A DNA stretch of 64,000 bases from NCBI GenBank assembly GCA_037447605.1, contig CM074815.1, positions 1,674,001 through 1,738,000 of the forward strand. The letters are read 5' to 3'. The notes under the pieces are model-generated. The model was not told where the DNA came from, did not search any database, and was given only the letters and a program-made list of their open reading frames with translations. Source of the stretch: Zygnema circumcarinatum SAG 698-1b. Lineage: Eukaryota; Plantae; Zygnematophyceae. This document shows positions 1 through 64,000 of the stretch, piece by piece. Position 1 is the first letter of the stretch. The number at the start of each line of letters is the position of its first letter. Both the position numbers and the translations under genes were made by a program.

Positions 1-1229
1 GTTCTAACAAAGATCAACCCGGCAAAGAAGGGAGAGGCACCGCCAATGACCTTGACTTGTTATAAGTTTGCACTCCTTGTGAGATGTCTATTCCCATTCT
101 GTGGTGGTTAATAGGTCAAATCTAACGAATTTGTGGAGCAAGGTTGTGTTCAACACAATCATGCATCCAGCATGCGGCAGTGCGGGAACCATCTCTTACT
201 CGTACTCAGGCGAACTCTAATCAACTCTCACAGCTACTATAGAATTAATCATCTTGGCTTTCACCATTGCCCAGGTGCCCGCTGATTCATGCCAGCGAAA
301 GCAAAATCATCATAAAGTTTCGGTACTCATTTCCCTGCTGAGCTTCCTCCAATTTATTGATAGCGCAGTAGATGCTTGTGCCATGGATTGCGCACTCGGA
401 GCATGCAGCCGCCACGGGAAAGCAATGATTTCGTGTGGAATGTGATGATGTTGATGCTTGGATATCCGCCAATCCTAGGCTCCTTATTGAGGGAAGGCTG
501 TGCTATGCTTCGGAACGAGCTCAATGAATTGTACCTTCAAACAACTGTCGAGCGCATTACTGTTTGAGTCCTGCATAGAGCGCCGCGGCACCAATTCCTT
601 CCTGCTGCAGTTTGCATAAAAGGAGCTGCAGCCAGCGAACAGCTCCAAACATACACCAATTCATCCTTTGGACCAATTCCATCATTACGAGACACAGCAT
701 ACTTATCGAGAAGAACATAAAATACCGTATGTTGTCAATGCTCTCGAGTAACTGAATTCATGAATAGTAATGTAACTCTCCCATGAGCCAGGGCAGAGTT
801 CAAAACAAGCGTTCAACAAAGCGAGTCAGCCTGCTCTTGCTGATCACAATGACCGGCGACAACAGTCTCCTATGTCCTTTCCCCTCGCCCTGAAAGTGCC
901 GGATCCAAGCAAGGAGCTGTCTCAACCTCCCCATCCATGCGTCTCCTCGCCCTCCGTGAGGATGCTTGCCATCAAAACCGCGACCATGCATGCATGCATG
1001 CCTCTCTCCGCTCGTCCCTCTCACTTCCCACCCCATCAAGTCCCCGAGCCTGATGCCACGCTCCGCCCATCGCCGGTTTGCTATTCAGCGCGGGCTGCGG
1101 GGGCGACTTCGGGTGGCTCGTTGGGGCGCCACGTGGACAAACAACCGCCCGTTTCTTTGTCGTATTGGACTGAGCTGGAAATGTCGCCATACCAAACGAT
1201 CTGATCAGAAACCCGCCAAACAAAACTGG

Positions 1230-2441
1230 TTTGTACCTGGCCACGTGGCGCCACCGGACAGCGGATTGTGGGTCCCACAATGCAGAATGGCCCGCAGTTA
1301 GAGCTGACGTTGACCCCCCTTGTAGGGGATACCGTACGGCAGCGAGTCGGTCCTTACTTGCCGTACGGACTGTCCTTGTGTCCAAGGCCCGGCAGTTGCA
1401 CATCCACGCCCCGGGGGGGGCCACGTGCCGAAGCCTGGTTCTCCGGCTGCAGTACCGTACGGCAAGAGTTCGGCCGAGGAACAGCGGGCCAGGCCAGGCC
1501 AGCGGCTGGCCAACTTGTACAATGATCATGGCCAGCTGGCCGACAAAACCGGCTGCCTGCCGGACAGGCAGAAAATCTGATGGCGAGGCTCTGGACGGCT
1601 GCCGGCCGGGAGGGTCGACCGCCGCCTGCTTCCTGATTCGACCGACATGTGCCGACTCTGGTGCCGGACAGGCATCGCGACCAGTGCTCCGACCGCAGCG
1701 GAGGGAGGGAGGGAGGAAGACGGCCAGACGGCCGGGCGGCTGGCTGGCCGGCTGGCCGGCGGGCGCTGGTGGTGGTCAGCCATGGCCACCCGTCAAAATG
1801 TTGTACGACATTTAATACTTAAATAGGCAATAACAGACGTAGGCTACTTGTGACCAGTTCTTCGTGGTTCCCAAGGCTAATTTTGTCCGTGTACACTTGA
1901 TGGTCTTGCCACTGTGAGATCAATGCTATTTCTTCCCCTTGAGGTCCCTTGAGGGATGTTTCAAAGCGAGCAAAGATGCAACAACAACAACACTACACAC
2001 ACACACACACAATACTGCACTGCACGCACAAGCCGGCGAAGCCCAGCGTTCACCACATTGGCACAAAAGTGAAATGAATGCTCAGCGGCCGGCCGGCCGC
2101 GCAAACCCGCGCCGACAGAGCCGGCCGGCCACATTCTCAGTTTGTAACGGCCATTCTCGCCGGCCGGCCCGTCTCCTGACCGTCCGGCCGCCCCACCTTG
2201 TCGTCACTCTACAAGACAAAGCTCCCCGCCCGCAAGCCAGCTATCCATATGTACGGACTACCTGCTCGTAGAGCCGTCCGGCCCGTCCGCCGTCGGCCGG
2301 CTGCTCGCTCGTCCAGCCGTACGGTGGATCTCGCAAGTGGATCCGCCAGTCCACTGTAGGACCGCGGCCCTGCCAGCTGGCCGTGCCGCCCGCCGGGCCC
2401 AACCTTTCGCGTTTGCCGGCGGTCCAGTCGCATGTCCGTAC
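1230..2441. promoter_or_regulatory. GC-rich intergenic island with GTAC/CCGTACGG and G-box clusters upstream of the coiled-coil gene
   Basis: CCGTACGG at 1332, 1361, 1455, 2317; GTACGGAC/GTCCGTAC at 1363, 2251, 2434; CACGTG at 1130, 1242, 1422; many GGCCGGCC palindromes; AT-richer core about 1810-2080. Regulatory role is inferred. Confidence 0.5.
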
Positions 2442-3128
2442 AGATTGATCCAGCGCGGGAATTTGTTGACCATCGCTGCTACTTCCAGTGGCGGGCACGT
2501 GTCCTCCGCAGGGCTCGGCCGACAATTTTTGGCAGGACCAACGGACGGCCGCCGCCTACTAGTTTCCCTTGCCGTCCAGCAGGAACTTTTTACATTGACC
2601 GTAGTTTCTGGGCAGCTTGGTCATCACGTATGTCGCCTCTCCCCGTCTCCGGCTTCCAGTCCCGCTCCAACCATGCGCCTAAGTCCGCCCTCGACGCGCC
2701 ACGTGGCATCTTTTTGGCCGTTACTGCTGCCCAAAAAACGTTTTTCTGCCCGCAATCGCCAGCCGCTTCGTATTTTACAGTTGTCGTTTTCGTCCGACGG
2801 ACAGGACGGATTATTCAGCCAATGGCGTGCTCCGCGAGTGCCGGCTCGAACGTGCCACCAACGGTCCTCATTGGCCCGTTGGCCGAGCTCTGATTGGCCA
2901 CCGACACGGAGCGGTCCCTTCGTCCTTTGCGAGCGGTACTCGAGGCGTCGGCCAATGGGACGCTCCGGAGAAACGTGTTGAAAGAACGTGGCTGCTCACC
3001 ATTGGCCGGATTCCAGCCCCCATTTGCGAGGGGAGGCGAAGCGGACGAGGCGAGCCCCGCCCTTGAAGGCCGGGCCGCCCCCAATTGGCAGCTCCCGGGA
3101 CCGCCATTGCAGGGCCGCCAGCGGCCGA

Positions 3129-3158
3129 CCCTAACCCTAACGCTGATCCTAACCCTAA
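3129..3158 (+). promoter_or_regulatory. Telo-box-like (CCCTAA)n in the 5' leader of the coiled-coil gene
   Basis: ccctaaccctaa..cctaaccctaa lies upstream of the first ATG (3184); the ORF track start at 3085 is a TTG. Confidence 0.4.
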
Positions 3159-3183
3159 TCCTGCAGCGGTTCAGACGAGCAGC

Positions 3184-5073
3184 ATGCGGGACGGAGGTCA
3201 TGGGAGGGAGCTCATGGGGGAGAGAGAGGATGAGGAGGAGGAAGACGACGAGGAGGAGGAGATAGAGATGCCGCAGGGCTGCACCATGGGAATGCGCCGC
3301 CCGCGCGTCCGGCCCTTCGGATCCGCATGCATGGGTCCCGCTGCTGCCGCTATGGGCAGGGGGAGCAAGCAGGGAGCCTATGCTCGCTTCCGTCATGCGG
3401 CCGACAGGTGCCTGCTCCCCCTCCCGCTCTTTCTCGATCTCTCCCTTTCCTTCTCTCTTCCCCTCTCCCCGTCGTGTGTCTTGCAAGAATCTGTTTTTTT
3501 TATCACTGACGCGATCTGGAGTTCACCCTGCAGCCTGGCGAAGTTGAAGGAGGAGAGCGAGAAGGAGACGGCGGATCTGAAAGAGCGGCTGCGCGGAGCA
3601 GAGGAGGTGGCGGAAAAGGAGAGGCGGCGCGCAGATACGGCGGAAGGAAAGCAGCGGCAGCTGGAGGACCACCTCGCTCTGCAGAGGAGGGAGCTCACGC
3701 GCTTGCTGTTGGAGAGGAAGGCGGAAAGGAGGGAGCTTAGAGCGGCGAGACAAGCCGAGTCGGAGAGGGTAAAGAAGGAGGGTGAAAAAGGGAGAGGCGC
3801 TTTGAAAGGGACAGGGGACAATGGGAAGGGGGAGGGAAAAGAAAGTGTGCAGGGATTTGATGCTGTGCAGAAAAGTGGAGAGAAGGAAGAGAAAAAAGAG
3901 GGAGGGGGAGGTGCGAAAGGCCTCCCTCCCCTTGTGGTAGGGAGGGGGGTGAGTAACTCAACTGGTGCTGGGAAGGAGCTCCAAGGAGCTCAATTGAAAA
4001 TTGAGAACCTTGTTCGGGAGGTAGCGGAGAAAGAAGCGGTTATGAAAGAGATGAAGAGAGAGCTGGAGAGGTGGAGGGAAGGGGCGGTTGGAAAAGAGGC
4101 TGAAAAAGGGTCGGAAGCGGAGGCACAGGGAGTCCCCGGCAATGTAGCAAAAGCGAAAGTGGACGTGGAGGAAGCAGTTTCAGCCAAGAATTCTCCTGCG
4201 GAAAGCGCAGCTCAGATGGAGAAGATAGCAGGCATGGCGGAGGAGATTGGGAGGCTTCGATCGCAGGTGGTAACGAAGGAGGATGCCGTCACACGCGTGG
4301 CCGAAAAGAACAGGGAACTGACTCGAGTGTTGAACAAAACTGAGGAGCATAGAAAGGAGCTGGAACGGCAGCTCAAGCGGATGAAGGACGACATTGCTCG
4401 GTTGGTGGATGATCTTGTTCAACTTGCCAAGGGTGAGAGACCTCTCACAGATCTCGACCTTCCCGCAGCCTCTCCAACCTCACCGGGAGTTGTGGGATAC
4501 CGCCAGAAGCTGACAGGTATCGTGTTGAAGCTGAGGGAGGAATTGAAGGCACTTGGTGAGGAGAAGGAGGGGGAGTTGCGGCAGTTAGGTATAGTTCTGC
4601 AAAGCAAGGAGGCGGCTATTTCATGGCTGGTGAAGGAGGTAGATGGGCTGAAGGAGTCTTTGGGACAGAGGGAGAGAGCGAAGGAGGAGGAAGCTGGTGG
4701 GGTGGCAGCCATGGCTGAGAAGGTAGCGGAAGCGACAAGGCTGAGAGATGAGGCAGTGAAGAAAAGGGATGCACTCGAAGGGGAGCTTCGAGCCGCGAGG
4801 AGTGCGCTCTCTGAGGAGATTAGAAGGAAGAGTGAGAGTGAGAGAGAGGGAGAGGGTGTGGGTGTGGTGAGGGCGAAGCAAACGTGCAACGAATGCAGCA
4901 GAAAGAGAGAGAAGCCTAAACCGAAAGCTGACGACGTGGGAGAGTTTGGCGCGGGAGTGAAAGCATCTCGAGGCGAAGTGGAGGGACTGGGAACAGAGCT
5001 GACCAAGGCTGAAACGGAGCTGGAAAATGGGGCCAAGAAGAAAGGGCTGCTAAGTGATATTGGAAACTTCTGA
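3184..5073 (+). CDS. Uncharacterised acidic/basic coiled-coil protein (about 587 aa)
   Basis: Long ORF with an E/K/R-rich heptad-like sequence (LAKLKEESEKETADLKERLRGAEE...). First ATG is 3184 (alternative 3214). Probable 126-nt in-frame GT-AG intron 3408-3533 (CT tract, CACTGAC branch site, CCCTGCAG acceptor). No family recognised. Confidence 0.75.
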   Translation: MRDGGHGRELMGEREDEEEEDDEEEEIEMPQGCTMGMRRPRVRPFGSACMGPAAAAMGRGSKQGAYARFRHAADRCLLPLPLFLDLSLSFSLPLSPSCVLQESVFFITDAIWSSPCSLAKLKEESEKETADLKERLRGAEEVAEKERRRADTAEGKQRQLEDHLALQRRELTRLLLERKAERRELRAARQAESERVKKEGEKGRGALKGTGDNGKGEGKESVQGFDAVQKSGEKEEKKEGGGGAKGLPPLVVGRGVSNSTGAGKELQGAQLKIENLVREVAEKEAVMKEMKRELERWREGAVGKEAEKGSEAEAQGVPGNVAKAKVDVEEAVSAKNSPAESAAQMEKIAGMAEEIGRLRSQVVTKEDAVTRVAEKNRELTRVLNKTEEHRKELERQLKRMKDDIARLVDDLVQLAKGERPLTDLDLPAASPTSPGVVGYRQKLTGIVLKLREELKALGEEKEGELRQLGIVLQSKEAAISWLVKEVDGLKESLGQRERAKEEEAGGVAAMAEKVAEATRLRDEAVKKRDALEGELRAARSALSEEIRRKSESEREGEGVGVVRAKQTCNECSRKREKPKPKADDVGEFGAGVKASRGEVEGLGTELTKAETELENGAKKKGLLSDIGNF

Positions 5074-5987
5074 CTGTCAAAATTAAACTAAACTCTGAAG
5101 CGCATTTTTTTCTTCAGGGAAAGAAGGTGTGTGCGTCACGTCATATCGTAATGGTTGGGCCACTAGCAATGAAAACTATGACCAAGAGCCCCTAAGCAGC
5201 AATAATGAGATAAATGCTCAATTCAATCCTTTATACTGAACTCCGTTATGAGACATGGAACAAGGCTCACTGTGAGTTCCGTCAACAAAAAGAAATCGGA
5301 TCCGATTTGAGAAGGCTGCACAAAGCAAGAGGTAGCGGCAGTAGGAAGGTGACCACCATTTCTTTTTCGATTTATTATTATCAGCACTTAGTGTGATAAG
5401 CCAGTGGGGAGGGATGTACGTATGTATAGTATGAGTGCCAACCGCACATAGCGCAAGGTATAGCTCTTGATTGGCGGAGCTTGTAAAGGAGGAAGGCGGC
5501 GGATCAGCTTTGGGAAGGTAGGAATAGAGAGGCTACTTTCTTTCCTGCATGTGGGCAAATACGTAGGTTTGCATGTACATGTCTCTTGCTCAAATGGGAT
5601 TCAGACACCTGGCACTCAATTGAGCGTCCTTGGCCGCGTCCTCCTTTGTGAATACTCGAGGGGCCTTTCGTCCCTGAAAATCTGAGACAAGCTAGACGAA
5701 AGTCAAAGGGTTCATGTTGCGTACTACGAAATGCATATGTGTGTGCCAATCAGTTTTCGTTGCCAGCATCGCCTTTGTACATAACTTGCTCAACTCCACA
5801 GCATGACGAGTGTCAAGCTTGACATCATGGGTAACTAGAATGCAGCTCTTTGCACAACTCACACATGAAAAAAACAGGATCCCAAGGGCATTTGGATCCT
5901 CTGCACATGTCTAACTAAAGAAGCTTCCAATGCCAGTACGCAATTTCACACCACACCTTCACTGGTGCTCTGCGGGTTATTCTCAGC

Positions 5988-6900
5988 CTAAACTTCTGCA
6001 TCTTGAAGTTGAGACCTTCCGACTCCTGAGTTGCTGGAGCCGCCACTCCTCTCCTCCTCTGCCTCCCGTTCTCCAGTAACTGAGTTCTCGCCTTTCCTTC
6101 TCGCACCTTGATAATCACAATGCACGTTTTCTTGAGAAGGGTCCTCTGTCTCAGGAGGCGCCGATGCTGCCTCTCGCACTCGTGCAATCTCATAGCGAGG
6201 AATGGCAGGAAGGAGTGCAGAGGGGGCACTCGGAGTGCGAGGCGTCAAAGGCGAACCCGAGTCATTGATTGGAGTTTTGGTCCATGCTAGAAAGCTTGGC
6301 ACAGTGCCCCCAGGCATGAGGATCTGGAAGGAGGGCAGTGGAGCTTTGCTCTCTACCTCAACATTCTGTAGAGGAGTGCGCGCCGAAAAAGGGAGGGGAG
6401 TGAGAGGCACTACTGCCAACCTCCGTCTACGGTTTCCGTAAAAGCGCATGTAGCCAGCAAAAATGGCGACAGTGAGGAGCCCGAAAAGGACACCTGCAGA
6501 AGGGAAACAGACTAGTAAGAATCCTGCAGTGGCCCTGTGTGTGCCTACGTGGGTGGTGGCAACTAAAAACTCTTACTTTCTCACCTGCTAGGAGAGCTAG
6601 GCCCAGATAGAGGGCGAAATGGACATTTTCGATTGTGGATTCCACAGTGGGGGTGTTGCAGCTTGAGAGAGTGCAAGGCAAGGGGGGTGGAGGAGGCAGA
6701 AGGAATGGAGAAGGCAGAGGGAGTGAAGGAGAGAGGGGGAGTGAAGGAGAGAGGGGGAGTGGAGGAGAGAGGGGCACGCGTGTGTCCTCTCTGTGATGGG
6801 AGTGGAGTGCCCGTCGGAAGGATCCTTGAATCGGGTGATGTGAAGAGCCCAAATAATTTGTTTCATGGCGGAGAAAGACAGAGAAAAAAGGTGCAGCCAT
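5988..6900 (-). CDS. Single-pass membrane protein with C-terminal LMPG..PSFLA motif (GLUTAMINE DUMPER/At5g65660-like)
   Basis: Exons 6900-6585 and 6493-5988 (91-nt phase-1 intron) join into VHFALYLGLALLA-GVLFGLLTVAIFAGYMRFYGNRRRR (TM plus basic stop-transfer), followed by FQILMPGGTVPSFLAW. ATG context GCC ATG G. Exact N-terminus uncertain. Confidence 0.65.
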
Positions 6901-7544
6901 GGCTGTTAGGGAAGGACGAGAGGAAGGGGTAAGGAGTGAAGGTGGATTTGTGGCGGGAGAGCGAGGGAGGTAGACGGGGGGGGCAGGGGGAGAGATAGAA
7001 AACAATGGAATGAATGAAAATACGAATTATTATTGTCTCTCGCTTTCCTTTTTAGAAAGGATGAGGGTTAAGGAAATTGGCTTCTGACAACGGCGCTGAT
7101 TTCCGAGAGTAGAAGCTGCACTAAAATCCACCTTCTTTTTCCTTCGGTTTTCCTCCTTTTTTTATTCTCAAGAATTTCTCTGCTTTTCAGGAAATCCCCG
7201 GCAGCCAATCCTGCGAGCTTGACGTTCAAGTCTCGTCGCTGCGCCGTACTCCTTCCAAACTCCCATTCGTCTAATTCAACTTAAGAATGAATCTCTCCCT
7301 TCCCCCCTCACCGGGAAAGAAAAAGAATCCATCTCAGCATCCGCCATGGCCGCCACGTGTCGAAGCACCGCACGCTACTCCCTCGACGACGTCACGGCAA
7401 ATTACACTAACTGCAAATGGCGACACGTGGCATTAAAGAGAGCGCGAGAGGGGCAGAGAGGGGAGCTGGAGAGCCGCGCGCATTCATTCGGAGCCAGCCG
7501 GCGCGATGCAATGCAATGCTTTCGGGGCTTTGCGGGTGCGGCCG

Positions 7545-7827
7545 CCTCTCTCCTCTCTCCTCTATCCTCTCTCCTCTCTCCCCTCTCCTCTCTCCTCTCT
7601 CTCTCTCTCTCTACTCTCGCCTCTCTCCTCTCTCCTCTCTCCTCTCTCCTCTCTCCTCTCTCCTCTCTCCTCTCTCTCTCCTCTCTCCTCTCTCCTCTCT
7701 CCTCTCTCCTCTCTCCTCTCTCCTCTCTCCTCTCTCCTCTCTCCTCTCTCCTATATCCTCTCTCCTCTCTCCTCTCTCCTGTCTCTTCTCTCCTTTCTCC
7801 TCTCCCCTCTCTCCTCTCTCCTCTCTC
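7545..7827. repeat. (TCTCCTC)n polypyrimidine heptamer microsatellite, about 280 bp
   Basis: Nearly pure C/T tract with 7-bp period; it produces the spurious SLLSPL/ERREERG ORFs. Confidence 0.95.
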
Positions 7828-7983
7828 GGCGGGGTGGGGTCGGCCGGTCACGGCTGGCGAGTAGCGGCGCGAACGAGGGAGGGCGGGCGGGGGAGGCGAC
7901 GGCGGTTTGGCGCGCAGCGGGGCGGGGGCGTTCACACGCGCAACCGCAGGGCTAGTTGCGTCCGCGGCAACGGGCAACGGCGA

Positions 7984-8079
7984 TTCCAGACCGCGTTTAC
8001 ACATACAACCACAGTTCCAGTTCCGACAACACGGAAACAGCAGTTCCAGTCCGCGTTCACAATACAAGCGCAGTTCCAG
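7984..8079 (+). repeat. Imperfect 36-bp direct repeat (period 60) rich in CAGTTCCAG
   Basis: ttccagaccgcgtttacacatacaaccacagttccag (7984) vs ttccagtccgcgttcacaatacaagcgcagttccag (8044). Confidence 0.7.
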
Positions 8080-9640
8080 AGCGTGTGAACATGTGGCGTC
8101 TTCGCATGCGTGTGCCATGCCGTGCCATGCCATGCCAGGCCATACACTCACACGGCGGCGACGCAAAGGCAAAGCGGGGACCCGATGGGAGCGGTCACGA
8201 AGGTCATTCATGGAATTATGTGCACAGAAAAGTGGAGGCGGCAAGTGACCATGCATGCATGCAGGCAGGCAGGCAGGCCCTAACGATGCGCCAACTCCAA
8301 AGGCAGCCTAAACTCTATGAACCTCAAACGCTAAAATCCCGAAGTGAAAGATCGGCGATGCGCGCACATGCCCTCACGCTAATGTTTGCTGCACGGGCGG
8401 TGAGCGGGCAGGCAGGATGGATGGATGGACCGCGTGAATGTTGCGATGTGGTCATGGAGGTGCGATATGAGGTTATGTGAAGTATTTTTCACGTCATTCA
8501 TGCGGCGATGGGCTTGAAAGAGGGAATGAATCGAGTTGATCTTACGGTGGTGGCGTCATGAAAAGCTACAAAGTCGTCGTTTTCACTCACCCGCAGGTTG
8601 AAGGGGATTGCAGGCGACTTCGAGGGCAGAGATCATGGCTTACACCCAACCCCCATGTCGCATGCAGTACGGTTCACTCACGTGCGGTCAACTGTTCCAC
8701 TACCATTCATTCAGCCTTCGTTACCTATGAGTTCAGTTAAGATATCAAGAGCCCACCTTCGATTGACACTTTCAAGGGCGCACAAGGTATGCTTTATTCC
8801 TTTTTTTTGTTTTTTTTGTTTTCTGATCGTGAGATCAATGCCACGTCCCGCTCATTGTTTCATTTCTTTCCATGCAGAATCCACGCATATCACGATGAAG
8901 CAGTCTGCGTAAAAAATAACTCTCTCGTATACAATCTGTCAATTTCAATCCCCCTTTTGCTTCATTGAAAATGCAGCAACCACCGTGCATACATGACATC
9001 TGAAGCTCTGCCGCCAAAGACTGCCACCTCTCGTATTGGCAACAGCAGCGCACTGCCCACGCCCTTGACTGGTTCTCGACCGATCAATGCATCGGAGACG
9101 GACTTGTCCATGCATGGACCAAGCCAAACTTGCCAGGCCAACAGACCATCCAAGGGCTGATCTCACAGCGACATCATGACCCTGCCAGGATATCATTTTT
9201 CAGATCAATGTCCATGGTAGAGCACACTCGTGAAGGAAACCAGTCTCCACAATTTATTTGCTCTGTAAAAATTGAAGGAATAACCTTGTGTCTCTGCATC
9301 AACGTCACACCTAAACAGCCACCTCGTTATCGATCACGCTTTTTTTCTTGCTTTTGTGTTTTCTATTTTAAAAATAATGATTGTTAGTCACTCCCTGCAG
9401 ACCCTGTCGACCCTGCCGACCCTACCTGAAAAACAACCCTAATCCCCATACGAATTTTGAGTTGGAGCTTATTTTTTATCAGGTCCAAGTGAAAAACGTC
9501 CTCATCAATCGACTAAATAAATAAATTCTGCGCGATCAAGGGTGAGAGATCGACGTATGGAGCAGCCCAAATCTGTTGTCAGTTGCAATCGCTCCCCCCT
9601 TTAGCCATTACGGCTCGCACCATCATCACGCCTACCACAC

Positions 9641-9878
9641 CTCCACGACTTGCTCAAAGCCCAACTACGACCCCTCCAACGTCCCCAACAAAAAACACCT
9701 AAGATGTCCTCCGCGACCAAGAAGTTTGGCGTTCTGGAGCATTGATGTTCATTGCATTGCGACCGCTCCATAACTTGCTTAAGCCCAAACACGGCCTCCT
9801 CCCACGTCCCTAAAGAGGCACCTAAGATGACCTTCGCGACCAAGTAGGTTGGCGTTTTGGAGCATTGATGCTCATTGC
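9641..9878. repeat. Tandem duplication (about 123-125 bp) spanning the last codons, stop and proximal 3' UTR of the RLK
   Basis: Copy A 9641-9755 and copy B 9766-9878, e.g. cacctaagatg at 9696 and 9819. Confidence 0.85.
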
Positions 9879-12800
9879 GTGGCTGGCAATGAGGGCGCCC
9901 GCATCAGTGGAGGGGCTGATAGGGCGAGGGCTGGCAGCCTGAGGGCTGGTCTGCCTTCCTGAGGGGCTGGTAGACATGCCCCGCGAGGAGGTGGGGCTTG
10001 CACCGCGAGGGCTGAAGCCGGGAGCAGGAGGGCTGCCCCCTCTTGGACTGGAGGCCTTAAGGGCAGCGTTGACAATCATAGCTCCAACATCGGAGCCCCG
10101 GGGGCTGAGAGAGGAGGTCCCTCCGCCGCCCCCCTTTGGACTGTTACCTTTGCTGGGATCGCGGCGCGCCCAAGAAGGGCTGAACTTGGGAAGAGGCTGC
10201 GTCGGCGGGCTGCTCTCGCGGGGCACTCGGGATGAGAGTGGGGTAGGACGGCGTGCGACCCAATCGTCTTTCTGTGTCAGAGAGAAGCACAGAGATAGAG
10301 AAAGAGAGAGGAAAAGCAAAGGGCTCAGAGGATATTACCAACATCAGAAAGGATTCGGAGCATTTAACAGTAAGGGTCCTGAATTGGACCCAAATTCAAG
10401 TTGCCAATGATAAACCGTGGACAAAAGAAAGGTTGGACAGTTTTTTTTCTATGCCATCAATAACAGCTATGTAGCCCAAAGGTTGCATGGTACGAACAAC
10501 GACGACATTGGCCCTTGGTGCAAATGCAAAGTGCAAGCCATATACAAGGAAACTGACTCTGTACATATCTTTTGGCTAAGTATCAGTAAATAGCATTCGA
10601 AGTAGCACTGCAATTCTGGCATTTAGCTCTTTAGTACTTGTGCGCTCAAATGCAAGAAGCAAAGAGAAATTCGGCAGTCATATCAATTCACTGGGTTGCT
10701 GACAAGGCTTGCACAAAACTGACGGACAAGTATGACAGACCAGTAGGCATTGGGTGATGACTTCGGAGGTCAATGGGCATAAAGCAAGGCTCACCAGTGC
10801 GGGATCTTCACTCTCCAGCATTTGCACGACCTGGGACATTCTCGGCCGCTTCAGGGCGTTAGCCTCCACACAACGCAGGGCCACTCGGATGACGTACTCC
10901 GCGTCATCCTGCTGTACATCAATCAGAGCTGCATCCACCACTTCTGAAGATTTCTCCTCTCGAATTTTCCCCTTTACCCAGTCGACCAGATTGACCTGCC
11001 ATACATCACCACAGGCCAATTTCATTTTCCATTGGGGCTTCACAGGAAAAATAAGAAGCTCCAACATAAGTAAAAATACATGATCAGCTACTGCTTTTGT
11101 TATCTTCCCATTTTCGTTCCCTTCCCCGAATTCTACGGTATCTTTTCGGCCACAGCTTGCTGATAAAGCTGAGCATGTGTCAGAGCCATTCCACTTGGAA
11201 TGTAGGACTCATAGTTGCCGCGGGAAGAAGCGCATTACCTGTGATTTAGAGGAGTCAAGGTCGACTGGTGGACGACCGGTCACAATCTCAAGCAAAAGCA
11301 CTCCGAAGCTGTACACATCACTCCTCTCCGTAAGCAGCCCAGTGTTGGCGTATTCAGGTGCCACATACCTGATACACCCAGATGCCTTTGTCAACACATC
11401 ACGTTCATCCATACATCACCCTAACAAAGGTCAATCATGCATCCAAACAGGCAATATTAAGCTCGGTAACCAGGAGATACAGACCCGAAAGTTCCCATGA
11501 TGCGTGTGGTTGCATGGGATTGATCACGGCCCATGATCTTGGCGAGTGCAAAATCCCCAATTTTGGCATTCCACTGCGCATCAAGCAGCACATTGCTCGA
11601 CTTGATGTCCCGATGCACCACCTTGATGTCCAGCCCTTCATGCAAATATGCAAGCCTGCACACCCACACTAGATCAGTTACAAATTTATCACAATAACGA
11701 TGCAGACTAAGGAAACCAAATAGTAAAGTCTGAAATCATTCCGCAGTGCAGTCCAGCAGACGGGAATTACAACCTGGAAGCCAATCATCACTCAGTTATG
11801 TTTGGCAAACATACCCGCGAGCCACACCAATGGCAATATGCATTCGTAGCTTCCAGTCAATGGGCTCAGAATTGGCTGCTTGGTGGAGCCATGCTTCCAG
11901 CGTTGCATTTGGGACATACTCATAGACCAGCAAGCGTTCGTCGCCATCAGCACAGCAGCCCAATAATTGGACCAGATTAGGGTGCCGTAAGCGGCTCATA
12001 GCCTCCACCTCCGTCCGGAATTCCCTAACAGTCAGTTGCGACTCCCTGCCAAGCGACGAGGATAAACAAGACTATCAATGAAATGGCATATGTGTCAGGA
12101 GAACAACTGCCTGTACAATGCTCATTTACGATCCTATACATGGGAAAACAAGAGTTTAGAGTAGAGGGAGTAAGTGCACCTCTCTTTTGTTAGACGCTTT
12201 ACCGCCACAGTCATTCCGTCTGCAAGACGAGCTTTGAAGACAGTCCCATATCGGCCCGTGCCCAAAACATTCCGTTGTCCTTGTTCACCAAAATTGTTGG
12301 TAGCTAAAGCGAGCTCCTGTAAGCTAAACCACCGCTCAATAGCACCGAGGCTCATATCCTCTGAGACCTCGGATGGCTCTGATGTATTCCATCGCCCCTG
12401 ACCGGTAACAATCTCATTGAGAGACTCCTCATCGTCTGCAATCATGCGCTGTGTATCAACCTCTGTGTCTAAATCACCTGAACGCAAAGCTCTGCCAGCA
12501 GCCCCATACATGATTGGCGGAACACTGCCTCCAGGTAAGTCTGAACGGTTTCGTCGAGAAGGGGCCGTCGGAGGGATGGCATCGGAGTCCTCAGAAGACT
12601 TCCTTCCTGAGGTTGACTTGAGAAGGGAAGAGTCAACAATTGGAGGGATGACGACTGAAGTGTCCCCTTTAGGGAGCTCCTGAGGGGCCAAATCATCATC
12701 ATCATCATCTCCTACTTCAGTCGATGGAGTAGACCGTGGCATAGAGCCTGCCTTGTTCTCAGTCGCCTCAGGGACCGAACCAACACCTGTGCTTTCACTG

Positions 12801-15800
12801 TAGTCACTCTTATCCTCAGCATGACTCCCATCACCGGACCCCACTGCCTCTGTTTCGTTCTCAGCTTCGGGAACAAACCCTGCAGCGATGAGTCCGCCAC
12901 CAAGAGCAGAAGCCCCTACTGCAGCTGCTGTGGTGGTCGGTGCTGCTGCCAAAGATGAATGGCTGTCCTCAACTACATTATATTCTGGCACTGTTGGAGC
13001 AGCCACTTCTGACAGTTTCTCATCTGCTGCACTTGTGGAATCAACTGTTGCCATTCCGGTAGTAGCCTCTCGCGAAACTACATAAGGCGGCTGACTCAAA
13101 AGCACAGAGTCTTCGTCGCTTTTCTGAGCTTCAGATGTGGTAGGTGGACCTGCCTCAGCGTTTGCAGCAGAAACAGCTACAGCAACAGGCACGGCAGTTT
13201 GCCCCCCTCCAGCACTCCATCCCATTCCCCTTGAGGGAAGTCCGGAGCTGCCTCCAGTTGCATCCAAAGGCCCACCTTTTCCAGACTCCAAATCTTGAAT
13301 TTCCCCTGGCTGGTTACCTCCTCCAAGCGGTTTTCCAGAATCGGGAGAATCATCCGGCTGCAACATTTGCAATGTGTCAGCTCCTGCTTTCATCCCTACT
13401 TCATGACAGATAAGTGAAACACAAGCTTCAGATACTGAAAGCTGAAGCTGAAGCTTCATGTACTGAGTTCAAAGAATTGAGAGTAGGACGAAATCTGCCC
13501 TTCTAATGCAACAGCAGAGACAAACATGAAAGTCTGCAGCTCCTGCTAAGCTCATGACAATGATAGGGTTGCAAGGTTTGCAGTGATTTTTAGCTGATTT
13601 TTTTTGTCGAAGCTTTTGGAAATAAAGCACTGTACAAGGAAATCACTAGAAATTGCGAACACATCCATCAAACAAACGTAGGAGTCAGAAATATTACCTG
13701 CTGTTTCTTACGCCGGCAGAGAAAGAACAGGCAAAGCAGAGAAAGAAGTACTATTACAGCTGCTCCCGCGATAATACCAGCAATAACTGGTGTGGCCAGA
13801 CCTGACTTTGACTCAGAGCTTGTGCTTCCTCCATTAGCTGGAGGGGGTGGAGAGGAAACCAATGAAGTCCCAGGTGGACCAGTCGTCGGAGGGGGGGGGG
13901 TGGAGGGAGAGGGAGGGGGATAGAGGAGGGTTCCCGGTGGGAACGGGGGGAGTGGAGGAGGAGATGGTGGAGGAGGAGAGAGTGGAGGAGGAGACGGTGG
14001 TGGAGGAGATAGGTCTGGAGGCGGTAGCGAAGGAGGCGGCGGTGAAGGAGGGGGAGGGGGCTCAGGACTCCCAGAAGAAACAGGGTAACCACTGCAAGGC
14101 TGCTCAACCAATCGGCAATGAAGGCATAATGTAAGTCAGGTTGATTCTAAAATGATATTCATAGCAAGTGTCACGCTTACAAATCGCTAACAGGACAGGC
14201 AGGGAAGAGTACAAATAGCCAATATGAAATCATTACCCTCCCTGGTCACCACAGTTGTCTCAAACTGAATCAAACGCACGATGGTGTGACTTTTACAAGC
14301 GAAACACCGGGCATCTAGGTCGTTTGAGGCCACAACACGCCATCACATACAGGTTGATGGGTGCTTAGGCCTTTAACTCGCACCTTACTTTCAAACCTAT
14401 CCCAAAGCGAGCTTGCAAACATTCACACGTAACAGTGATGTGCGATTGCTTTCAGATATAGGTTCCAAACCGCAAGTTCAATCTCGATTTGAACAATTTT
14501 GAATACAATGTTTAGTCAGTATTCTAGCCTATTGGTTCAACTGGAACACCAGTAATCCAGATGAGTCAATAAATGTCGTGCTACTGAGTGGAGGACACGT
14601 TCAAAGTACAGGTTATGTAGATATTCATTCAAGAGCTGCAAATTTTACTACTTAGGAAAATTGGGAAAAGTGCTGGGCATACCGTGAAGCTTGCGAAGTT
14701 CGTGCATAACCCCGTGTTGGTGAGGACTACATTACTGCCCAGGTAGCTCAGCTCAGAAGGAACAGCACCGGTGAGGTCAACGTTATTTTGAAGGTCAAAT
14801 GATTGGAGTGCTTGGAAGCTCTTGAAGGAGTCAGGAATTGAGCCGCTAAAAGTGTTGTCATTCAGGTATAGAAATTGCAGCTGCAGATCACGCACAAAGG
14901 AAATTCTTTACTTCAGCAGCAGAACCCCTTTTCCTCAACCAGCTCCTCAGACCCATGGCACATTTGCACATGGTACAGCAAGATTCTAAACTCTGAAGAG
15001 TTGCACGAACGGGAGCTTAAAATAAAGAATGAAGCTGAATGCACCAATGAACGAAATACCTGCACACAATTCCCGAGCGAATCTGGAAGGTTCCCATTCA
15101 TCGTATTAAAACCCAGGTTCAATGTTGTCAGGTTGGCGCAGTCTCCAAAGTCGGGAATACCGCCGGTAAAAGCGTTATTATTCAAGACTACCGTTGTGAG
15201 ATCCGGGCTTCCACCAAAAGAAGGGAGACTGCCGTCTAGCAGGTTGTTGTTCAAGCGCAGTTCCTGGAATTCACGAGCGAGCCCAAAGTGAAAAAGGAAG
15301 AAAGCCAAATGGAGCAGTTTCTCTACAGTTATCTGCCGAATACTGGGGTGGGAGTTGCCTTAAACAATGTCAAGTTTATGGCCAAGAACACATGCAGTTC
15401 TCATTACACAACGAGCCAGTGCCTTCCTGTTCCTCTCCTTGCTCTGTTCCAAGCCTGGGTCAATATAGCTCAGAGCTGCTGGTCCTCTAAAACAAAGGTA
15501 TGTCTTATCGACCAGCCCACAATGCTCACTAGTAGTACGACAACACCGACGATACTACCCCTGCATGCTGGAATAGAACTGGAAAACATTGCTGTGTTTA
15601 ACTCTTACCGTTAAAGTTGTAACTCCACTTAAGCCTCCAGGAATACCGGCTGTTAAACTGTTACTTGAGAGATCCAACTTTTGAAGGAAAGGGAAATCGC
15701 TGAAACTATCAAATATATTTCCTGTAAGTCCATACTGCGGAAGACTTATCGCTATAACATTGCCAGCTGCGTCGCACGTGATTCCCTGCAGAGCCAACAA

Positions 15801-16479
15801 ATATAAAAACAAAGCTCTGAGCGTCCATAGCCCGTGAGATTAAAGGCGGGAGAGTAATAAATACTGACAAGGAGGGCCAGTCAGGCACCAGTGCCCCAAA
15901 AACCTCTCTCCGGCTGAGCTTATTTTGCCGAAAGTTCACATGGTTCACCAAGCACGGCGAGAACAGCCTTTAAACTTCAGGCAGTTCGTCTATTTATGAG
16001 AACCATTCACTCTCAGAGAGGATGAAAAGAAGTTCCTGAGACTGCCGAAATAGAAACGGCGATTGAAGCATGAAAAGACTGTCTAGTAGCACAAATCTCC
16101 TACTCTCGTCAAAATGCACGAGAAACAGAAAACGTTGCTGAAGTGAGCAAACTATTCAGCAGTACTATAAAAAATGTTTAAAGTTTTTTCTGCTTCAAAC
16201 AATCACATAATATGCTGCAGCAATGTCGCACGGTGTGTACGCACTAGGGAACTTGAAACCCTAGCTCAACGTGCAGCCAATAGCAACATAAACAAGGGCG
16301 TTCGAGACAACCTCAAAAGTGCACGGCTGGTTGATAGTAGGGTCCCACTTGATTCGAAGATTCCCGGTAGGATCAAGCTTTGCCGCAATATCTTGATAAT
16401 TCTGCGAAAGGGAATGCACAACAAATCCAAGACAAAGAGCAAGTCTCGCCTTCCCCTCCCATCTCCACGGCCTCGCCAT
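9822..16479 (-). CDS. LRR receptor-like kinase with extensin-like stalk and RLCK-V-type Pelle kinase domain (about 1169 aa, 11 exons)
   Basis: Exons 16479-16312, 15785-15609, 15263-15060, 14880-14683, 14099-13698, 13357-12180, 12045-11815, 11655-11485, 11368-11239, 10995-10795, 10271-9822; all GT-AG with consistent phases. Signal peptide, LRR cap (PCTFE/GITCD), 6-7 LxLxxNxLxGxIP repeats, SPPPP stalk, TM, kinase motifs [27 protein letters not shown]. Confidence 0.93.
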
Positions 16480-17289
16480 ACTTCCACTGTAAAGAGACTA
16501 AATGCGGCTTCCTTCAGCCTCTCCTCCCTTCCCGAAGCGCCCTGAGAGTCCAACAAGGGTGCCACGTGTCCAGCTCAGAGTCCCCCTTTTCCCGCACACG
16601 CATTCTCCTTGCCTCTGCGCTGTCAATGCGGCACCTCCCGCTCCCCGCCTCCCTCTCTCTGCCGCGCGAGAGCCCTTCCAAGAGCGCCTGCAGCCAGCCG
16701 CCGAGCGAGCTGCGAGAGAGAGGAGAGAGCTGGAACAGGCAGGCAGGCGGGCGGGAAGAGTAGGCCCCCTTCCGGGCCGTTAAGCGCCAGAGCCGGCCCG
16801 GCCTCGCGCCCTTCGAATCCCGTCGACCGGCTCCGTTTCCGTTACAGTCCCATCTGCCAGCGTGTGCCCCTCCACACTGCGACTGTCAGAAACACCAGTG
16901 TGAACACCCTTGCGGAGTTTCTTTTAGCGCGATCCGCCGTGTGAACGGGTCCAGGAGGGTACTCCCGGCGCGCTGATAGACAGTTGACCGCGGTCAGCGT
17001 CCGTGGCAGCGGCGGCGGCGGGAATGGCAATAGAGATGACCGACGGGACGGGACGACAGGAGTCAGTGGCAGAGACAGAGGCAGACGCGCGCGGTGGGGG
17101 GGGGGAGGGCGGCGGACGGGGCGGGGCGGGCGGGCTTGTCGCCGCGCTGAGCTGGCCGCTGGACCGCGCCAAACCGAGGGCCGCCGGGCGGCATCAAACG
17201 GCTCGATTCGCGGCTACATGATCCGCAGCTGGACGGTATCCGTTCAGTTCATTTTCAACGCTCACCGTTCAATTAGGACCGTTGCGAAT

Positions 17290-17540
17290 TGATATGAATA
17301 ATTTGGGACTGTACGGCAGCCAGTAACGGTACAGTACAGTACAGTACTGTACAGTACAGTACGAGGATCGGACCGTACCATACGGCTTGAAGTACGGATG
17401 AGCGTACCCTGCACGTGGCAGCGTACGGAGGCGAAGGTACAATAGGGGAAGGTTCGCTGGGGACTTCTTCGCGTCTGCCACGTGGCACACAGAGCCATTC
17501 CGCACGTGCGGTCCGAAGCCAGGCGCGTCGCCACGTGGCC
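17290..17540. promoter_or_regulatory. GTAC array plus G-boxes in the divergent RLK/GR promoter
   Basis: 13 GTAC within 17311-17440, seven of them consecutive at 5-bp phase (17329-17363); CACGTG near 17413, 17479, 17503, 17532. Confidence 0.6.
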
Positions 17541-17663
17541 TGCCGCAAGCGCGCGGAGGCGCGGACGGCGAGGGGGACGCGAGGGAGAGAGTGGGAGAGG
17601 GAGAGAGGAAGAGAGTGGGAGAGGGAGAGAGGGAGAGGGGAAGCGAGATAGTTCCCGGCGGCC

Positions 17664-21568
<3,905 letters not shown>

Positions 21569-22632
21569 AGTCTGGTTTTCTTAGGTCGAACGCAACGTCC
21601 GACCGTCCTGGACAGCGTGCTATTTTTCTCCCAAACTTGAAAACATTTCTTATTTCTGTCCTTCGCTTTGCAGCCTTCGTTAAGCGGAGCGGCTTGATAC
21701 GGAATGCTGCAGAAACGGGCTTGCTTTGGCTGCTCCAATTGTGTGCCAAATACTCAAAAAGGAAATCCGCAGAAGAGGCGTGACTGCACAGTGCAAGCTG
21801 TACATAATGTGCTCAGTTCCCTTTGGCCATATTAATAACAGGAAGCCCTGTCTACATTGATGTACTACGAGCCTTATTGCGAATTTCTATCCATGTAGGC
21901 TGCTTTGAGCAACTATTCTTTTAAATTTAAACTCCTTGAGGTAGAAGGAATGCTAGTTTAAGTAGTTGAAAGAATATGCAGGTACGGGGATGAATTGGAT
22001 TTGATTTTACGCTGGCAATGCCGTCAGATGTACTCGGACAAAAAGATGAAATGAAGGACCAAGGTGAACCGGTGACAAATGACCTAGAAACAAAACAAAG
22101 TTTCTCTTTGCAAGTCTGTATGCAAGTCACTCTTCCTAGCCATGAATGACTTCACACACTCTGGAAAATGAGTTTCCAATATGCGTCCTCCATCGTTGGG
22201 ATAATGAGGGAGAGCTGCACACCATCTAAAACGTTTAAAACACTTTCAAAAGAAGGACGTGGTGTCGTAGCGACATACCCACCATCGTCTATGGCCGCCA
22301 TTGCTACAGGAAGCTGCAAGGCTGCATACGCACCATCCACAAGTGCATACATGCATGCATGGCATGGCGAAGTGGTCAACACGTGCCAATTAGGTGTATT
22401 GTCAGTGAGCTCAACATCATCATTTAATGAATGTAATAGTGCCGGTCCGCACATATCCGTGTCCCACTCGCCTGCTTCTTTGTACGCATAAACACAAAAT
22501 AGGTAGAATGCCAATGAATCCTAACGATCAATCAGTTCATGTTCTGCTGCTGCTCTCTCTCCGCCCTAACTGACTGCAATCACATGGAACCGTGGGCTTG
22601 CTGCCTACAATACAAACAACCAACGGCTTTTC

Positions 22633-23430
22633 TGATATGAATAATTACAAAAAAACGACCTCCCTCCCCGCCGTGCCATCCATCCATCCAGCCGTCCATC
22701 CATGGGCCCGCAAGTGCGTAGCCAAACAGAGTCCCTGTGACTGAGGCAGGCGAAACAAACAGACCGACCGACTCGCGGATGGGTCCGGGGACCAACGGAC
22801 GGTCGAGATCCACGATCCAAGATCCACCTCTTGCGTTAGACAGGAGTCCGTACAGCCATTCTCCTCGCACGTACCTCCGTACAGTACCGTACACATAGAC
22901 TGGTACGGAACTTTGGCATTTGGGGTCGAACCATTCCAACAGCATGAGCCAATCAGGGGCTGCCACGTTGCCTCCGCCTGCAACGCCCAACAAACGACAA
23001 ACTTGGTGAGGGAAAAAATTACCAAAACCTTTCAAAACCTGCCCGGGTCAAGCTCTGGACACAAGGGAATGACCATACGGACGTACGGACGGGTGCGGGT
23101 GGCCGTACGGCGGAGTGGGCTTGTTCAACGGGAACAGAAAAGCGGCTCCACCGTACGAACACTAAACGACAACCAAACAACAGGACGAAACCCGTCATCA
23201 GGTCGTCCACTGATCGTACCAATCAGTACTGTACAGTATCCGACATGTCCGTACAATATCAAATCTGACCGATCCGACGGCGCAAAAGCGGCGATGCAGC
23301 GCCGCGCTGGCGACAGAGCCGGAAGACGACAGCTCCTGCCGACCAGGGCACGGCGACACATGCGCAATTAAGGCTGGCAGGCCGCATGTGCGTGCACTAA
23401 ATCCCGCACGTGCCGACAATGTCACGTGGC
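22633..23430. promoter_or_regulatory. GTAC-rich GC island between convergent GR and orphan 3' ends
   Basis: 13 GTAC in 22850-23254, CCGTACGG at 23103, GTCCGTAC at 22846 and 23247, CACGTG near 23407 and 23423; no protein gene assigned. Confidence 0.45.
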
Positions 23431-23789
23431 GTCACGTCACGAGAGAGACCTCCTCTGTCAATTTGTCTCCAGAGGAGTAGACAAGCGCCAGCTGGCAGAC
23501 GCACTCAAGGACAACTATTCAAGGATGGATCTCAATATCAGCGCCCCAGTGGCGCAGACATCGACAGGCCGGATCAACAGGTCGGATCCACAACTCTCAA
23601 AGGATCCACAGCTCCAACGGATCCACAGTCCCGTCCCAAAACTGGCAGATCTATGCAGCACGTCAGCCAGTCAACTCCCTCCGACACACGTGTCACGCAA
23701 CAGCCAACACTGTTCCATGGCATGCGAAACTCAGCAATTGGGAGGTGGTGGGTGGGAGAGCAGGAGCGGAAGCCAAGGACGCTAATAGG

Positions 23790-24065
23790 AAGGAAGGTGT
23801 GGTGAGAGGACTTGAGAGGGAAAGAGGAGGGAGAACATGAGAGGGAAAAAGAGTGGGAGGGAGAGCACGAGAGGGAGGGCAAGGAGGAAAAAGGGAAAGG
23901 GAGAGCACGAAGGAGAAGGAAAGAGCAAGAGAGGGAGGGAGGGGGAGAGCGAGAGGGAGAAAGTGGAGGGAGAGTGAGAGGAGAACAAGACGGGAGAAGT
24001 AGCGGAGGGAAAGCAAGAGAGGGAGGGCGAGCACGAGTGGGAGGGGCAGAGAGCAAGAGCAAAGC
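23790..24065. repeat. Purine-rich (GA/GGA) low-complexity tract
   Basis: About 275 bp almost entirely G/A on the + strand. Confidence 0.85.
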
Positions 24066-24480
24066 ATAGTGCAGTCTCAGTCAGACCCTGCAGCCATGAC
24101 ACAGCATAACCTTCGGCCACGTGAGCCTGCCACTTCTGGCCAGCCACTTCTTCAGCACTCTGTCAAAGCACGCACTCGAATGCCATAAAAAGTACTCAAA
24201 CAACATCCAGTTGAGTCAAGAGCGACAAGCTCCAATGGAATTATATAGGAGTTATTTGCTTAACAAGGCAGAACACAGTAATTCCTGAAACAACCACCAA
24301 ATAAGCAAACACAGATGCGAGCCCTCCGGCCCAGCAAGAACAACAGCACCTGCTGCATTTGCAGTAAGCTACAAGACCTAGGAGACGTAAACGACTAATT
24401 CAGCATATCCTAATATATCACAAGTCCTCCGCAAAGCCAAGGCCCGCGCAAGACTCACCATCCTTTACTCGTCTTCTCTC

Positions 24481-26253
24481 CTATACACTGATCCCTGCCA
24501 ATGGTGCCGGTGTCGGAGCAGGCTGCGACTCGTTTCCAAAAGCTGACATGTCCGGAAACCTAACCGAAGCTGCTCCTCCCCCTTCTACTGGTGCAGCTGA
24601 GCCCGCGGGATTGTAGTCAGCCCACCTACTCTTGAACCCTGTTTGGCCAGGTTGCGCCTGTTCTCCCTCCCCTTTCCATTCCGCAAAGTCTACCCCGCCT
24701 CTCGGACTCAAAAGGTCTGCTTCCTCGTCTGCAAGCTCATCATAATTCGTAATGCGAGGGTCTAAGCCCGCCATCTCCGCAGCTCTCTCATGTGAACTTC
24801 CAGAAGCTATGGCTTTCTTGTACACATCCATGGATCGTCTCCGCGAACTCACTTGGGGGTTTTCACGCACGTAGAGATCTCCTTCCTGCGGAATCCTTTC
24901 ATCTGCATCCGAGTCTTCATCATCGTCATCCATCTGCGCGAAGTCGATCAGCTGCCCTCCTCCCCACGCAATAGCCCTTGCTTCCTGCTTTGAAGTAGTC
25001 ACAGCTCGGGGCGCTTCCTCCCCTCTTTCAGCAGGACTGGGCTGGAACAAAGGAGACTGTCCAGGGGATCCCCCTCCATCCTTCCCTGCGACAACGGAAG
25101 CCCATGCTGCAGCACCCATGGCTGCCTCTGCGGCTGCTGCCGTGACAGGAGCGGAATGAGTGCGCCTCACAGCTGCAAGCACTGCTTCGTCCGGCTTCTT
25201 CTCTATCTCCAGACTTAGTCTCCGGCTCTTCCTCCTCTTTGCCCGGAACTGGTTCGGCGACCCCTCTGAGGTTTCCTTCAGCAGAGATTCTGCCGCAGCG
25301 ACAGAGGAGGGCGTATCATGCTCGTCATCATCAGCGTGCTCGAAGGCATCAGTCTGAGCGAAGTCGATGACTGTCGCAGAATGTATGGCTGGGGAAGTGA
25401 CAGCCGACTCTCCGCCGCCTTTCCCAATAGAAGAGGAAGGGGATGAGCCCGAATATCGTGGCAAGGGGGGACTTCCCGTGCCCTCCTCAGCCAGCAGCCG
25501 CTGCCTCTCCATGTCTTCCAAAACTACTCTCCGCGCATGGTCGCCCTGTATGGGAGCAGACGACGAGCGTCTCAGCGCTGCAAGTAGAACAAGATCTGGC
25601 GCCTTCTCCACTTCCAAGCTCAGCCTCCTCCCTCGCCTCCGTGCCCTCCAAGGGCCAGGCACCTCCTCCTCGGCTTCATCATCACTTCCCTCCCCAGCTG
25701 CAGCCCCCCTTCCTAGCCGGGACTTCCCTGCTACTGCAGCTCCCTCCACCATAGCCTGCACATTACCTTCTTTCCCGTCAGTACCTTTCGCTGCAGAGCT
25801 CATCACCACAGTCTCCGACATCAGGTCTGCGTCTGCTTCTGCATCCCACGCTGCCTGCTCTGCAGCAGAAGGAGAGTCTCCCCATGCTGAAGGAGAGTCT
25901 GCCTTGGAGCTAGGTTTCTTCTGCACTTCCAGACTCAGCCTTCTGCTCACGCGCCTCCTCACTCTCCATCCTCCGCTCTCGTCGTCATCATCGTCATCAT
26001 CATCATCCGCTTCAGGGGGGCGAGTCGCTGCCTTCGCTGGTTCTCGGCCCGCCTGCACAATCTCCACGGGTTTCGGCTTCGTGATCATCGTCGTCAGATC
26101 GTGCTTCTCCTCCGGCCGTGCAGCCGCATCCGGCTTTGAAGCTTCTACTACCGCCATGGCCTGCGGAGGAGGGGCGCGCACAGGAGCAGCTGCGGGCCTC
26201 CTTGCAGGAGGAGGATCATCTTTCACTGCAGGCGCCGAGCCACAATTCCCCAT
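24481..26253 (-). CDS. Uncharacterised intronless, N-myristoylated, disordered protein with three RRLSLE repeats (590 aa)
   Basis: 1773-nt ORF with ATG context GCC ATG G; N-terminus MGNCGS; RRLSLE at 25944-25927, 25629-25612, 25224-25207; acidic tracts; no family recognised. Confidence 0.85.
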   Translation of the reverse strand: MGNCGSAPAVKDDPPPARRPAAAPVRAPPPQAMAVVEASKPDAAARPEEKHDLTTMITKPKPVEIVQAGREPAKAATRPPEADDDDDDDDDESGGWRVRRRVSRRLSLEVQKKPSSKADSPSAWGDSPSAAEQAAWDAEADADLMSETVVMSSAAKGTDGKEGNVQAMVEGAAVAGKSRLGRGAAAGEGSDDEAEEEVPGPWRARRRGRRLSLEVEKAPDLVLLAALRRSSSAPIQGDHARRVVLEDMERQRLLAEEGTGSPPLPRYSGSSPSSSIGKGGGESAVTSPAIHSATVIDFAQTDAFEHADDDEHDTPSSVAAAESLLKETSEGSPNQFRAKRRKSRRLSLEIEKKPDEAVLAAVRRTHSAPVTAAAAEAAMGAAAWASVVAGKDGGGSPGQSPLFQPSPAERGEEAPRAVTTSKQEARAIAWGGGQLIDFAQMDDDDEDSDADERIPQEGDLYVRENPQVSSRRRSMDVYKKAIASGSSHERAAEMAGLDPRITNYDELADEEADLLSPRGGVDFAEWKGEGEQAQPGQTGFKSRWADYNPAGSAAPVEGGGAASVRFPDMSAFGNESQPAPTPAPLAGISV

Positions 26254-26652
26254 GGCTTTGAAACCGCGCGCAAAGGCGAGGACAGAACTCCCTCAACAAG
26301 AAAACCAATCTGTAAGATTATCCGCTTCCCTGCCTACAGACGACAGCGATCTGCAATAGCTCTACTCTACCAAGCACTCCCGCATACATCTGCTGCTGCA
26401 GCCGCAGAGTTAGGTCTGTTCTTAGCAGGCTCCTGTTCAACACTCCCCTATCCCTTTCCCTCTGTCTCCCCCTATCCCTCCCTCCTCTCTCCCTCTCCCT
26501 CTCCCTCTCTCCGCCCCTCTTTCCCCATCGCCCTATCTCCGACGGAACGCCGAGGGAGAGAGATATCGGCCGTCCTGAAGGCGGTCGGTCCTGCGGGAGG
26601 GCAGAGCCGGGCGGGCCGACGGACGGACGCGGGGGAGGCGGATCCGGGGGCG

Positions 26653-26930
26653 GTACCCGGAAAATTCGGGTTTGGGGGGCGACGGGGAGGGGGGGGGGAG
26701 GGGGGTCGGGTTCGAACTCCCAAAAAAAATTGCGCATACGGTACAAAATCCGGAATTTTGCCCGTTGAAAAATATCGCCCTTGCGAAAATCGGTCCCTCT
26801 TTATGGAAGGCGCCCAATATTCGATCGATCCCAAACCGGGCCGAAGGAAAATTTTGGGGCGGGCAGCCTGGCACCATGACGTCAACTCGTACGGCCTGCA
26901 CCCGTCCGCCACGTGCGGAGCCGTACGGAC
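26653..26930. promoter_or_regulatory. Divergent promoter island (orphan / fructosamine kinase) with GTAC sites, G-box and G-tract
   Basis: GTAC at 26653, 26741, 26889, 26923 (CCGTACGGAC 26921); CACGTG near 26910; G-runs 26674-26710. Confidence 0.5.
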
Positions 26931-27151
26931 AGACGGGAGCGGCTCCGCGCCTTGAAGGGCGCCATGTGCCAGCCAGAGGGCGCGCCGCCCGGCATCAATC
27001 CGCTCGTGCGGGGGAAGGGCCCAACGGATTTTGAAACTGGGACGGAACGGGGTTTTTGACACGTGTGAGGAACGGAGACGGAACTCTCGTGCATGTGGCG
27101 GGGAAGTGGGAGGCGGAAGGATGGGTGGGAGGGCAGCAGGAGCAAGCAGCC

Positions 27152-30100
27152 ATGGCGGCCCTCTGCGCGGGTGGTGTCTGTGCTGCTCCGCGAGCGGAGG
27201 CGGCATGGTTGGGGAGTGGGCAGAAGCTGCGTGGAGCTCCGCCAATCGATGGTCGGTGGCGACTGCGGAGGCGACAGCGCTGCGCTGTGGCGTCGTCTGG
27301 TGAGTCGATGATGCCTGCAGGTGTGATGTAGCAAGTGATCGGGGTGGTGATGCAGCTGATAATGCAAGATTTTTAGCTATCGACATGGTTAGTGATGTGC
27401 TATGTGAGCGCGGAATGACGTATAAATTGCTGCAAATAAGTCAGCTACTAATGCTGCTGGCAATGCAGCGACGGTGGTGGTTGCAGCTAGTGCTAGAAGC
27501 ACTGCATCAAGTGCTGGAGTCAGTGAGTAGTCAGTGACGCATTCAATGAGAAGCAAGTGATGATTGATACAGTCAGCATGTAGCAAGTGATGAAGAATTG
27601 CTGCAGCAAGCATTGGTTCCAATGGTGTAACGAGTGATACAGCTCGTAGTGCGTATTATGTGGCTAGCAGGGAGCTGGTGACTGCAGCTAGTGATCTAGC
27701 AGGTGATACAGTTACTTTTGGAGCTAGTGAATGGCATGCAGCTAGCAGCTAAAGCTGTCACCAGCAATGCAGTTAGTGATGCAGCAAGAATCGCACGAGG
27801 GATGCGACGACGCACCAAGAAATGCATGCCATGCAAACAATTCAGTGAGGGATTTCGATTCTGTCGCAGTCCATCAGCACCTCAGGAAACGGTTGAGTAA
27901 TGAGCAGAGTGTTGCAAAGTTGCAGAAAGTGTTGCAACTTCAAAAATTGTGAGGATAGGTGTCCTCACTCAAGGAGCACTGTCTCGTTTGAAAGGACGAC
28001 CTGGCCAAACTCACGAAGCTAGTAGTCTGGTGGTTCTGAATTGAACTGTGGGGCACCGAACTGTGGACCTTATGCAGCACCCGCCATGGGAACGGACCCG
28101 ATTCGAGAGTGGATGCTGACTGAAGGTGGAGCGACAAAAGTGTCGCGCATAAGTCCAGTGGGAGGAGGATGCATCAACGTGGCAAATCGCTATGACACTG
28201 ACGCAGGCTCTTTCTTTGTAAAAACAAACAGGTATGCATTCTCTTTCTGTTTAGCTTGGAGCAGTCCAATAGTGAATGATATCTTCTATGTGCATCCGTA
28301 AGCAAGCTCGCAGGATGCTGGTTGTATGCATCGCCTCTGAACATCAAATCTTTCTGAAGCTGCTCTTCCTCAGATTTCCTGCAAATACTATTCAAATGAT
28401 TTTGAACTCAATAGAAGACTGACTGTTCTGCTAGGCTTTCTCATCCTGCAGTCAGAAAAGTCAGAGTGCTCGAATGTTCCTTTAAGTAAATGCTTTCCTT
28501 GCAAAAAAGCTGCTTCCTCTTCAGTTACCAAACTCCTCTTGTGGCTTAGTTCTCTTGCAGAGATGTTGGGCCGGCTATGTTTGAGGCAGAAGCACGCGGA
28601 TTGGAGGCAATGCACAACACACATACTGTGCGAGTACCCCGTCCTTTCAAGGTTGGTAAAGAACTGTGACATCAAAAGAAAAATTTGATATCATTGTAGA
28701 ACAAATTTATGGAAACGGATAAAGATTATAAACGAATGCTTATAGAAAGTAATCTTTATTAAAAGCTTCATCTTTGAAACCTTTCTGCTGATGTGGATAC
28801 GGGTGAATCTTGTAAGCTTGGCAGTGCTTTCAGTGTCTGAATCGTCCGATACCTCCCTCTGGAAAACGAATAAGCTAGATTTGATTCGCCTTGAAATATT
28901 CATGATGTTTTCGAACTTGATCTTGTCCCTTAGAAGCATTAACAACTGGAAATTCAAGCAATGTACCACCTTGTTTTGTGAAAATTTTACCATCAAGTGG
29001 AGATCTGAATATCCTCGTCTATGCAGATCGGCGCGCTTCCAGGGAGAGGGTCGTTCATCATCATGGAGTACATTGAGTTCGGTAGTCTTAAAGGAGGCCA
29101 GGTGGACCTCACTTCACCCGCCTATATCCTCTTCATTAATTCACATAAAACCGAAATGAATTGCCATGGAAGTCCTAGTGAGACAGGAATGTACATGGCG
29201 AGAAAGGAAAACCTCAAACCTCTTTTAGTTTCATCATGGCCATCAGGTCCTTGGAACAAGCATTCTCGATTGCTGTATTCTTCATCTTGTCAGTATTCGC
29301 AGTTTTCCTCTCATTCTGAATTCTTGATGAGGCAAATGCTATCCATATTGAAAATCTCCCAAGACACCCTAAAGAGCTAGCCATCGCTTTCTATGCCCTT
29401 AACTGTGATTGATCTGCTGCCTATTGACCTGCCAATGGAGGATTTCTTTATGGTGTGCAGTTGAGCTGAGAGAATTCTGTCACTATCTGACCTCAAATCT
29501 ATCAATTCATGTCTTCATCATCCCCATCATCCTCATCATGCTGCCAGCTGGCATGTCTGGGCAGGCAGTGTTGGGCCGGAGACTGGCGGAGATGCATCTC
29601 GCAGGAGAGAGCAGCAAAGGGTTCGGTTTTGACCTTAACAATACAATTGGAAGGTACTCATTCAGACCTCACACGAACTTTCCTTTCGTCCTTTCCCACT
29701 TCAAAACATCTCCTTGCCTTCACAGCACAGCATGGCCTGCCATAATCTGACAAGTCAAAACAGCATTTAACTAAAGCACTTTTTTCTTTGTCGACAACCT
29801 TGTTTTGACTATTTTATATAGTGGAGCCATGGCAGCATGTGGAATTCAGGGGAATCATTTTTCTGTTCTTTTCCTTTATCTTTACTATGGAGGAGTTTTG
29901 TGTTGATTTTTGCAGCACCCCACAGAAAAACCCTTGGACTGAGGACTGGGTGACATTCTTCAGAGATCACCGCTTGGGTTATCAGTTTGAGCTTGCTCAA
30001 CAGCAGTACCTTGACAACGCTTTGTATGAGAAAGGTGAGGTTCCAAGGAAGGCCACCCCTTCTGGAATATGTGCACCCATGCACTTTTTTTCGTAAAGTA

Positions 30101-31138
30101 TGAGACTCACGTGTTATTGCTTCAAAGTGGAGGCTTTGATAGTGCCTAACAGAGACCCTCCTTTGCTTTGTGAATTGCACCAAGCTAGAAAATGTATGGA
30201 AAATACAGAGTGTTTAGAGCTCCGACCTTCCCTCCGTTGGACCTTTCGCTCCTCTTCAGCATTTTTGCAGTTCGAAGCTTAACCCTGAAAAACCGGAGAA
30301 CTGACATGGAGGCGTTATGGGGCAGGGCAGCGTCTAATGGCTCGCCTTGATGAGCTGCTTGGGGGCCTTGAAGTGAGGCCGTGCCTACTGCATGGCGATT
30401 TGTGGAGTGGAAATATAACAGCAGATAAGGAGGGAGCCCCCGTCATCCTCGATCCTGCAACCTACTGTGAGTGATGAACTTCTCAAGTGGTGTCAAGGAA
30501 TCACAGAAATCCGATTGCCCTTCTCTAAGAATCAGAGGGCAGTAGGGACTGGTCATTGTTTCTATTTCTATCGTATATCTTATCATTTCTTATCAGAAAG
30601 GCTATGGTCGTGGGTCACTAGAGCAAAATTTACGGGAATCTCTTTAAAAATTGGCTTCAGCTGAGTGCTTTTTAGGCAATGTTTGCATGTGGGTGTGCTG
30701 CAGATGGGCACCACGAGGCGGAGTTTGGCATGTCATGGTGTGCAGGGTTTGGCCCCTCCTTCTACAACGCCTACTTTGAGGTAGGATCTTGATATTCATA
30801 TCCCGATTATCACTTGGGGGCCGAACTGAACGTTTACTGCATAGTTCCTAATGATGATTCTTTGGTTTGTCGACCAAATAATTCAACTTCTAATTTCACG
30901 CTTCAATTTTGACATGTCATGTTTGGGACTTTATTTTATGTCACTGTATAATTAATAGCATACACATGTGTATAGCTAATAATGTCTGAATGTACACGCG
31001 ATGCAGGTGATTCCCAAGAAGGCGGGTTTTGAGGAGAGAGCGGAGCTGTACAAGCTGTACCACTACTTGAACCACTACAATCTCTTTGGGTCGGGTTACC
31101 GCTCCTCCTGCACCTCCATCATAGACCGCTTCATCTGA
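27152..31138 (+). CDS. FN3K: Fructosamine kinase family / protein-ribulosamine 3-kinase, plastid-targeted (about 341 aa, 9 exons)
   Basis: Exons 27152-27299, 28078-28231, 28561-28651, 29027-29101, 29565-29653, 29916-30034, 30326-30466, 30704-30780, 31007-31138. Motifs VGGGCIN, FFVKTNR, MFEAEARGL, LLHGDLWSGN, DPATYYGHHEAEFGMSW, LYKLYHYLNHYNLFG. Confidence 0.95.
27310..27790. repeat. Degenerate GCAGCTAGTGAT-like repeat in intron 1 of the fructosamine kinase gene
   Basis: Recurrent gcagctagtg, gcaagtgat, agtgatgcagc and agtgatacag variants. Confidence 0.5.
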
Positions 31139-31976
31139 CTCTGCCAATTTTTAGGCTTTCAGAGTTTCTGAGGTTTTAGGTCTTTGAAAGAGCTTGCAGG
31201 ATCCAGAACTTTTTGAGTTCTTTTTTTAGGGTCTTGAACCTTTCAACAGTACTATCCGCCATTCGATTTTTGTGTTATGGGTTCTTGAAAGTGCGTAGCC
31301 ATATCGGTATGCAGTTATGATGTACACGCGAGAATCACAGTTTTCCAACCTTCCGTAAGGCAGATGTGAATTGATGAGTTGGAAAATGTCAAAAAATGTA
31401 CTTAGCTTTGTCATAAATGTACTGGAGCCATCGATCGAGTTGCTTCAGAAAGTCAAATTACTGATTTTCAATGTGGATGTGGATTCTGTTCACTAGTTGA
31501 ATTCTGTTCACGAAGCCTTTCCAACCACACAGTTGTAACACAAAACATTTACAACAAGACAAGAAGTAATGCCGCCCTTCCTGACATACAAAAAACGATT
31601 GTTGTCCTTTTGGCATTAACAAAACAATCCCTGGACATCTCTGCAGTAAAAAGCCACAACAGTCTAAACCACAATACAGCCCTTCTCCCACCTAATCTCT
31701 CTCCCCTCTCCTGATCAAAGATAAAATGTTTCGACCACCATCGTCTGAACTAAGCCAGCATCACAAAAACAAGTTTTCATCAATCCAGAGCAAAGGACGA
31801 CCTCTCACCCTCAGCAGCAGCAACAACTGGTTAACAGGAGTCTAGTCACGGTCAAGACCGGCACCGAACTTCTAGTGTACGCAGCCTCTTCGCTGCAGAC
31901 AACCACCCACCCGTCCAACCATCCCAACTTCACTCCCGCTGTCTCGCACCTTCCGCAGCCGCGTCATTGAAAACCA

Positions 31977-34900
31977 TTAGCTCTCCGGGAACTTCGTCTT
32001 GTATGCCTCGGGCGTCTGATAGGCACGACAGATCAAGCCAACCAAAGAGAAGTCTTAGAAACGGCAGAAACATATTGATTGCGTCCCGCTCCAATGCACC
32101 AGGGACTCACCTGCTCACTCACTTCCTCTCTCCCTCCCTCTTCCCTCCTTCCCCCTGTCTCCCTCACCCTGTCTGCACTCTTCTCCTTCCATGCTTATGG
32201 ACAGCAGGCTTGCAAGTGTACAGGAGGGAATTATGACGACCTGATCCCTCCACATGCTGAGGAAAGGAGGGGCAGGCAACAAACCATGTAGGTGGCACTG
32301 ATGGTTTTTCCCGCAAACCAGCGTCCATGCAGCGCCCGCTGAGCTGTCTGAGCTGATGTAACGGTGTCAAACTTCACATACACATGGCCCGCGCTCTTCC
32401 TGCATCACCAAAACAGCAGCCATAGAGGAAGAATTAGGTTCAGCAACAGGGTGCTTGCAGGAGTTCTCAGTTAACACAACTCCGGGTCAGGTCACAGGAA
32501 CAATCGATGACCTGTTCTCCAAAAGTGTTGAACTTACGGAGCCCCACAAAGACGTCGCTTAAGGTTTGATCTACAGGCTAAATCGAAGCAGTGTGATCCC
32601 CCGTACTAGAAGCCACCGAATTTCAGACATCTATAGGCTAAGTGCATTGAAGGCGTGCGATTGCCTTTCTGTGCCTTTCTGTTCTCAGAAGGCGAAACAC
32701 GCGGAGAAGTGAGGACAATCAGCTCATACCCCACATCTCACCTTCTGACCGCCTCTCAATTGCTCTAAACACATGCATACCCGAAAGTGAAAGGCCTCCA
32801 CTTCTCCAGCAAAGCAGAGAATAATCCTGCATTTGTGTCTGACAAAAACCTGCAATCAAAGCCCTACAAGCAGCATTCTGAACAGACAAGGTCTCATCCC
32901 CCAAAGCCGCTACATGCCACCGAGCCCAACCCAGCCTTGGCTGGCCCGAGTTGAGGCAAAGTTGCAGGGGCGAATTCCTGCTGGCGAGGCCGGCTTGCAT
33001 TTGTTCGTCAGCTAAACACCCAGGTCCTGAAATAACCCAATCATGACTTGCCATCAGCGCAAACCTCCGAGTGGGCAGTCAGGGGTCTCATCCCTGTCAG
33101 ACTCTCATTCTCGCCGAGAATGTTTGATCACTAATCGGACTCATTTCCGAGTCTACGAAGGTAAGGTGCGACAATTAAGCCACCTACATAGAGGCCACTG
33201 TAGATTTTACACCAAAAGGGTGATTGCCAAGCTTCACTACACTGGATAATGCTTCTGTGTTGTGTAGTGCATCTAGGCCACCAGTAGGTGCGATCCCAAG
33301 TCAGTTCCTTCAGAAAAGGGAAAAGGGTCTTCAGGGTGAGACCCCTGAAGCAGGGACTAATTGATTTTATCGAACAGCGTGGACCCAGTTTACAGACTAT
33401 ATGACAACCTTCACACGAACCACCTCCATCTCCCCATTCTCTGCCAAACGGCAGAGGCAAGCCAACGTACCCATCCACGAATATGTGTTTCACCGCTCCA
33501 AACTTGCTGCACTCGTCTTGCACATCTTCCTTAATGTCGAGCTCAAAGTCAGGTCCTTTCTGCAAACGATAAACGAAAAGTCCAGCCCTTCAAACATTGT
33601 TAGAACATACAAGCCATAATAAAGCGATTTGAGAACATGTATCTAGACGACCTCACAAATCCGCCAAGTATTACATCAAAATCAGCATTTAATTCTCACT
33701 GAGGCTGGTATCCCCAGCAAAGGAGAAAACGTCAGGACTCAGAACGACGCAGGCAGGCAAACCCCGCCTTGTACAGAAACTTCCATCAGACACTCATCGA
33801 TTGGCCATTGATGCTCACCTCTGATTCCTCATCGAACATGTTCTTCAGCAACAAACACTCGCTAGGAGTGCCCACCACTTCCCCGGGCACCAATCCAACT
33901 GCACCCGGAGATGTGCCTGCCATTCCCCCCGGCATCCCCATCCCCGGAAGCCCCAACATGGGGAGTCCGGGAATACCTGGGAATGTCGGCATGCCTGGTC
34001 GCAGCATGTTTGACAGACCCTGAAGGCCGGCAAGGCCGGGCATTAACATGCCAAGGTTCGGGGTGGGAAGGCCGGTAGGATTCATAGATGCAGAGACTGT
34101 TGAGCTCGCTCCAACACTGCAGAAACCACCAGGGATTGGCTCAGCTATAGGGGAAAGAGTCTCTGAAAGAGTCTTTGAATCTGATACGTCTCCCTGTTGC
34201 AAATGGATCACCAATAACAACTTCCAATGAAGGGACTTGGGGGGTATTCTAAGGTCCTCGACATGGAAAACAATAGGGAGGTCTCAATTCTTGCGGCCTG
34301 AAAGTAAAGGTCATTATGGAGGCAAACCTGCTTGTCCCGCTGCGATCCAGCTTCTGCATGAGCTCTGCTCGTGATCGCGCATTTAGTGACTGCAGAAGCA
34401 ACAAAGGAGGTTGGTTAGATGGCAGACCAGGCTTATGGAATTATGGGACAACTGAAACGTAGATTCGCGGCAACGGGACAAGAAAGCTTTAAGTGCATGG
34501 GACTTACTAAACCGCCACCTTCATCATCATCCAGCTCCCCCGGATTCACTGGAGGTCCCATGTCTGGTAAGATCATTTGTTCTGAGACTGCTGACACCTG
34601 CATTCAAACAGAAAGTCGGTACACACTTTTAACAACAAAGAAAACACCAACAGCTTCCAAGATCCGCTTCAAAGCATGCAATATCACAATGTCTACCACT
34701 TTGTCAGCATCTGAAAATAGGTCAAGCATAATGACTATTCAACTGTGCCAAATTGCAGTAAATCGACATACGGCGTCCATTCGACTACAGTTCTAATCAC
34801 AACAGAGTTCGTTTCACTTATCCAACGTGAGCAGAAATACACTGCTGAGACTTTTGCCACCTAGAAATCTTCACCTAATTAACACCTAGAAATCTTCACC

Positions 34901-37404
34901 TAATACAAGCATCAACTGCACAAGGAGGTCGAGAAGGAATTCATACCTTAATGGGTCGACCAGCGAGTTCCAACCCATTCAAATTTTGCTGAGCTGCCCG
35001 TGCATCCTCCAAACGGGCATACTGCCATGACACCACACCATCCATCCAGCATTTATTCAGCCCACCACCGCAAAATCTTCATTTGAAAAACAATACTGAG
35101 AAACAAAGGCATTGCCATTTCATTGGTGCAGAGGAGTTAAACCGATACACCATAGGTTGATCCCACCGAGTCCTCTCCCAGTCATATGTGTAGCCTTTGC
35201 ATTAATGCGATCGAATTTTAATTTACTTCAGGGCATCTTGCAATTGGAAAAGTCAGGGCAGAACGAATCACAAAGGATGAGCACAGACCAAGACCAAGAA
35301 AAGCACACAACTAACCTGAACAAATCCAAAACCCTTGCATTGGTTTGTGTCCGGATCCACTGGTAACTGGACGAGTTCCACTGGGCCAAACGGTTCAAAT
35401 ACCTGGAAACAGTAAAGTAACAGAATAAAGCAAAAAACATAAGTTCAACAGTCACGCTTCACAATATTTAGTAATGGATATTGATTAACACATGAAAAAC
35501 AAAGCATTCCCCAGCCAACATTCCTGAGCTCACCTGTCGCAACTCTGTTTCATTCATGTTGAAGTGAAGGTTGCCAACATATAGCCGCCTAGCACCTCCA
35601 GAGTAGGGCCCAATGTACAGGCCAGGTGTGCCCAAACCCGGCATACCCGCCATCCCCGCCATCATGGGCAAAGGAGTGGACTGAACAAGGTTCTTCTCCG
35701 CTTCGGAAGGTTTCACCATCACCGGTTGACCTAGCAGGAGCTGTCCTGAAAGTGCGATGGCCATCGGAACCGACATCACATCGTAAAATTCGATGTACCT
35801 GGTCCAAAAACCAGGGAGAAAACCTGCTGAGTCGTCTACGGCATATAAAAAACATCAACATGAGAGGAAAAACAAGGAAAAAAAACAGGTCTTGTTTGAA
35901 ATGTACAGTTTCAAAAACACTACAGTTCAGCAGAGAACGAACTCTGCGTGCAAGATAATGCTAGTGGCAGTGCTCGAGCAAAAAACCCTTTTAGTGCCCT
36001 AAAAACCACCAATCCCGAAGCACATGAACTTACCCGACTCCTTTAGACCGCCGCGAGTTCCTGTCCATGATGAGCCGTACGTCCCGGACCTGTCCCCCAT
36101 CCATCCCCAAAGACAGCAGGTTAAGAATGGCATCAATTATCCGCCTCCAATTGACAACCCCTAGTGTGTAGAAACCCACAGGAAAACCAAGCTACGACTA
36201 CGGTGTGTTCCCTGGAGTTCTTTTTCCAGTCTGTCACCAACCAAAGGCGGAAACGCACCTTCGGTGCAAATACCTCTGGCGACCACCCAGGGCACTCCAC
36301 GACTTGTAACCTATTCAAGAGTCACCAGCTCCATCAATCAGTGGACTAGGGGCACAGCTGTAGTGAGACAAATACCAGTACCTTCCCTCTAACGTAGGAC
36401 TTATCCCCCTTCGTGTAACTTCACACACAACCCTACGAGCAGACAGACCGGCGTCTGACACCGTAGGATAGACTGACAGTCAGCTATCCACACCTTCCCA
36501 GCTCTGCTGAAGAATTCGTAAACGTCCCGTTCGTCCGCCTTCAAGTTAATCTGCAAAAAAATAGCCCAGAAATGGCAAGATCAGCCTCTAATTTCTCCTT
36601 TGCAGATATGTAGCCTGGTAAAAAGGGCAACATGTATACAGGCGAGCAGAGAATACAGCTTTAGATGCTCACTGTTCGAACATAACCAAGGGATAGCTAC
36701 AGAAAGATCGCAGCTGGTCAGATTAGGTCAGAGCGCAACACACCTGGTAAGCGAAAACAGTCCGTTGATCACGTTCTGGGTCAGCCTCTGGCTCCGCGGG
36801 CGGCTCCTTCTCCTTCTCCTTTTCTTTCTCCTTCTCCCTATCGCGCCTTTCATGCGAGTGCCTGCACGCCATTCAAAATATCAAGCAATGATCGGTACAC
36901 ACAACATTATTCCATTTGCAAAGCGGCTCTTCATGCCATAGGGCGACTACAATCAAGTATAAGTCGTCACCTTCGATCTTTATCTCGATTTCGGTCGCGG
37001 TCATGCTCTCGGTCCTTATCTCTACCTCTGTCTTTCTCTCCATCTCTATCCCGATCCTTCCGGTCACGTCCTTTATCCTTATCCCGGTCTCGCTCCCTCT
37101 CTTTCTCCCGCTCTCTCTCCCTCTCTCTCTCCCTATCCTTATCCCTCTCCCTGTCTCGGTCCCTGTCTCGCCCTCTGTCCCGGTCCCTATCCCGGTCCCG
37201 ATCCCGATCCCGCTCATCCCTCCGCGAGCGGTGCTCCTCCTCCGGCCGGCTGCGCTTGCTCCGGTACTCCTGCTCCTCCTCGTTGCGCCGCTTGGAGCTC
37301 CTGTGGCCGTCGTCTCCCTTCGCACCTTCTCCATTAGCGTCGAGTGCGCCGTCCGGCTTCTCCACCGTCTTTTCCAAGTAGTCGTACTCGTCAAAGTCCC
37401 CCAT
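31977..37404 (-). CDS. RBM39: RBM39/CAPER (CC1-like) splicing factor: RD/RS domain, 2 RRM, UHM (about 594 aa, 13 exons)
   Basis: Exons 37404-36971, 36861-36744, 36550-36494, 36089-36034, 35798-35534, 35402-35316, 35021-34947, 34597-34508, 34389-34328, 34116-33819, 33559-33471, 32399-32285, 32015-31977. Motifs MGDFDEYDYLEKTVE, PERDQRTVFAYQ, RRLYVGNLHFN, CLLLKNMFD, ALHGRWFAGKTI. Confidence 0.96.
34858..34904. repeat. 22-bp direct duplication in RBM39 intron 7
   Basis: cacctagaaatcttcacctaat at 34858 and 34883. Confidence 0.9.
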
Positions 37405-37559
37405 GGCTCCCCCTCGCAGCCTCTCTCTCTCTCTCCCTCACTATCGCTCTCTTTCCCTCGCCCTCCCGCTCCCCCTCCCGCCCGGCCTCCTGCAGCCGCC
37501 GCGAGTCGCGCCTGGCGGCCTTCGGGGGGGTTCAGGCCCTTCAGGGCAGCCATGGCAGC

Positions 37560-37800
37560 CCGCCGTACACATTGGTACTGTACGAAAATTCCGACTAGAC
37601 TGGAACTGGAACTGGGAACTGGAACTGGATTTGCCACGGGACTGGAACTGGAAATAGGGCCGGAACTGGAACTGCAACTGACACTGGAGTGAGACTAAAA
37701 CTGGAACTGGTAAATATTCTACATGTGAAACTTGATTTTTCAGAAAATCCAGTCTGACATACTGTACGGACAACTCAAGGGAATAATGTACTGTACTGTA
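37560..37800. promoter_or_regulatory. Divergent RBM39/TON1 promoter island with GTAC sites and (ACTGGA)n tract
   Basis: GTAC at 37565, 37575, 37580, 37764, 37788, 37793; ACTGGA-type hexamers across 37599-37710. Confidence 0.55.
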
Positions 37801-38484
37801 GTTGACCAGTCGCGGGCAGGAATCGAGGTGGACCCTCGCAGAGGGTTGATCTCGGTGGATCCTCCTCCCCCAGTTGATCCGTTTGCTGTGCTGGAGGAGA
37901 TGGATGCCAGCCCTTGCCGACAGGTCTGCCCCCCTCCCTTCCTCCCTTCTCTCCGCCGATCTTTGCCGGAGCTGCCATGGCCACGTGCTCATCTGCTCAC
38001 TGGCCCACACCGTCTCACGGAGATTATCTCCATTTACATGCGCAATCGCGGTCTTGTTGAATGGGCTCAAGCCGTTTTTAGTTTTCAGTGCTCTCTGTGG
38101 CTGGCTTGCGGCCTGTTTCGAAGCTTCAAGAAGATTGATTGTGGTGTCAGACCGACTATTGCAGTGGGAGTCTTTTTTCTTCGAAACGTTAGAATCAGGC
38201 TCTTTTTTTGGAAAATCGATTTTCAAGAGCCTGGTCCATGTCCGGACTTACCTATCTTGAGAGCGTGAAATCGGTTCGCACAAGCCAAGAATTGGAGAAG
38301 GGCCGAAGTTTGGAATCTGAAACATTTTAGTTTGAATAGGGCGAATTCTCCTTGTGTTAGGTCAAATGTGGCGGGTGGAAGCGCCTAGTAGCGCGATAGT
38401 AGGTTAACTGCCCGCCGCGCTTGTTAACTGGCAGTTGGTAGACTCGCCTGGATTCATATTCTGCATTACTCTGTCATCAGAATT

Positions 38485-40774
38485 ATGGAGGAGTACAAAA
38501 GAGAGATTGCGGAAGTGAAGGCCCTCGTGACGGCAACTTTGGAGAAGAATGGCACTTTGCCGAAGCTTAGGGTAATGACTACCCTTGTTACTTGCGTCAT
38601 TCATGCGTTGTTTTTGTAAGTCGCTTTCAGAGCAAAAGGAGCGGCTGGAAGCAGAGCCAGATACAAAGTTTGCGGAGATTGTTTGGACTTTCCCAATTCT
38701 TGACATGTTTCTGGAAAAAGGAGGCTTATTCCAAGTTGAAGGTTGGGTGACCTATTGCTCAAGTCTTCTAAAATCTTGATTTTTTAGCTAAAAATGCAAT
38801 GTGCTTCGGAGTGTACAGGCGCAACTACGGGCGAGTATTTTCGAGGCAGTGGAGGAGCATGATCGCCTTGCGGTCGATAACGGGGCTTCTGCCTTGGTAG
38901 GGAGCTGCAGTGAGCAGGCCCGGGCGCTGCATGCTACTTCAATTGGTGAGATATCTTATGTCTTTCGCCGAGATTTATATAAATGTTCTCTTGATAGTGC
39001 ACTCATTCCCGTACAGAGATTTGAGGAATATCTGAGGTCAAAATTATGTGCTGAGTGTAATTAGCAGATCAGCTTTTGCACCAGAACTCATTTGAATAGG
39101 ACGCATACAAATGAAGCCTTAATAATAACTGTCTCCTTGTTGAAGCAGGAAAGATACTAAGTGGCCTCATTGTGGAGTACATGGAATGGGCTGATCTGGA
39201 CCATTCATTGAAAGTATACACGTCTGAATGCAATTGGGTAAGTCAACGGCTTTTTTAATAGATGTGGCCATCCCTCATTTCCCATTCTTCTCTTTCTCCC
39301 TCTCCCACTGCAAGTCTACATTTCTGATGGCACTGGGCAGTTGAGATAGATATATAAGCAGTTATGTCCCATTTTCAGAGAAAAGTTGTCTCTTTTTTCT
39401 TGCGAGGTAATTGCTTGAGCTTCATGTTCATGCCTTCACTGAATTCAATTCTATGTCCCACACTATATTGCCTTTCAATCCAATTTGTAAGAGGCTCAAG
39501 TGAGCTGCTGTTGTCCTTCTCAATTTGGTAATGAAAGTGCCATACATTGCTGTTCCTGTGTGCCTGCTTTGATTGCTGTGCAGGCAGGAGGAAAGTTTGA
39601 TCGGGCAACTCTAGAACAGGAGTTGTCACTTCCTTCAGGAGGTGCAGCCTCTAGTGCACCGCAGGGGCCTCTGCTCCTTGATGTTCTTCACACATATCTA
39701 CATACAAAGGTACGATGCCTTCATACTCTTTTTTTCTTTTTTTCCCTCTAAATATGTCCTGAGCTTCCGTTGCCTGATCCATGATGCATCGTAAATGGGT
39801 TGAGTCGCTGCCTCGACTGTAGTTTAGTTTAACGAGCTAGTAGGGACTTCCACCCAAGACTTGCATTCCTCTCCAATTTCATAAAAGCTGGCATGGTTTT
39901 GGCCGTGTTTTTGTCTGCTCAATTGTATAGTCATTTCAAGTTGCTGCAACTTTTTTTTGGCTTTTCTCAGTTGAGAGTTGTATTTCTCAATGGAACAAGC
40001 CAGAGTTGGTATTATCAACTTTTTTTCATTTTATGGACACTGCTTCTTCTGCCTTTTGCTGATGGCCATCCTGTCAAAACTTGCTTGACGTACAAACCAT
40101 TGTTCGTTCAAATCGCGTGTGCGCGACAGGCCCCTCGGCGGCAGTCCTGGTTACTAATTATTGGTTACTAATTATTGAAACAAACAAACATGAAACTGGA
40201 AACGTGCTACGTGTTTCCAAGTGTAGTCACAGCTGATGTTTCACAGAAACAGTTGCATCTGCAATTATGCAGAGTGACAACCTGAAACTTGTGTAGGAGT
40301 TCTGCCTTCTACACTTCAGACTAAGCTTTCGAGAGCTTTTGCAGGCCTCAGCAGCCAAGGCGGCTGCAACCATTGCTTCACCCGGCACTTCTTCTCGAAG
40401 TTTAGTTCATGCTGCAGCCCCGGCAAGTGCACGGAATGCACGGAGTAATAGCCCCACTGTTCGACGAGAAGTCTTAGGTGGCATCCGTAGCATTAGTCCC
40501 ACGAGTAAGTTATTAACTCCTTGATTGTTTCAGGGCTGGTCTGCATGGAGATGGGCAAGGCTTGAGTTCAAGGGTATGCAACTGCTCTAGGCTGACAGCA
40601 ATGGCTGCTTACAGGAAGGGGCTTTACTAACATTTCAAGGGGTTGGTTGGGTCTGCAGCGAGAGTCAATCGTGTGGGAGGATCGTCAACAATTGCACGGA
40701 CTTCATCAAATGTGGCACTTAACACTTTAGGCAATCGAAGCGAGAATAAAGGCAGCGGGTCAGATAGATCGTAA
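38485..40774 (+). CDS. TON1: TONNEAU1 / FOP-like cortical microtubule-centrosomal protein
   Basis: Exons 38485-38571, 38819-38945, 39149-39237, 39584-39709, 40345-40504, 40659-(40770/40774). MEEYKREIAEVKALVTATLEKNGTLPKLRAQLRASIFEAVEE (TOF), LisH-like LIVEYMEWADLDHSLKVY, PLLLDVL (PLL). The C-terminal exons are uncertain and may continue via 41067-41161 to about 41580. Confidence 0.88.
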
Positions 40775-43262
40775 GGTATGAACGGCAGTGACCAACTTTA
40801 GCAGTACGGATTCCTACCGACGACTTCCCAGATGCTTCTGCTGCTGCTTCCCATGTTAAATGGCTTGCGTCTCATGCCTCGCATGTCATCTTGACTTCCT
40901 CTCTCCTGCAAATTTTCTGCTTCAAACTTGCTCAGCCTTTGTTCCACTATTTCTGAAAACCATACCCATCTCTTAGTTGGCAAGCGGAGCGCAGATGCTG
41001 TGTTTTTTTTGTTTGTTTGGGGCCACACGCTCATCTGGGTTACAGGGGATTGTGTTTTCACCGCAGGACAATACGGGAAGGAGAGAGGCAGGGGTTGCAG
41101 ACGGGGGGACAGCTTTGGCAGGTGCGTGGAGGGCCAAGCGCGGCTCAGACATCTCACCCTCGTGAGTTTTGCATGCATAGATCTCTCTTGTGAAAGGCGT
41201 GCGACATAGTGCTTTTTTGCTACAAGCAGTGGTTTTTTGTCTTGTCCTTCATTTGAGAGAAGGTGTTGTCGATTCAGTGTATGGATTCCACTCTCAAGGA
41301 CCTCTCCCAGAGTGTCTGATGAGCTAAGAATACTTAGTCGAATAGTTTTTGTCTGGCCGGCCCAGAGGTGAATGTCGTCAATCAAAAGTTGGAAGGAAGG
41401 TCTGAGAGGGATGTCTATGAAGAAACGGGGCTATGGAATGATGCTGATTTGGGGTTGTTTTTGCGGCTCTGCAGGCGACACAGCTGTGCTGCTCCGCGCA
41501 GGAGACCGGTGTCTTGCCAATTGATTTTGTCTATTCCAGTTCGTATGGCTTCAACCATAGTGCCCAGGAACGAATAAAGGATTTATCCGAGTTAGAGCAG
41601 TTCAGATAATCAGCCAAGTAGAGAAAGCTGTTAGGACTGTGCCCTTATTTATAGGAATATTCATTGTGGTCCACGTAGTATCTTCCTAGGCAGTATGTGG
41701 GGAGTCCAAGAAGTGGTAGGCATAGATAGCCCAGAAGAGGCCCTTACAGGGTCTGTGCTCTTTATTTTTGTATTCTTTCAAGGAGCACCACTGCCAGCTC
41801 GAAGTTCAAAACCCTCTGTACTCTACAAGTCTTCTCAAGCCCGTATAATGCAGCTCGCAACTACCTCTCATGGTAACTAGGCCCTCACCTTTCATTGCTC
41901 TCTTCCCATGTGTACCTGTCCCGTTGACAGTTGTTGTTACTGCTGTCTTATTCTGCCTGGAGGTGTTTGGCTAGCATATTATGTTCACACAACGTAATGA
42001 GTTACGGGTTTTTTAGGTTCTTTGCAGACTTCTGTTGTTCTGATGGGAGAGCAGGGGACTGGGACTTGACTGGTCGGACCACAACCATTGGGCAACAATG
42101 GTTTGCCTTTTGTTGGCTAGTCAAAAGCTGCCTACGATTAGCTGGGCCGCCAATTAATGGTTCACCATTTTGAATTTAATGGTCTGCAACATTTGGCTGC
42201 CAATGGTTGATCCAATGGTTGATCCAATGGTCTAACACTGACTCCATCCCGCCTGAAGATGAACTCCAGTGATTGTCCAGTTCAGTTTTAGGTTACTATC
42301 CAGGGGAACGAGTGTTTGCTGGTTTTTGTTTTCATTTTCGCTCAACTTGTGCAGAAACTGCCTTCGGAAGCTCGCCATGTCCACAACCTTTTTATCTCAC
42401 AGAATATTGCAGATGTGGCTAGTCGGCATTGGCAACTCAACAAATACCCCCCCCACAAGTGACTCCAGACCCACGGAGTAAAGGGACCACATGAAGAGCG
42501 CCCTCCCAAAGATCACTCGGTACATACAATGGTTTGTATTTCATTATAGGAGAGATGAAAATCGGAAGATCACATCAGAGACAACCAGTCGGTCTCTGAT
42601 ATGTGCGTGGCGCCAAAAGGCACAGCTTGGTCCTCACCTGCAAAGGGTCTGCGGTGATAGATAGCTCTATGTGTGGGCCTCTCCTCCCACACCAACTATG
42701 AACGGCTCCACCTAAGGTGCCTCAGACAAGCGCCCCTCTACCCTACCGTCATCTACTGCACTGTGTGTACCGCTTCTGGGCAAAACGTACTCGTGGTTCC
42801 TAAGGGAGCTTTTCTTAAATAGGACGAAGAACCCTAAGCCTAGCTGTTGATCATATTCTGCAGCTCTATCCTTTCAGCAGCCGGCTCGGTTCAGCCATGA
42901 CAAGGGAGAGAGACGGTTGCATACACTCCTAAAGGCTGTTCTTAACAGTAACTCTCCGGGTAAAAGCTGCTCAGCCTGCTTCGCTAAGTTCATAAAAACG
43001 TACTTAACATCGGGGCACCCAAATGACAGGTGCCAATTATTGTGCTGCCAGAGGGGGACAGGACACTACATTATTTTTCCTGTCCACAATTAAATAAATT
43101 GCAGCTTCGAACTTCATCACAGAGCATAGAGTGATGCTCTCCTCCCATAGAACGACCCTCCACTGCAGTCTGTTTCCTGTCTTTACTGCCCTTGTCAGCC
43201 CGGTCGGCAGCTCCAACAGGAGAGAGCGCCTCCTCCACTCCATTCTCTCTTCCAAACCAAAC

Positions 43263-46200
43263 TCAGAAGTAGCTCGATTGATTTTGGAGCAGCTCCAACA
43301 GTGACAAAATCTTTGCAGCCACTGACTTGCAGTCAGCGGAGCCATGCTGCGCGAGCTCAATAAGAGCCCCCTGTGCCTTAGAGCCATACTCGAACTTGTA
43401 ATCGTTGATCTGAAAAAGCTTTTCCAGCATCCACAGTGCCTTCGCCTTAGATCGATCGGTCCCATCTGATAGCTGCTGTACCACTCTCTCAAAGCCCCTC
43501 GCCTCGTGTATCACACGTACTCCGTCCTCCCACCTCCCTTGGTCAGGCAGCAACGTACTGATCGCTACAAGAGCTGCTTCTGCAGTAAGGGGGTCCTTAT
43601 CCGCCATGACTGACACTAAAGGGGCCACCGCATCCGCTTCAAGGAGGCAAAAAGTTTTCTCTACGTCGCATACCCCTCCGTGCACTCTGCAGTAGGTGGG
43701 AGGGGGAGGGGAGAAGCAGCAGTGCCCCCTGACCTTGCTCGGCTGACTCAGTCGGTCGCTGTTCTGCGAGAGGTGGCCCAAGCACTGCGCTGCATTCCGT
43801 TTGGAGGCAGATGTTCCCGTCACGAGGACATTCACTAAGAGAGGAATGGCTCCAAGATCGGCAACTACCTGCTGCAGCTTCACACTGCATACGTTCAACA
43901 AAGGAGAAGCACATCAGTGAGATATAGTTGAAAGGGGAAGGAAAGCAGGTCGCACACGAACCAGCAGGCAGTGAGGCACAGTTATGAACTACCTTCAGAT
44001 GAGACATCATAAAGAAACACACTCAATTGAAGTTTGGCATTAAGGTTCTACTTGGACAAAGGCGGCAAATGAGCAGGTCCTTAGATGAGAAACTCAGCAC
44101 GCTCGTGTTGAGAGGAGACGTACAACCACGGAAAAGAAGTTGGAGATACTCACTTGGTGGACAATGTGAAACGTTCGAGTGCTGCAGTGGCTGCCTCAAG
44201 CATCGCATCTCTTGTCGCCCCGGAGGCTGTTCTAACATTCAGCATGCGAATAATGAGAGGAACAGCATCAATCTGCAATACACAAACACATCCATGCAAA
44301 CAAACGTCAAACTGCAGGTACATTCATTCACACCTGAAAGTAACACCGTTGTGTATGACCACATAAACTAAAAAACAGCTCTGCCCTGTCCAAAAACCCT
44401 ACTAAAAACCAGGACCGAAATCTCCAATAGCCCTCTGCGCTGCAGCCGACCCACTTCCCATTCGACCCAACTTCTCATACACGATGATAAGAGATGACTG
44501 ACCCACTTTCCATTCGACCCAACTTTTCATACGAGATAATAAGAGATGACTGACCCACTTTCCATTCGACCCAACTTCTCATACGAGATGATAAGAGATG
44601 ACTGACCCACTTTCCATTCGACCCAACTTCTCATACGAGATGATAAGAGATGACTGACCCACTTTCCATTCGACCCAACTTCTCATACGAGATGATAAGA
44701 GATGACTGACCCACTTTCCATTCGACCCAACTTCTCATACGACCCACTTTCCATTCGACCCAACTTCTCCTACGAGATGATAAGAGATGACTGACCCACT
44801 TTCCATTCGACCCAACTTCTCATACGAGATGATAAGAGATGACTCTCATACGAGATGATAAGAGATGACTGACCCACTTTCCATTCGACCCAACTTCTCA
44901 TACGAGATGATAAGAGATGACTGACCCACTTTCCATTCGACCCAACTTCTCATACGAGATGATAAGAGATGACTGACCCACTTTCCATTCGACCCAACTT
45001 CTCATACGAGATGATAAGAGATGACTGACCCACTTTCCATTCGACCCAACTTCTCATACGAGATGATAAGAGATGACTGACCCACTTTCCATTCGACCCA
45101 ACTTCTCATACGAGATGATAAGAGATGACTGACCCACTTTCCATTCGACCCAACTTCTCATACGAGATGATAAGAGATGACTGACCCACTTTCCATTCGA
45201 CCCAACTTCTCATACGAGATGATAAGAGATGACTGACCCACTTTCCATTCGACCCAACTTCTCATACGAGATGATAAGAGATGACTGACCCACTTTCCAT
45301 TCGACCCAACTTCTCATACGAGATGATAAGAGATGAGTGGTGCTTCTCCTTACCTGAACCAAGACTGTGGTAACGCGCGTGTCTGTTAGCGGCAGCCCTG
45401 CAATGGTCCCGGCCGCCGCCGTCCTCTCCTCGTGGCTCTCCCTCTCCCCGAGCAGCCCTTTGAGAGAGCGCAGACCGAGCCCCTGCAGCTCCATGAGGTT
45501 GTCCGCTACTTCCTTTCCCATCCCGTCGGAGCAGAGCACTCGCAGAAGCTGTGCGGCACTCAGACGCAGACCTCGAGTCTGCAGGGGACCTGCAGGCCCA
45601 ATCAGCTATAGACTCGGACCACAACATAGGGCAGAATTTGACAAGAAATTACGCTAACAACATAAGAGAGAGAGATATGAAGGGATAGGAAGAAAGATAG
45701 GGGAAGAAGAAGAAGAAGATAAAGATAGGGGGGAGATATAAAGTCGCTGACAGAGCACCCTAAGCAGGGTAAGTTGGTACAGGGGGTGGAATTTGGGATA
45801 GGCTAATTTTGATTGAATTGATCATGCAAGCACAGCAGAATGGACGGAGGAGTAGGATATGAACTTCTATAGTGACATTAACCAAAATTATTGATCATGG
45901 GACTCTGCAGACGTACATGACTGGAACTAGAGGGGAAACGAGAGAGGAAATTGATTAATAAAGGAAGGTAGAATCCTGCCAGGATGGTTACATGCTGTGT
46001 AGTAGGTTAAAAGGACATTGAAATTTAGAGAGAACTACGAATTGGCAGAGAGAAGCCCCCTCCAGGACTGGATGCGAAGCCATAATGCTCAGACCTAATA
46101 ATGTGCATCAGAATAAGGTGTCTAAAAACCCTAAAAACCCTAAAGACACGGCACGTTTTTGTGATGCAGATAACACAATAACAGACATGCACGCTACCAG

Positions 46201-49200
46201 AAGGAACTTTTGCAGACAGAGCACTGAGATAAAGGGAATAAAAGAACGATAAATATTCTTAGAATTCTCTTGGCTAGGCAAATAGCAATAGAGACCTTCC
46301 GCCCGAACAAAAGCACCATTCGACAGCTAACCAAACTAAACATCTATAGAATAGAACAATCCAAAGTAGAAGCTGGACATGGGGACACCTGAGATTCAAG
46401 AAATCCTTAGTCAGCAGAGTGCAACATAACCCTAAAAGATACTTTCTTCATTGAACAATACCAGATATTACTACTGCTTTGCTAAAGTACAAGGCACAAT
46501 GCAAAAGTACAAAATCTACAATCCAATTGTGTTCAATGTAAAAGCAGTGGGGTCGTTAGATAGTGCCAACTACAGGAGTAACCGGACTGTACCTGCTCTC
46601 CACTGCCTTCAAGAAAAGGCATTAAGACAGTAATGGCTCCTCCTAGACGCATGCGATCCCTCACATCTTTCGCCCAAATTGGAGATGCAAGGCCAAGCAA
46701 AGCTCGCAATAGATGCTCTTGAATGATTGATCCTGCCAAGTTAAGAAGCGACAACAACTGGTAGATCGTTTCCTCTGACCCTAAAATAGTCCCTTCCGTC
46801 TCCAACGGGATGCCCGTCTGTATTCCCGCCAAAGCCAAATTTGCCAGCGTTGCTGCTGCTCCCTCTTTGAGAGACATCACGACTGATGTGACAGAGAATA
46901 GCAGCTGCAGGAGAGGAGGAATGATGCCTGCGCTTATGAGAGCAGCGCGATTAGCCGGCAAGGAGGAAAGGTTTTGGAGAGCGCCCAAAGCAGCTGCCTT
47001 CGCCTCAAGTTTGCCGGCAGCGATCATAGCAACAAGGGGAGGAATTGCATCTTCTTGGGCTAAAGCAGCTTTGCTTTGATCGGTCAATGCCATGCGGGAG
47101 AGGGCACTAGCCATCACAATGCGGGCCATTTCTGAGCCTGCATTTGCAACACCCTACCCGACCCTAATGTTGGTCTTTGAAAGGAGTGATAGAAGAAGAA
47201 GGGAATTAGCTTGCTGCGTGAGAGTGAGTAAGCCCACGTTCGCTCGCCATGCTGCCCTCTGTACATAGTACTTAAATACCCTGAACCCAAAAGCAGCTAG
47301 ACTGAAGCTAATGTCCTGCTTTTTATTAAAGACGGGCTTATGAAGGCTGTACCGGAGATAAGACGCTGTGCCAACGGCTTAAAATGATTGGCCTCTGCCA
47401 TCTGAACCACATTCTGGTCATTGCTTGCGAGCTGCTCCAACACAGCCCGTGCATCTCTTGCCGCATTTGCGTTGTCAGAGTTGAGCATAGTGACCAGAAG
47501 CAGAATGCTGCCCTGAGCCCTCCCAATCTCCTCACAGACTGCAGGGCTCTTAGAAAGCTCCAATAGCAGGGCCACTCCCTGCCTGCTCTCTCCCACATCC
47601 CGGGCAAGTGACCGTACTGCCAAAGGAATTGCGCCTGCCTCTGCAATTGCCTCCTGCATACCATCTCCACTCCAAGCATACACCTTTCAAGTAATGCCTA
47701 CAGAAATATGCCTGCAGCGCACTAACAATAGAGATCCCTGGTTGCAAATTTGAGCTTGGCTGCTGTTGTCCCACTTATGTATGACTTCGGTAGAGCAAGA
47801 AGGGGCACACTAGCATAGTCATTTGACGACTTTAACATATGAGGTGGGGTGCGAAGAAAGAAGCATGAACTGAACCACAGCCTCGTACGACTTCCTTTCG
47901 TCTCAGCAAAGGAGAAAAGTAAAAAATGGGAAGATACTAAAACAGCTTTCAAAGCAAGGGGAAGTCCATGAACGGCTAAAACAAGCAGTCTTTGCAGCTA
48001 GAGGGAGAAAAAATGATGCCCAGGAGAAGTGTCCCAAAGAGATTTAGTGCACCTTGTTTTCGTCGTTATTTGTAGCCAGCTGAGCAAGTGCAGCAAGTGT
48101 CTTTCGTCGCAAATTTCGACTAGAAGATTTGAGTACTTCCACTATGTCAGGAATCAAACCCTCTGCATTAATCCAAAAGCGGTTGAGTGAGCGCTCATCA
48201 CATAGCTTAAAAATTTCCAACAGTCCTGCTTCCACCTCCTCCTCTTTGCCTGACGCAAGCTTTGGTCGAGTGGCTTGAATAGCAATCACAGTGTTACGCT
48301 TCCGCCATTCGTCTATAGCTTCTCTCAGTGCTGTATTCGGCCTTAACTCGAACGATTGCAGCTCGTTTTTAGTCACTGGACAAATTCGGTTTCCAGCTAA
48401 AACATCCGCACCGCCCACACCAGAGCAGAGTCAGCAAGCTTCCAGTCAAAATTCCACTTTTGTGAAGAACATATATATATGTGCAGATAGTAGTTTGCTA
48501 AGCTGTTGCGAGCATTCTCCACAGAAAGAAACTTTTGGTAGAACAAGAAAGGCCGGTATTCTGTCCCATGATGCAGCTTGCCCTTCAGGTAAACTGTGGG
48601 AAAATCTACACCCTAATGTGCTTTGGCTGTTTAACAGCATTTCGTTTACAGTGATGCCAGACAAACAGCTCTAAACCACAGAATTGAGCTTGTCACTGAA
48701 ACTAGCCGGCAAGTGGCACCAGTTGGCAATTTTGTCTGCATACCGTCTCTACATGCTTTTCCCGATAAGCGGCTTTTAGGTGGAAGAGCTGCGAGCTACC
48801 TGCAAACCACTCCTGAATGGCGGAGCGTTCAAAACACTCCCCGGTTTCCAGCAGAACAGGATCCTCCATCACTTTGTTCGTGAGTGGGCAAATGTATGCC
48901 TGAGGGGGAAGAAGGGCAGTGCCACTGGCCACACTTTCACGCCTCCGTTGATACTCCCGATCCTTCTCTTTGACAGCGGCGCCTCGTGCATCTCCTTCGG
49001 CGGTTTCCAGGAGTGAAATGACATATTCCAAGTACTGCACCGCATCTGTTTCACAACCTGGCTGGACTGCATCCCGAGCTTTTCGCAGCTCTGCAATGTC
49101 AGGTTGGAGTTCTGATGCATCTAGGGATGCCCCTGAGAGCTGCGAAAGCTGTTGAAGAAGACTATTGCTTGCTGCGGCGTCATCCCGCTGCTCACGCATG

Positions 49201-49785
49201 ACCTGCTCCAGTCTGTGTACCATAGCGGCCTCTGCAGGGTCAGGGCCGAGCTCTGCCTGCTGCATCTGTAACCCTAACTGCGCTGCATTAAGGACCCCCT
49301 GAGCAGTGCTCAGCTGCTGCCCCAAAGCATGCGCCACATCCTCTATCTGCTGACCCACGCTTCGTCCAGTCACCACCAGAACCAGTCTGCTTTTGCTGCT
49401 CGCATCATTCACCAGCTGCAACGCTCTTTTCAGCTGTGCCCCGGCAACAACCCTCCAACTACTACATGAGCCATCGAAAACCATCGGCGTGCCTCCACTA
49501 CTCTACTTTGCAATCCAAATTATCAGTTTCCCATCTCAAGTCAGGGTTTTCTGAGTACAAGAAAAAAAAAATCAGCCTCACCTGCACATGAAGGCCCTCC
49601 AGCGTCGCCAGATGCTCGTCGCCCTCCTGATACGCCATCAGCTGTACTATGGGCTGCATGGCATCGAGATATTGCGCAAGCTGCTGGAAGCTCTCCCTCG
49701 CTCCCTTCATTCTCCTTGCAGCGCTGCTCATCTCGAAAGCTAATGCTGCCAGCTGGCCTGCAAGTAGGGCACTTGCAGCAGCCAT
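43263..49785 (-). CDS. PUB44: U-box/ARM-repeat E3 ubiquitin ligase, PUB43/44 (SAUL1)-like (about 997 aa, 8 exons)
   Basis: Exons 49785-49582, 49433-48800, 48396-48053, 47653-47353, 47137-46593, 45578-45354, 44272-44154, 43884-43263. U-box PPQAYICPLTNKVMEDPV..FERSAIQEWF..CPVT..LRPNTALREAIDEW; ARM repeats; VVQMAEANHFKPL; C-terminus LLQNQSSYF. Exact orthology to PUB44 not tested. Confidence 0.93.
44448..45336. repeat. 52-bp tandem minisatellite (about 17 copies) in intron 6 of the U-box gene
   Basis: Unit gacccactttccattcgacccaacttctcatacgagatgataagagatgact starts at 44448, 44500, 44552, 44604, 44656, 44708 (33-bp truncated), 44741, 44793 (+26-bp partial), then 44871 to 45287 at 52-bp steps. 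Confidence 0.98.
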
Positions 49786-50149
49786 GGCTGCAAGCCCCCG
49801 TTCCCTCCTGCTTTTCCAAAACACCAAGCCATTCGCAAAAGTGAGAGATCAATTATAGACATATTCACATCTTCGTGTCCTTAGCGCTCCCTGCTGTTAA
49901 CCCTAACCGCCCACCTTCAGTGGAGGCTTCACTAAAACAGAGCCCTATCTCAGATCCGCAACGCAACCGACTGCACTGCAAACCCGAGCCGCAAATCAAA
50001 CCAAGACAAACCCGTCCCTCCCTTAAAACCCATCATCTTCATATGCTTTAGGGTTTACCTTTCCCTTCAAACCTGGCTCCTCTTTCTGTGCGCCCAAACG
50101 CAGCCAAACTCCCTTCTCCGAGCTTTATACCCTCCCCCTACCGTCTGCC

Positions 50150-50790
50150 CGCCACGTGTCAGGCTATCATGCAGCGAGGACCGCCTCCCCTCTTCTCCCC
50201 TTTTCTCCCGCCATGGCTTCCCCTGCTCTCTCAAGACCACGTGGCGCCCAGAAGCGCCACGCCACGTGGCGGCGCCCCATTTGCCCAATGGCGGGCAGTT
50301 GCCCGGTTTGACTCCGCACATGCGGCTGGTCGTCCCGCCGTTCCCGCGCCTTCGGAGGGCCGGGTACACTAACCGGACTGCCAGTACGCCCCTCCAGTGG
50401 ACGCTTTTGGACGCTCTACGGACGCCCGGAAGCTCGCTGGGGGACGGTCGTTTCGAATACCGTGTTTGGCCGACTTTTAATGACGGCCGTTGGGCGGGCG
50501 GCGCAGCCGCGCAGGACCCGCCCGTCCCTCGTACGAACGTACGGACGAACGGACGCGGGCGGAATACCAGGGGACGACAGGAGGGCCCACATTTGTAGAT
50601 ATTTCCGCCTTGGGCAGCTTGGATCCGCGCTCCAGAGGGCCGCCGGAAAAACAATTTAACCTCCCGAAAAGGGTGGCTGCCGGAACGGCGGTTGACAAGG
50701 GCGGCAGACCGTACGGACGGTGGACCGTATGAAACGTACGGATATTCGGGCAGTTGGGGTCACTTTGGGTGTACGAACGACGTACGGTTT
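50150..50790. promoter_or_regulatory. GC island upstream of the U-box gene with GTAC/GTACGGAC sites and G-boxes
   Basis: 8 GTAC in 50364-50785, GTACGGAC at 50539 and 50711, CACGTG near 50154, 50239, 50263; telo-box tttagggttta at 50047. Confidence 0.55.
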
Positions 50791-50896
50791 AAGGAGCTTG
50801 GCGGGGTTCTATGAGGCGTTGTTCCGTTGTGGGTGACGGTAAGCGTGGAACCTAGAAACCACTAAATACCTAGGCGGAAGGGGCACAGCGTGACGG

Positions 50897-51190
50897 ATGT
50901 CACGGGGACAGAGGCACGATGGAAGTAGCTTGGAAGTGACCTTTGCAGATGAGCTGGGGGCCGGGGGCGGTGACCGGGGGACCGGGGGCGGTGACTTGGG
51001 GACCGGGCCTGAGGGCCAGGACGTTGCAGTAGGTGGCCCGGGGGCGGGTCGCAGAGGGGGGGATCTGGGGCGGGTCCCCCAGTGGAGGCAGAAAGGGGAG
51101 CCTGGAGTATTCAACAGAGGAGGGGTGGGATACATGCGTGCATGCTGCTGCGTGCTTGCTGGCTTTGCATATGGACCAGAATGTGTTTGA
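50897..51190 (+). CDS. Possible first exon of an orphan Gly-rich protein
   Basis: ATG-initiated ORF MSRGQRHDGSSLEVTFADELGAGGG... lies 1112 bp from the U-box ATG, matching the spacing of the other divergent pairs; no homology recognised and downstream exons not resolved. Confidence 0.25.
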   Translation: MSRGQRHDGSSLEVTFADELGAGGGDRGTGGGDLGTGPEGQDVAVGGPGAGRRGGDLGRVPQWRQKGEPGVFNRGGVGYMRACCCVLAGFAYGPECV

Positions 51191-52534
51191 AAAAAGACGT
51201 CTCTGGGCTGTCTGCGCTGTACAGAATGACTGGCAAATAGGTGGATGATTGAGGCAGCGCTGCTTCAGAGGTAGTAATGCAAATGGATGCCCACCGCGCG
51301 GGGGTAAAGCTGGCAGTGAGCGAGCGCTGGTCACACTCAGTCAGTCAGTCGCTGCTAGTGGCTGCTTGCGTCGCTATGACGGGTCCATTCGTGACGCATT
51401 CAGGTGCATGGCCGGACACTGGGCTGTGGCTGCAAGTGGGCATTAAGTGTATTGGAACTGGGCGTGAACATCAGGCAGCAACCAGCTTAATGTCCAGGGG
51501 CTGTCTGCATCAGGCTCAACAAATTTACACAGCCATGCCGTGGTTGCATCTGAGAGCAAACAATCAATGGTCGTTTGGTACCATTGATACCTGTACCTGT
51601 CCGCCGTTAAGAAGTAAGACTTAGCATGTTGCCATACTGAGTTTGTTTTTGAAAGTAGTAAGCCTTATGTCGCGTATACTACTAACTTCTCGGGCTTTCG
51701 AGTTTCAAATTATATGATATAACTTCAGCAAAGTTCAGAGCAAACGCAAGCATGCAGATAGTCAGGCCTAGTGTTGGACTGCAAAATCCCTCACCCAGAC
51801 CTGCACGCAGGAAAAGGCAGGTCATCTATGCGTTTCGCTCAAGTAGGCAAGGTCGTAAGAAACAGGGAGAAGGGGACATGGTCAAAAAAGCAAAATGTCA
51901 CGCCCTTATACAATACAGAGAGGCAGAAAACTCCAGTTTTCTCATGCCAAGGCTCCTGAGACGCATTGACTTGGAACTCGGTCAGACGCAAGCGACTATG
52001 CAAGTAATACCATCGGTGAACCTCATAGCCTTTCATTAGTTATTATTTGAAAAGCAAACCTCTCAATACAGCACGCCTACAGAACAGAGAAAGAGTACAG
52101 ACCATTCTATTTGGAGACAGTGCGCCAGACTACCGCACGCCATGAAACCATTTCCTTCCTCCCACAAGGGCAGCTGTCGCAATACCTCACTGCCGAGATA
52201 GCGAACAAAAAGCTCTATTGAGAGACGTCCGGGCACTGAGGACACAGACGGCTCCTTCAGCTGCATAATCTATACAATGCGGTGCATGGTGCTTAAGGCA
52301 CTGCATGCATCAGGCCACGTCACCTGCTGCTTTGTATAAAGGGATCCGGCCAGAACAAAAGGCGGGCTTTTACGAGCCCATGGAACCCTAATGGGCAATG
52401 TGGGGACACCTTATAGGACCTAACCTTAGCAATTCGAACGGCTGGTTCGGTCGACCAGGGACTACAAATCCATCTCCCTCCCTGCCTTCCACTGCCTTGT
52501 GCTGTGAACATTGGCCTTTCTTTCCAAACAACTA

Positions 52535-55500
52535 TCAACGTCGGTTGGGACGCGGCTTATAGCGAAACTCTGCCAACAGAGCGATATGATCGGAGGACCA
52601 TTCTGGTGAAGGTAGGGCTGTGTCCTTCCGAAGACTTTCCTCATCCAGTAGTTCCAAAAGCGCTTCAACAGACAGAGAATCAGCTGTAGCCACAGAAAAC
52701 GAGAAGTGGAAGTGGCAGATGAATAGAGACTCACAAAAGAAGTTCCAACTTGATTATAAGATGAGCAATACAATCCCATTCGAGCAATATGGCAACACGT
52801 GTGTAGACATGTGCGGGACTGCAACGCAATCTATCTGCCAAAATAACACAAGGTTGATCCACGGAGGGAGGAAACCAGATGTACCTGTATAGAATATGTA
52901 ATCCAAAGTTCCAAGAAAATCCCGAGTGCAATTGGTAAACAGGGGTTCGCTGCTGGTGGCATCCATACGCCGCCTTTGACGCTCTGCAGCGGGCCCTGAG
53001 GCTGAATTCAAGCGGTTCAGAGAAGCATAGGCACTAACCTGCGCATGCAACACCACCACAAGAAAACTCCTTTACTTTCCCAAATTTCATGCCCCGTTAA
53101 TATCTTCAGGCATTGATAGTAACGTGATGTTTTCCTTGCTATCCATCAAACATATGATTGCCCGAAGGTGAAAGGACAACAGGTCAATGTATTTTCACTT
53201 AAAATTCTTTCAAAAGGGTATCAAAGGATATCAGTAGAGAACCTAATTCCGATTAAGGCATACGAAATGGATGCTTACTTCTCTTTATGGCATTTACCCT
53301 TCATTCCTTGAATGCATCCTCACAATTTCTGCCCTGTATGCTCTAGTTACATTTGAATACAGCGTACGTAAAATTCACCCCCCTCGCTGTATTCAGCGAC
53401 GGAAACTCAAAACAGTCGTTCATGTTAAGTAGAATACACCAAAAACACGAATCAAATGCCACCAAATCACGAGATTATGCTAATGAATTGGATTACCAGA
53501 ACATAAAGTGGAGGAGATGGAGGACCCACCAAGGGCAACTGATGGCAGAGCTTACTGAAGGGGCGTAGAATCCCCAACGGGTCAGTGGCCAACTCCGGGT
53601 GAGCCGGATCAACCCGTCCGGTCGCTAACAAGTTGTGCGGCGCACTGCAGCCCTCTAACTACACACCTTTAGAAAGAAAAATTTGGCAGTACAGGAAAAT
53701 CTCGAGACTATACTGGACATATCCAACACCGAGAGTTACATTCAAGCTGTCCACATAGGGAATTATGCATAGCTCCAAACTAGTCAGTGACTTTTTCAGA
53801 GAAGATGATCGGCCCCCACCAGCTCACCTGCCTGGCACACTGTTGAAATCTCCTGCAACAAGCATAGGAATATCGGCACTTGCGGCTATCTTCTCCAAAC
53901 CCTTCAACAGTGTGTGCACTTGCCAAAGCTTCACATCCTTCAGCTCTGTATTGGCGTGAATATGGGTATTAGCCTGCAGTTTGCCACCAGAAAACATGAG
54001 AGCCCAGAAAATATCTCAAAGGAACATACCTCACTGCTTTCTTTTATTCTGATTGTACAATGGGCGAAGTAATATCCGGGAACTCACTACACATAACAGC
54101 TGCCGTTTTCCATTCCCGTTGGGGTCCGGATCAGCTGCATCGCGTGCTTCCAGCACCACAATTAGTGCTACGTTGTCCTGTTGAGCAGAGCGAAGGTCAG
54201 TGTCAGCCACCATGGGGATAAAAAAGGGCATTTGGCAGTATTTCAGTTCACATTTTCATCATCCATCACTGCTTTAACCAGTGGCAATAGAAAAAACAAC
54301 AGGATTGAAGAATGGCACTCTCCGTTTTTCTGCTTCTCGCAGATAAGGAAGAAGTACTAATATAGCTGCTACTCCTATTTAGCTGGCTACTTCGTTGTCC
54401 TAGATACAAGCGTAACTCTCTGAGCACTTAACGAAGGAATGCACACATTGGTCAAGACTGTCAGATGGTGAACTCTTAAACTTGCACACAGGAAAGTGGC
54501 ATACCTTGAGCAGACGGTTAAGAGCTGCCTTCTTTGACGTGGCCGGCACAAGTGCCTCTGAGAGGGAAAGAGCTGCTTTGTTGAACTCCACCTGGTGGAG
54601 CAAAGCAGAGCTGTCCGCTACATTACTTTGCGAACAGATGATGTGGATGCGCAGAAAATAAATTAGAACGATAACTCTTAGTTTGAACTGTGAATGCCTC
54701 GACCAAGTTTACGCTTGAACGTAAATACATACCTCATACTTCTTCACCAAAGAAAAGCGATCCCGACGGAAGAATGTTGCACATCCATCAATGGCATAAG
54801 CAGTTCCCGTGTACACCTGGGAAAGACCGATCACATTTCACACAATGAGAAGACCGTGGTCGTGAACTTTGAACAAGTGGCGTACTTTCAGGAAGCACAC
54901 GCCAAAGAGTCAATGGACATGACTCAAGTAATTGATGATATCTTTGAGAGGAACACTCCCGATTGTATGTAAGCCGATGAACAGGCAGCATCTACTTGAA
55001 ACGAAATTATATGGGGTCCCATCATCCCATTAAATACCAACCTCTGCAGTCTTCTTCTTGTACACTGCAGCATATCCATGCTTCTCCAACTCTGGCGCAA
55101 AAAACTCCTCGAAGTGGTCACTTTGTACCTGTAGTGACCAGAATGCCATCATCAGTTCATTTCAATAGGCAAGCACTAATGACTACTCGTTAAGACTGCT
55201 TCGACTTTTCAGGTCATCTCTCCTACTCGTGTAATGGATACCACATTAAACACAGACCATAAACCTTAGTAAGGTCTCGCCTTTTTAAACCGAGCGAGAT
55301 TGTATGTTGTACGAAGTCAACAAATTCCGCAGAAGAAGAAACACGGAATGAACAAGGCTCATACTACGAAAAAATTGGCTATCAGCCACCAAATACTACA
55401 AATTAGAAAGGACAGTGAAGCCTAGAAATACAGGCATGTAGCATCTACATTGAGCAGTATGTACCTCTTGGAGGCATAATATATCTGCTCGATAGCCGAC

Positions 55501-57336
55501 CAACTCCCGCAACAGGTTTTGACGCCGATAGGCCCAAGAAAGCGCCCATGGTGGGCAGTAGGCATACATCTCACTTGTAGCATACAAGTCTGCCAGAACA
55601 TTATAGGACAGCACTGTAAAAGTCCCTCCAGAAGCTCTGTCTGCTTCTACAGCATTGCCGTCTGAAGGTCCAAAAGGAATAAGTCGTCTTGGAGTAGGAG
55701 AAGGAGCTGGAATGACCCGAGAAGTAAGTAAAGTGCTAGGTGGTGCGACTGCATTCCCTGTAGAGGAGTCTATTGGGGTACATTCCAGCTTCAAAACATG
55801 GCCCACGTCATCTGCAGTTGGGGTATATGTCTTGCCCCGCCCAACCTCATACCAGGATTCCCCTATGGACTGTGGCTGGCCATCTGCTCCATTAGGCGCC
55901 CTATTGGCAATATACCCAGACCCGCCGTTGCTCAGACCACTGAGAGAATTGGCCCCGCTCCCCTGCAACAGACCTCCTGTAGTGCTTCCTGCTCCACTAC
56001 CAAATCTACCAAAGAGTTCGTCATCCTCCCCTCCAACTTCCCTCCCACCATTTGCCATGCCGCGTGTATGCATAGCCTTGTGATGTCGCCATGCAGCAGC
56101 AAAGCATTGTGGAGAGCAGTGGAAGCTTTTGGCAGGTGGCAGCTTTGCCTTGACACAACCCAGACACTGCAAAGTGGCTGGCTCGGTGGCATGAACACTG
56201 CAGACAGCAGCCCGCTTATCATTCTGGACTCGAAACCTGTACATCCAACAGTAGCAATCAGCAGCTTGCAACGTATTCAAGTGAAAGACAGACTTATAAA
56301 TAAAGCCAACTTTCATAAACTGTCGTAGGCTTAAACCTAATGAGACTAGCATTACACTACTACTACTAGCAGTACTCCCAAGATATCCCCTGGCAGCTGT
56401 TACTTCCAGTAATATTCCACATACCAAATAACATCTAAAGGCATGACAAGGGGCATGAGCGTCTAAATCAACGATGACAGAACAGAGCTGGCCTAAAAAC
56501 CCTAAAAACAGTAAAAAAAAGACATAAGTCACAAGATGAATGAAAGAAATGAGCTCCTCTCCAGCCTTCCTATCAGACATGCAGGAACCTAGGCATCTAC
56601 GAATTGTTTATTCTCACCTAGCGATTCGATACTTAACCTGATCAACTTTAGGCCTAATGCAGAATGATGAACCGAGAAGCTTACACACAATAAAGCACGA
56701 GCAAACCTCACTTTCTGCTATTATACCCAGCTTCTGGTATACTTTGCAAAGTCAGCCTCAACTATTTCCAAGGCCGAGTAAGTGAATTGGAAATCACAGG
56801 CACATACAGTTTCAGAATCAAGAGACAGCTCGCCTTTGGACTCAAACAATCTCACTAAAGTTCCTCAGGAAGTGTAATAAAAGTCACCAACAGAATCGTC
56901 AAAGGGCAATCGACCTTGTTCCAGCTTCGAATAACACAGTCTTCACTCCCTCAAGCAAAACCCAAAGCTGACTCGTTTCTGACAATCAAATACACTCAAA
57001 GACATGCCATTACGGCACACAATGCCATAGGCATAAATTACTGCTGCAGCATAATCCTGAGTCGAGCTTCACACAAGTTGCAAGGTTATCATTGGCACCA
57101 ACGAGCAGTGCCACATAGAGAACCTCGCATGCAATTGTCATACAAAGCCGCTTTTAGGGTTTGAATGAGGGACTGCACCATCGGCAGCGTAGGTAGTATC
57201 CATCTATAGGATTGGTCTCTGGGATGTCATCAGTCGTGATGGTCGAGTCCGGCTTGCGCAGGAGCACATAGGGGGACAGCTCGCAGCCGGCGATGGGGAT
57301 GTCCGACGGCAGATGCACACGCAGCACGCCGAGCAT
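52535..57336 (-). CDS. CCR4: CCR4 deadenylase (plant CCR4a/b type, EEP nuclease; about 613 aa, 10 exons)
   Basis: Exons 57336-57179, 56236-55465, 55128-55042, 54816-54733, 54591-54505, 54177-54088, 53973-53828, 53644-53530, 53038-52885, 52683-52535. MLGVLRVHLPSDIPIAGCELSPYV, SYNVLADLYA, ILCLQEVQSDHF, AGDFNS, TLDYIFY, WSSDHIALLAEF. Confidence 0.96.
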
Positions 57337-57934
57337 GTCTGTCACAATGGCAGGCCTTCGCGGCCCAGCCTGCAGGAGCCCTCAATCCCTAAACCACCCC
57401 CCTCAGGAGGATCCTCCATCAGCATCCGCCAGCGCCACCTCTCCCACCGCGTCTTGCCGTCGTCTCTGATTTTCCTCTGTCTCCTGTCTTCCTCGGATGA
57501 TGTCGCTGCCCCTGCAGCTGCTTCTTTCTGCTCCACCCTGCTCCCTGCTTGTCCTGTACAGCAACCCTGTATGCTCTGCGCTACCGCAACCTAGTAATCT
57601 CCACAAGACAAGAGCTCCGCGACACACACACACGAGCGGTGCAGGAGAGAGCAGCAGCAAAAGTGACAAAGATTGGTCCTTTGCCTTTCGTTCAAAAGCT
57701 TCGAACCAAGCTTCGAGCGAAGGCAATTCGAAATGCAGTATTTCAATTAGGGACGCTAGAACCATCGCCTGCGGACAGAGAAGACGCCTACGTATCCTTT
57801 CCAAGGACGCTTTCTCTGTCTGCATGAGGACCGAATGAGATTAGAGACAGTGGGTACTTTTTGCGGACGGATGGTAAAGGCCCCCGTGGGACATCCTGGG
57901 GACGATATCCGGTGACTCAGGGGACGAGATTTGG

Positions 57935-57948
57935 GTACGGTACCGTAC
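57935..57948. promoter_or_regulatory. Perfect 14-bp palindrome GTACGGTACCGTAC in the CCR4/PEX14 divergent promoter
   Basis: Self-complementary, with three GTAC cores at 5-bp spacing. Confidence 0.55.
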
Positions 57949-58228
57949 ACTGTGGAGGCGCTCATGCTGTGCAGGCTCTGGTATCTGCAGCGCTTTTTCC
58001 TACAGCTGGTGGAAATTCAAGGTGAGGAAGTGTATCGTCTTACTGCAGTTGCTGTTCTCCTTACGATTGCTGGAGATGCAGGATTATGGAAAAAGAAGTT
58101 GTAAAAAAATGTTGTGCTGACTGAAAGGCAGCTTTGAATGGCTGATAGCAGGGGTCGAGGACGTGGGTCTCTCTACCTTTGCAGGTTAGTTCCATGAGTG
58201 GAGTCAGTCGGAATTAGGGTTCGGCGCC

Positions 58229-61200
58229 ATGGCCTCTACCAATGTTCTCGTGGCCGAGCAGCCGGCCGCTGCACCCCCTCAAATGCCAGCTGGGAGCGAA
58301 GCCTCAGCTTCGTCGAAGGAAGGTGCTCGGGTTTTTCTCAGCTATCCTCCTTTCCTCGGTTGTTATTTCTCCGCAAAAGTGCTGGACAATTAGAATAGCT
58401 GGACTGCATGCTAACTTACGTCAAGCAACTTCATGGTTCTCTTTTCTTGGCACAATTATATTATATTCACTCTGCATAGCTGCATATTCGTCCCTATTGC
58501 CGACACGTTTCACATTCTTCATATCTGCGTATTTTCTTTGTGTGCTGTATAACAGCAAGTGGATGTTGGTTTCGATTTCAGGCGGAACTCCGGCGCCCCT
58601 TCTGGTTGTTCAGGAGGAAAAGGCTCCTTTCATTGCCCCCCCTGCTCCAATTCGTGAAGAGCAAGTGCAGAATGCCGTCAATTTTCTATCCCATCCAAAT
58701 GTGAAAGGTTCGCCAATGAAATACAGGCGCTCTTTTCTGGAAAGGAAGGGCTTGACTGCCGACGAGATCGATGAGGCATTTCGACGAGTGCCGGTACGCA
58801 TATAACCTATTGTTAATCTTTGCATTCTGCGCTCTTTCAATGTGCTTTGTGGAGTACATGCAAAACGACACAGCTGCAAGCTTGCTTTGCACCTTTGTTG
58901 TAATCTTCGCCCTTGAGCCACTTCCTATCCTTGATCGCAGGACCCTCCTACCGGAGATGAAGGAGTGGATACTTCCAGCACTGCCAGTACCCTGCCCACA
59001 TCATCCACTGTCCACACTCTTAGGGTGCCAGCGCAGGTAGGCTCACAGTTGCGAGCCGGTCAGCAGGCTCAGCAACAAGCCACGCAGCAGCAGTATTCTT
59101 TGCAGCCCATTGGGACCGCTCCTGCACAGCTTGGCTCGGGCCAACTCTATGCGCCAATCAGTGCTCAGCTCACGCCCGCATCATCGCCAGCTACTACTCA
59201 TGGCATGAGGTGGACTCAGATGATTTTAGCATTAGGTGTGCTTGGGGCAGGCGGAGCTGGAACTGCGCTTTTGACGCAGGTAAGTTGCTGAACGACTGCT
59301 GCTGTTGTTGTTGTTGCTGTTGTTGCATTTGGCTTCTCATTTGCTGATATGTCTTTTTTTTATTGAGCTATTTTGGTCTGGGTAATGTTGCAGAATTACA
59401 TTTTTCCACGTCTGAAACAGTGGCTGCGGAAACTTGCGCTTGAAGAAAAAGACGGAATTGTTCCGTCAACAGTTCACGCAGGCAAAAAACCTGCTGCCGG
59501 TGACCATGTTTCTGAGGCTTCAACAATAGCAGCTGATGTAATACAGAAATCGGAATCGCACGTGGAAGGTAAGTCAGGCTTCAAACACCTGCAAATCATG
59601 CCATTCCAGTTTCGGTACAGTTCTACTTGTTTTTTAATACATGTTGAATATTCATTCCTTGATCTGTATTATGACTTGTATTGTCCTCTGCCAAAGGTAG
59701 AGCTTATCACTGTTGTTTGTTGTGACACGAAGCTTTTCACCTAAGGATAAGTGCTGATGGTCGGCTGCAGATAAAGTACGTGAGCAAGCCTTGGTCAAGG
59801 CAATAGAGGCGAATGCAGTAGAGTTACGAGCAACTCTGAGTACATTAAAGGAGGTCGTGCAAGCCATCAAACCATTATCTGAGAGCAAGGATTCTGATTC
59901 TCGTATTGCAGTTTCAGAACTGCGCAAAGGTGTGACGAATATCCCTTATCATTGGACTTGCAGATTGTGTTATGTCCTACAGAAATACGCAACTTTGCCT
60001 TTGGCTTATTGATCAATGGGTCAAGCAAAGTGCAGTTCAAAAGACGTGCTTGAGTTCACTTTTAAGGCCTCGAAATATGCTATCAGAACATTTTGAGCTG
60101 AGACAGGTTTGTTTTGCAGAATTGCGCAACTTTGCAAGCACAATATCTGAATTTTCTGGTCATACTCCTACAAGCAGTCAGCATACTGGCCTTCAGTCAG
60201 AACTTACGGAAATTAAACAAATGTTGAGGGAGGCGAACCAGTTACCAAAGCAAAGGACTGCTTTGGAATCAGCAGCTCTCTCTGCCAACGGAATCGAAAG
60301 TAACGGAGGTTCACAGCTTGTCATTTCACCCGTATCAGCTGTCGTATCGCCACCACCAAAGTACTCAGTATGTCTCCCAGAAAAGCTTATTCACTGGGCA
60401 GTACCAAGATTGTATTGACATATTTGTTTATGTTTACACTAAAGTAGAAGTAACTAACAAGCAAGCGGAAGGGAATGAGAATGCTTCTGTATTCAGTGGA
60501 CCAGTTTGTGCAATGCTTGCACACCCTTAGTGGGCTTGATGTGAACAAGGAAAATTGTCGGCTCTCTGATGTTACTTTCTGTACAAGATATAGAGTGGGA
60601 GCTGTTTCTCAACCTTTTTGTTTTCTGTAAACTTTTGTCATTGAGCTACTAGGGGATTGGGATTTATTCCCAATCTGGAGAATCCCTCCCTCGTTTGCAT
60701 AGTCGCTTCTTACTTTCTGATGTTTTGTGGTAATGCAGGTTCCAGTGCAGCTTGGCAATGCTCTTGAAGGACACGTGTCATCAAAGTCTCCTGCAGGTTG
60801 AACGACCTCCTTAGCTTTCGTATGTATGGTGAAAATCTATACAGCTCCTCTTTTTCTGAAACTAATGTAAAAGGCAGTTCTTTGATCTTTTGCAAAGATG
60901 TAAGTTCTCCTATTGAGATGGGAATCAGAGAAAACGAGCGATTGCTCCGTTGTAGCAGCTCAGGCTGGTCTCCTCTAATTCTTCGCTCTATCGTAAAACC
61001 TACACCTTGGAAAGCTGAAAAGATACAGAGATGAAGTCTAAGAGTTATCTTTTGACATACTGATTTCTGCAGAATCAGGCGGATTTGATCAGGCTCCGCA
61101 CTCACAGTCCTACCTGCAGGTGCCATTTTGTACCCCTCGTTTGATGTGCATCTGCCATCTGCACATTTGTGACCGTGTTTATCAACTAGCCCGGTTTTTG

Positions 61201-62508
61201 TTCAATATGAATGACAGACTAGCTTTCAACGTATCAGATTCAACATCTAGAATTTTTTGTAGGCCGTATGTGCACCAACTACCTAGCAGCATACTGTTGT
61301 TTCTAACAGTTGAAGTGATGAGTTCTCACCAGAAAGGCATAAATGGAGCAGGTAATGGAGATGGTGCAAAAAGGGGAAAAGCCGCCCGGCATTCGAGTGA
61401 GCTCTCTGTTTCCTAGCATTTCGACAGTTGTTTGTTTGGCTGCCTGTGAAGGGTCATGTTTCTGGTGGATATAGGACTTAGGAGTTCTGTGATGGTCTCT
61501 GTAGGACATTGACGACAAGCCTCCCGACCCAACAAGGCCGCCTTCTGACCCACAGCTGAAGCCCCGTCCAAAGGTTTACCTCAGAGGCTCATACTGGTTG
61601 GCTGCTTGTTAGATGGAAGAATGTGGATGCCATATGTTGAACCTTTTCCTTGAGAGTATAGGCTTGGATTGACATGCAGGTTCAGGTCGGAAAGTGAACC
61701 TTCTAATGTCTTTAATGGTGGATAAGCAGTCTGAAAGCTAGTTGTGTTCTTCTTTCAGTCTTCAGGAGACTTTCCTTTCCGATTTGGCCAAATGAACCCG
61801 AATCATAAGCAGTTTGATTACTGAATAGCGCTTTGTTTCTTGCTTCTTCAGCCGTGGGAGCGAGGCTCAACTCCTGCCAGCTCGAGTGGGTTTCCTATAT
61901 CACCGAGAGACAGCACGGCAAGCTTTGTTTCATCCACAACTCAGGATGGTCTTTCCAGCAGTAACGGAACCAATGGTAGCTCCCAATGGTGGCAAAAACG
62001 AGGCAGTCCTTCCCAATTTCCACCAAATGCCTCTCCGTTTGCAGCTACACATGCCTCTGCCCCTCAGTATACCGTGGCCTCCACTCGACCGCCGGCTCCA
62101 AATCACGGAGTTGTAATCAGAGAAGTGAGCGATCCTGATCATGCAGAGTCAAGCAATGCTGTTTCAGGTAGTGGTGAGAGGACATCTGAGTCTGCTGCAG
62201 GCAGCAACAGGGGCTCTATCGGCGAAGGCAGCAGTGCTAGTGAGGGCCGCTCACCCTGGGTGCCTCCTCCAGTGCCTCTGCCAGTACTGCCGGAAGCTGC
62301 AGCAGCGATGAGACCGCGACCCCCAGAATGGGTGGAGGCTAACTCAGCCACAGTCCATGAGGAAAGTTCTCCAGCAGCTGAGCTGCCTGCAGCTATGGCA
62401 GCGGAGGGAAACAGTCCTGAGAATTCAGAGCAGGCTGCTCCATTGGACCCTGAGGAAGGTCATGAGGGAGGAGAGGACCATGGGGATGGCGCTGCAGTTG
62501 CAGTCTGA
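58229..62508 (+). CDS. PEX14: Peroxisomal membrane docking protein PEX14 (about 700 aa, 11 exons)
   Basis: Exons 58229-58322, 58582-58793, 58941-59279, 59394-59568, 59771-59929, 60120-60367, 60739-60796, 61073-61119, 61352-61396, 61505-61573, 61852-62508. PIREEQVQNAVNFLSHPNVKGSP..RRSFLERKGLTADEIDEAFRRV, TM WTQMILALGVLGAGG, APHSQSYLQVMEMVQKGEKPPGIRDIDDKPP, PRPKPWER. Confidence 0.94.
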
Positions 62509-63697
62509 ACATTTGCCCCCGGCTGAAGGTTGTTGCTGCTCCGACCCAGATTGGCGAGACCAGAACTGAAGGAAGAGCTGCGGGAATAGTTGGAATGATG
62601 CTTCGGGTACAGTCGGTTCGAAGGGAAGGGGTTGGGTCAGTGGGACGACGGACATGCATTTTTGGTGACATTGCGAGAACTTGACCAATAGTTTGTGTGA
62701 TATCGCGTAGCTGAATGGTTTCGGATGGTCAGATGGTTCTGAGGTTGAGTGAGCATGCGAGGTAGTATGCAGCTGCCTCCTTTTTCCTTTCTACTTGTAT
62801 ATATGGGTGGGAGAGGGAGAGTGGGGAGAGGGAGAGATGGAGAGAGAGGCGGATAACACTGAACACTCATGCTTATAATGGGCTTGAAAGGCAGGCAGCC
62901 TGTCAGACTTGCACACATGCGGCCTTCCCATGCTGTTGTAAGCTTCTTATTCATCTCTCACTTTTTCATGTAACGCCCTGCGATACTACAAGCATGAAGG
63001 TCGTCAATCTCCGTAACTGTTCTGGTATTATGTCCTCAATGTTGAAGCGGTTTGGATCGCTTGAACATCGGACTCAATTCTGACAAATGCACACCGGGTC
63101 ACTAGGCCATGTCCACGCATGTCATGATGCTGCACATGCCATGTCAGGCTCACCTAACTATGGGATGGTAGACCACTCTCGTGTACATGACCATTCAAAA
63201 AAGTTTGCTACTTCGCACTTTGCTACGGAATGAACAATGTCATGCCATGCGACATGGCGGCTTTATTGCAGGCTACATTCTTCGCTTGCTGAGCTTTTGG
63301 CATCGTCTTGCACTGCAGCGCCCTTCACTTCCATATGCATTCTCCCTATTGGCTCAATCGGCGTGCAAGTGACTTGAGCATTACAATTGAGAAAAATCAT
63401 GTTCATACTCCCAGTGTCGATGTTAAGTAATGCATGTCAACTGACGACCTCTACAAATGCAGCTATGGCAAAAAGCACCTTTACTGTTAAATAGTTGCGC
63501 TGCTCCAGCTTCTTTTGAATGTCCGTCATATTAGGCTCCAGTTGCTGCTAATCGCCTCATGGAGGTACCCCTATGAACTCAACGCAAGATAATTCATTCG
63601 CTTGACACTGCAACCTGTATTCCAGGATTTAAGAAGTCCCAATCGTAGCACCAAGTGACGTAGCGAGAAATGAGATGACTCACTGAATTTATAAGAC

Positions 63698-63895
63698 CTA
63701 ATCCTTTAGATCTAGGCCCGCCGTCTTCAGCTGTGCCGCTTCCATCGCTCGCTCTGCTTCAGACATCTTACGCATCGCCTCATCTTTCAGCTCCACCGCC
63801 TTTTCAGCTAAGGTTACGATTTCCCTCACCTTCTCGTCAACTTTCTGCTGAAACTCCTCTTTCTCTGTCAATAGTCTTCCGATTTCCATCTCCTT
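63698..63895 (-). CDS. Terminal exon of a coiled-coil protein gene extending beyond the window
   Basis: Acceptor ..CTGCAG|AAGGAG, then KEMEIGRLLTEKEEFQQKVDEKVREIVTLAEKAVELKDEAMRKMSEAE..DLKD*; upstream U-rich intron runs to the window end. Confidence 0.7.
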   Translation of the reverse strand, partial: KEMEIGRLLTEKEEFQQKVDEKVREIVTLAEKAVELKDEAMRKMSEAERAMEAAQLKTAGLDLKD

Positions 63896-64000
63896 CTGCA
63901 GCAAGTGATTCGAATATAGAAAGAACATTGCACAGAGAGCCACAAACATAAATTTCATACGCATTTAAGCATCAACTGCACCACAAATAATTAACACCTT

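Follow-up and report, generated by a model that had tools for sequence, protein, structure and literature searches.

GTAC-containing words are strongly over-represented in eight GC-rich islands (A to H) of the window, i.e. the whole stretch of 64,000 nucleotides analysed here, and their flanks resemble those of SBP-box (SPL) binding sites. We propose, with a probability that we put at roughly one half, that these words are predicted SBP-box-type sites, clusters of which would form a promoter-distal, methylation-sensitive and very broadly used module.

Distribution and enrichment of the motifs

Exact matching over the 64-kb window located GTACGGAC at positions 1363, 2251, 23083, 26923, 37764, 50539 and 50711, and GTCCGTAC, which is counted jointly with it, at 2434, 22846 and 23247, giving ten copies. 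The palindromic CCGTACGG occurs seven times (1332, 1361, 1455, 2317, 23103, 26921 and 50709). These are exactly the counts and positions of a preliminary description of this DNA, and the expectations given there for uniform composition (about two and one copies in 64 kb) are arithmetically correct as well. All 17 copies lie within the eight islands, which make up 17% of the window (about 11 kb). The GTAC core is present in all counted sites, and at least one CCGTAC is found in each of the eight islands, with 36 in total.

The islands have a GC content of 0.55–0.71 and an observed/expected CpG ratio of 0.9–1.24, and the gene bodies are CpG-depleted (0.35–0.8). This is a composition of the CpG-island type, that is, GC-rich, CpG-undepleted and flanked by CpG-depleted gene bodies. 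Judging from the CpG ratio, the islands are probably unmethylated.

Two composition controls were applied. In 2000 dinucleotide-preserving shuffles of the island sequence, the expected numbers were 0.19 for GTACGGAC/GTCCGTAC (10 observed), 0.16 for CCGTACGG (7 observed), 3.5 for CCGTAC (36 observed) and 20 for GTAC (68 observed), and none of the shuffles reached the observed counts. Shuffling inside 500-bp blocks over the whole window, which is independent of the island definition, gave 0.54 expected for the ten copies of GTACGGAC/GTCCGTAC, 0.28 for the seven of CCGTACGG and 9.7 for the 44 CCGTAC of the whole window. Outside the islands, CCGTAC shows no enrichment (8 observed, 6.0 expected). 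The excess persists in island and block shuffles alike, which rules out a composition artefact.

Within the islands, CC-flanked GTAC cores are enriched 9-fold (29 observed, 3.25 expected) and unflanked cores 2-fold (39 observed, 16.7 expected), and CGTACG is found 15 times with 1.6 expected. The G-box CACGTGGC, previously noted as a companion of the GTAC clusters, indeed occurs in seven of the eight islands (21 copies, 0.5 expected). An unbiased k-mer ranking of the islands placed GA/CT tracts and the G-box first, directly followed by CCGTAC and GTACGGAC. Other over-represented 8-mers, such as CGACCCAA, were set aside because they derive from a 52-bp tandem array (44448–45336) that is unrelated to promoters.

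Organization of the islands

In every island with known gene direction (C, E, F and G), the GTAC cluster is distal and the G-box proximal to the gene. The usual order toward the gene is GTAC cluster, one or more G-boxes, GA/CT tract and start codon. The promoter context of six islands was judged from gene orientation and start-codon context; for the other two, D and E, it was judged from RNA contigs, and transcript starts are RNA-supported for island E.

Island A has two clusters. The first (1332–1463) contains three copies of CCGTACGG (1332, 1361 and 1455), one of them extended to CCGTACGGAC, together with GTACCGTAC at 1452, and has G-boxes at 1130, 1242 and 1422. The second (2250–2442) consists of TGTACGGAC (2250), CCGTACGG (2317) and GTCCGTACA (2434), followed by G-boxes at 2496 and 2700. 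A telo-box pair is present at 3124–3159, on the side of island A toward a plus-strand coiled-coil ORF. Island B is the motif-poorest, with a single weak site, CCGTACT at 7244–7250 (plus strand), in agreement with the caveat made earlier for the island at 7.0–8.3 kb; two G-boxes (7354 and 7424) lie beside it, as does a (CCTCTCT)41 tract (7545–7827). The cluster of island C (17310–17429) comprises TGTACGG, a (GTACA)7 microsatellite (17329–17362), CCGTACC, AGTACGG and CGTACGG, followed by four G-boxes (17412–17532), a GA tract (17575–17645) and the ATG of the glutathione reductase gene at 17665 (plus strand). An assembly gap (20640–20649) inside a (CTCTCC)n microsatellite (20589–20692) in an intron of this gene touches no motif site or count.

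Island F (37563–37796) lies between the RBM39 gene (minus strand) and a TON1-like gene (plus strand), and its two groups, CCGTACA with GTACTGTAC (37563–37584) and TGTACGGAC with GTACTGTAC (37763–37796), are separated by (ACTGGA)n; a G-box is found at 37982. The cluster of island G (50531–50787) is composed of CGTACGAACGTACGGAC, CCGTACGGAC and two copies of ACGTACGG. It occupies the promoter side of an ARM/U-box gene (minus strand), in a distal position relative to three G-boxes (50263, 50238 and 50153) and to a CT tract. Island H, from which the G-box is absent, has GGTACGGTACCGTACA at 57934–57949 with three GTAC cores at 5-bp spacing, about 280–295 bp upstream of the PEX14 ATG (58230, plus strand) and on the promoter side of a CCR4-like gene (minus strand). 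Nine CCGTAC sites are found in island D, two in H and the single weak one in B.

Transcripts at islands D and E

The cluster of island E (26888–26930), which comprises CGTACGG, a G-box (26910) and CCGTACGGAC, lies in an RNA-free, 700-bp bidirectional promoter (26437–27133) between two divergent, well-expressed transcripts. It is situated about 210–245 bp upstream of the transcript start of the plus-strand gene and about 450–490 bp upstream of that of the minus-strand gene.

Island D overlaps the highly expressed minus-strand transcript (22384–26436) of an orphan ORF of 590 residues (26253–24481). According to the RNA contigs, this transcript consists of exon 1 (26436–24458), a GT..AG intron of 1481 nt (24457–22977) that starts 23 nt past the stop codon, and a terminal exon 2 (22976–22384) with the poly(A) site. 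The left cluster of island D (22846–22908), with GTCCGTACA, CCGTACAGTACCGTACA and GGTACGG, lies in the terminal 3'UTR exon, as do the CCGTACA sites at 22877 and 22887. The right cluster (23082–23255), with ACGTACGGAC, CCGTACGG, CCGTACG, GTACTGTAC and GTCCGTACA, lies in the 3'UTR intron, followed by G-boxes at 23407 and 23423. The claim that every copy is intergenic and none is in an exon therefore had to be given up: GTCCGTAC at 22846 is in a 3'UTR exon, and a 3'UTR intron holds those at 23083, 23103 and 23247. Island D, motif-rich as it is, is not an intergenic promoter. A nested plus-strand promoter in this island was considered, but unspliced pre-mRNA would account just as well for the low-depth contigs in the intron.

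Similarity to the SBP-box consensus

The sites of the islands follow the consensus (G)T-C-CGTAC-(A/G), often as the palindrome CCGTACGG and sometimes with overlapping cores 5 bp apart. CCGTAC is followed by A or G at 31 of the 36 island sites, and at 17 of the 22 non-palindromic ones (p=0.006). The base 5' of CCGTAC in these 22 sites is T in 12 cases (background 21%) and never C. The eight CCGTAC outside the islands do not match the extended SBP consensus, the next base being T in five of them. Published SBP consensus sequences are CCGTAC(A/G) (PMC6508781) and TNCGTACAA (PMC10796333), and GTACGG is the core bound by SlSPL-CNR in DAP-seq and ChIP-seq, where 5mC in the core prevents binding, as it also does for SPLs of rice and maize (PMC13458263). 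The flanks of the island sites match all three of these words, so that the SBP-type identity suggested in the preliminary description is supported beyond the GTAC core itself. Streptophyte algae have one to four SPL genes, Zygnema circumcarinatum having three (PMC10796333); no SBP gene is found within the 64-kb window.

Proposed role of the GTAC clusters

The GTAC clusters may constitute the distal module of CpG-island-like promoters in this alga. One or more of its few SBP-domain proteins would bind the CpG-containing GTAC sites, presumably only while these are unmethylated, by analogy with angiosperm SPLs, and would provide, jointly with G-box factors, a broad promoter input rather than control a small copper or phase-change regulon. 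The genes beside the islands encode RBM39, TON1-like, CCR4-like and PEX14 proteins, fructosamine kinase, an LRR kinase, an ARM/U-box protein and glutathione reductase; such functionally unrelated neighbours, together with the occurrence of CCGTAC in every island, fit a putative broad use of the sites. The identity of the bound protein, the lack of methylation in the islands and a transcriptional effect are what we infer from these sequence features. On the other hand, island D with its nine CCGTAC sites lies outside any mapped promoter, islands B and H are poor in the motif, and the overlapping cores 5 bp apart and the (GTACA)7 repeat could partly reflect slippage instead of selection.

The preliminary description went on to a general promoter-marking or nucleosome-excluding factor, which is a speculative step. 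A further-reaching version, which we hold to be possible but doubtful, is that of a near-universal SBP reader of unmethylated promoter CpG islands, which would bind GTACGG clusters at most Pol II promoters and at intragenic promoter-like islands, and would contribute to keeping them open or unmethylated. As part of the same tentative reading, it could be a plant-lineage analogue of the vertebrate CpG-island factors, and the restricted functions of SBP proteins in copper response and phase change, known from Chlamydomonas and land plants, would have arisen by specialisation of a broad function or by departure from it.

Alternative explanations

The words could be real promoter elements that are bound by a different protein family, lineage-specific or unrelated, which reads GTAC or CGTACG, their resemblance to SBP sites being coincidental. 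The ACGT-like, palindromic features of ACGTACGG (four copies) and of the over-represented CGTACG would suit such a factor, as would the TACGGAC and ACGGAC variants without a leading G that share the same islands. We nevertheless consider it unlikely, since three independent flank preferences (CC before the core, A/G after it, and T but never C before CC) match the published SBP consensus. To our knowledge, no other plant transcription factor family has a GTACGG core, which also counts against it.

Secondly, the sites could be classical conditional SBP sites, belonging to a copper-response (CRR1/SPL7), stress or developmental regulon, their apparent ubiquity being due to the small size of the window. 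According to literature cited in PMC10796333, clustered GTAC cores are characteristic of CuREs and SPL7 targets, and one of the strong clusters belongs to a redox gene, that of glutathione reductase. In Arabidopsis, however, CCGTAC(A/G) is present in the 1 kb upstream of only 523 genes (PMC6508781), whereas all eight islands of the window contain CCGTAC. The functionally mixed set of genes beside the clusters also argues against a copper-responsive regulon. We regard this explanation as quite unlikely.

A by-product of sequence evolution in unmethylated CpG islands, for instance through GTACN slippage or retention of CpG-containing words, would require no protein-binding function at all. The (GTACA)7 repeat of island C and the 14 GTACNGTAC pairs do resemble slippage products, and the motif, which contains CpG, is found only where CpG is undepleted. 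CpG content is already covered by the dinucleotide shuffles, however, and a 9- to 50-fold excess remains; the majority of copies stand singly amid unrelated flanks, distributed over eight islands, and the flank preference matches that of a known protein consensus. We regard this origin as improbable. Finally, the islands hardly descend, as copies or remnants, from a single transposon or MITE family carrying GTAC arrays, an origin that is refuted for this window by the lack of homology when all eight islands were compared with one another by blastn (matches of at most 39 nt, E-values of 0.003 or worse, motif and low-complexity matches only), by a repeat search that found only microsatellites and no other inverted or direct repeats inside them, and by the mutually unrelated flanks of the GTAC sites.

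Searches with Rfam and ARAGORN found no non-coding RNA genes or tRNAs that could explain the islands, and Pfam scans of the ORFs in islands B and D and at the left end of A gave no match.

Relatives and literature

A CCR4 family tree groups the CCR4-like protein of the window with that of Mesotaenium, a zygnematophyte placement; identity to the best CCR4 homologue is no higher than 67%. Phylogenetic footprinting covered two orthologous liverwort loci, in both of which the motif is absent, and the nearest relative in Logan is an RNA contig, which includes no promoter. Searches of the hornwort, zygnematophyte and accessible-chromatin literature found no publication that describes GTAC as a promoter element used genome-wide; a string search for the 8-mers returned primers only, and two Zygnema papers made no mention of promoters or SBP.

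Comparison with known systems

SBP/SPL proteins are regulators of specific programmes, such as copper economy, phase change and fruit ripening. The window hints that in an alga close to the land plants they could act on most genes rather than on a few. If so, the ancestral SBP role would have to be redrawn, with the site as a standard promoter part in the sister lineage of land plants. CpG-island-like promoters would then be connected with a plant factor that is sensitive to methylation. An organism without a described cis-regulatory code would also gain a simple promoter grammar (GTAC cluster, G-box, GA/CT tract, ATG), from which minimal promoters for the transformation of zygnematophytes might be designed.

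With SBP-box/SPL elements elsewhere, the sites of the window share the GTAC core, the CC flank, A or G after the core, T two bases before CGTAC and a CpG inside the site, and their location in regions that look unmethylated from the CpG ratio fits the published 5mC sensitivity of SPLs. These putative sites differ in density and ubiquity (36 CCGTAC in 11 kb of islands, in every island and beside unrelated housekeeping-type genes, compared with the 523 Arabidopsis genes mentioned above) and in the frequency of the palindrome CCGTACGG and of cores 5 bp apart.

In Chlamydomonas, the GTAC core is all that is required of CuREs, the elements to which the SBP protein CRR1 binds and which mark a small copper-deficiency regulon. 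Clustered GTAC cores upstream of genes are common to these elements, to Arabidopsis SPL7 targets and to the window, where the presumed reader is likewise of the SBP type. In contrast to CuREs, the enrichment in the window concerns mostly the CC-flanked form, and the genes have no evident copper link. General promoter words are known from other organisms, namely the telo-box and site II in Arabidopsis and NRF1 and Sp1 sites in vertebrate CpG islands. As in these systems, a short CpG-containing or palindromic word occurs in GC-rich promoter islands of unrelated genes, with a second common element beside it, here the G-box. The word and the presumed protein family differ, and the generality of the word in the window is that of eight islands.

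Distribution and enrichment of GTAC words

Exact searching of the whole window recovered seven forward and three reverse-complement copies of the GTAC-containing 8-mer GTACGGAC and seven copies of the palindrome CCGTACGG, reproducing all positions listed in the preliminary description. The window has a GC content of 50.4%, and its 500-bp composition profile delimits eight GC-rich islands: A (1001–3250), B (7001–8500), C (16501–18250), D (22501–23750), E (26501–27500), F (36751–38000), G (50001–51000) and H (57251–58250). Their CpG observed/expected ratio is about 0.9–1.24, versus 0.35–0.8 in the gene bodies between them, a pattern that suggests gene-body CG methylation and unmethylated promoter islands in this alga. 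The islands make up 17% of the window, yet contain 17 of the 17 copies of the two 8-mers.

In 2000 dinucleotide-preserving shuffles per island, the observed count was never reached (0/2000) for any of four words, i.e. GTACGGAC on both strands (10 observed, shuffle mean 0.19), CCGTACGG (7 versus 0.16), CCGTAC (36 versus 3.5) and GTAC (68 versus 20). Because the island borders were drawn after inspection of the profile, the whole window was also shuffled within fixed 500-bp blocks, again giving fewer copies of GTACGGAC (0.54, observed 10), CCGTACGG (0.28, observed 7) and CCGTAC (9.7, observed 44). Elsewhere in the window CCGTAC is as frequent as expected (8 versus 6.0). The enrichment therefore survives correction for the GC and CpG content of the islands; it is real, and limited to the islands. 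It is about 9-fold for GTAC cores with a CC flank (29 versus 3.25) and 2-fold for those without (39 versus 16.7, seven of the 39 coming from one microsatellite). All 14 GTACNGTAC pairs, whose cores are spaced by 5 bp, are found in islands, six of them within a (GTACA)7 array at 17329–17362.

Genes and transcripts around the islands

Pfam scans of long ORFs gave a gene map with approximate spans, comprising an LRR-kinase (9.8–16.5 kb, minus strand), glutathione reductase (17.7–22.1 kb, plus), a 590-residue orphan (24.5–26.3 kb, minus), fructosamine kinase (from 27.1 kb, plus), RBM39 (31–37.5 kb, minus), a TON1-like protein (38–42 kb, plus), an ARM/U-box protein (43–50 kb, minus), a CCR4-like nuclease (52–56.6 kb, minus) and PEX14 (from 58.2 kb, plus). 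This map places five islands (C, E, F, G and H) between the 5' ends of genes. In the long CCR4-like ORF (55399–56580, minus), the first 120 or so residues do not align to homologues (66% query coverage), and its branch in the tree is long; the ORF probably includes read-through of an upstream intron or UTR, and its start codon position is therefore provisional.

RNA contigs from four runs, mapped over 22000–27900, leave an RNA-free gap in island E (26437–27133), bordered on the left by the end of the orphan transcript (26416–26436) and on the right by the start of exon 1 of the plus-strand gene (27134–27176). Relative to the two transcript starts, the three sites of this island (26888–26930) are thus located upstream by about 210–245 bp (plus gene) and about 450–490 bp (minus gene). 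The situation in island D, which has nine CCGTAC sites, is different. The minus-strand orphan transcript (ORF 26253–24481) is spliced from 24458 to 22976, with a 1481-nt intron that has GT..AG ends and starts 23 nt past the stop codon, and its poly(A) end is at 22384. The left cluster of island D is therefore in a 3'UTR exon and the right cluster in the 3'UTR intron, and this island is not intergenic. Intron depth is 7–30x, versus 280–724x in the exons (unstranded contigs), and the intron contigs gain depth to the right of about 23439, immediately beyond two G-boxes. Either a nested plus-strand start or a 5'-to-3' gradient of unspliced pre-mRNA would explain this step. The 3'UTR intron of this highly expressed gene holds a CpG island with a GTAC cluster, G-boxes and a purine tract, a promoter-like grammar.

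Judged by the shuffles and by the flanking bases described below, the motif system of the preliminary description is real, strongly non-random, of SBP-consensus type and situated in putative CpG-island-like promoters; the claim that its copies are exclusively intergenic fails on the RNA contigs.

The window has a single gap, 10 N at 20640–20649, within a (CTCTCC)n microsatellite (20589–20692). In the glutathione reductase gene this microsatellite is flanked by a GT donor site following 20578 and an AG acceptor site preceding 20838. The gap touches no motif site; the closest, an isolated GTACGG at 20849, belongs to a coding exon. A 52-bp tandem array (44448–45336; 17 copies, about 85% identity, sub-periods of 33, 78 and 85 bp) is presumably intronic within the ARM/U-box gene span, and is the source of the most over-represented 8-mers of the window, e.g. 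CGACCCAA and CCATTCGA.

Promoter words and their order

Island k-mers present in at least four islands were ranked against a second-order Markov model. GA/CT tracts come first, followed by the G-box CACGTGGC, the telo-box AACCCTAA, the start-codon context GCCATGGC and then CCGTAC/GTACGGAC (10 copies of GTACGGAC, 0.67 expected). The GTAC word thus belongs to a set of three or four main promoter words and does not stand alone; its enrichment is exceeded by that of the extended G-box (21 island copies versus about 0.5–0.58 expected, in seven of eight islands). The 22 G-box sites of the window (1130–50263) lie mostly between a GTAC cluster and a start codon.

In every island with known gene direction (C, E, F and G), the gene-ward order is GTAC cluster, G-box(es), GA/CT tract and an ATG in GCCATGG context. 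This order recurs in the right half of island A, and the left half read leftward, as well as island D read rightward, would match it. Where the start codon is credible, the clusters are about 0.2–0.6 kb away from it. With four secure cases, this common order is suggestive only.

Long GA/CT tracts precede most start codons (17575–17645, 26475–26512, 37088–37212, 50184–50209), and island B contains a 283-bp (CCTCTCT)41 microsatellite (7545–7827). The telomere-like AACCCTAA has 16 copies in the window (about 1 expected), of which most are located in gene bodies or introns and not in the CpG islands, such as a tandem pair at 46126/46135 (46126–46143); a four-unit CCCTAA run lies just upstream of a coiled-coil ORF (3124–3159), and there are 14 other sites. 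An imperfect (ACTGGA)n/AACTGG repeat of about 110 bp (37599–37710) separates two GTAC groups in the RBM39/TON1-like island.

Candidate readers of the clusters

All CCGTAC occurrences were oriented and their flanking bases tabulated. In islands the next base is G in 21, A in 10, C in 3 and T in 2 cases. When palindromes, which force a G at this position, are left out, A or G follows in 17 of 22 sites (binomial p=0.006 against island purine frequency); the preceding base of these sites is T in 12 of 22 (background 21%) and never C (0/22). The resulting island consensus is (G)T-C-CGTAC-(A/G). The eight non-island sites deviate from it, with T next in five.

We propose, with a probability of about one half, that the clusters are bound by SBP-domain proteins and that the bound clusters would serve many promoters as a distal module alongside G-box factors. 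The stronger proposal of the preliminary description, a general promoter-marking or nucleosome-excluding factor at the clusters, is a less likely possibility. That a non-SBP protein reads them is somewhat less probable; the SBP reading is more than name-matching, because of the flank preferences and because the SPLs tested from tomato, rice and maize did not bind GTACGG with methylated cytosines (PMC13458263). The CpG pattern implies that the sites are confined to DNA in which germline methylation would be absent. SPL gene numbers in streptophyte algae are low, at one to four (PMC10796333), which makes a broad role for one SPL plausible; a conditional copper or stress regulon is an unlikely reading of the clusters, and functionless sequence evolution an improbable one. 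Transposon origin can practically be dismissed, and copies of one repeat are ruled out for the window, since the 12-nt flanks show no relationship from one island GTAC core to another, all-against-all blastn of the islands gave only motif or low-complexity matches (at most 39 nt, E at least 0.003), and a repeat search inside the islands found microsatellites only.

Comparison with relatives and known SBP sites

Among homologues of the CCR4-like exon, a Mesotaenium sequence ranks first (67% identity), ahead of liverwort ones (64%), and a maximum-likelihood tree groups the protein with Mesotaenium (support 99/99); on this tree the source organism belongs to the zygnematophyte algae. In Marchantia paleacea and Calypogeia fissa, the orthologous CCR4 loci (30 and 26 kb) are free of GTACGGAC and CCGTACGG and have three and one CCGTAC, respectively, a density of 0.10 and 0.04 per kb; the density is 0.69 per kb over the window as a whole and 3.3 per kb inside the islands. 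Judged from these two liverwort loci, the GTAC feature is not a general property of the closest land plants covered. In the literature covered, which is incomplete, no description was found of a promoter element of GTAC type present genome-wide in zygnematophytes, hornworts or other streptophyte algae. In Arabidopsis, CCGTAC(A/G) occurs within 1 kb of the start in only 523 genes (PMC6508781).

SBP-domain sites have been described as TNCGTACAA with a GTAC core (PMC10796333) and as CCGTAC(A/G) (PMC6508781), and DAP-seq and ChIP-seq of tomato SlSPL-CNR gave the core GTACGG (PMC13458263). The island consensus agrees with all three descriptions.

Follow-up and report, generated by a model that had tools for sequence, protein, structure and literature searches.

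The locus and its features

The window, that is, the whole 64,000-nt stretch of Zygnema circumcarinatum SAG 698-1b DNA that was analysed, carries on its minus strand a single-exon gene for a protein of 590 amino acids; the features are given in the order of the protein.

24481..26253 (-): single-exon CDS, 590 aa, stop at 24481-24483; N- and C-termini co-linear in the relatives P0001-P0003
26230..26253 (-): MGNCGSAP (residues 1-8), signature of N-myristoylation (Gly2, Ser6) and S-acylation (Cys4), in 8/8 N-termini
25978..26013 (-): acidic tract 1 (EADDDDDDDDDE); acidity kept, tract length variable among relatives
25912..25968 (-): module 1 (residues 96-114); W, polybasic stretch, RRVS and RRLSLE, then KKP
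25819..25866 (-): short conserved helix AAEQAAWDAEADADLM, AF2 helix 130-145, pLDDT about 75
25663..25692 (-): acidic tract 2
25552..25650 (-): module 2 (residues 202-234); W, polybasic stretch, RRLSLE, KAPD, helix LVLLAALRR, SSSAP
25357..25374 (-): TVIDFA motif, copy 1
25315-25350 (-): acidic tract 3, after TVIDFA copy 1
25147..25248 (-): module 3 (residues 336-369); F, polybasic stretch, RRKS and RRLSLE, KKPD, helix AVLAAVRR, THSAP
25084..25143 (-): Ala-rich helix with AAMGxxxWAxV, helices 372-389
24898..24951 (-): LIDFA motif, copy 2, and acidic tract 4; IDFA links units 3 and 4
24799..24849 (-): module 4, degenerate (residues 469-485); SSRRRSMDVYKKAIASG, RRxS site starting an amphipathic helix
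24676..24693 (-): VDFAEW (DFxxW motif), in 4/4 full-length proteins
24484..24501 (-): C-terminus LAGISV-COOH with penultimate Ser, candidate mode-III 14-3-3 motif

The ORF opens with an ATG in good context (AGCCATGG); 14 codons before it the same frame contains a stop. Three full-length relatives (P0001-P0003), one of them a Trinity transcript, share 39-46% identity with the protein and match both start and stop of the ORF; further relatives are fragments (samples SRR9302961, ERZ27272769, ERZ28593328, SRR24581284, SRR31677087, and JGI 3300050363 for the relatives as a whole). Conservation forms islands at the motifs, where 15-residue windows reach a column identity of 0.85-0.93 (88-92% in module 1) versus 0.25-0.5 in the linkers; dN/dS is 0-0.09 for module 1 and about 0.4 for the linkers and the rest. 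The three RRLSLE copies are encoded by codons that differ from one another, and the only DNA-level repeats within the CDS are short ones of GAT/GAC type where the acidic tracts are encoded; a recent tandem duplication is therefore not the source of the repeats. The lack of a Pfam domain, and the presence of a long ORF on the opposite strand as well (330 aa, 25367-26359, plus strand), might suggest that the ORF is spurious, arising in GC-rich DNA of low complexity, and no functional gene. However, the start and stop shared with relatives, the transcript, dN/dS well below 1, and identical motifs encoded with synonymous codon variation effectively refute this explanation, for which next to no likelihood is left; ORF 24481..26253 is a real gene under selection at its motifs.

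Comparison of the window with the contigs of the relatives revealed nothing shared beyond the gene itself. A neighbouring CCR4 gene is closest to those of Mesotaenium (67%) and liverworts (64%), which puts the genome within the streptophytes.

Distribution of the family

A profile search run exhaustively against 1.84 billion proteins returned only six matches, none of them named and none from land plants. The protein hit no Pfam-A family in hmmscan at E<=1, and the precomputed Pfam annotation of P0001-P0003 is empty; PDB sequence searches with the full-length and the module profile gave chance matches only (E>0.6), and the ESM Atlas offered no usable look-alikes. A word search limited to module 2 retrieved P0003 alone. 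Among JGI metagenome contigs, searched with full and module alignments, there were pattern matches and no confirmed relatives, an outcome that says nothing about distribution given the short, automatically chosen patterns and the short query. Full-text searching found RRLSLE a single time, a chance occurrence in a PKG antigen from Drosophila, while RRSSSAP led to the 14-3-3 site of FAM122B. Judged by these searches the family is tiny and restricted to its lineage; it is also undescribed and orphan-like, as an earlier note on this DNA had proposed when it called the protein an orphan, and nothing in Pfam, the PDB or the ESM Atlas assigns it to a characterised family.

Modules and repeat architecture

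The earlier note had described three modules, each after an acidic tract, and a degenerate fourth. All strings it quoted were found as stated; modules 1-3 each follow immediately on an acidic block, and profile-profile comparison identified units 1-3 as homologous repeats (probability 97-98%), with units 2 and 3 aligning over 57 columns (98%). The polybasic patches of the modules carry charges of +7 to +9, and only modules 2 and 3 possess the extension LLAA-x-RR-x-x-SAP. The fourth module stands in part: a weaker RRRSMDVYKK copy is present, a short distance after a DDDDEDSDADE block, and is kept in 3/4 full-length proteins, but in profile-profile comparison it is not significantly related to modules 1-3 (10%, E 0.003). 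Three copies of RRLSLE occurred in none of 20000 composition-preserving shuffles of the protein (mean 0.0002), nor did four copies of [RK][RK]xS[LIVM][DE] (mean 0.02). Two RxxSxP motifs, by comparison, arose in 1051/20000 shuffles, so the weight of that motif derives from its conservation and not from its count.

Probable N-terminal anchor

With Gly2, Cys4 and Ser6 the N-terminus fits the pattern of dual acylation, which calls for Gly2, Ser or another small residue at position 6, and Cys at 3 or 4; the MGxxxS myristoylation consensus reads MGNCGS here and MG[NC][CG]xS in the family, and MG[NC][CG]xSAP is found at 8/8 known N-termini. The sole cysteine of every family member sits in this MG(N)C motif. 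The lipidation signal read from MGNCGS in the earlier note is thus supported, and the protein is probably N-myristoylated on Gly2, S-acylated on Cys4, and in this way tethered to a membrane on its cytosolic side, the plasma membrane being the most plausible one.

Predicted structure and other conserved elements

The AlphaFold model has a mean pLDDT of 45.5, with 420 of the 590 residues below 50, and its helices are short only; among them are residues 221-231 of module 2 and, predicted with the highest confidence, residues 466-483 of module 4 (pLDDT 82-87). The composition (16% Ala, net charge -29) alternates between acidic and basic blocks. The protein is predicted to be intrinsically disordered and mostly unstructured.

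Several conserved parts had been absent from the earlier note, namely the two [VL]IDFA motifs, DFxxW, the AAMGxxxWAxV helix, and the C-terminal [IV]-[ST]-[VI]-COOH. In the first IDFA copy V295, D297, F298, and A299 are invariant, as are E132, A134, W136, A140, and D141 in the short helix, and M379, G380, W384, A385, and V387 in the AAMGxxxWAxV region, a motif that the frameshifted relative L003 has as well. The C-terminal ends in the family are ISV, ISI, and VSV, with ITV in L003; P0003 differs (GADK). Inspection by eye led to the rejection of the Rubisco-binding motif W[RK]xx[LIVA] (Arg at position 5), of the classic 1-5-10 and 1-14 calmodulin spacings, of PP1 RVxF, PP2A-B56 LxxIxE, and calcineurin LxVP and, the fit being imperfect, of clathrin-box and gamma-ear motifs for IDFA/DFxxW.

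Kinase and 14-3-3 motifs

Among the 15 copies listed from relatives (13 distinct) and the window's own three, the RRxS-hydrophobic, Kemptide-like site never varies. Each copy reads RRLSL[ED], in agreement with the basophilic-kinase consensus R-R-x-S/T-hydrophobic, and always retains the phospho-acceptor Ser; at the level of the motif, the AGC/PKA-type site of the earlier note is borne out, and the module is conserved in relatives. The note's suggestion of a pseudosubstrate or inhibitor fares less well, being weakened by a P0 that is Ser in all copies and never the Ala or Gly of a pseudosubstrate. Within streptophytes only those with motile sperm have PKA, with homologues of both PKA-R and PKA-C, and the cAMP enzyme CAPE has been reported missing from Zygnematophyceae; in a zygnematophyte alga the PKA module is probably absent.

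RRSSSAP (residues 228-234) and RRTHSAP (363-369) conform to the mode-I 14-3-3 motif RSx(pS)xP / RxxSxP, which, like the mode-III motif, is defined in PMC4495292, and both are kept in P0001-P0003. The module 2 octapeptide LRRSSSAP is identical to pSer25 of human FAM122B, an experimentally validated 14-3-3 site (PMC4495292). In the more divergent P0006 module 2 reads RRTSMES and no longer has the SxP; this site is therefore not universal in the family. The mode-1 motif that the earlier note had recognized is strengthened by conservation and by the identity with the FAM122B site; the RRxxSAP sites are candidate 14-3-3 docking sites, and the penultimate C-terminal Ser/Thr may add a mode-III site.

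Comparison with known systems

One of the closest known designs is that of MARCKS, in which a myristoyl group and a polybasic effector domain form a switch. Both proteins have an N-myristoylation signal, an Ala-rich, acidic, unstructured chain, and a polybasic segment that includes aromatic residues and serines in kinase-target sites; phosphorylation-sensitive electrostatic contact with the membrane would be shared as a concept. However, homology is undetectable (no Pfam match at E<=1, and the MARCKS profile does not match). Where MARCKS has a single effector domain, the algal protein has three to four modules; it pairs each basic patch with an acidic tract, adds a palmitoylatable Cys and 14-3-3 motifs, and presents RRxS-hydrophobic (AGC/PKA-type) sites where MARCKS has the PKC-type FSFKKSFK.

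FAM122 proteins are inhibitors of PP2A-B55. The "lynchpin" of FAM122A/B/C (PABIR), [LI]RR[SV][NS]SAPLI, resembles LRRSSSAPI of module 2 and AIRRTSSAPL of P0003, and these proteins, too, are disordered; the likeness is limited to about 9 residues, FAM122 is neither lipidated nor repetitive, and no counterpart of its PP2A-B55-inhibitor helices was found here. In FAM122B the 14-3-3 dimer uses pSer25 and a second basophilic, PKA-dependent site. Hinge 1 of nitrate reductase (SLKKSVpSTPF), a target of CDPK/SnRK1 to which 14-3-3 binds once it is phosphorylated, matches in its hydrophobic residue at -5, basic residues at -4/-3, Ser at -2, the phospho-Ser, and Pro at +2, but is one site in the linker of a folded enzyme, versus two in a repeat protein without an enzymatic domain. 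A further parallel is offered by PCaP1/DREPP of plants and by other disordered plasma-membrane proteins with a lipid or polybasic anchor. PCaP1 is described as an N-myristoylated, acidic, disordered signalling adaptor of the plasma membrane in the green lineage, as the algal protein might be; it differs in having a single basic region, at its N-terminus, and a Glu-rich body that binds Ca2+, without RRLSLE/RRxxSAP repeats, and the algal protein has no DREPP match in Pfam. Dibasic RRxS-hydrophobic sites also characterize the inhibitor site of PKA RII, PKI, and the CFTR R domain, the latter a disordered segment regulated by PKA at multiple sites. There is, however, no homology, and neither a cyclic-nucleotide-binding domain nor a channel context here; PKI and RI differ further, P0 being always Ser in this protein.

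A possible membrane scaffold and its alternatives

We infer the job of the protein only from its motifs. The reading we tentatively favour, with confidence falling just short of an even balance, is that of a dually acylated, membrane-tethered, MARCKS-like disordered scaffold whose polybasic segments would be targets of basophilic kinases and whose RRxxSAP sites would recruit 14-3-3. Three homologous modules and the degenerate fourth would hang from the lipid anchor, each laid out as an acidic tract beside an aromatic residue and a polybasic patch ending in the invariant RRLS*LE, a putative phospho-acceptor for basophilic kinases (AGC/PKA/PKG/S6K-type, R-R-x-S-hydrophobic). Modules 2 and 3 run on into a short helix and then a hydrophobic-RR-x-x-S*-A-P site, with the geometry of CDPK/SnRK1/AGC targets that turn into mode-1 14-3-3 docking sites. 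Unphosphorylated, the polybasic patches might rest on acidic lipids or a partner; phosphorylation within them would loosen this contact, and with both RRxxSAP sites phosphorylated (they are 135 residues apart) a 14-3-3 dimer could clamp the chain. The outcome would be a multivalent MARCKS-like phospho-switch scaffold remaining on the membrane. The earlier note had envisaged an electrostatic membrane switch, of which release of the whole protein is weakened by the additional palmitoylation Cys: MARCKS-type release is unlikely because myristate and palmitate together anchor stably, and since the Cys should keep it membrane-bound, any switch would operate at the level of individual patches. IDFA, DFxxW, and AAMGxxxWAxV are conserved, yet are not explained by the phospho-switch scaffold model.

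Part of the same evidence might be read differently. An N-acylated, acidic, disordered chain with aromatic-plus-basic patches is also the design of MARCKS and, as described, of PCaP1; together with the poly-Asp tracts this would fit a membrane-cytoskeleton or Ca2+/calmodulin adaptor, in which the acidic tracts bind Ca2+, calmodulin, phosphoinositides, actin or microtubules are the ligands of the W/F-polybasic patches, the serines are secondary modulators and 14-3-3 is not central. This is unlikely: the poly-Asp tracts show poor conservation of length (EDE is all that P0001 has ahead of module 1), by contrast with the invariant RRLSLE and RRxxSAP, and Pfam gives neither a MARCKS nor a DREPP match. 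More doubtful still is a multivalent kinase regulator or anchor, a sponge or pseudosubstrate at the membrane in which RRLSLE and RRVS act as RII-type, substrate-like inhibitors that dock and retain catalytic subunits of an AGC kinase, whether cyclic-nucleotide-dependent or not. R-R-x-S-hydrophobic is indeed the inhibitor-site geometry of PKA regulatory subunits, each chain offers three to four copies, and PKA-R and PKA-C homologues occur in streptophytes with motile sperm; against this speak the Ser at P0 throughout, where true pseudosubstrates have Ala/Gly, the Pfam scan, in which no cyclic-nucleotide-binding, docking or other domain appeared, and the reported absence of CAPE in Zygnematophyceae, with Mesotaenium the nearest match of the neighbouring gene.

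Slightly less probable again is that RRLSLE[VI]xKxP docks a partner other than a kinase, for instance a phosphatase, a trafficking adaptor or a degron reader, and that the likeness to a kinase consensus is coincidental. The conserved L at -1, L at +1, E/D at +2, V/I at +3, K at +5, and P at +7 exceed what kinases usually require; on the other hand, RVxF, LxxIxE, PxIxIT/LxVP, and the clathrin box do not fit by eye, and the RxxL core of a D-box is present only trivially.

The scaffold reading can be extended to a convergent streptophyte-algal counterpart of animal MARCKS/FAM122-type regulators, a lipid-anchored, switchable and multivalent hub or condensate with two kinase inputs (RRLS*LE and RRxxS*AP) that would cross-link 14-3-3 dimers at the membrane and control a membrane process in a lineage near the land plants; this is conceivable, although we consider it rather unlikely.

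Significance

Streptophyte algae are a reference point for the assembly of plant signalling, and most of their conserved disordered proteins are without annotation. The narrow distribution of the family (six matches in 1.84 billion proteins, none in land plants) limits generality. With a single-exon gene, one Cys, and five to six predicted regulatory serines it is a compact test case, which could reveal how disordered scaffolds tethered to membranes are acted upon by 14-3-3 and basophilic kinases in organisms other than animals; if the reading is true, the MARCKS-like design, thought to be an animal one, can arise independently.

Gene structure and module layout

The gene for the repeat-module protein is a single uninterrupted ORF of 590 codons (window 24481-26253, minus strand). 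Its ATG stands in a good start context (AGCC ATG G), and 14 codons 5' of it lies a stop in the same frame. All strings quoted in the earlier note, from the MGNCGS start through three modules to a weaker fourth, are located in its translation; the acidic tract claimed ahead of each of the three modules is seen in a charge scan as a block directly N-terminal to modules 1-3, and a fourth block precedes module 4.

Features of the encoded protein (minus-strand gene; helices predicted by AlphaFold2)
Residues 1-8: N-terminal MGNCGSAP
Residues 96-114: module 1, WRVRRRVSRRLSLEVQKKP
Residues 130-145: helix
Residues 202-234: module 2, W-polybasic-RRLSLEVEKAPD-LVLLAALRR-SSSAP
Residues 221-231: helix LVLLAALRRSS
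Residues 239-256: helix
Residues 336-369: module 3, F-polybasic-RRLSLEIEKKPD-EAVLAAVRR-THSAP
Residues 356-365: helix EAVLAAVRRT
Residues 372-389: helix
Residues 466-483: helix, module 4, the most confident (pLDDT 82-87)
Residues 469-485: module 4, weaker, SSRRRSMDVYKKAIASG

Three RRLSLE, or four [RK][RK]xS[LIVM][DE], occurred in none of 20000 protein shuffles; two RxxSxP arose by chance in about 5% of them, so that this motif has to be judged by its conservation. Sub-alignments of units 1, 2 and 3 are homologous by hhalign (probability 97-98%), the alignment of units 2 and 3 spanning 57 columns. The degenerate fourth module is present as sequence but its kinship as a repeat is weak (hhalign probability 10%); units 3 and 4 have a [VL]IDFA motif in common.

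The composition is rich in Ala (16%) with a net charge of -29, and AlphaFold2, run with a four-sequence alignment, predicts short helices only (mean pLDDT 45.5; 420 of 590 residues below 50). A single Cys occurs in each family member; it is residue 3 or 4 in every case and falls inside the N-terminal motif, as expected if it serves S-acylation beside a myristoylated Gly2. The dual acylation signature proposed earlier is kept in the relatives as a motif.

Long low-complexity purine/pyrimidine tracts flank the gene on both sides (26440-26560 and 23800-24070), GA-rich upstream with a GGGAGAGAGGGAGAG-type run and a poly-C/CT run at about 26680-26730, CT-rich downstream; they may act as promoter or terminator elements of the GAGA type, and spurious ORFs arise from them on both strands. 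Elsewhere in the window lie an ORF with the start of a U-box domain (ORF 48702-49484, minus strand) and a 662-aa ORF (3085-5073, plus strand) with weak coiled-coil-type Pfam matches only (GAS and HAP1_N, both under cut-off).

Relatives and selection

A word search retrieved three full-length relatives of 39-46% identity, P0001 (562 aa, Logan assembly), P0002 (480 aa, ENA metagenome) and P0003 (566 aa, EukProt); the last is a Trinity transcript, which shows transcription of at least one orthologue. The N-terminus reads MG[NC][CG]xSAP in all three, and the C-terminus reads [IV]S[VI] in the window's protein and in two of the relatives (P0003 has a different end), which indicates that the ORF is complete at both ends. 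In 15-residue windows the linkers have a column identity of 0.25-0.5, while the modules, like the AAMGxxxWAxV helix, reach 0.85-0.93. Synonymous codons differ among the window's three RRLSLE copies and the gene has no DNA-level repeats except GAT/GAC runs; the modules are therefore old and maintained as protein sequence. By the Nei-Gojobori method dN/dS is about 0.4 overall for closer pairs of relatives; for module 1 it is 0 (P0002 versus P0005) or 0.07-0.09 (P0004 versus P0005, P0002 versus P0004). These comparisons of sequence mark 24481-26253 as a real gene under selection, and a spurious ORF is hardly credible. A Ser/Ala/Pro-rich antisense ORF of 330 aa (25367-26359, plus strand) is without support and most likely a by-product of composition, its conservation being accounted for by the minus-strand frame.

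A HMMER profile of the four proteins, run against 1.84 billion cluster representatives, matched six proteins, none of them named: P0001-P0003, the N-terminal fragments P0004 and P0005, and P0006, a 269-aa piece with two modules. No land-plant protein is among the six, though the collections are rich in land plants: a neighbouring gene for a CCR4-type deadenylase, whose first large exon (55396-56580, minus strand) carries a zf-C6H2 (MYND-like) finger and the beginning of an Exo_endo_phos domain, has hundreds of land-plant matches. Its best matches are Mesotaenium (67%) and liverworts (64%), and no near-identical protein is in the public collection; by this gene the window belongs to a streptophyte whose own proteome the collection lacks. 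The repeat protein has no match in Pfam, PDB or the ESM Atlas, and no description of its motifs in any alga or plant was found in the literature, in keeping with the claim of an undescribed family.

In the JGI contig of P0006 (L003, 3-946) a frameshift directly follows the RR in module 3; beyond it the other frame runs on with HSAPITAAAAKAAVGEAAWAA, which restores HSAP, and ends in EITV-stop. The 14-3-3-like motif of module 3, the Trp helix and a hydroxyl residue in the penultimate position are thereby kept in this divergent member, which is without module 4 and no longer has the SxP in module 2. The frames of P0004 and P0005 end soon past module 1 while their contigs extend further (L004 654-1112, L005 463-768), and in L004 a donor-like GTTGAG coincides with the stop. 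An intron is therefore suspected at this place in these members, unlike the intronless window gene.

Putative phosphorylation and 14-3-3 sites and proposed function

RRLS-L-E has the R-R-x-S-hydrophobic geometry of sites for basophilic kinases, as had been proposed for an AGC/PKA-type site. Its acceptor Ser is invariant in the 15 listed module copies of relatives (13 distinct sequences) and in the window's three, which speaks for a genuine acceptor and against a pseudosubstrate of the PKI/RI type. The kinase could be one other than PKA, since PKA and CAPE are restricted to streptophytes with motile sperm and Zygnematophyceae lack CAPE. The second site, hydrophobic-R-R-[ST]-x-S-A-P, conforms to the mode-I 14-3-3 definition (PMC4495292), as anticipated; the octapeptide LRRSSSAP within it recurs unchanged around Ser25 of human FAM122B, where 14-3-3 binding was found experimentally, jointly with a second forskolin/PKA-dependent site (PMC4495292). 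In nitrate reductase hinge-1, where phosphorylation by CDPK/SnRK1 generates a 14-3-3 site, the geometry is the same (Leu -5, two basic residues, Ser -2, pSer, Pro +2).

In overall design the protein, an Ala-rich, acidic, unstructured chain with putative myristoylation and an aromatic, polybasic, Ser-containing patch, resembles MARCKS with its electrostatic switch, but shows no sequence relationship to it. What can be said of function is read from these motifs. Of the two roles in the earlier note, phospho-switch scaffold or pseudosubstrate, the invariant Ser disfavours the latter, and a membrane-tethered multivalent phospho-scaffold is tentatively favoured. Phosphorylation would free the polybasic patches, and a 14-3-3 dimer would clamp the chain through two or possibly three docking sites. 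Myristate and palmitate would keep the whole protein on the membrane, so that the proposed electrostatic switch could only be local, without release of the protein.

An adaptor for Ca2+, calmodulin or the cytoskeleton, of the PCaP1/MARCKS kind, is a slender possibility. An RII-like kinase anchor or inhibitor is improbable. RRLSLE as docking motif for a non-kinase partner is quite improbable, even though the conserved stretch around it is broader than kinases typically require. The scaffold model does not account for the conserved [VL]IDFA motifs, DFxxW, AAEQAAWDAEAD and AAMGxxxWAxV.

The protein has no homology to MARCKS, PCaP1 or FAM122; its family is undescribed, narrowly distributed and assembled out of short linear motifs of familiar types, and would represent a variation on the theme of the lipid-anchored, phospho-regulated disordered scaffold.
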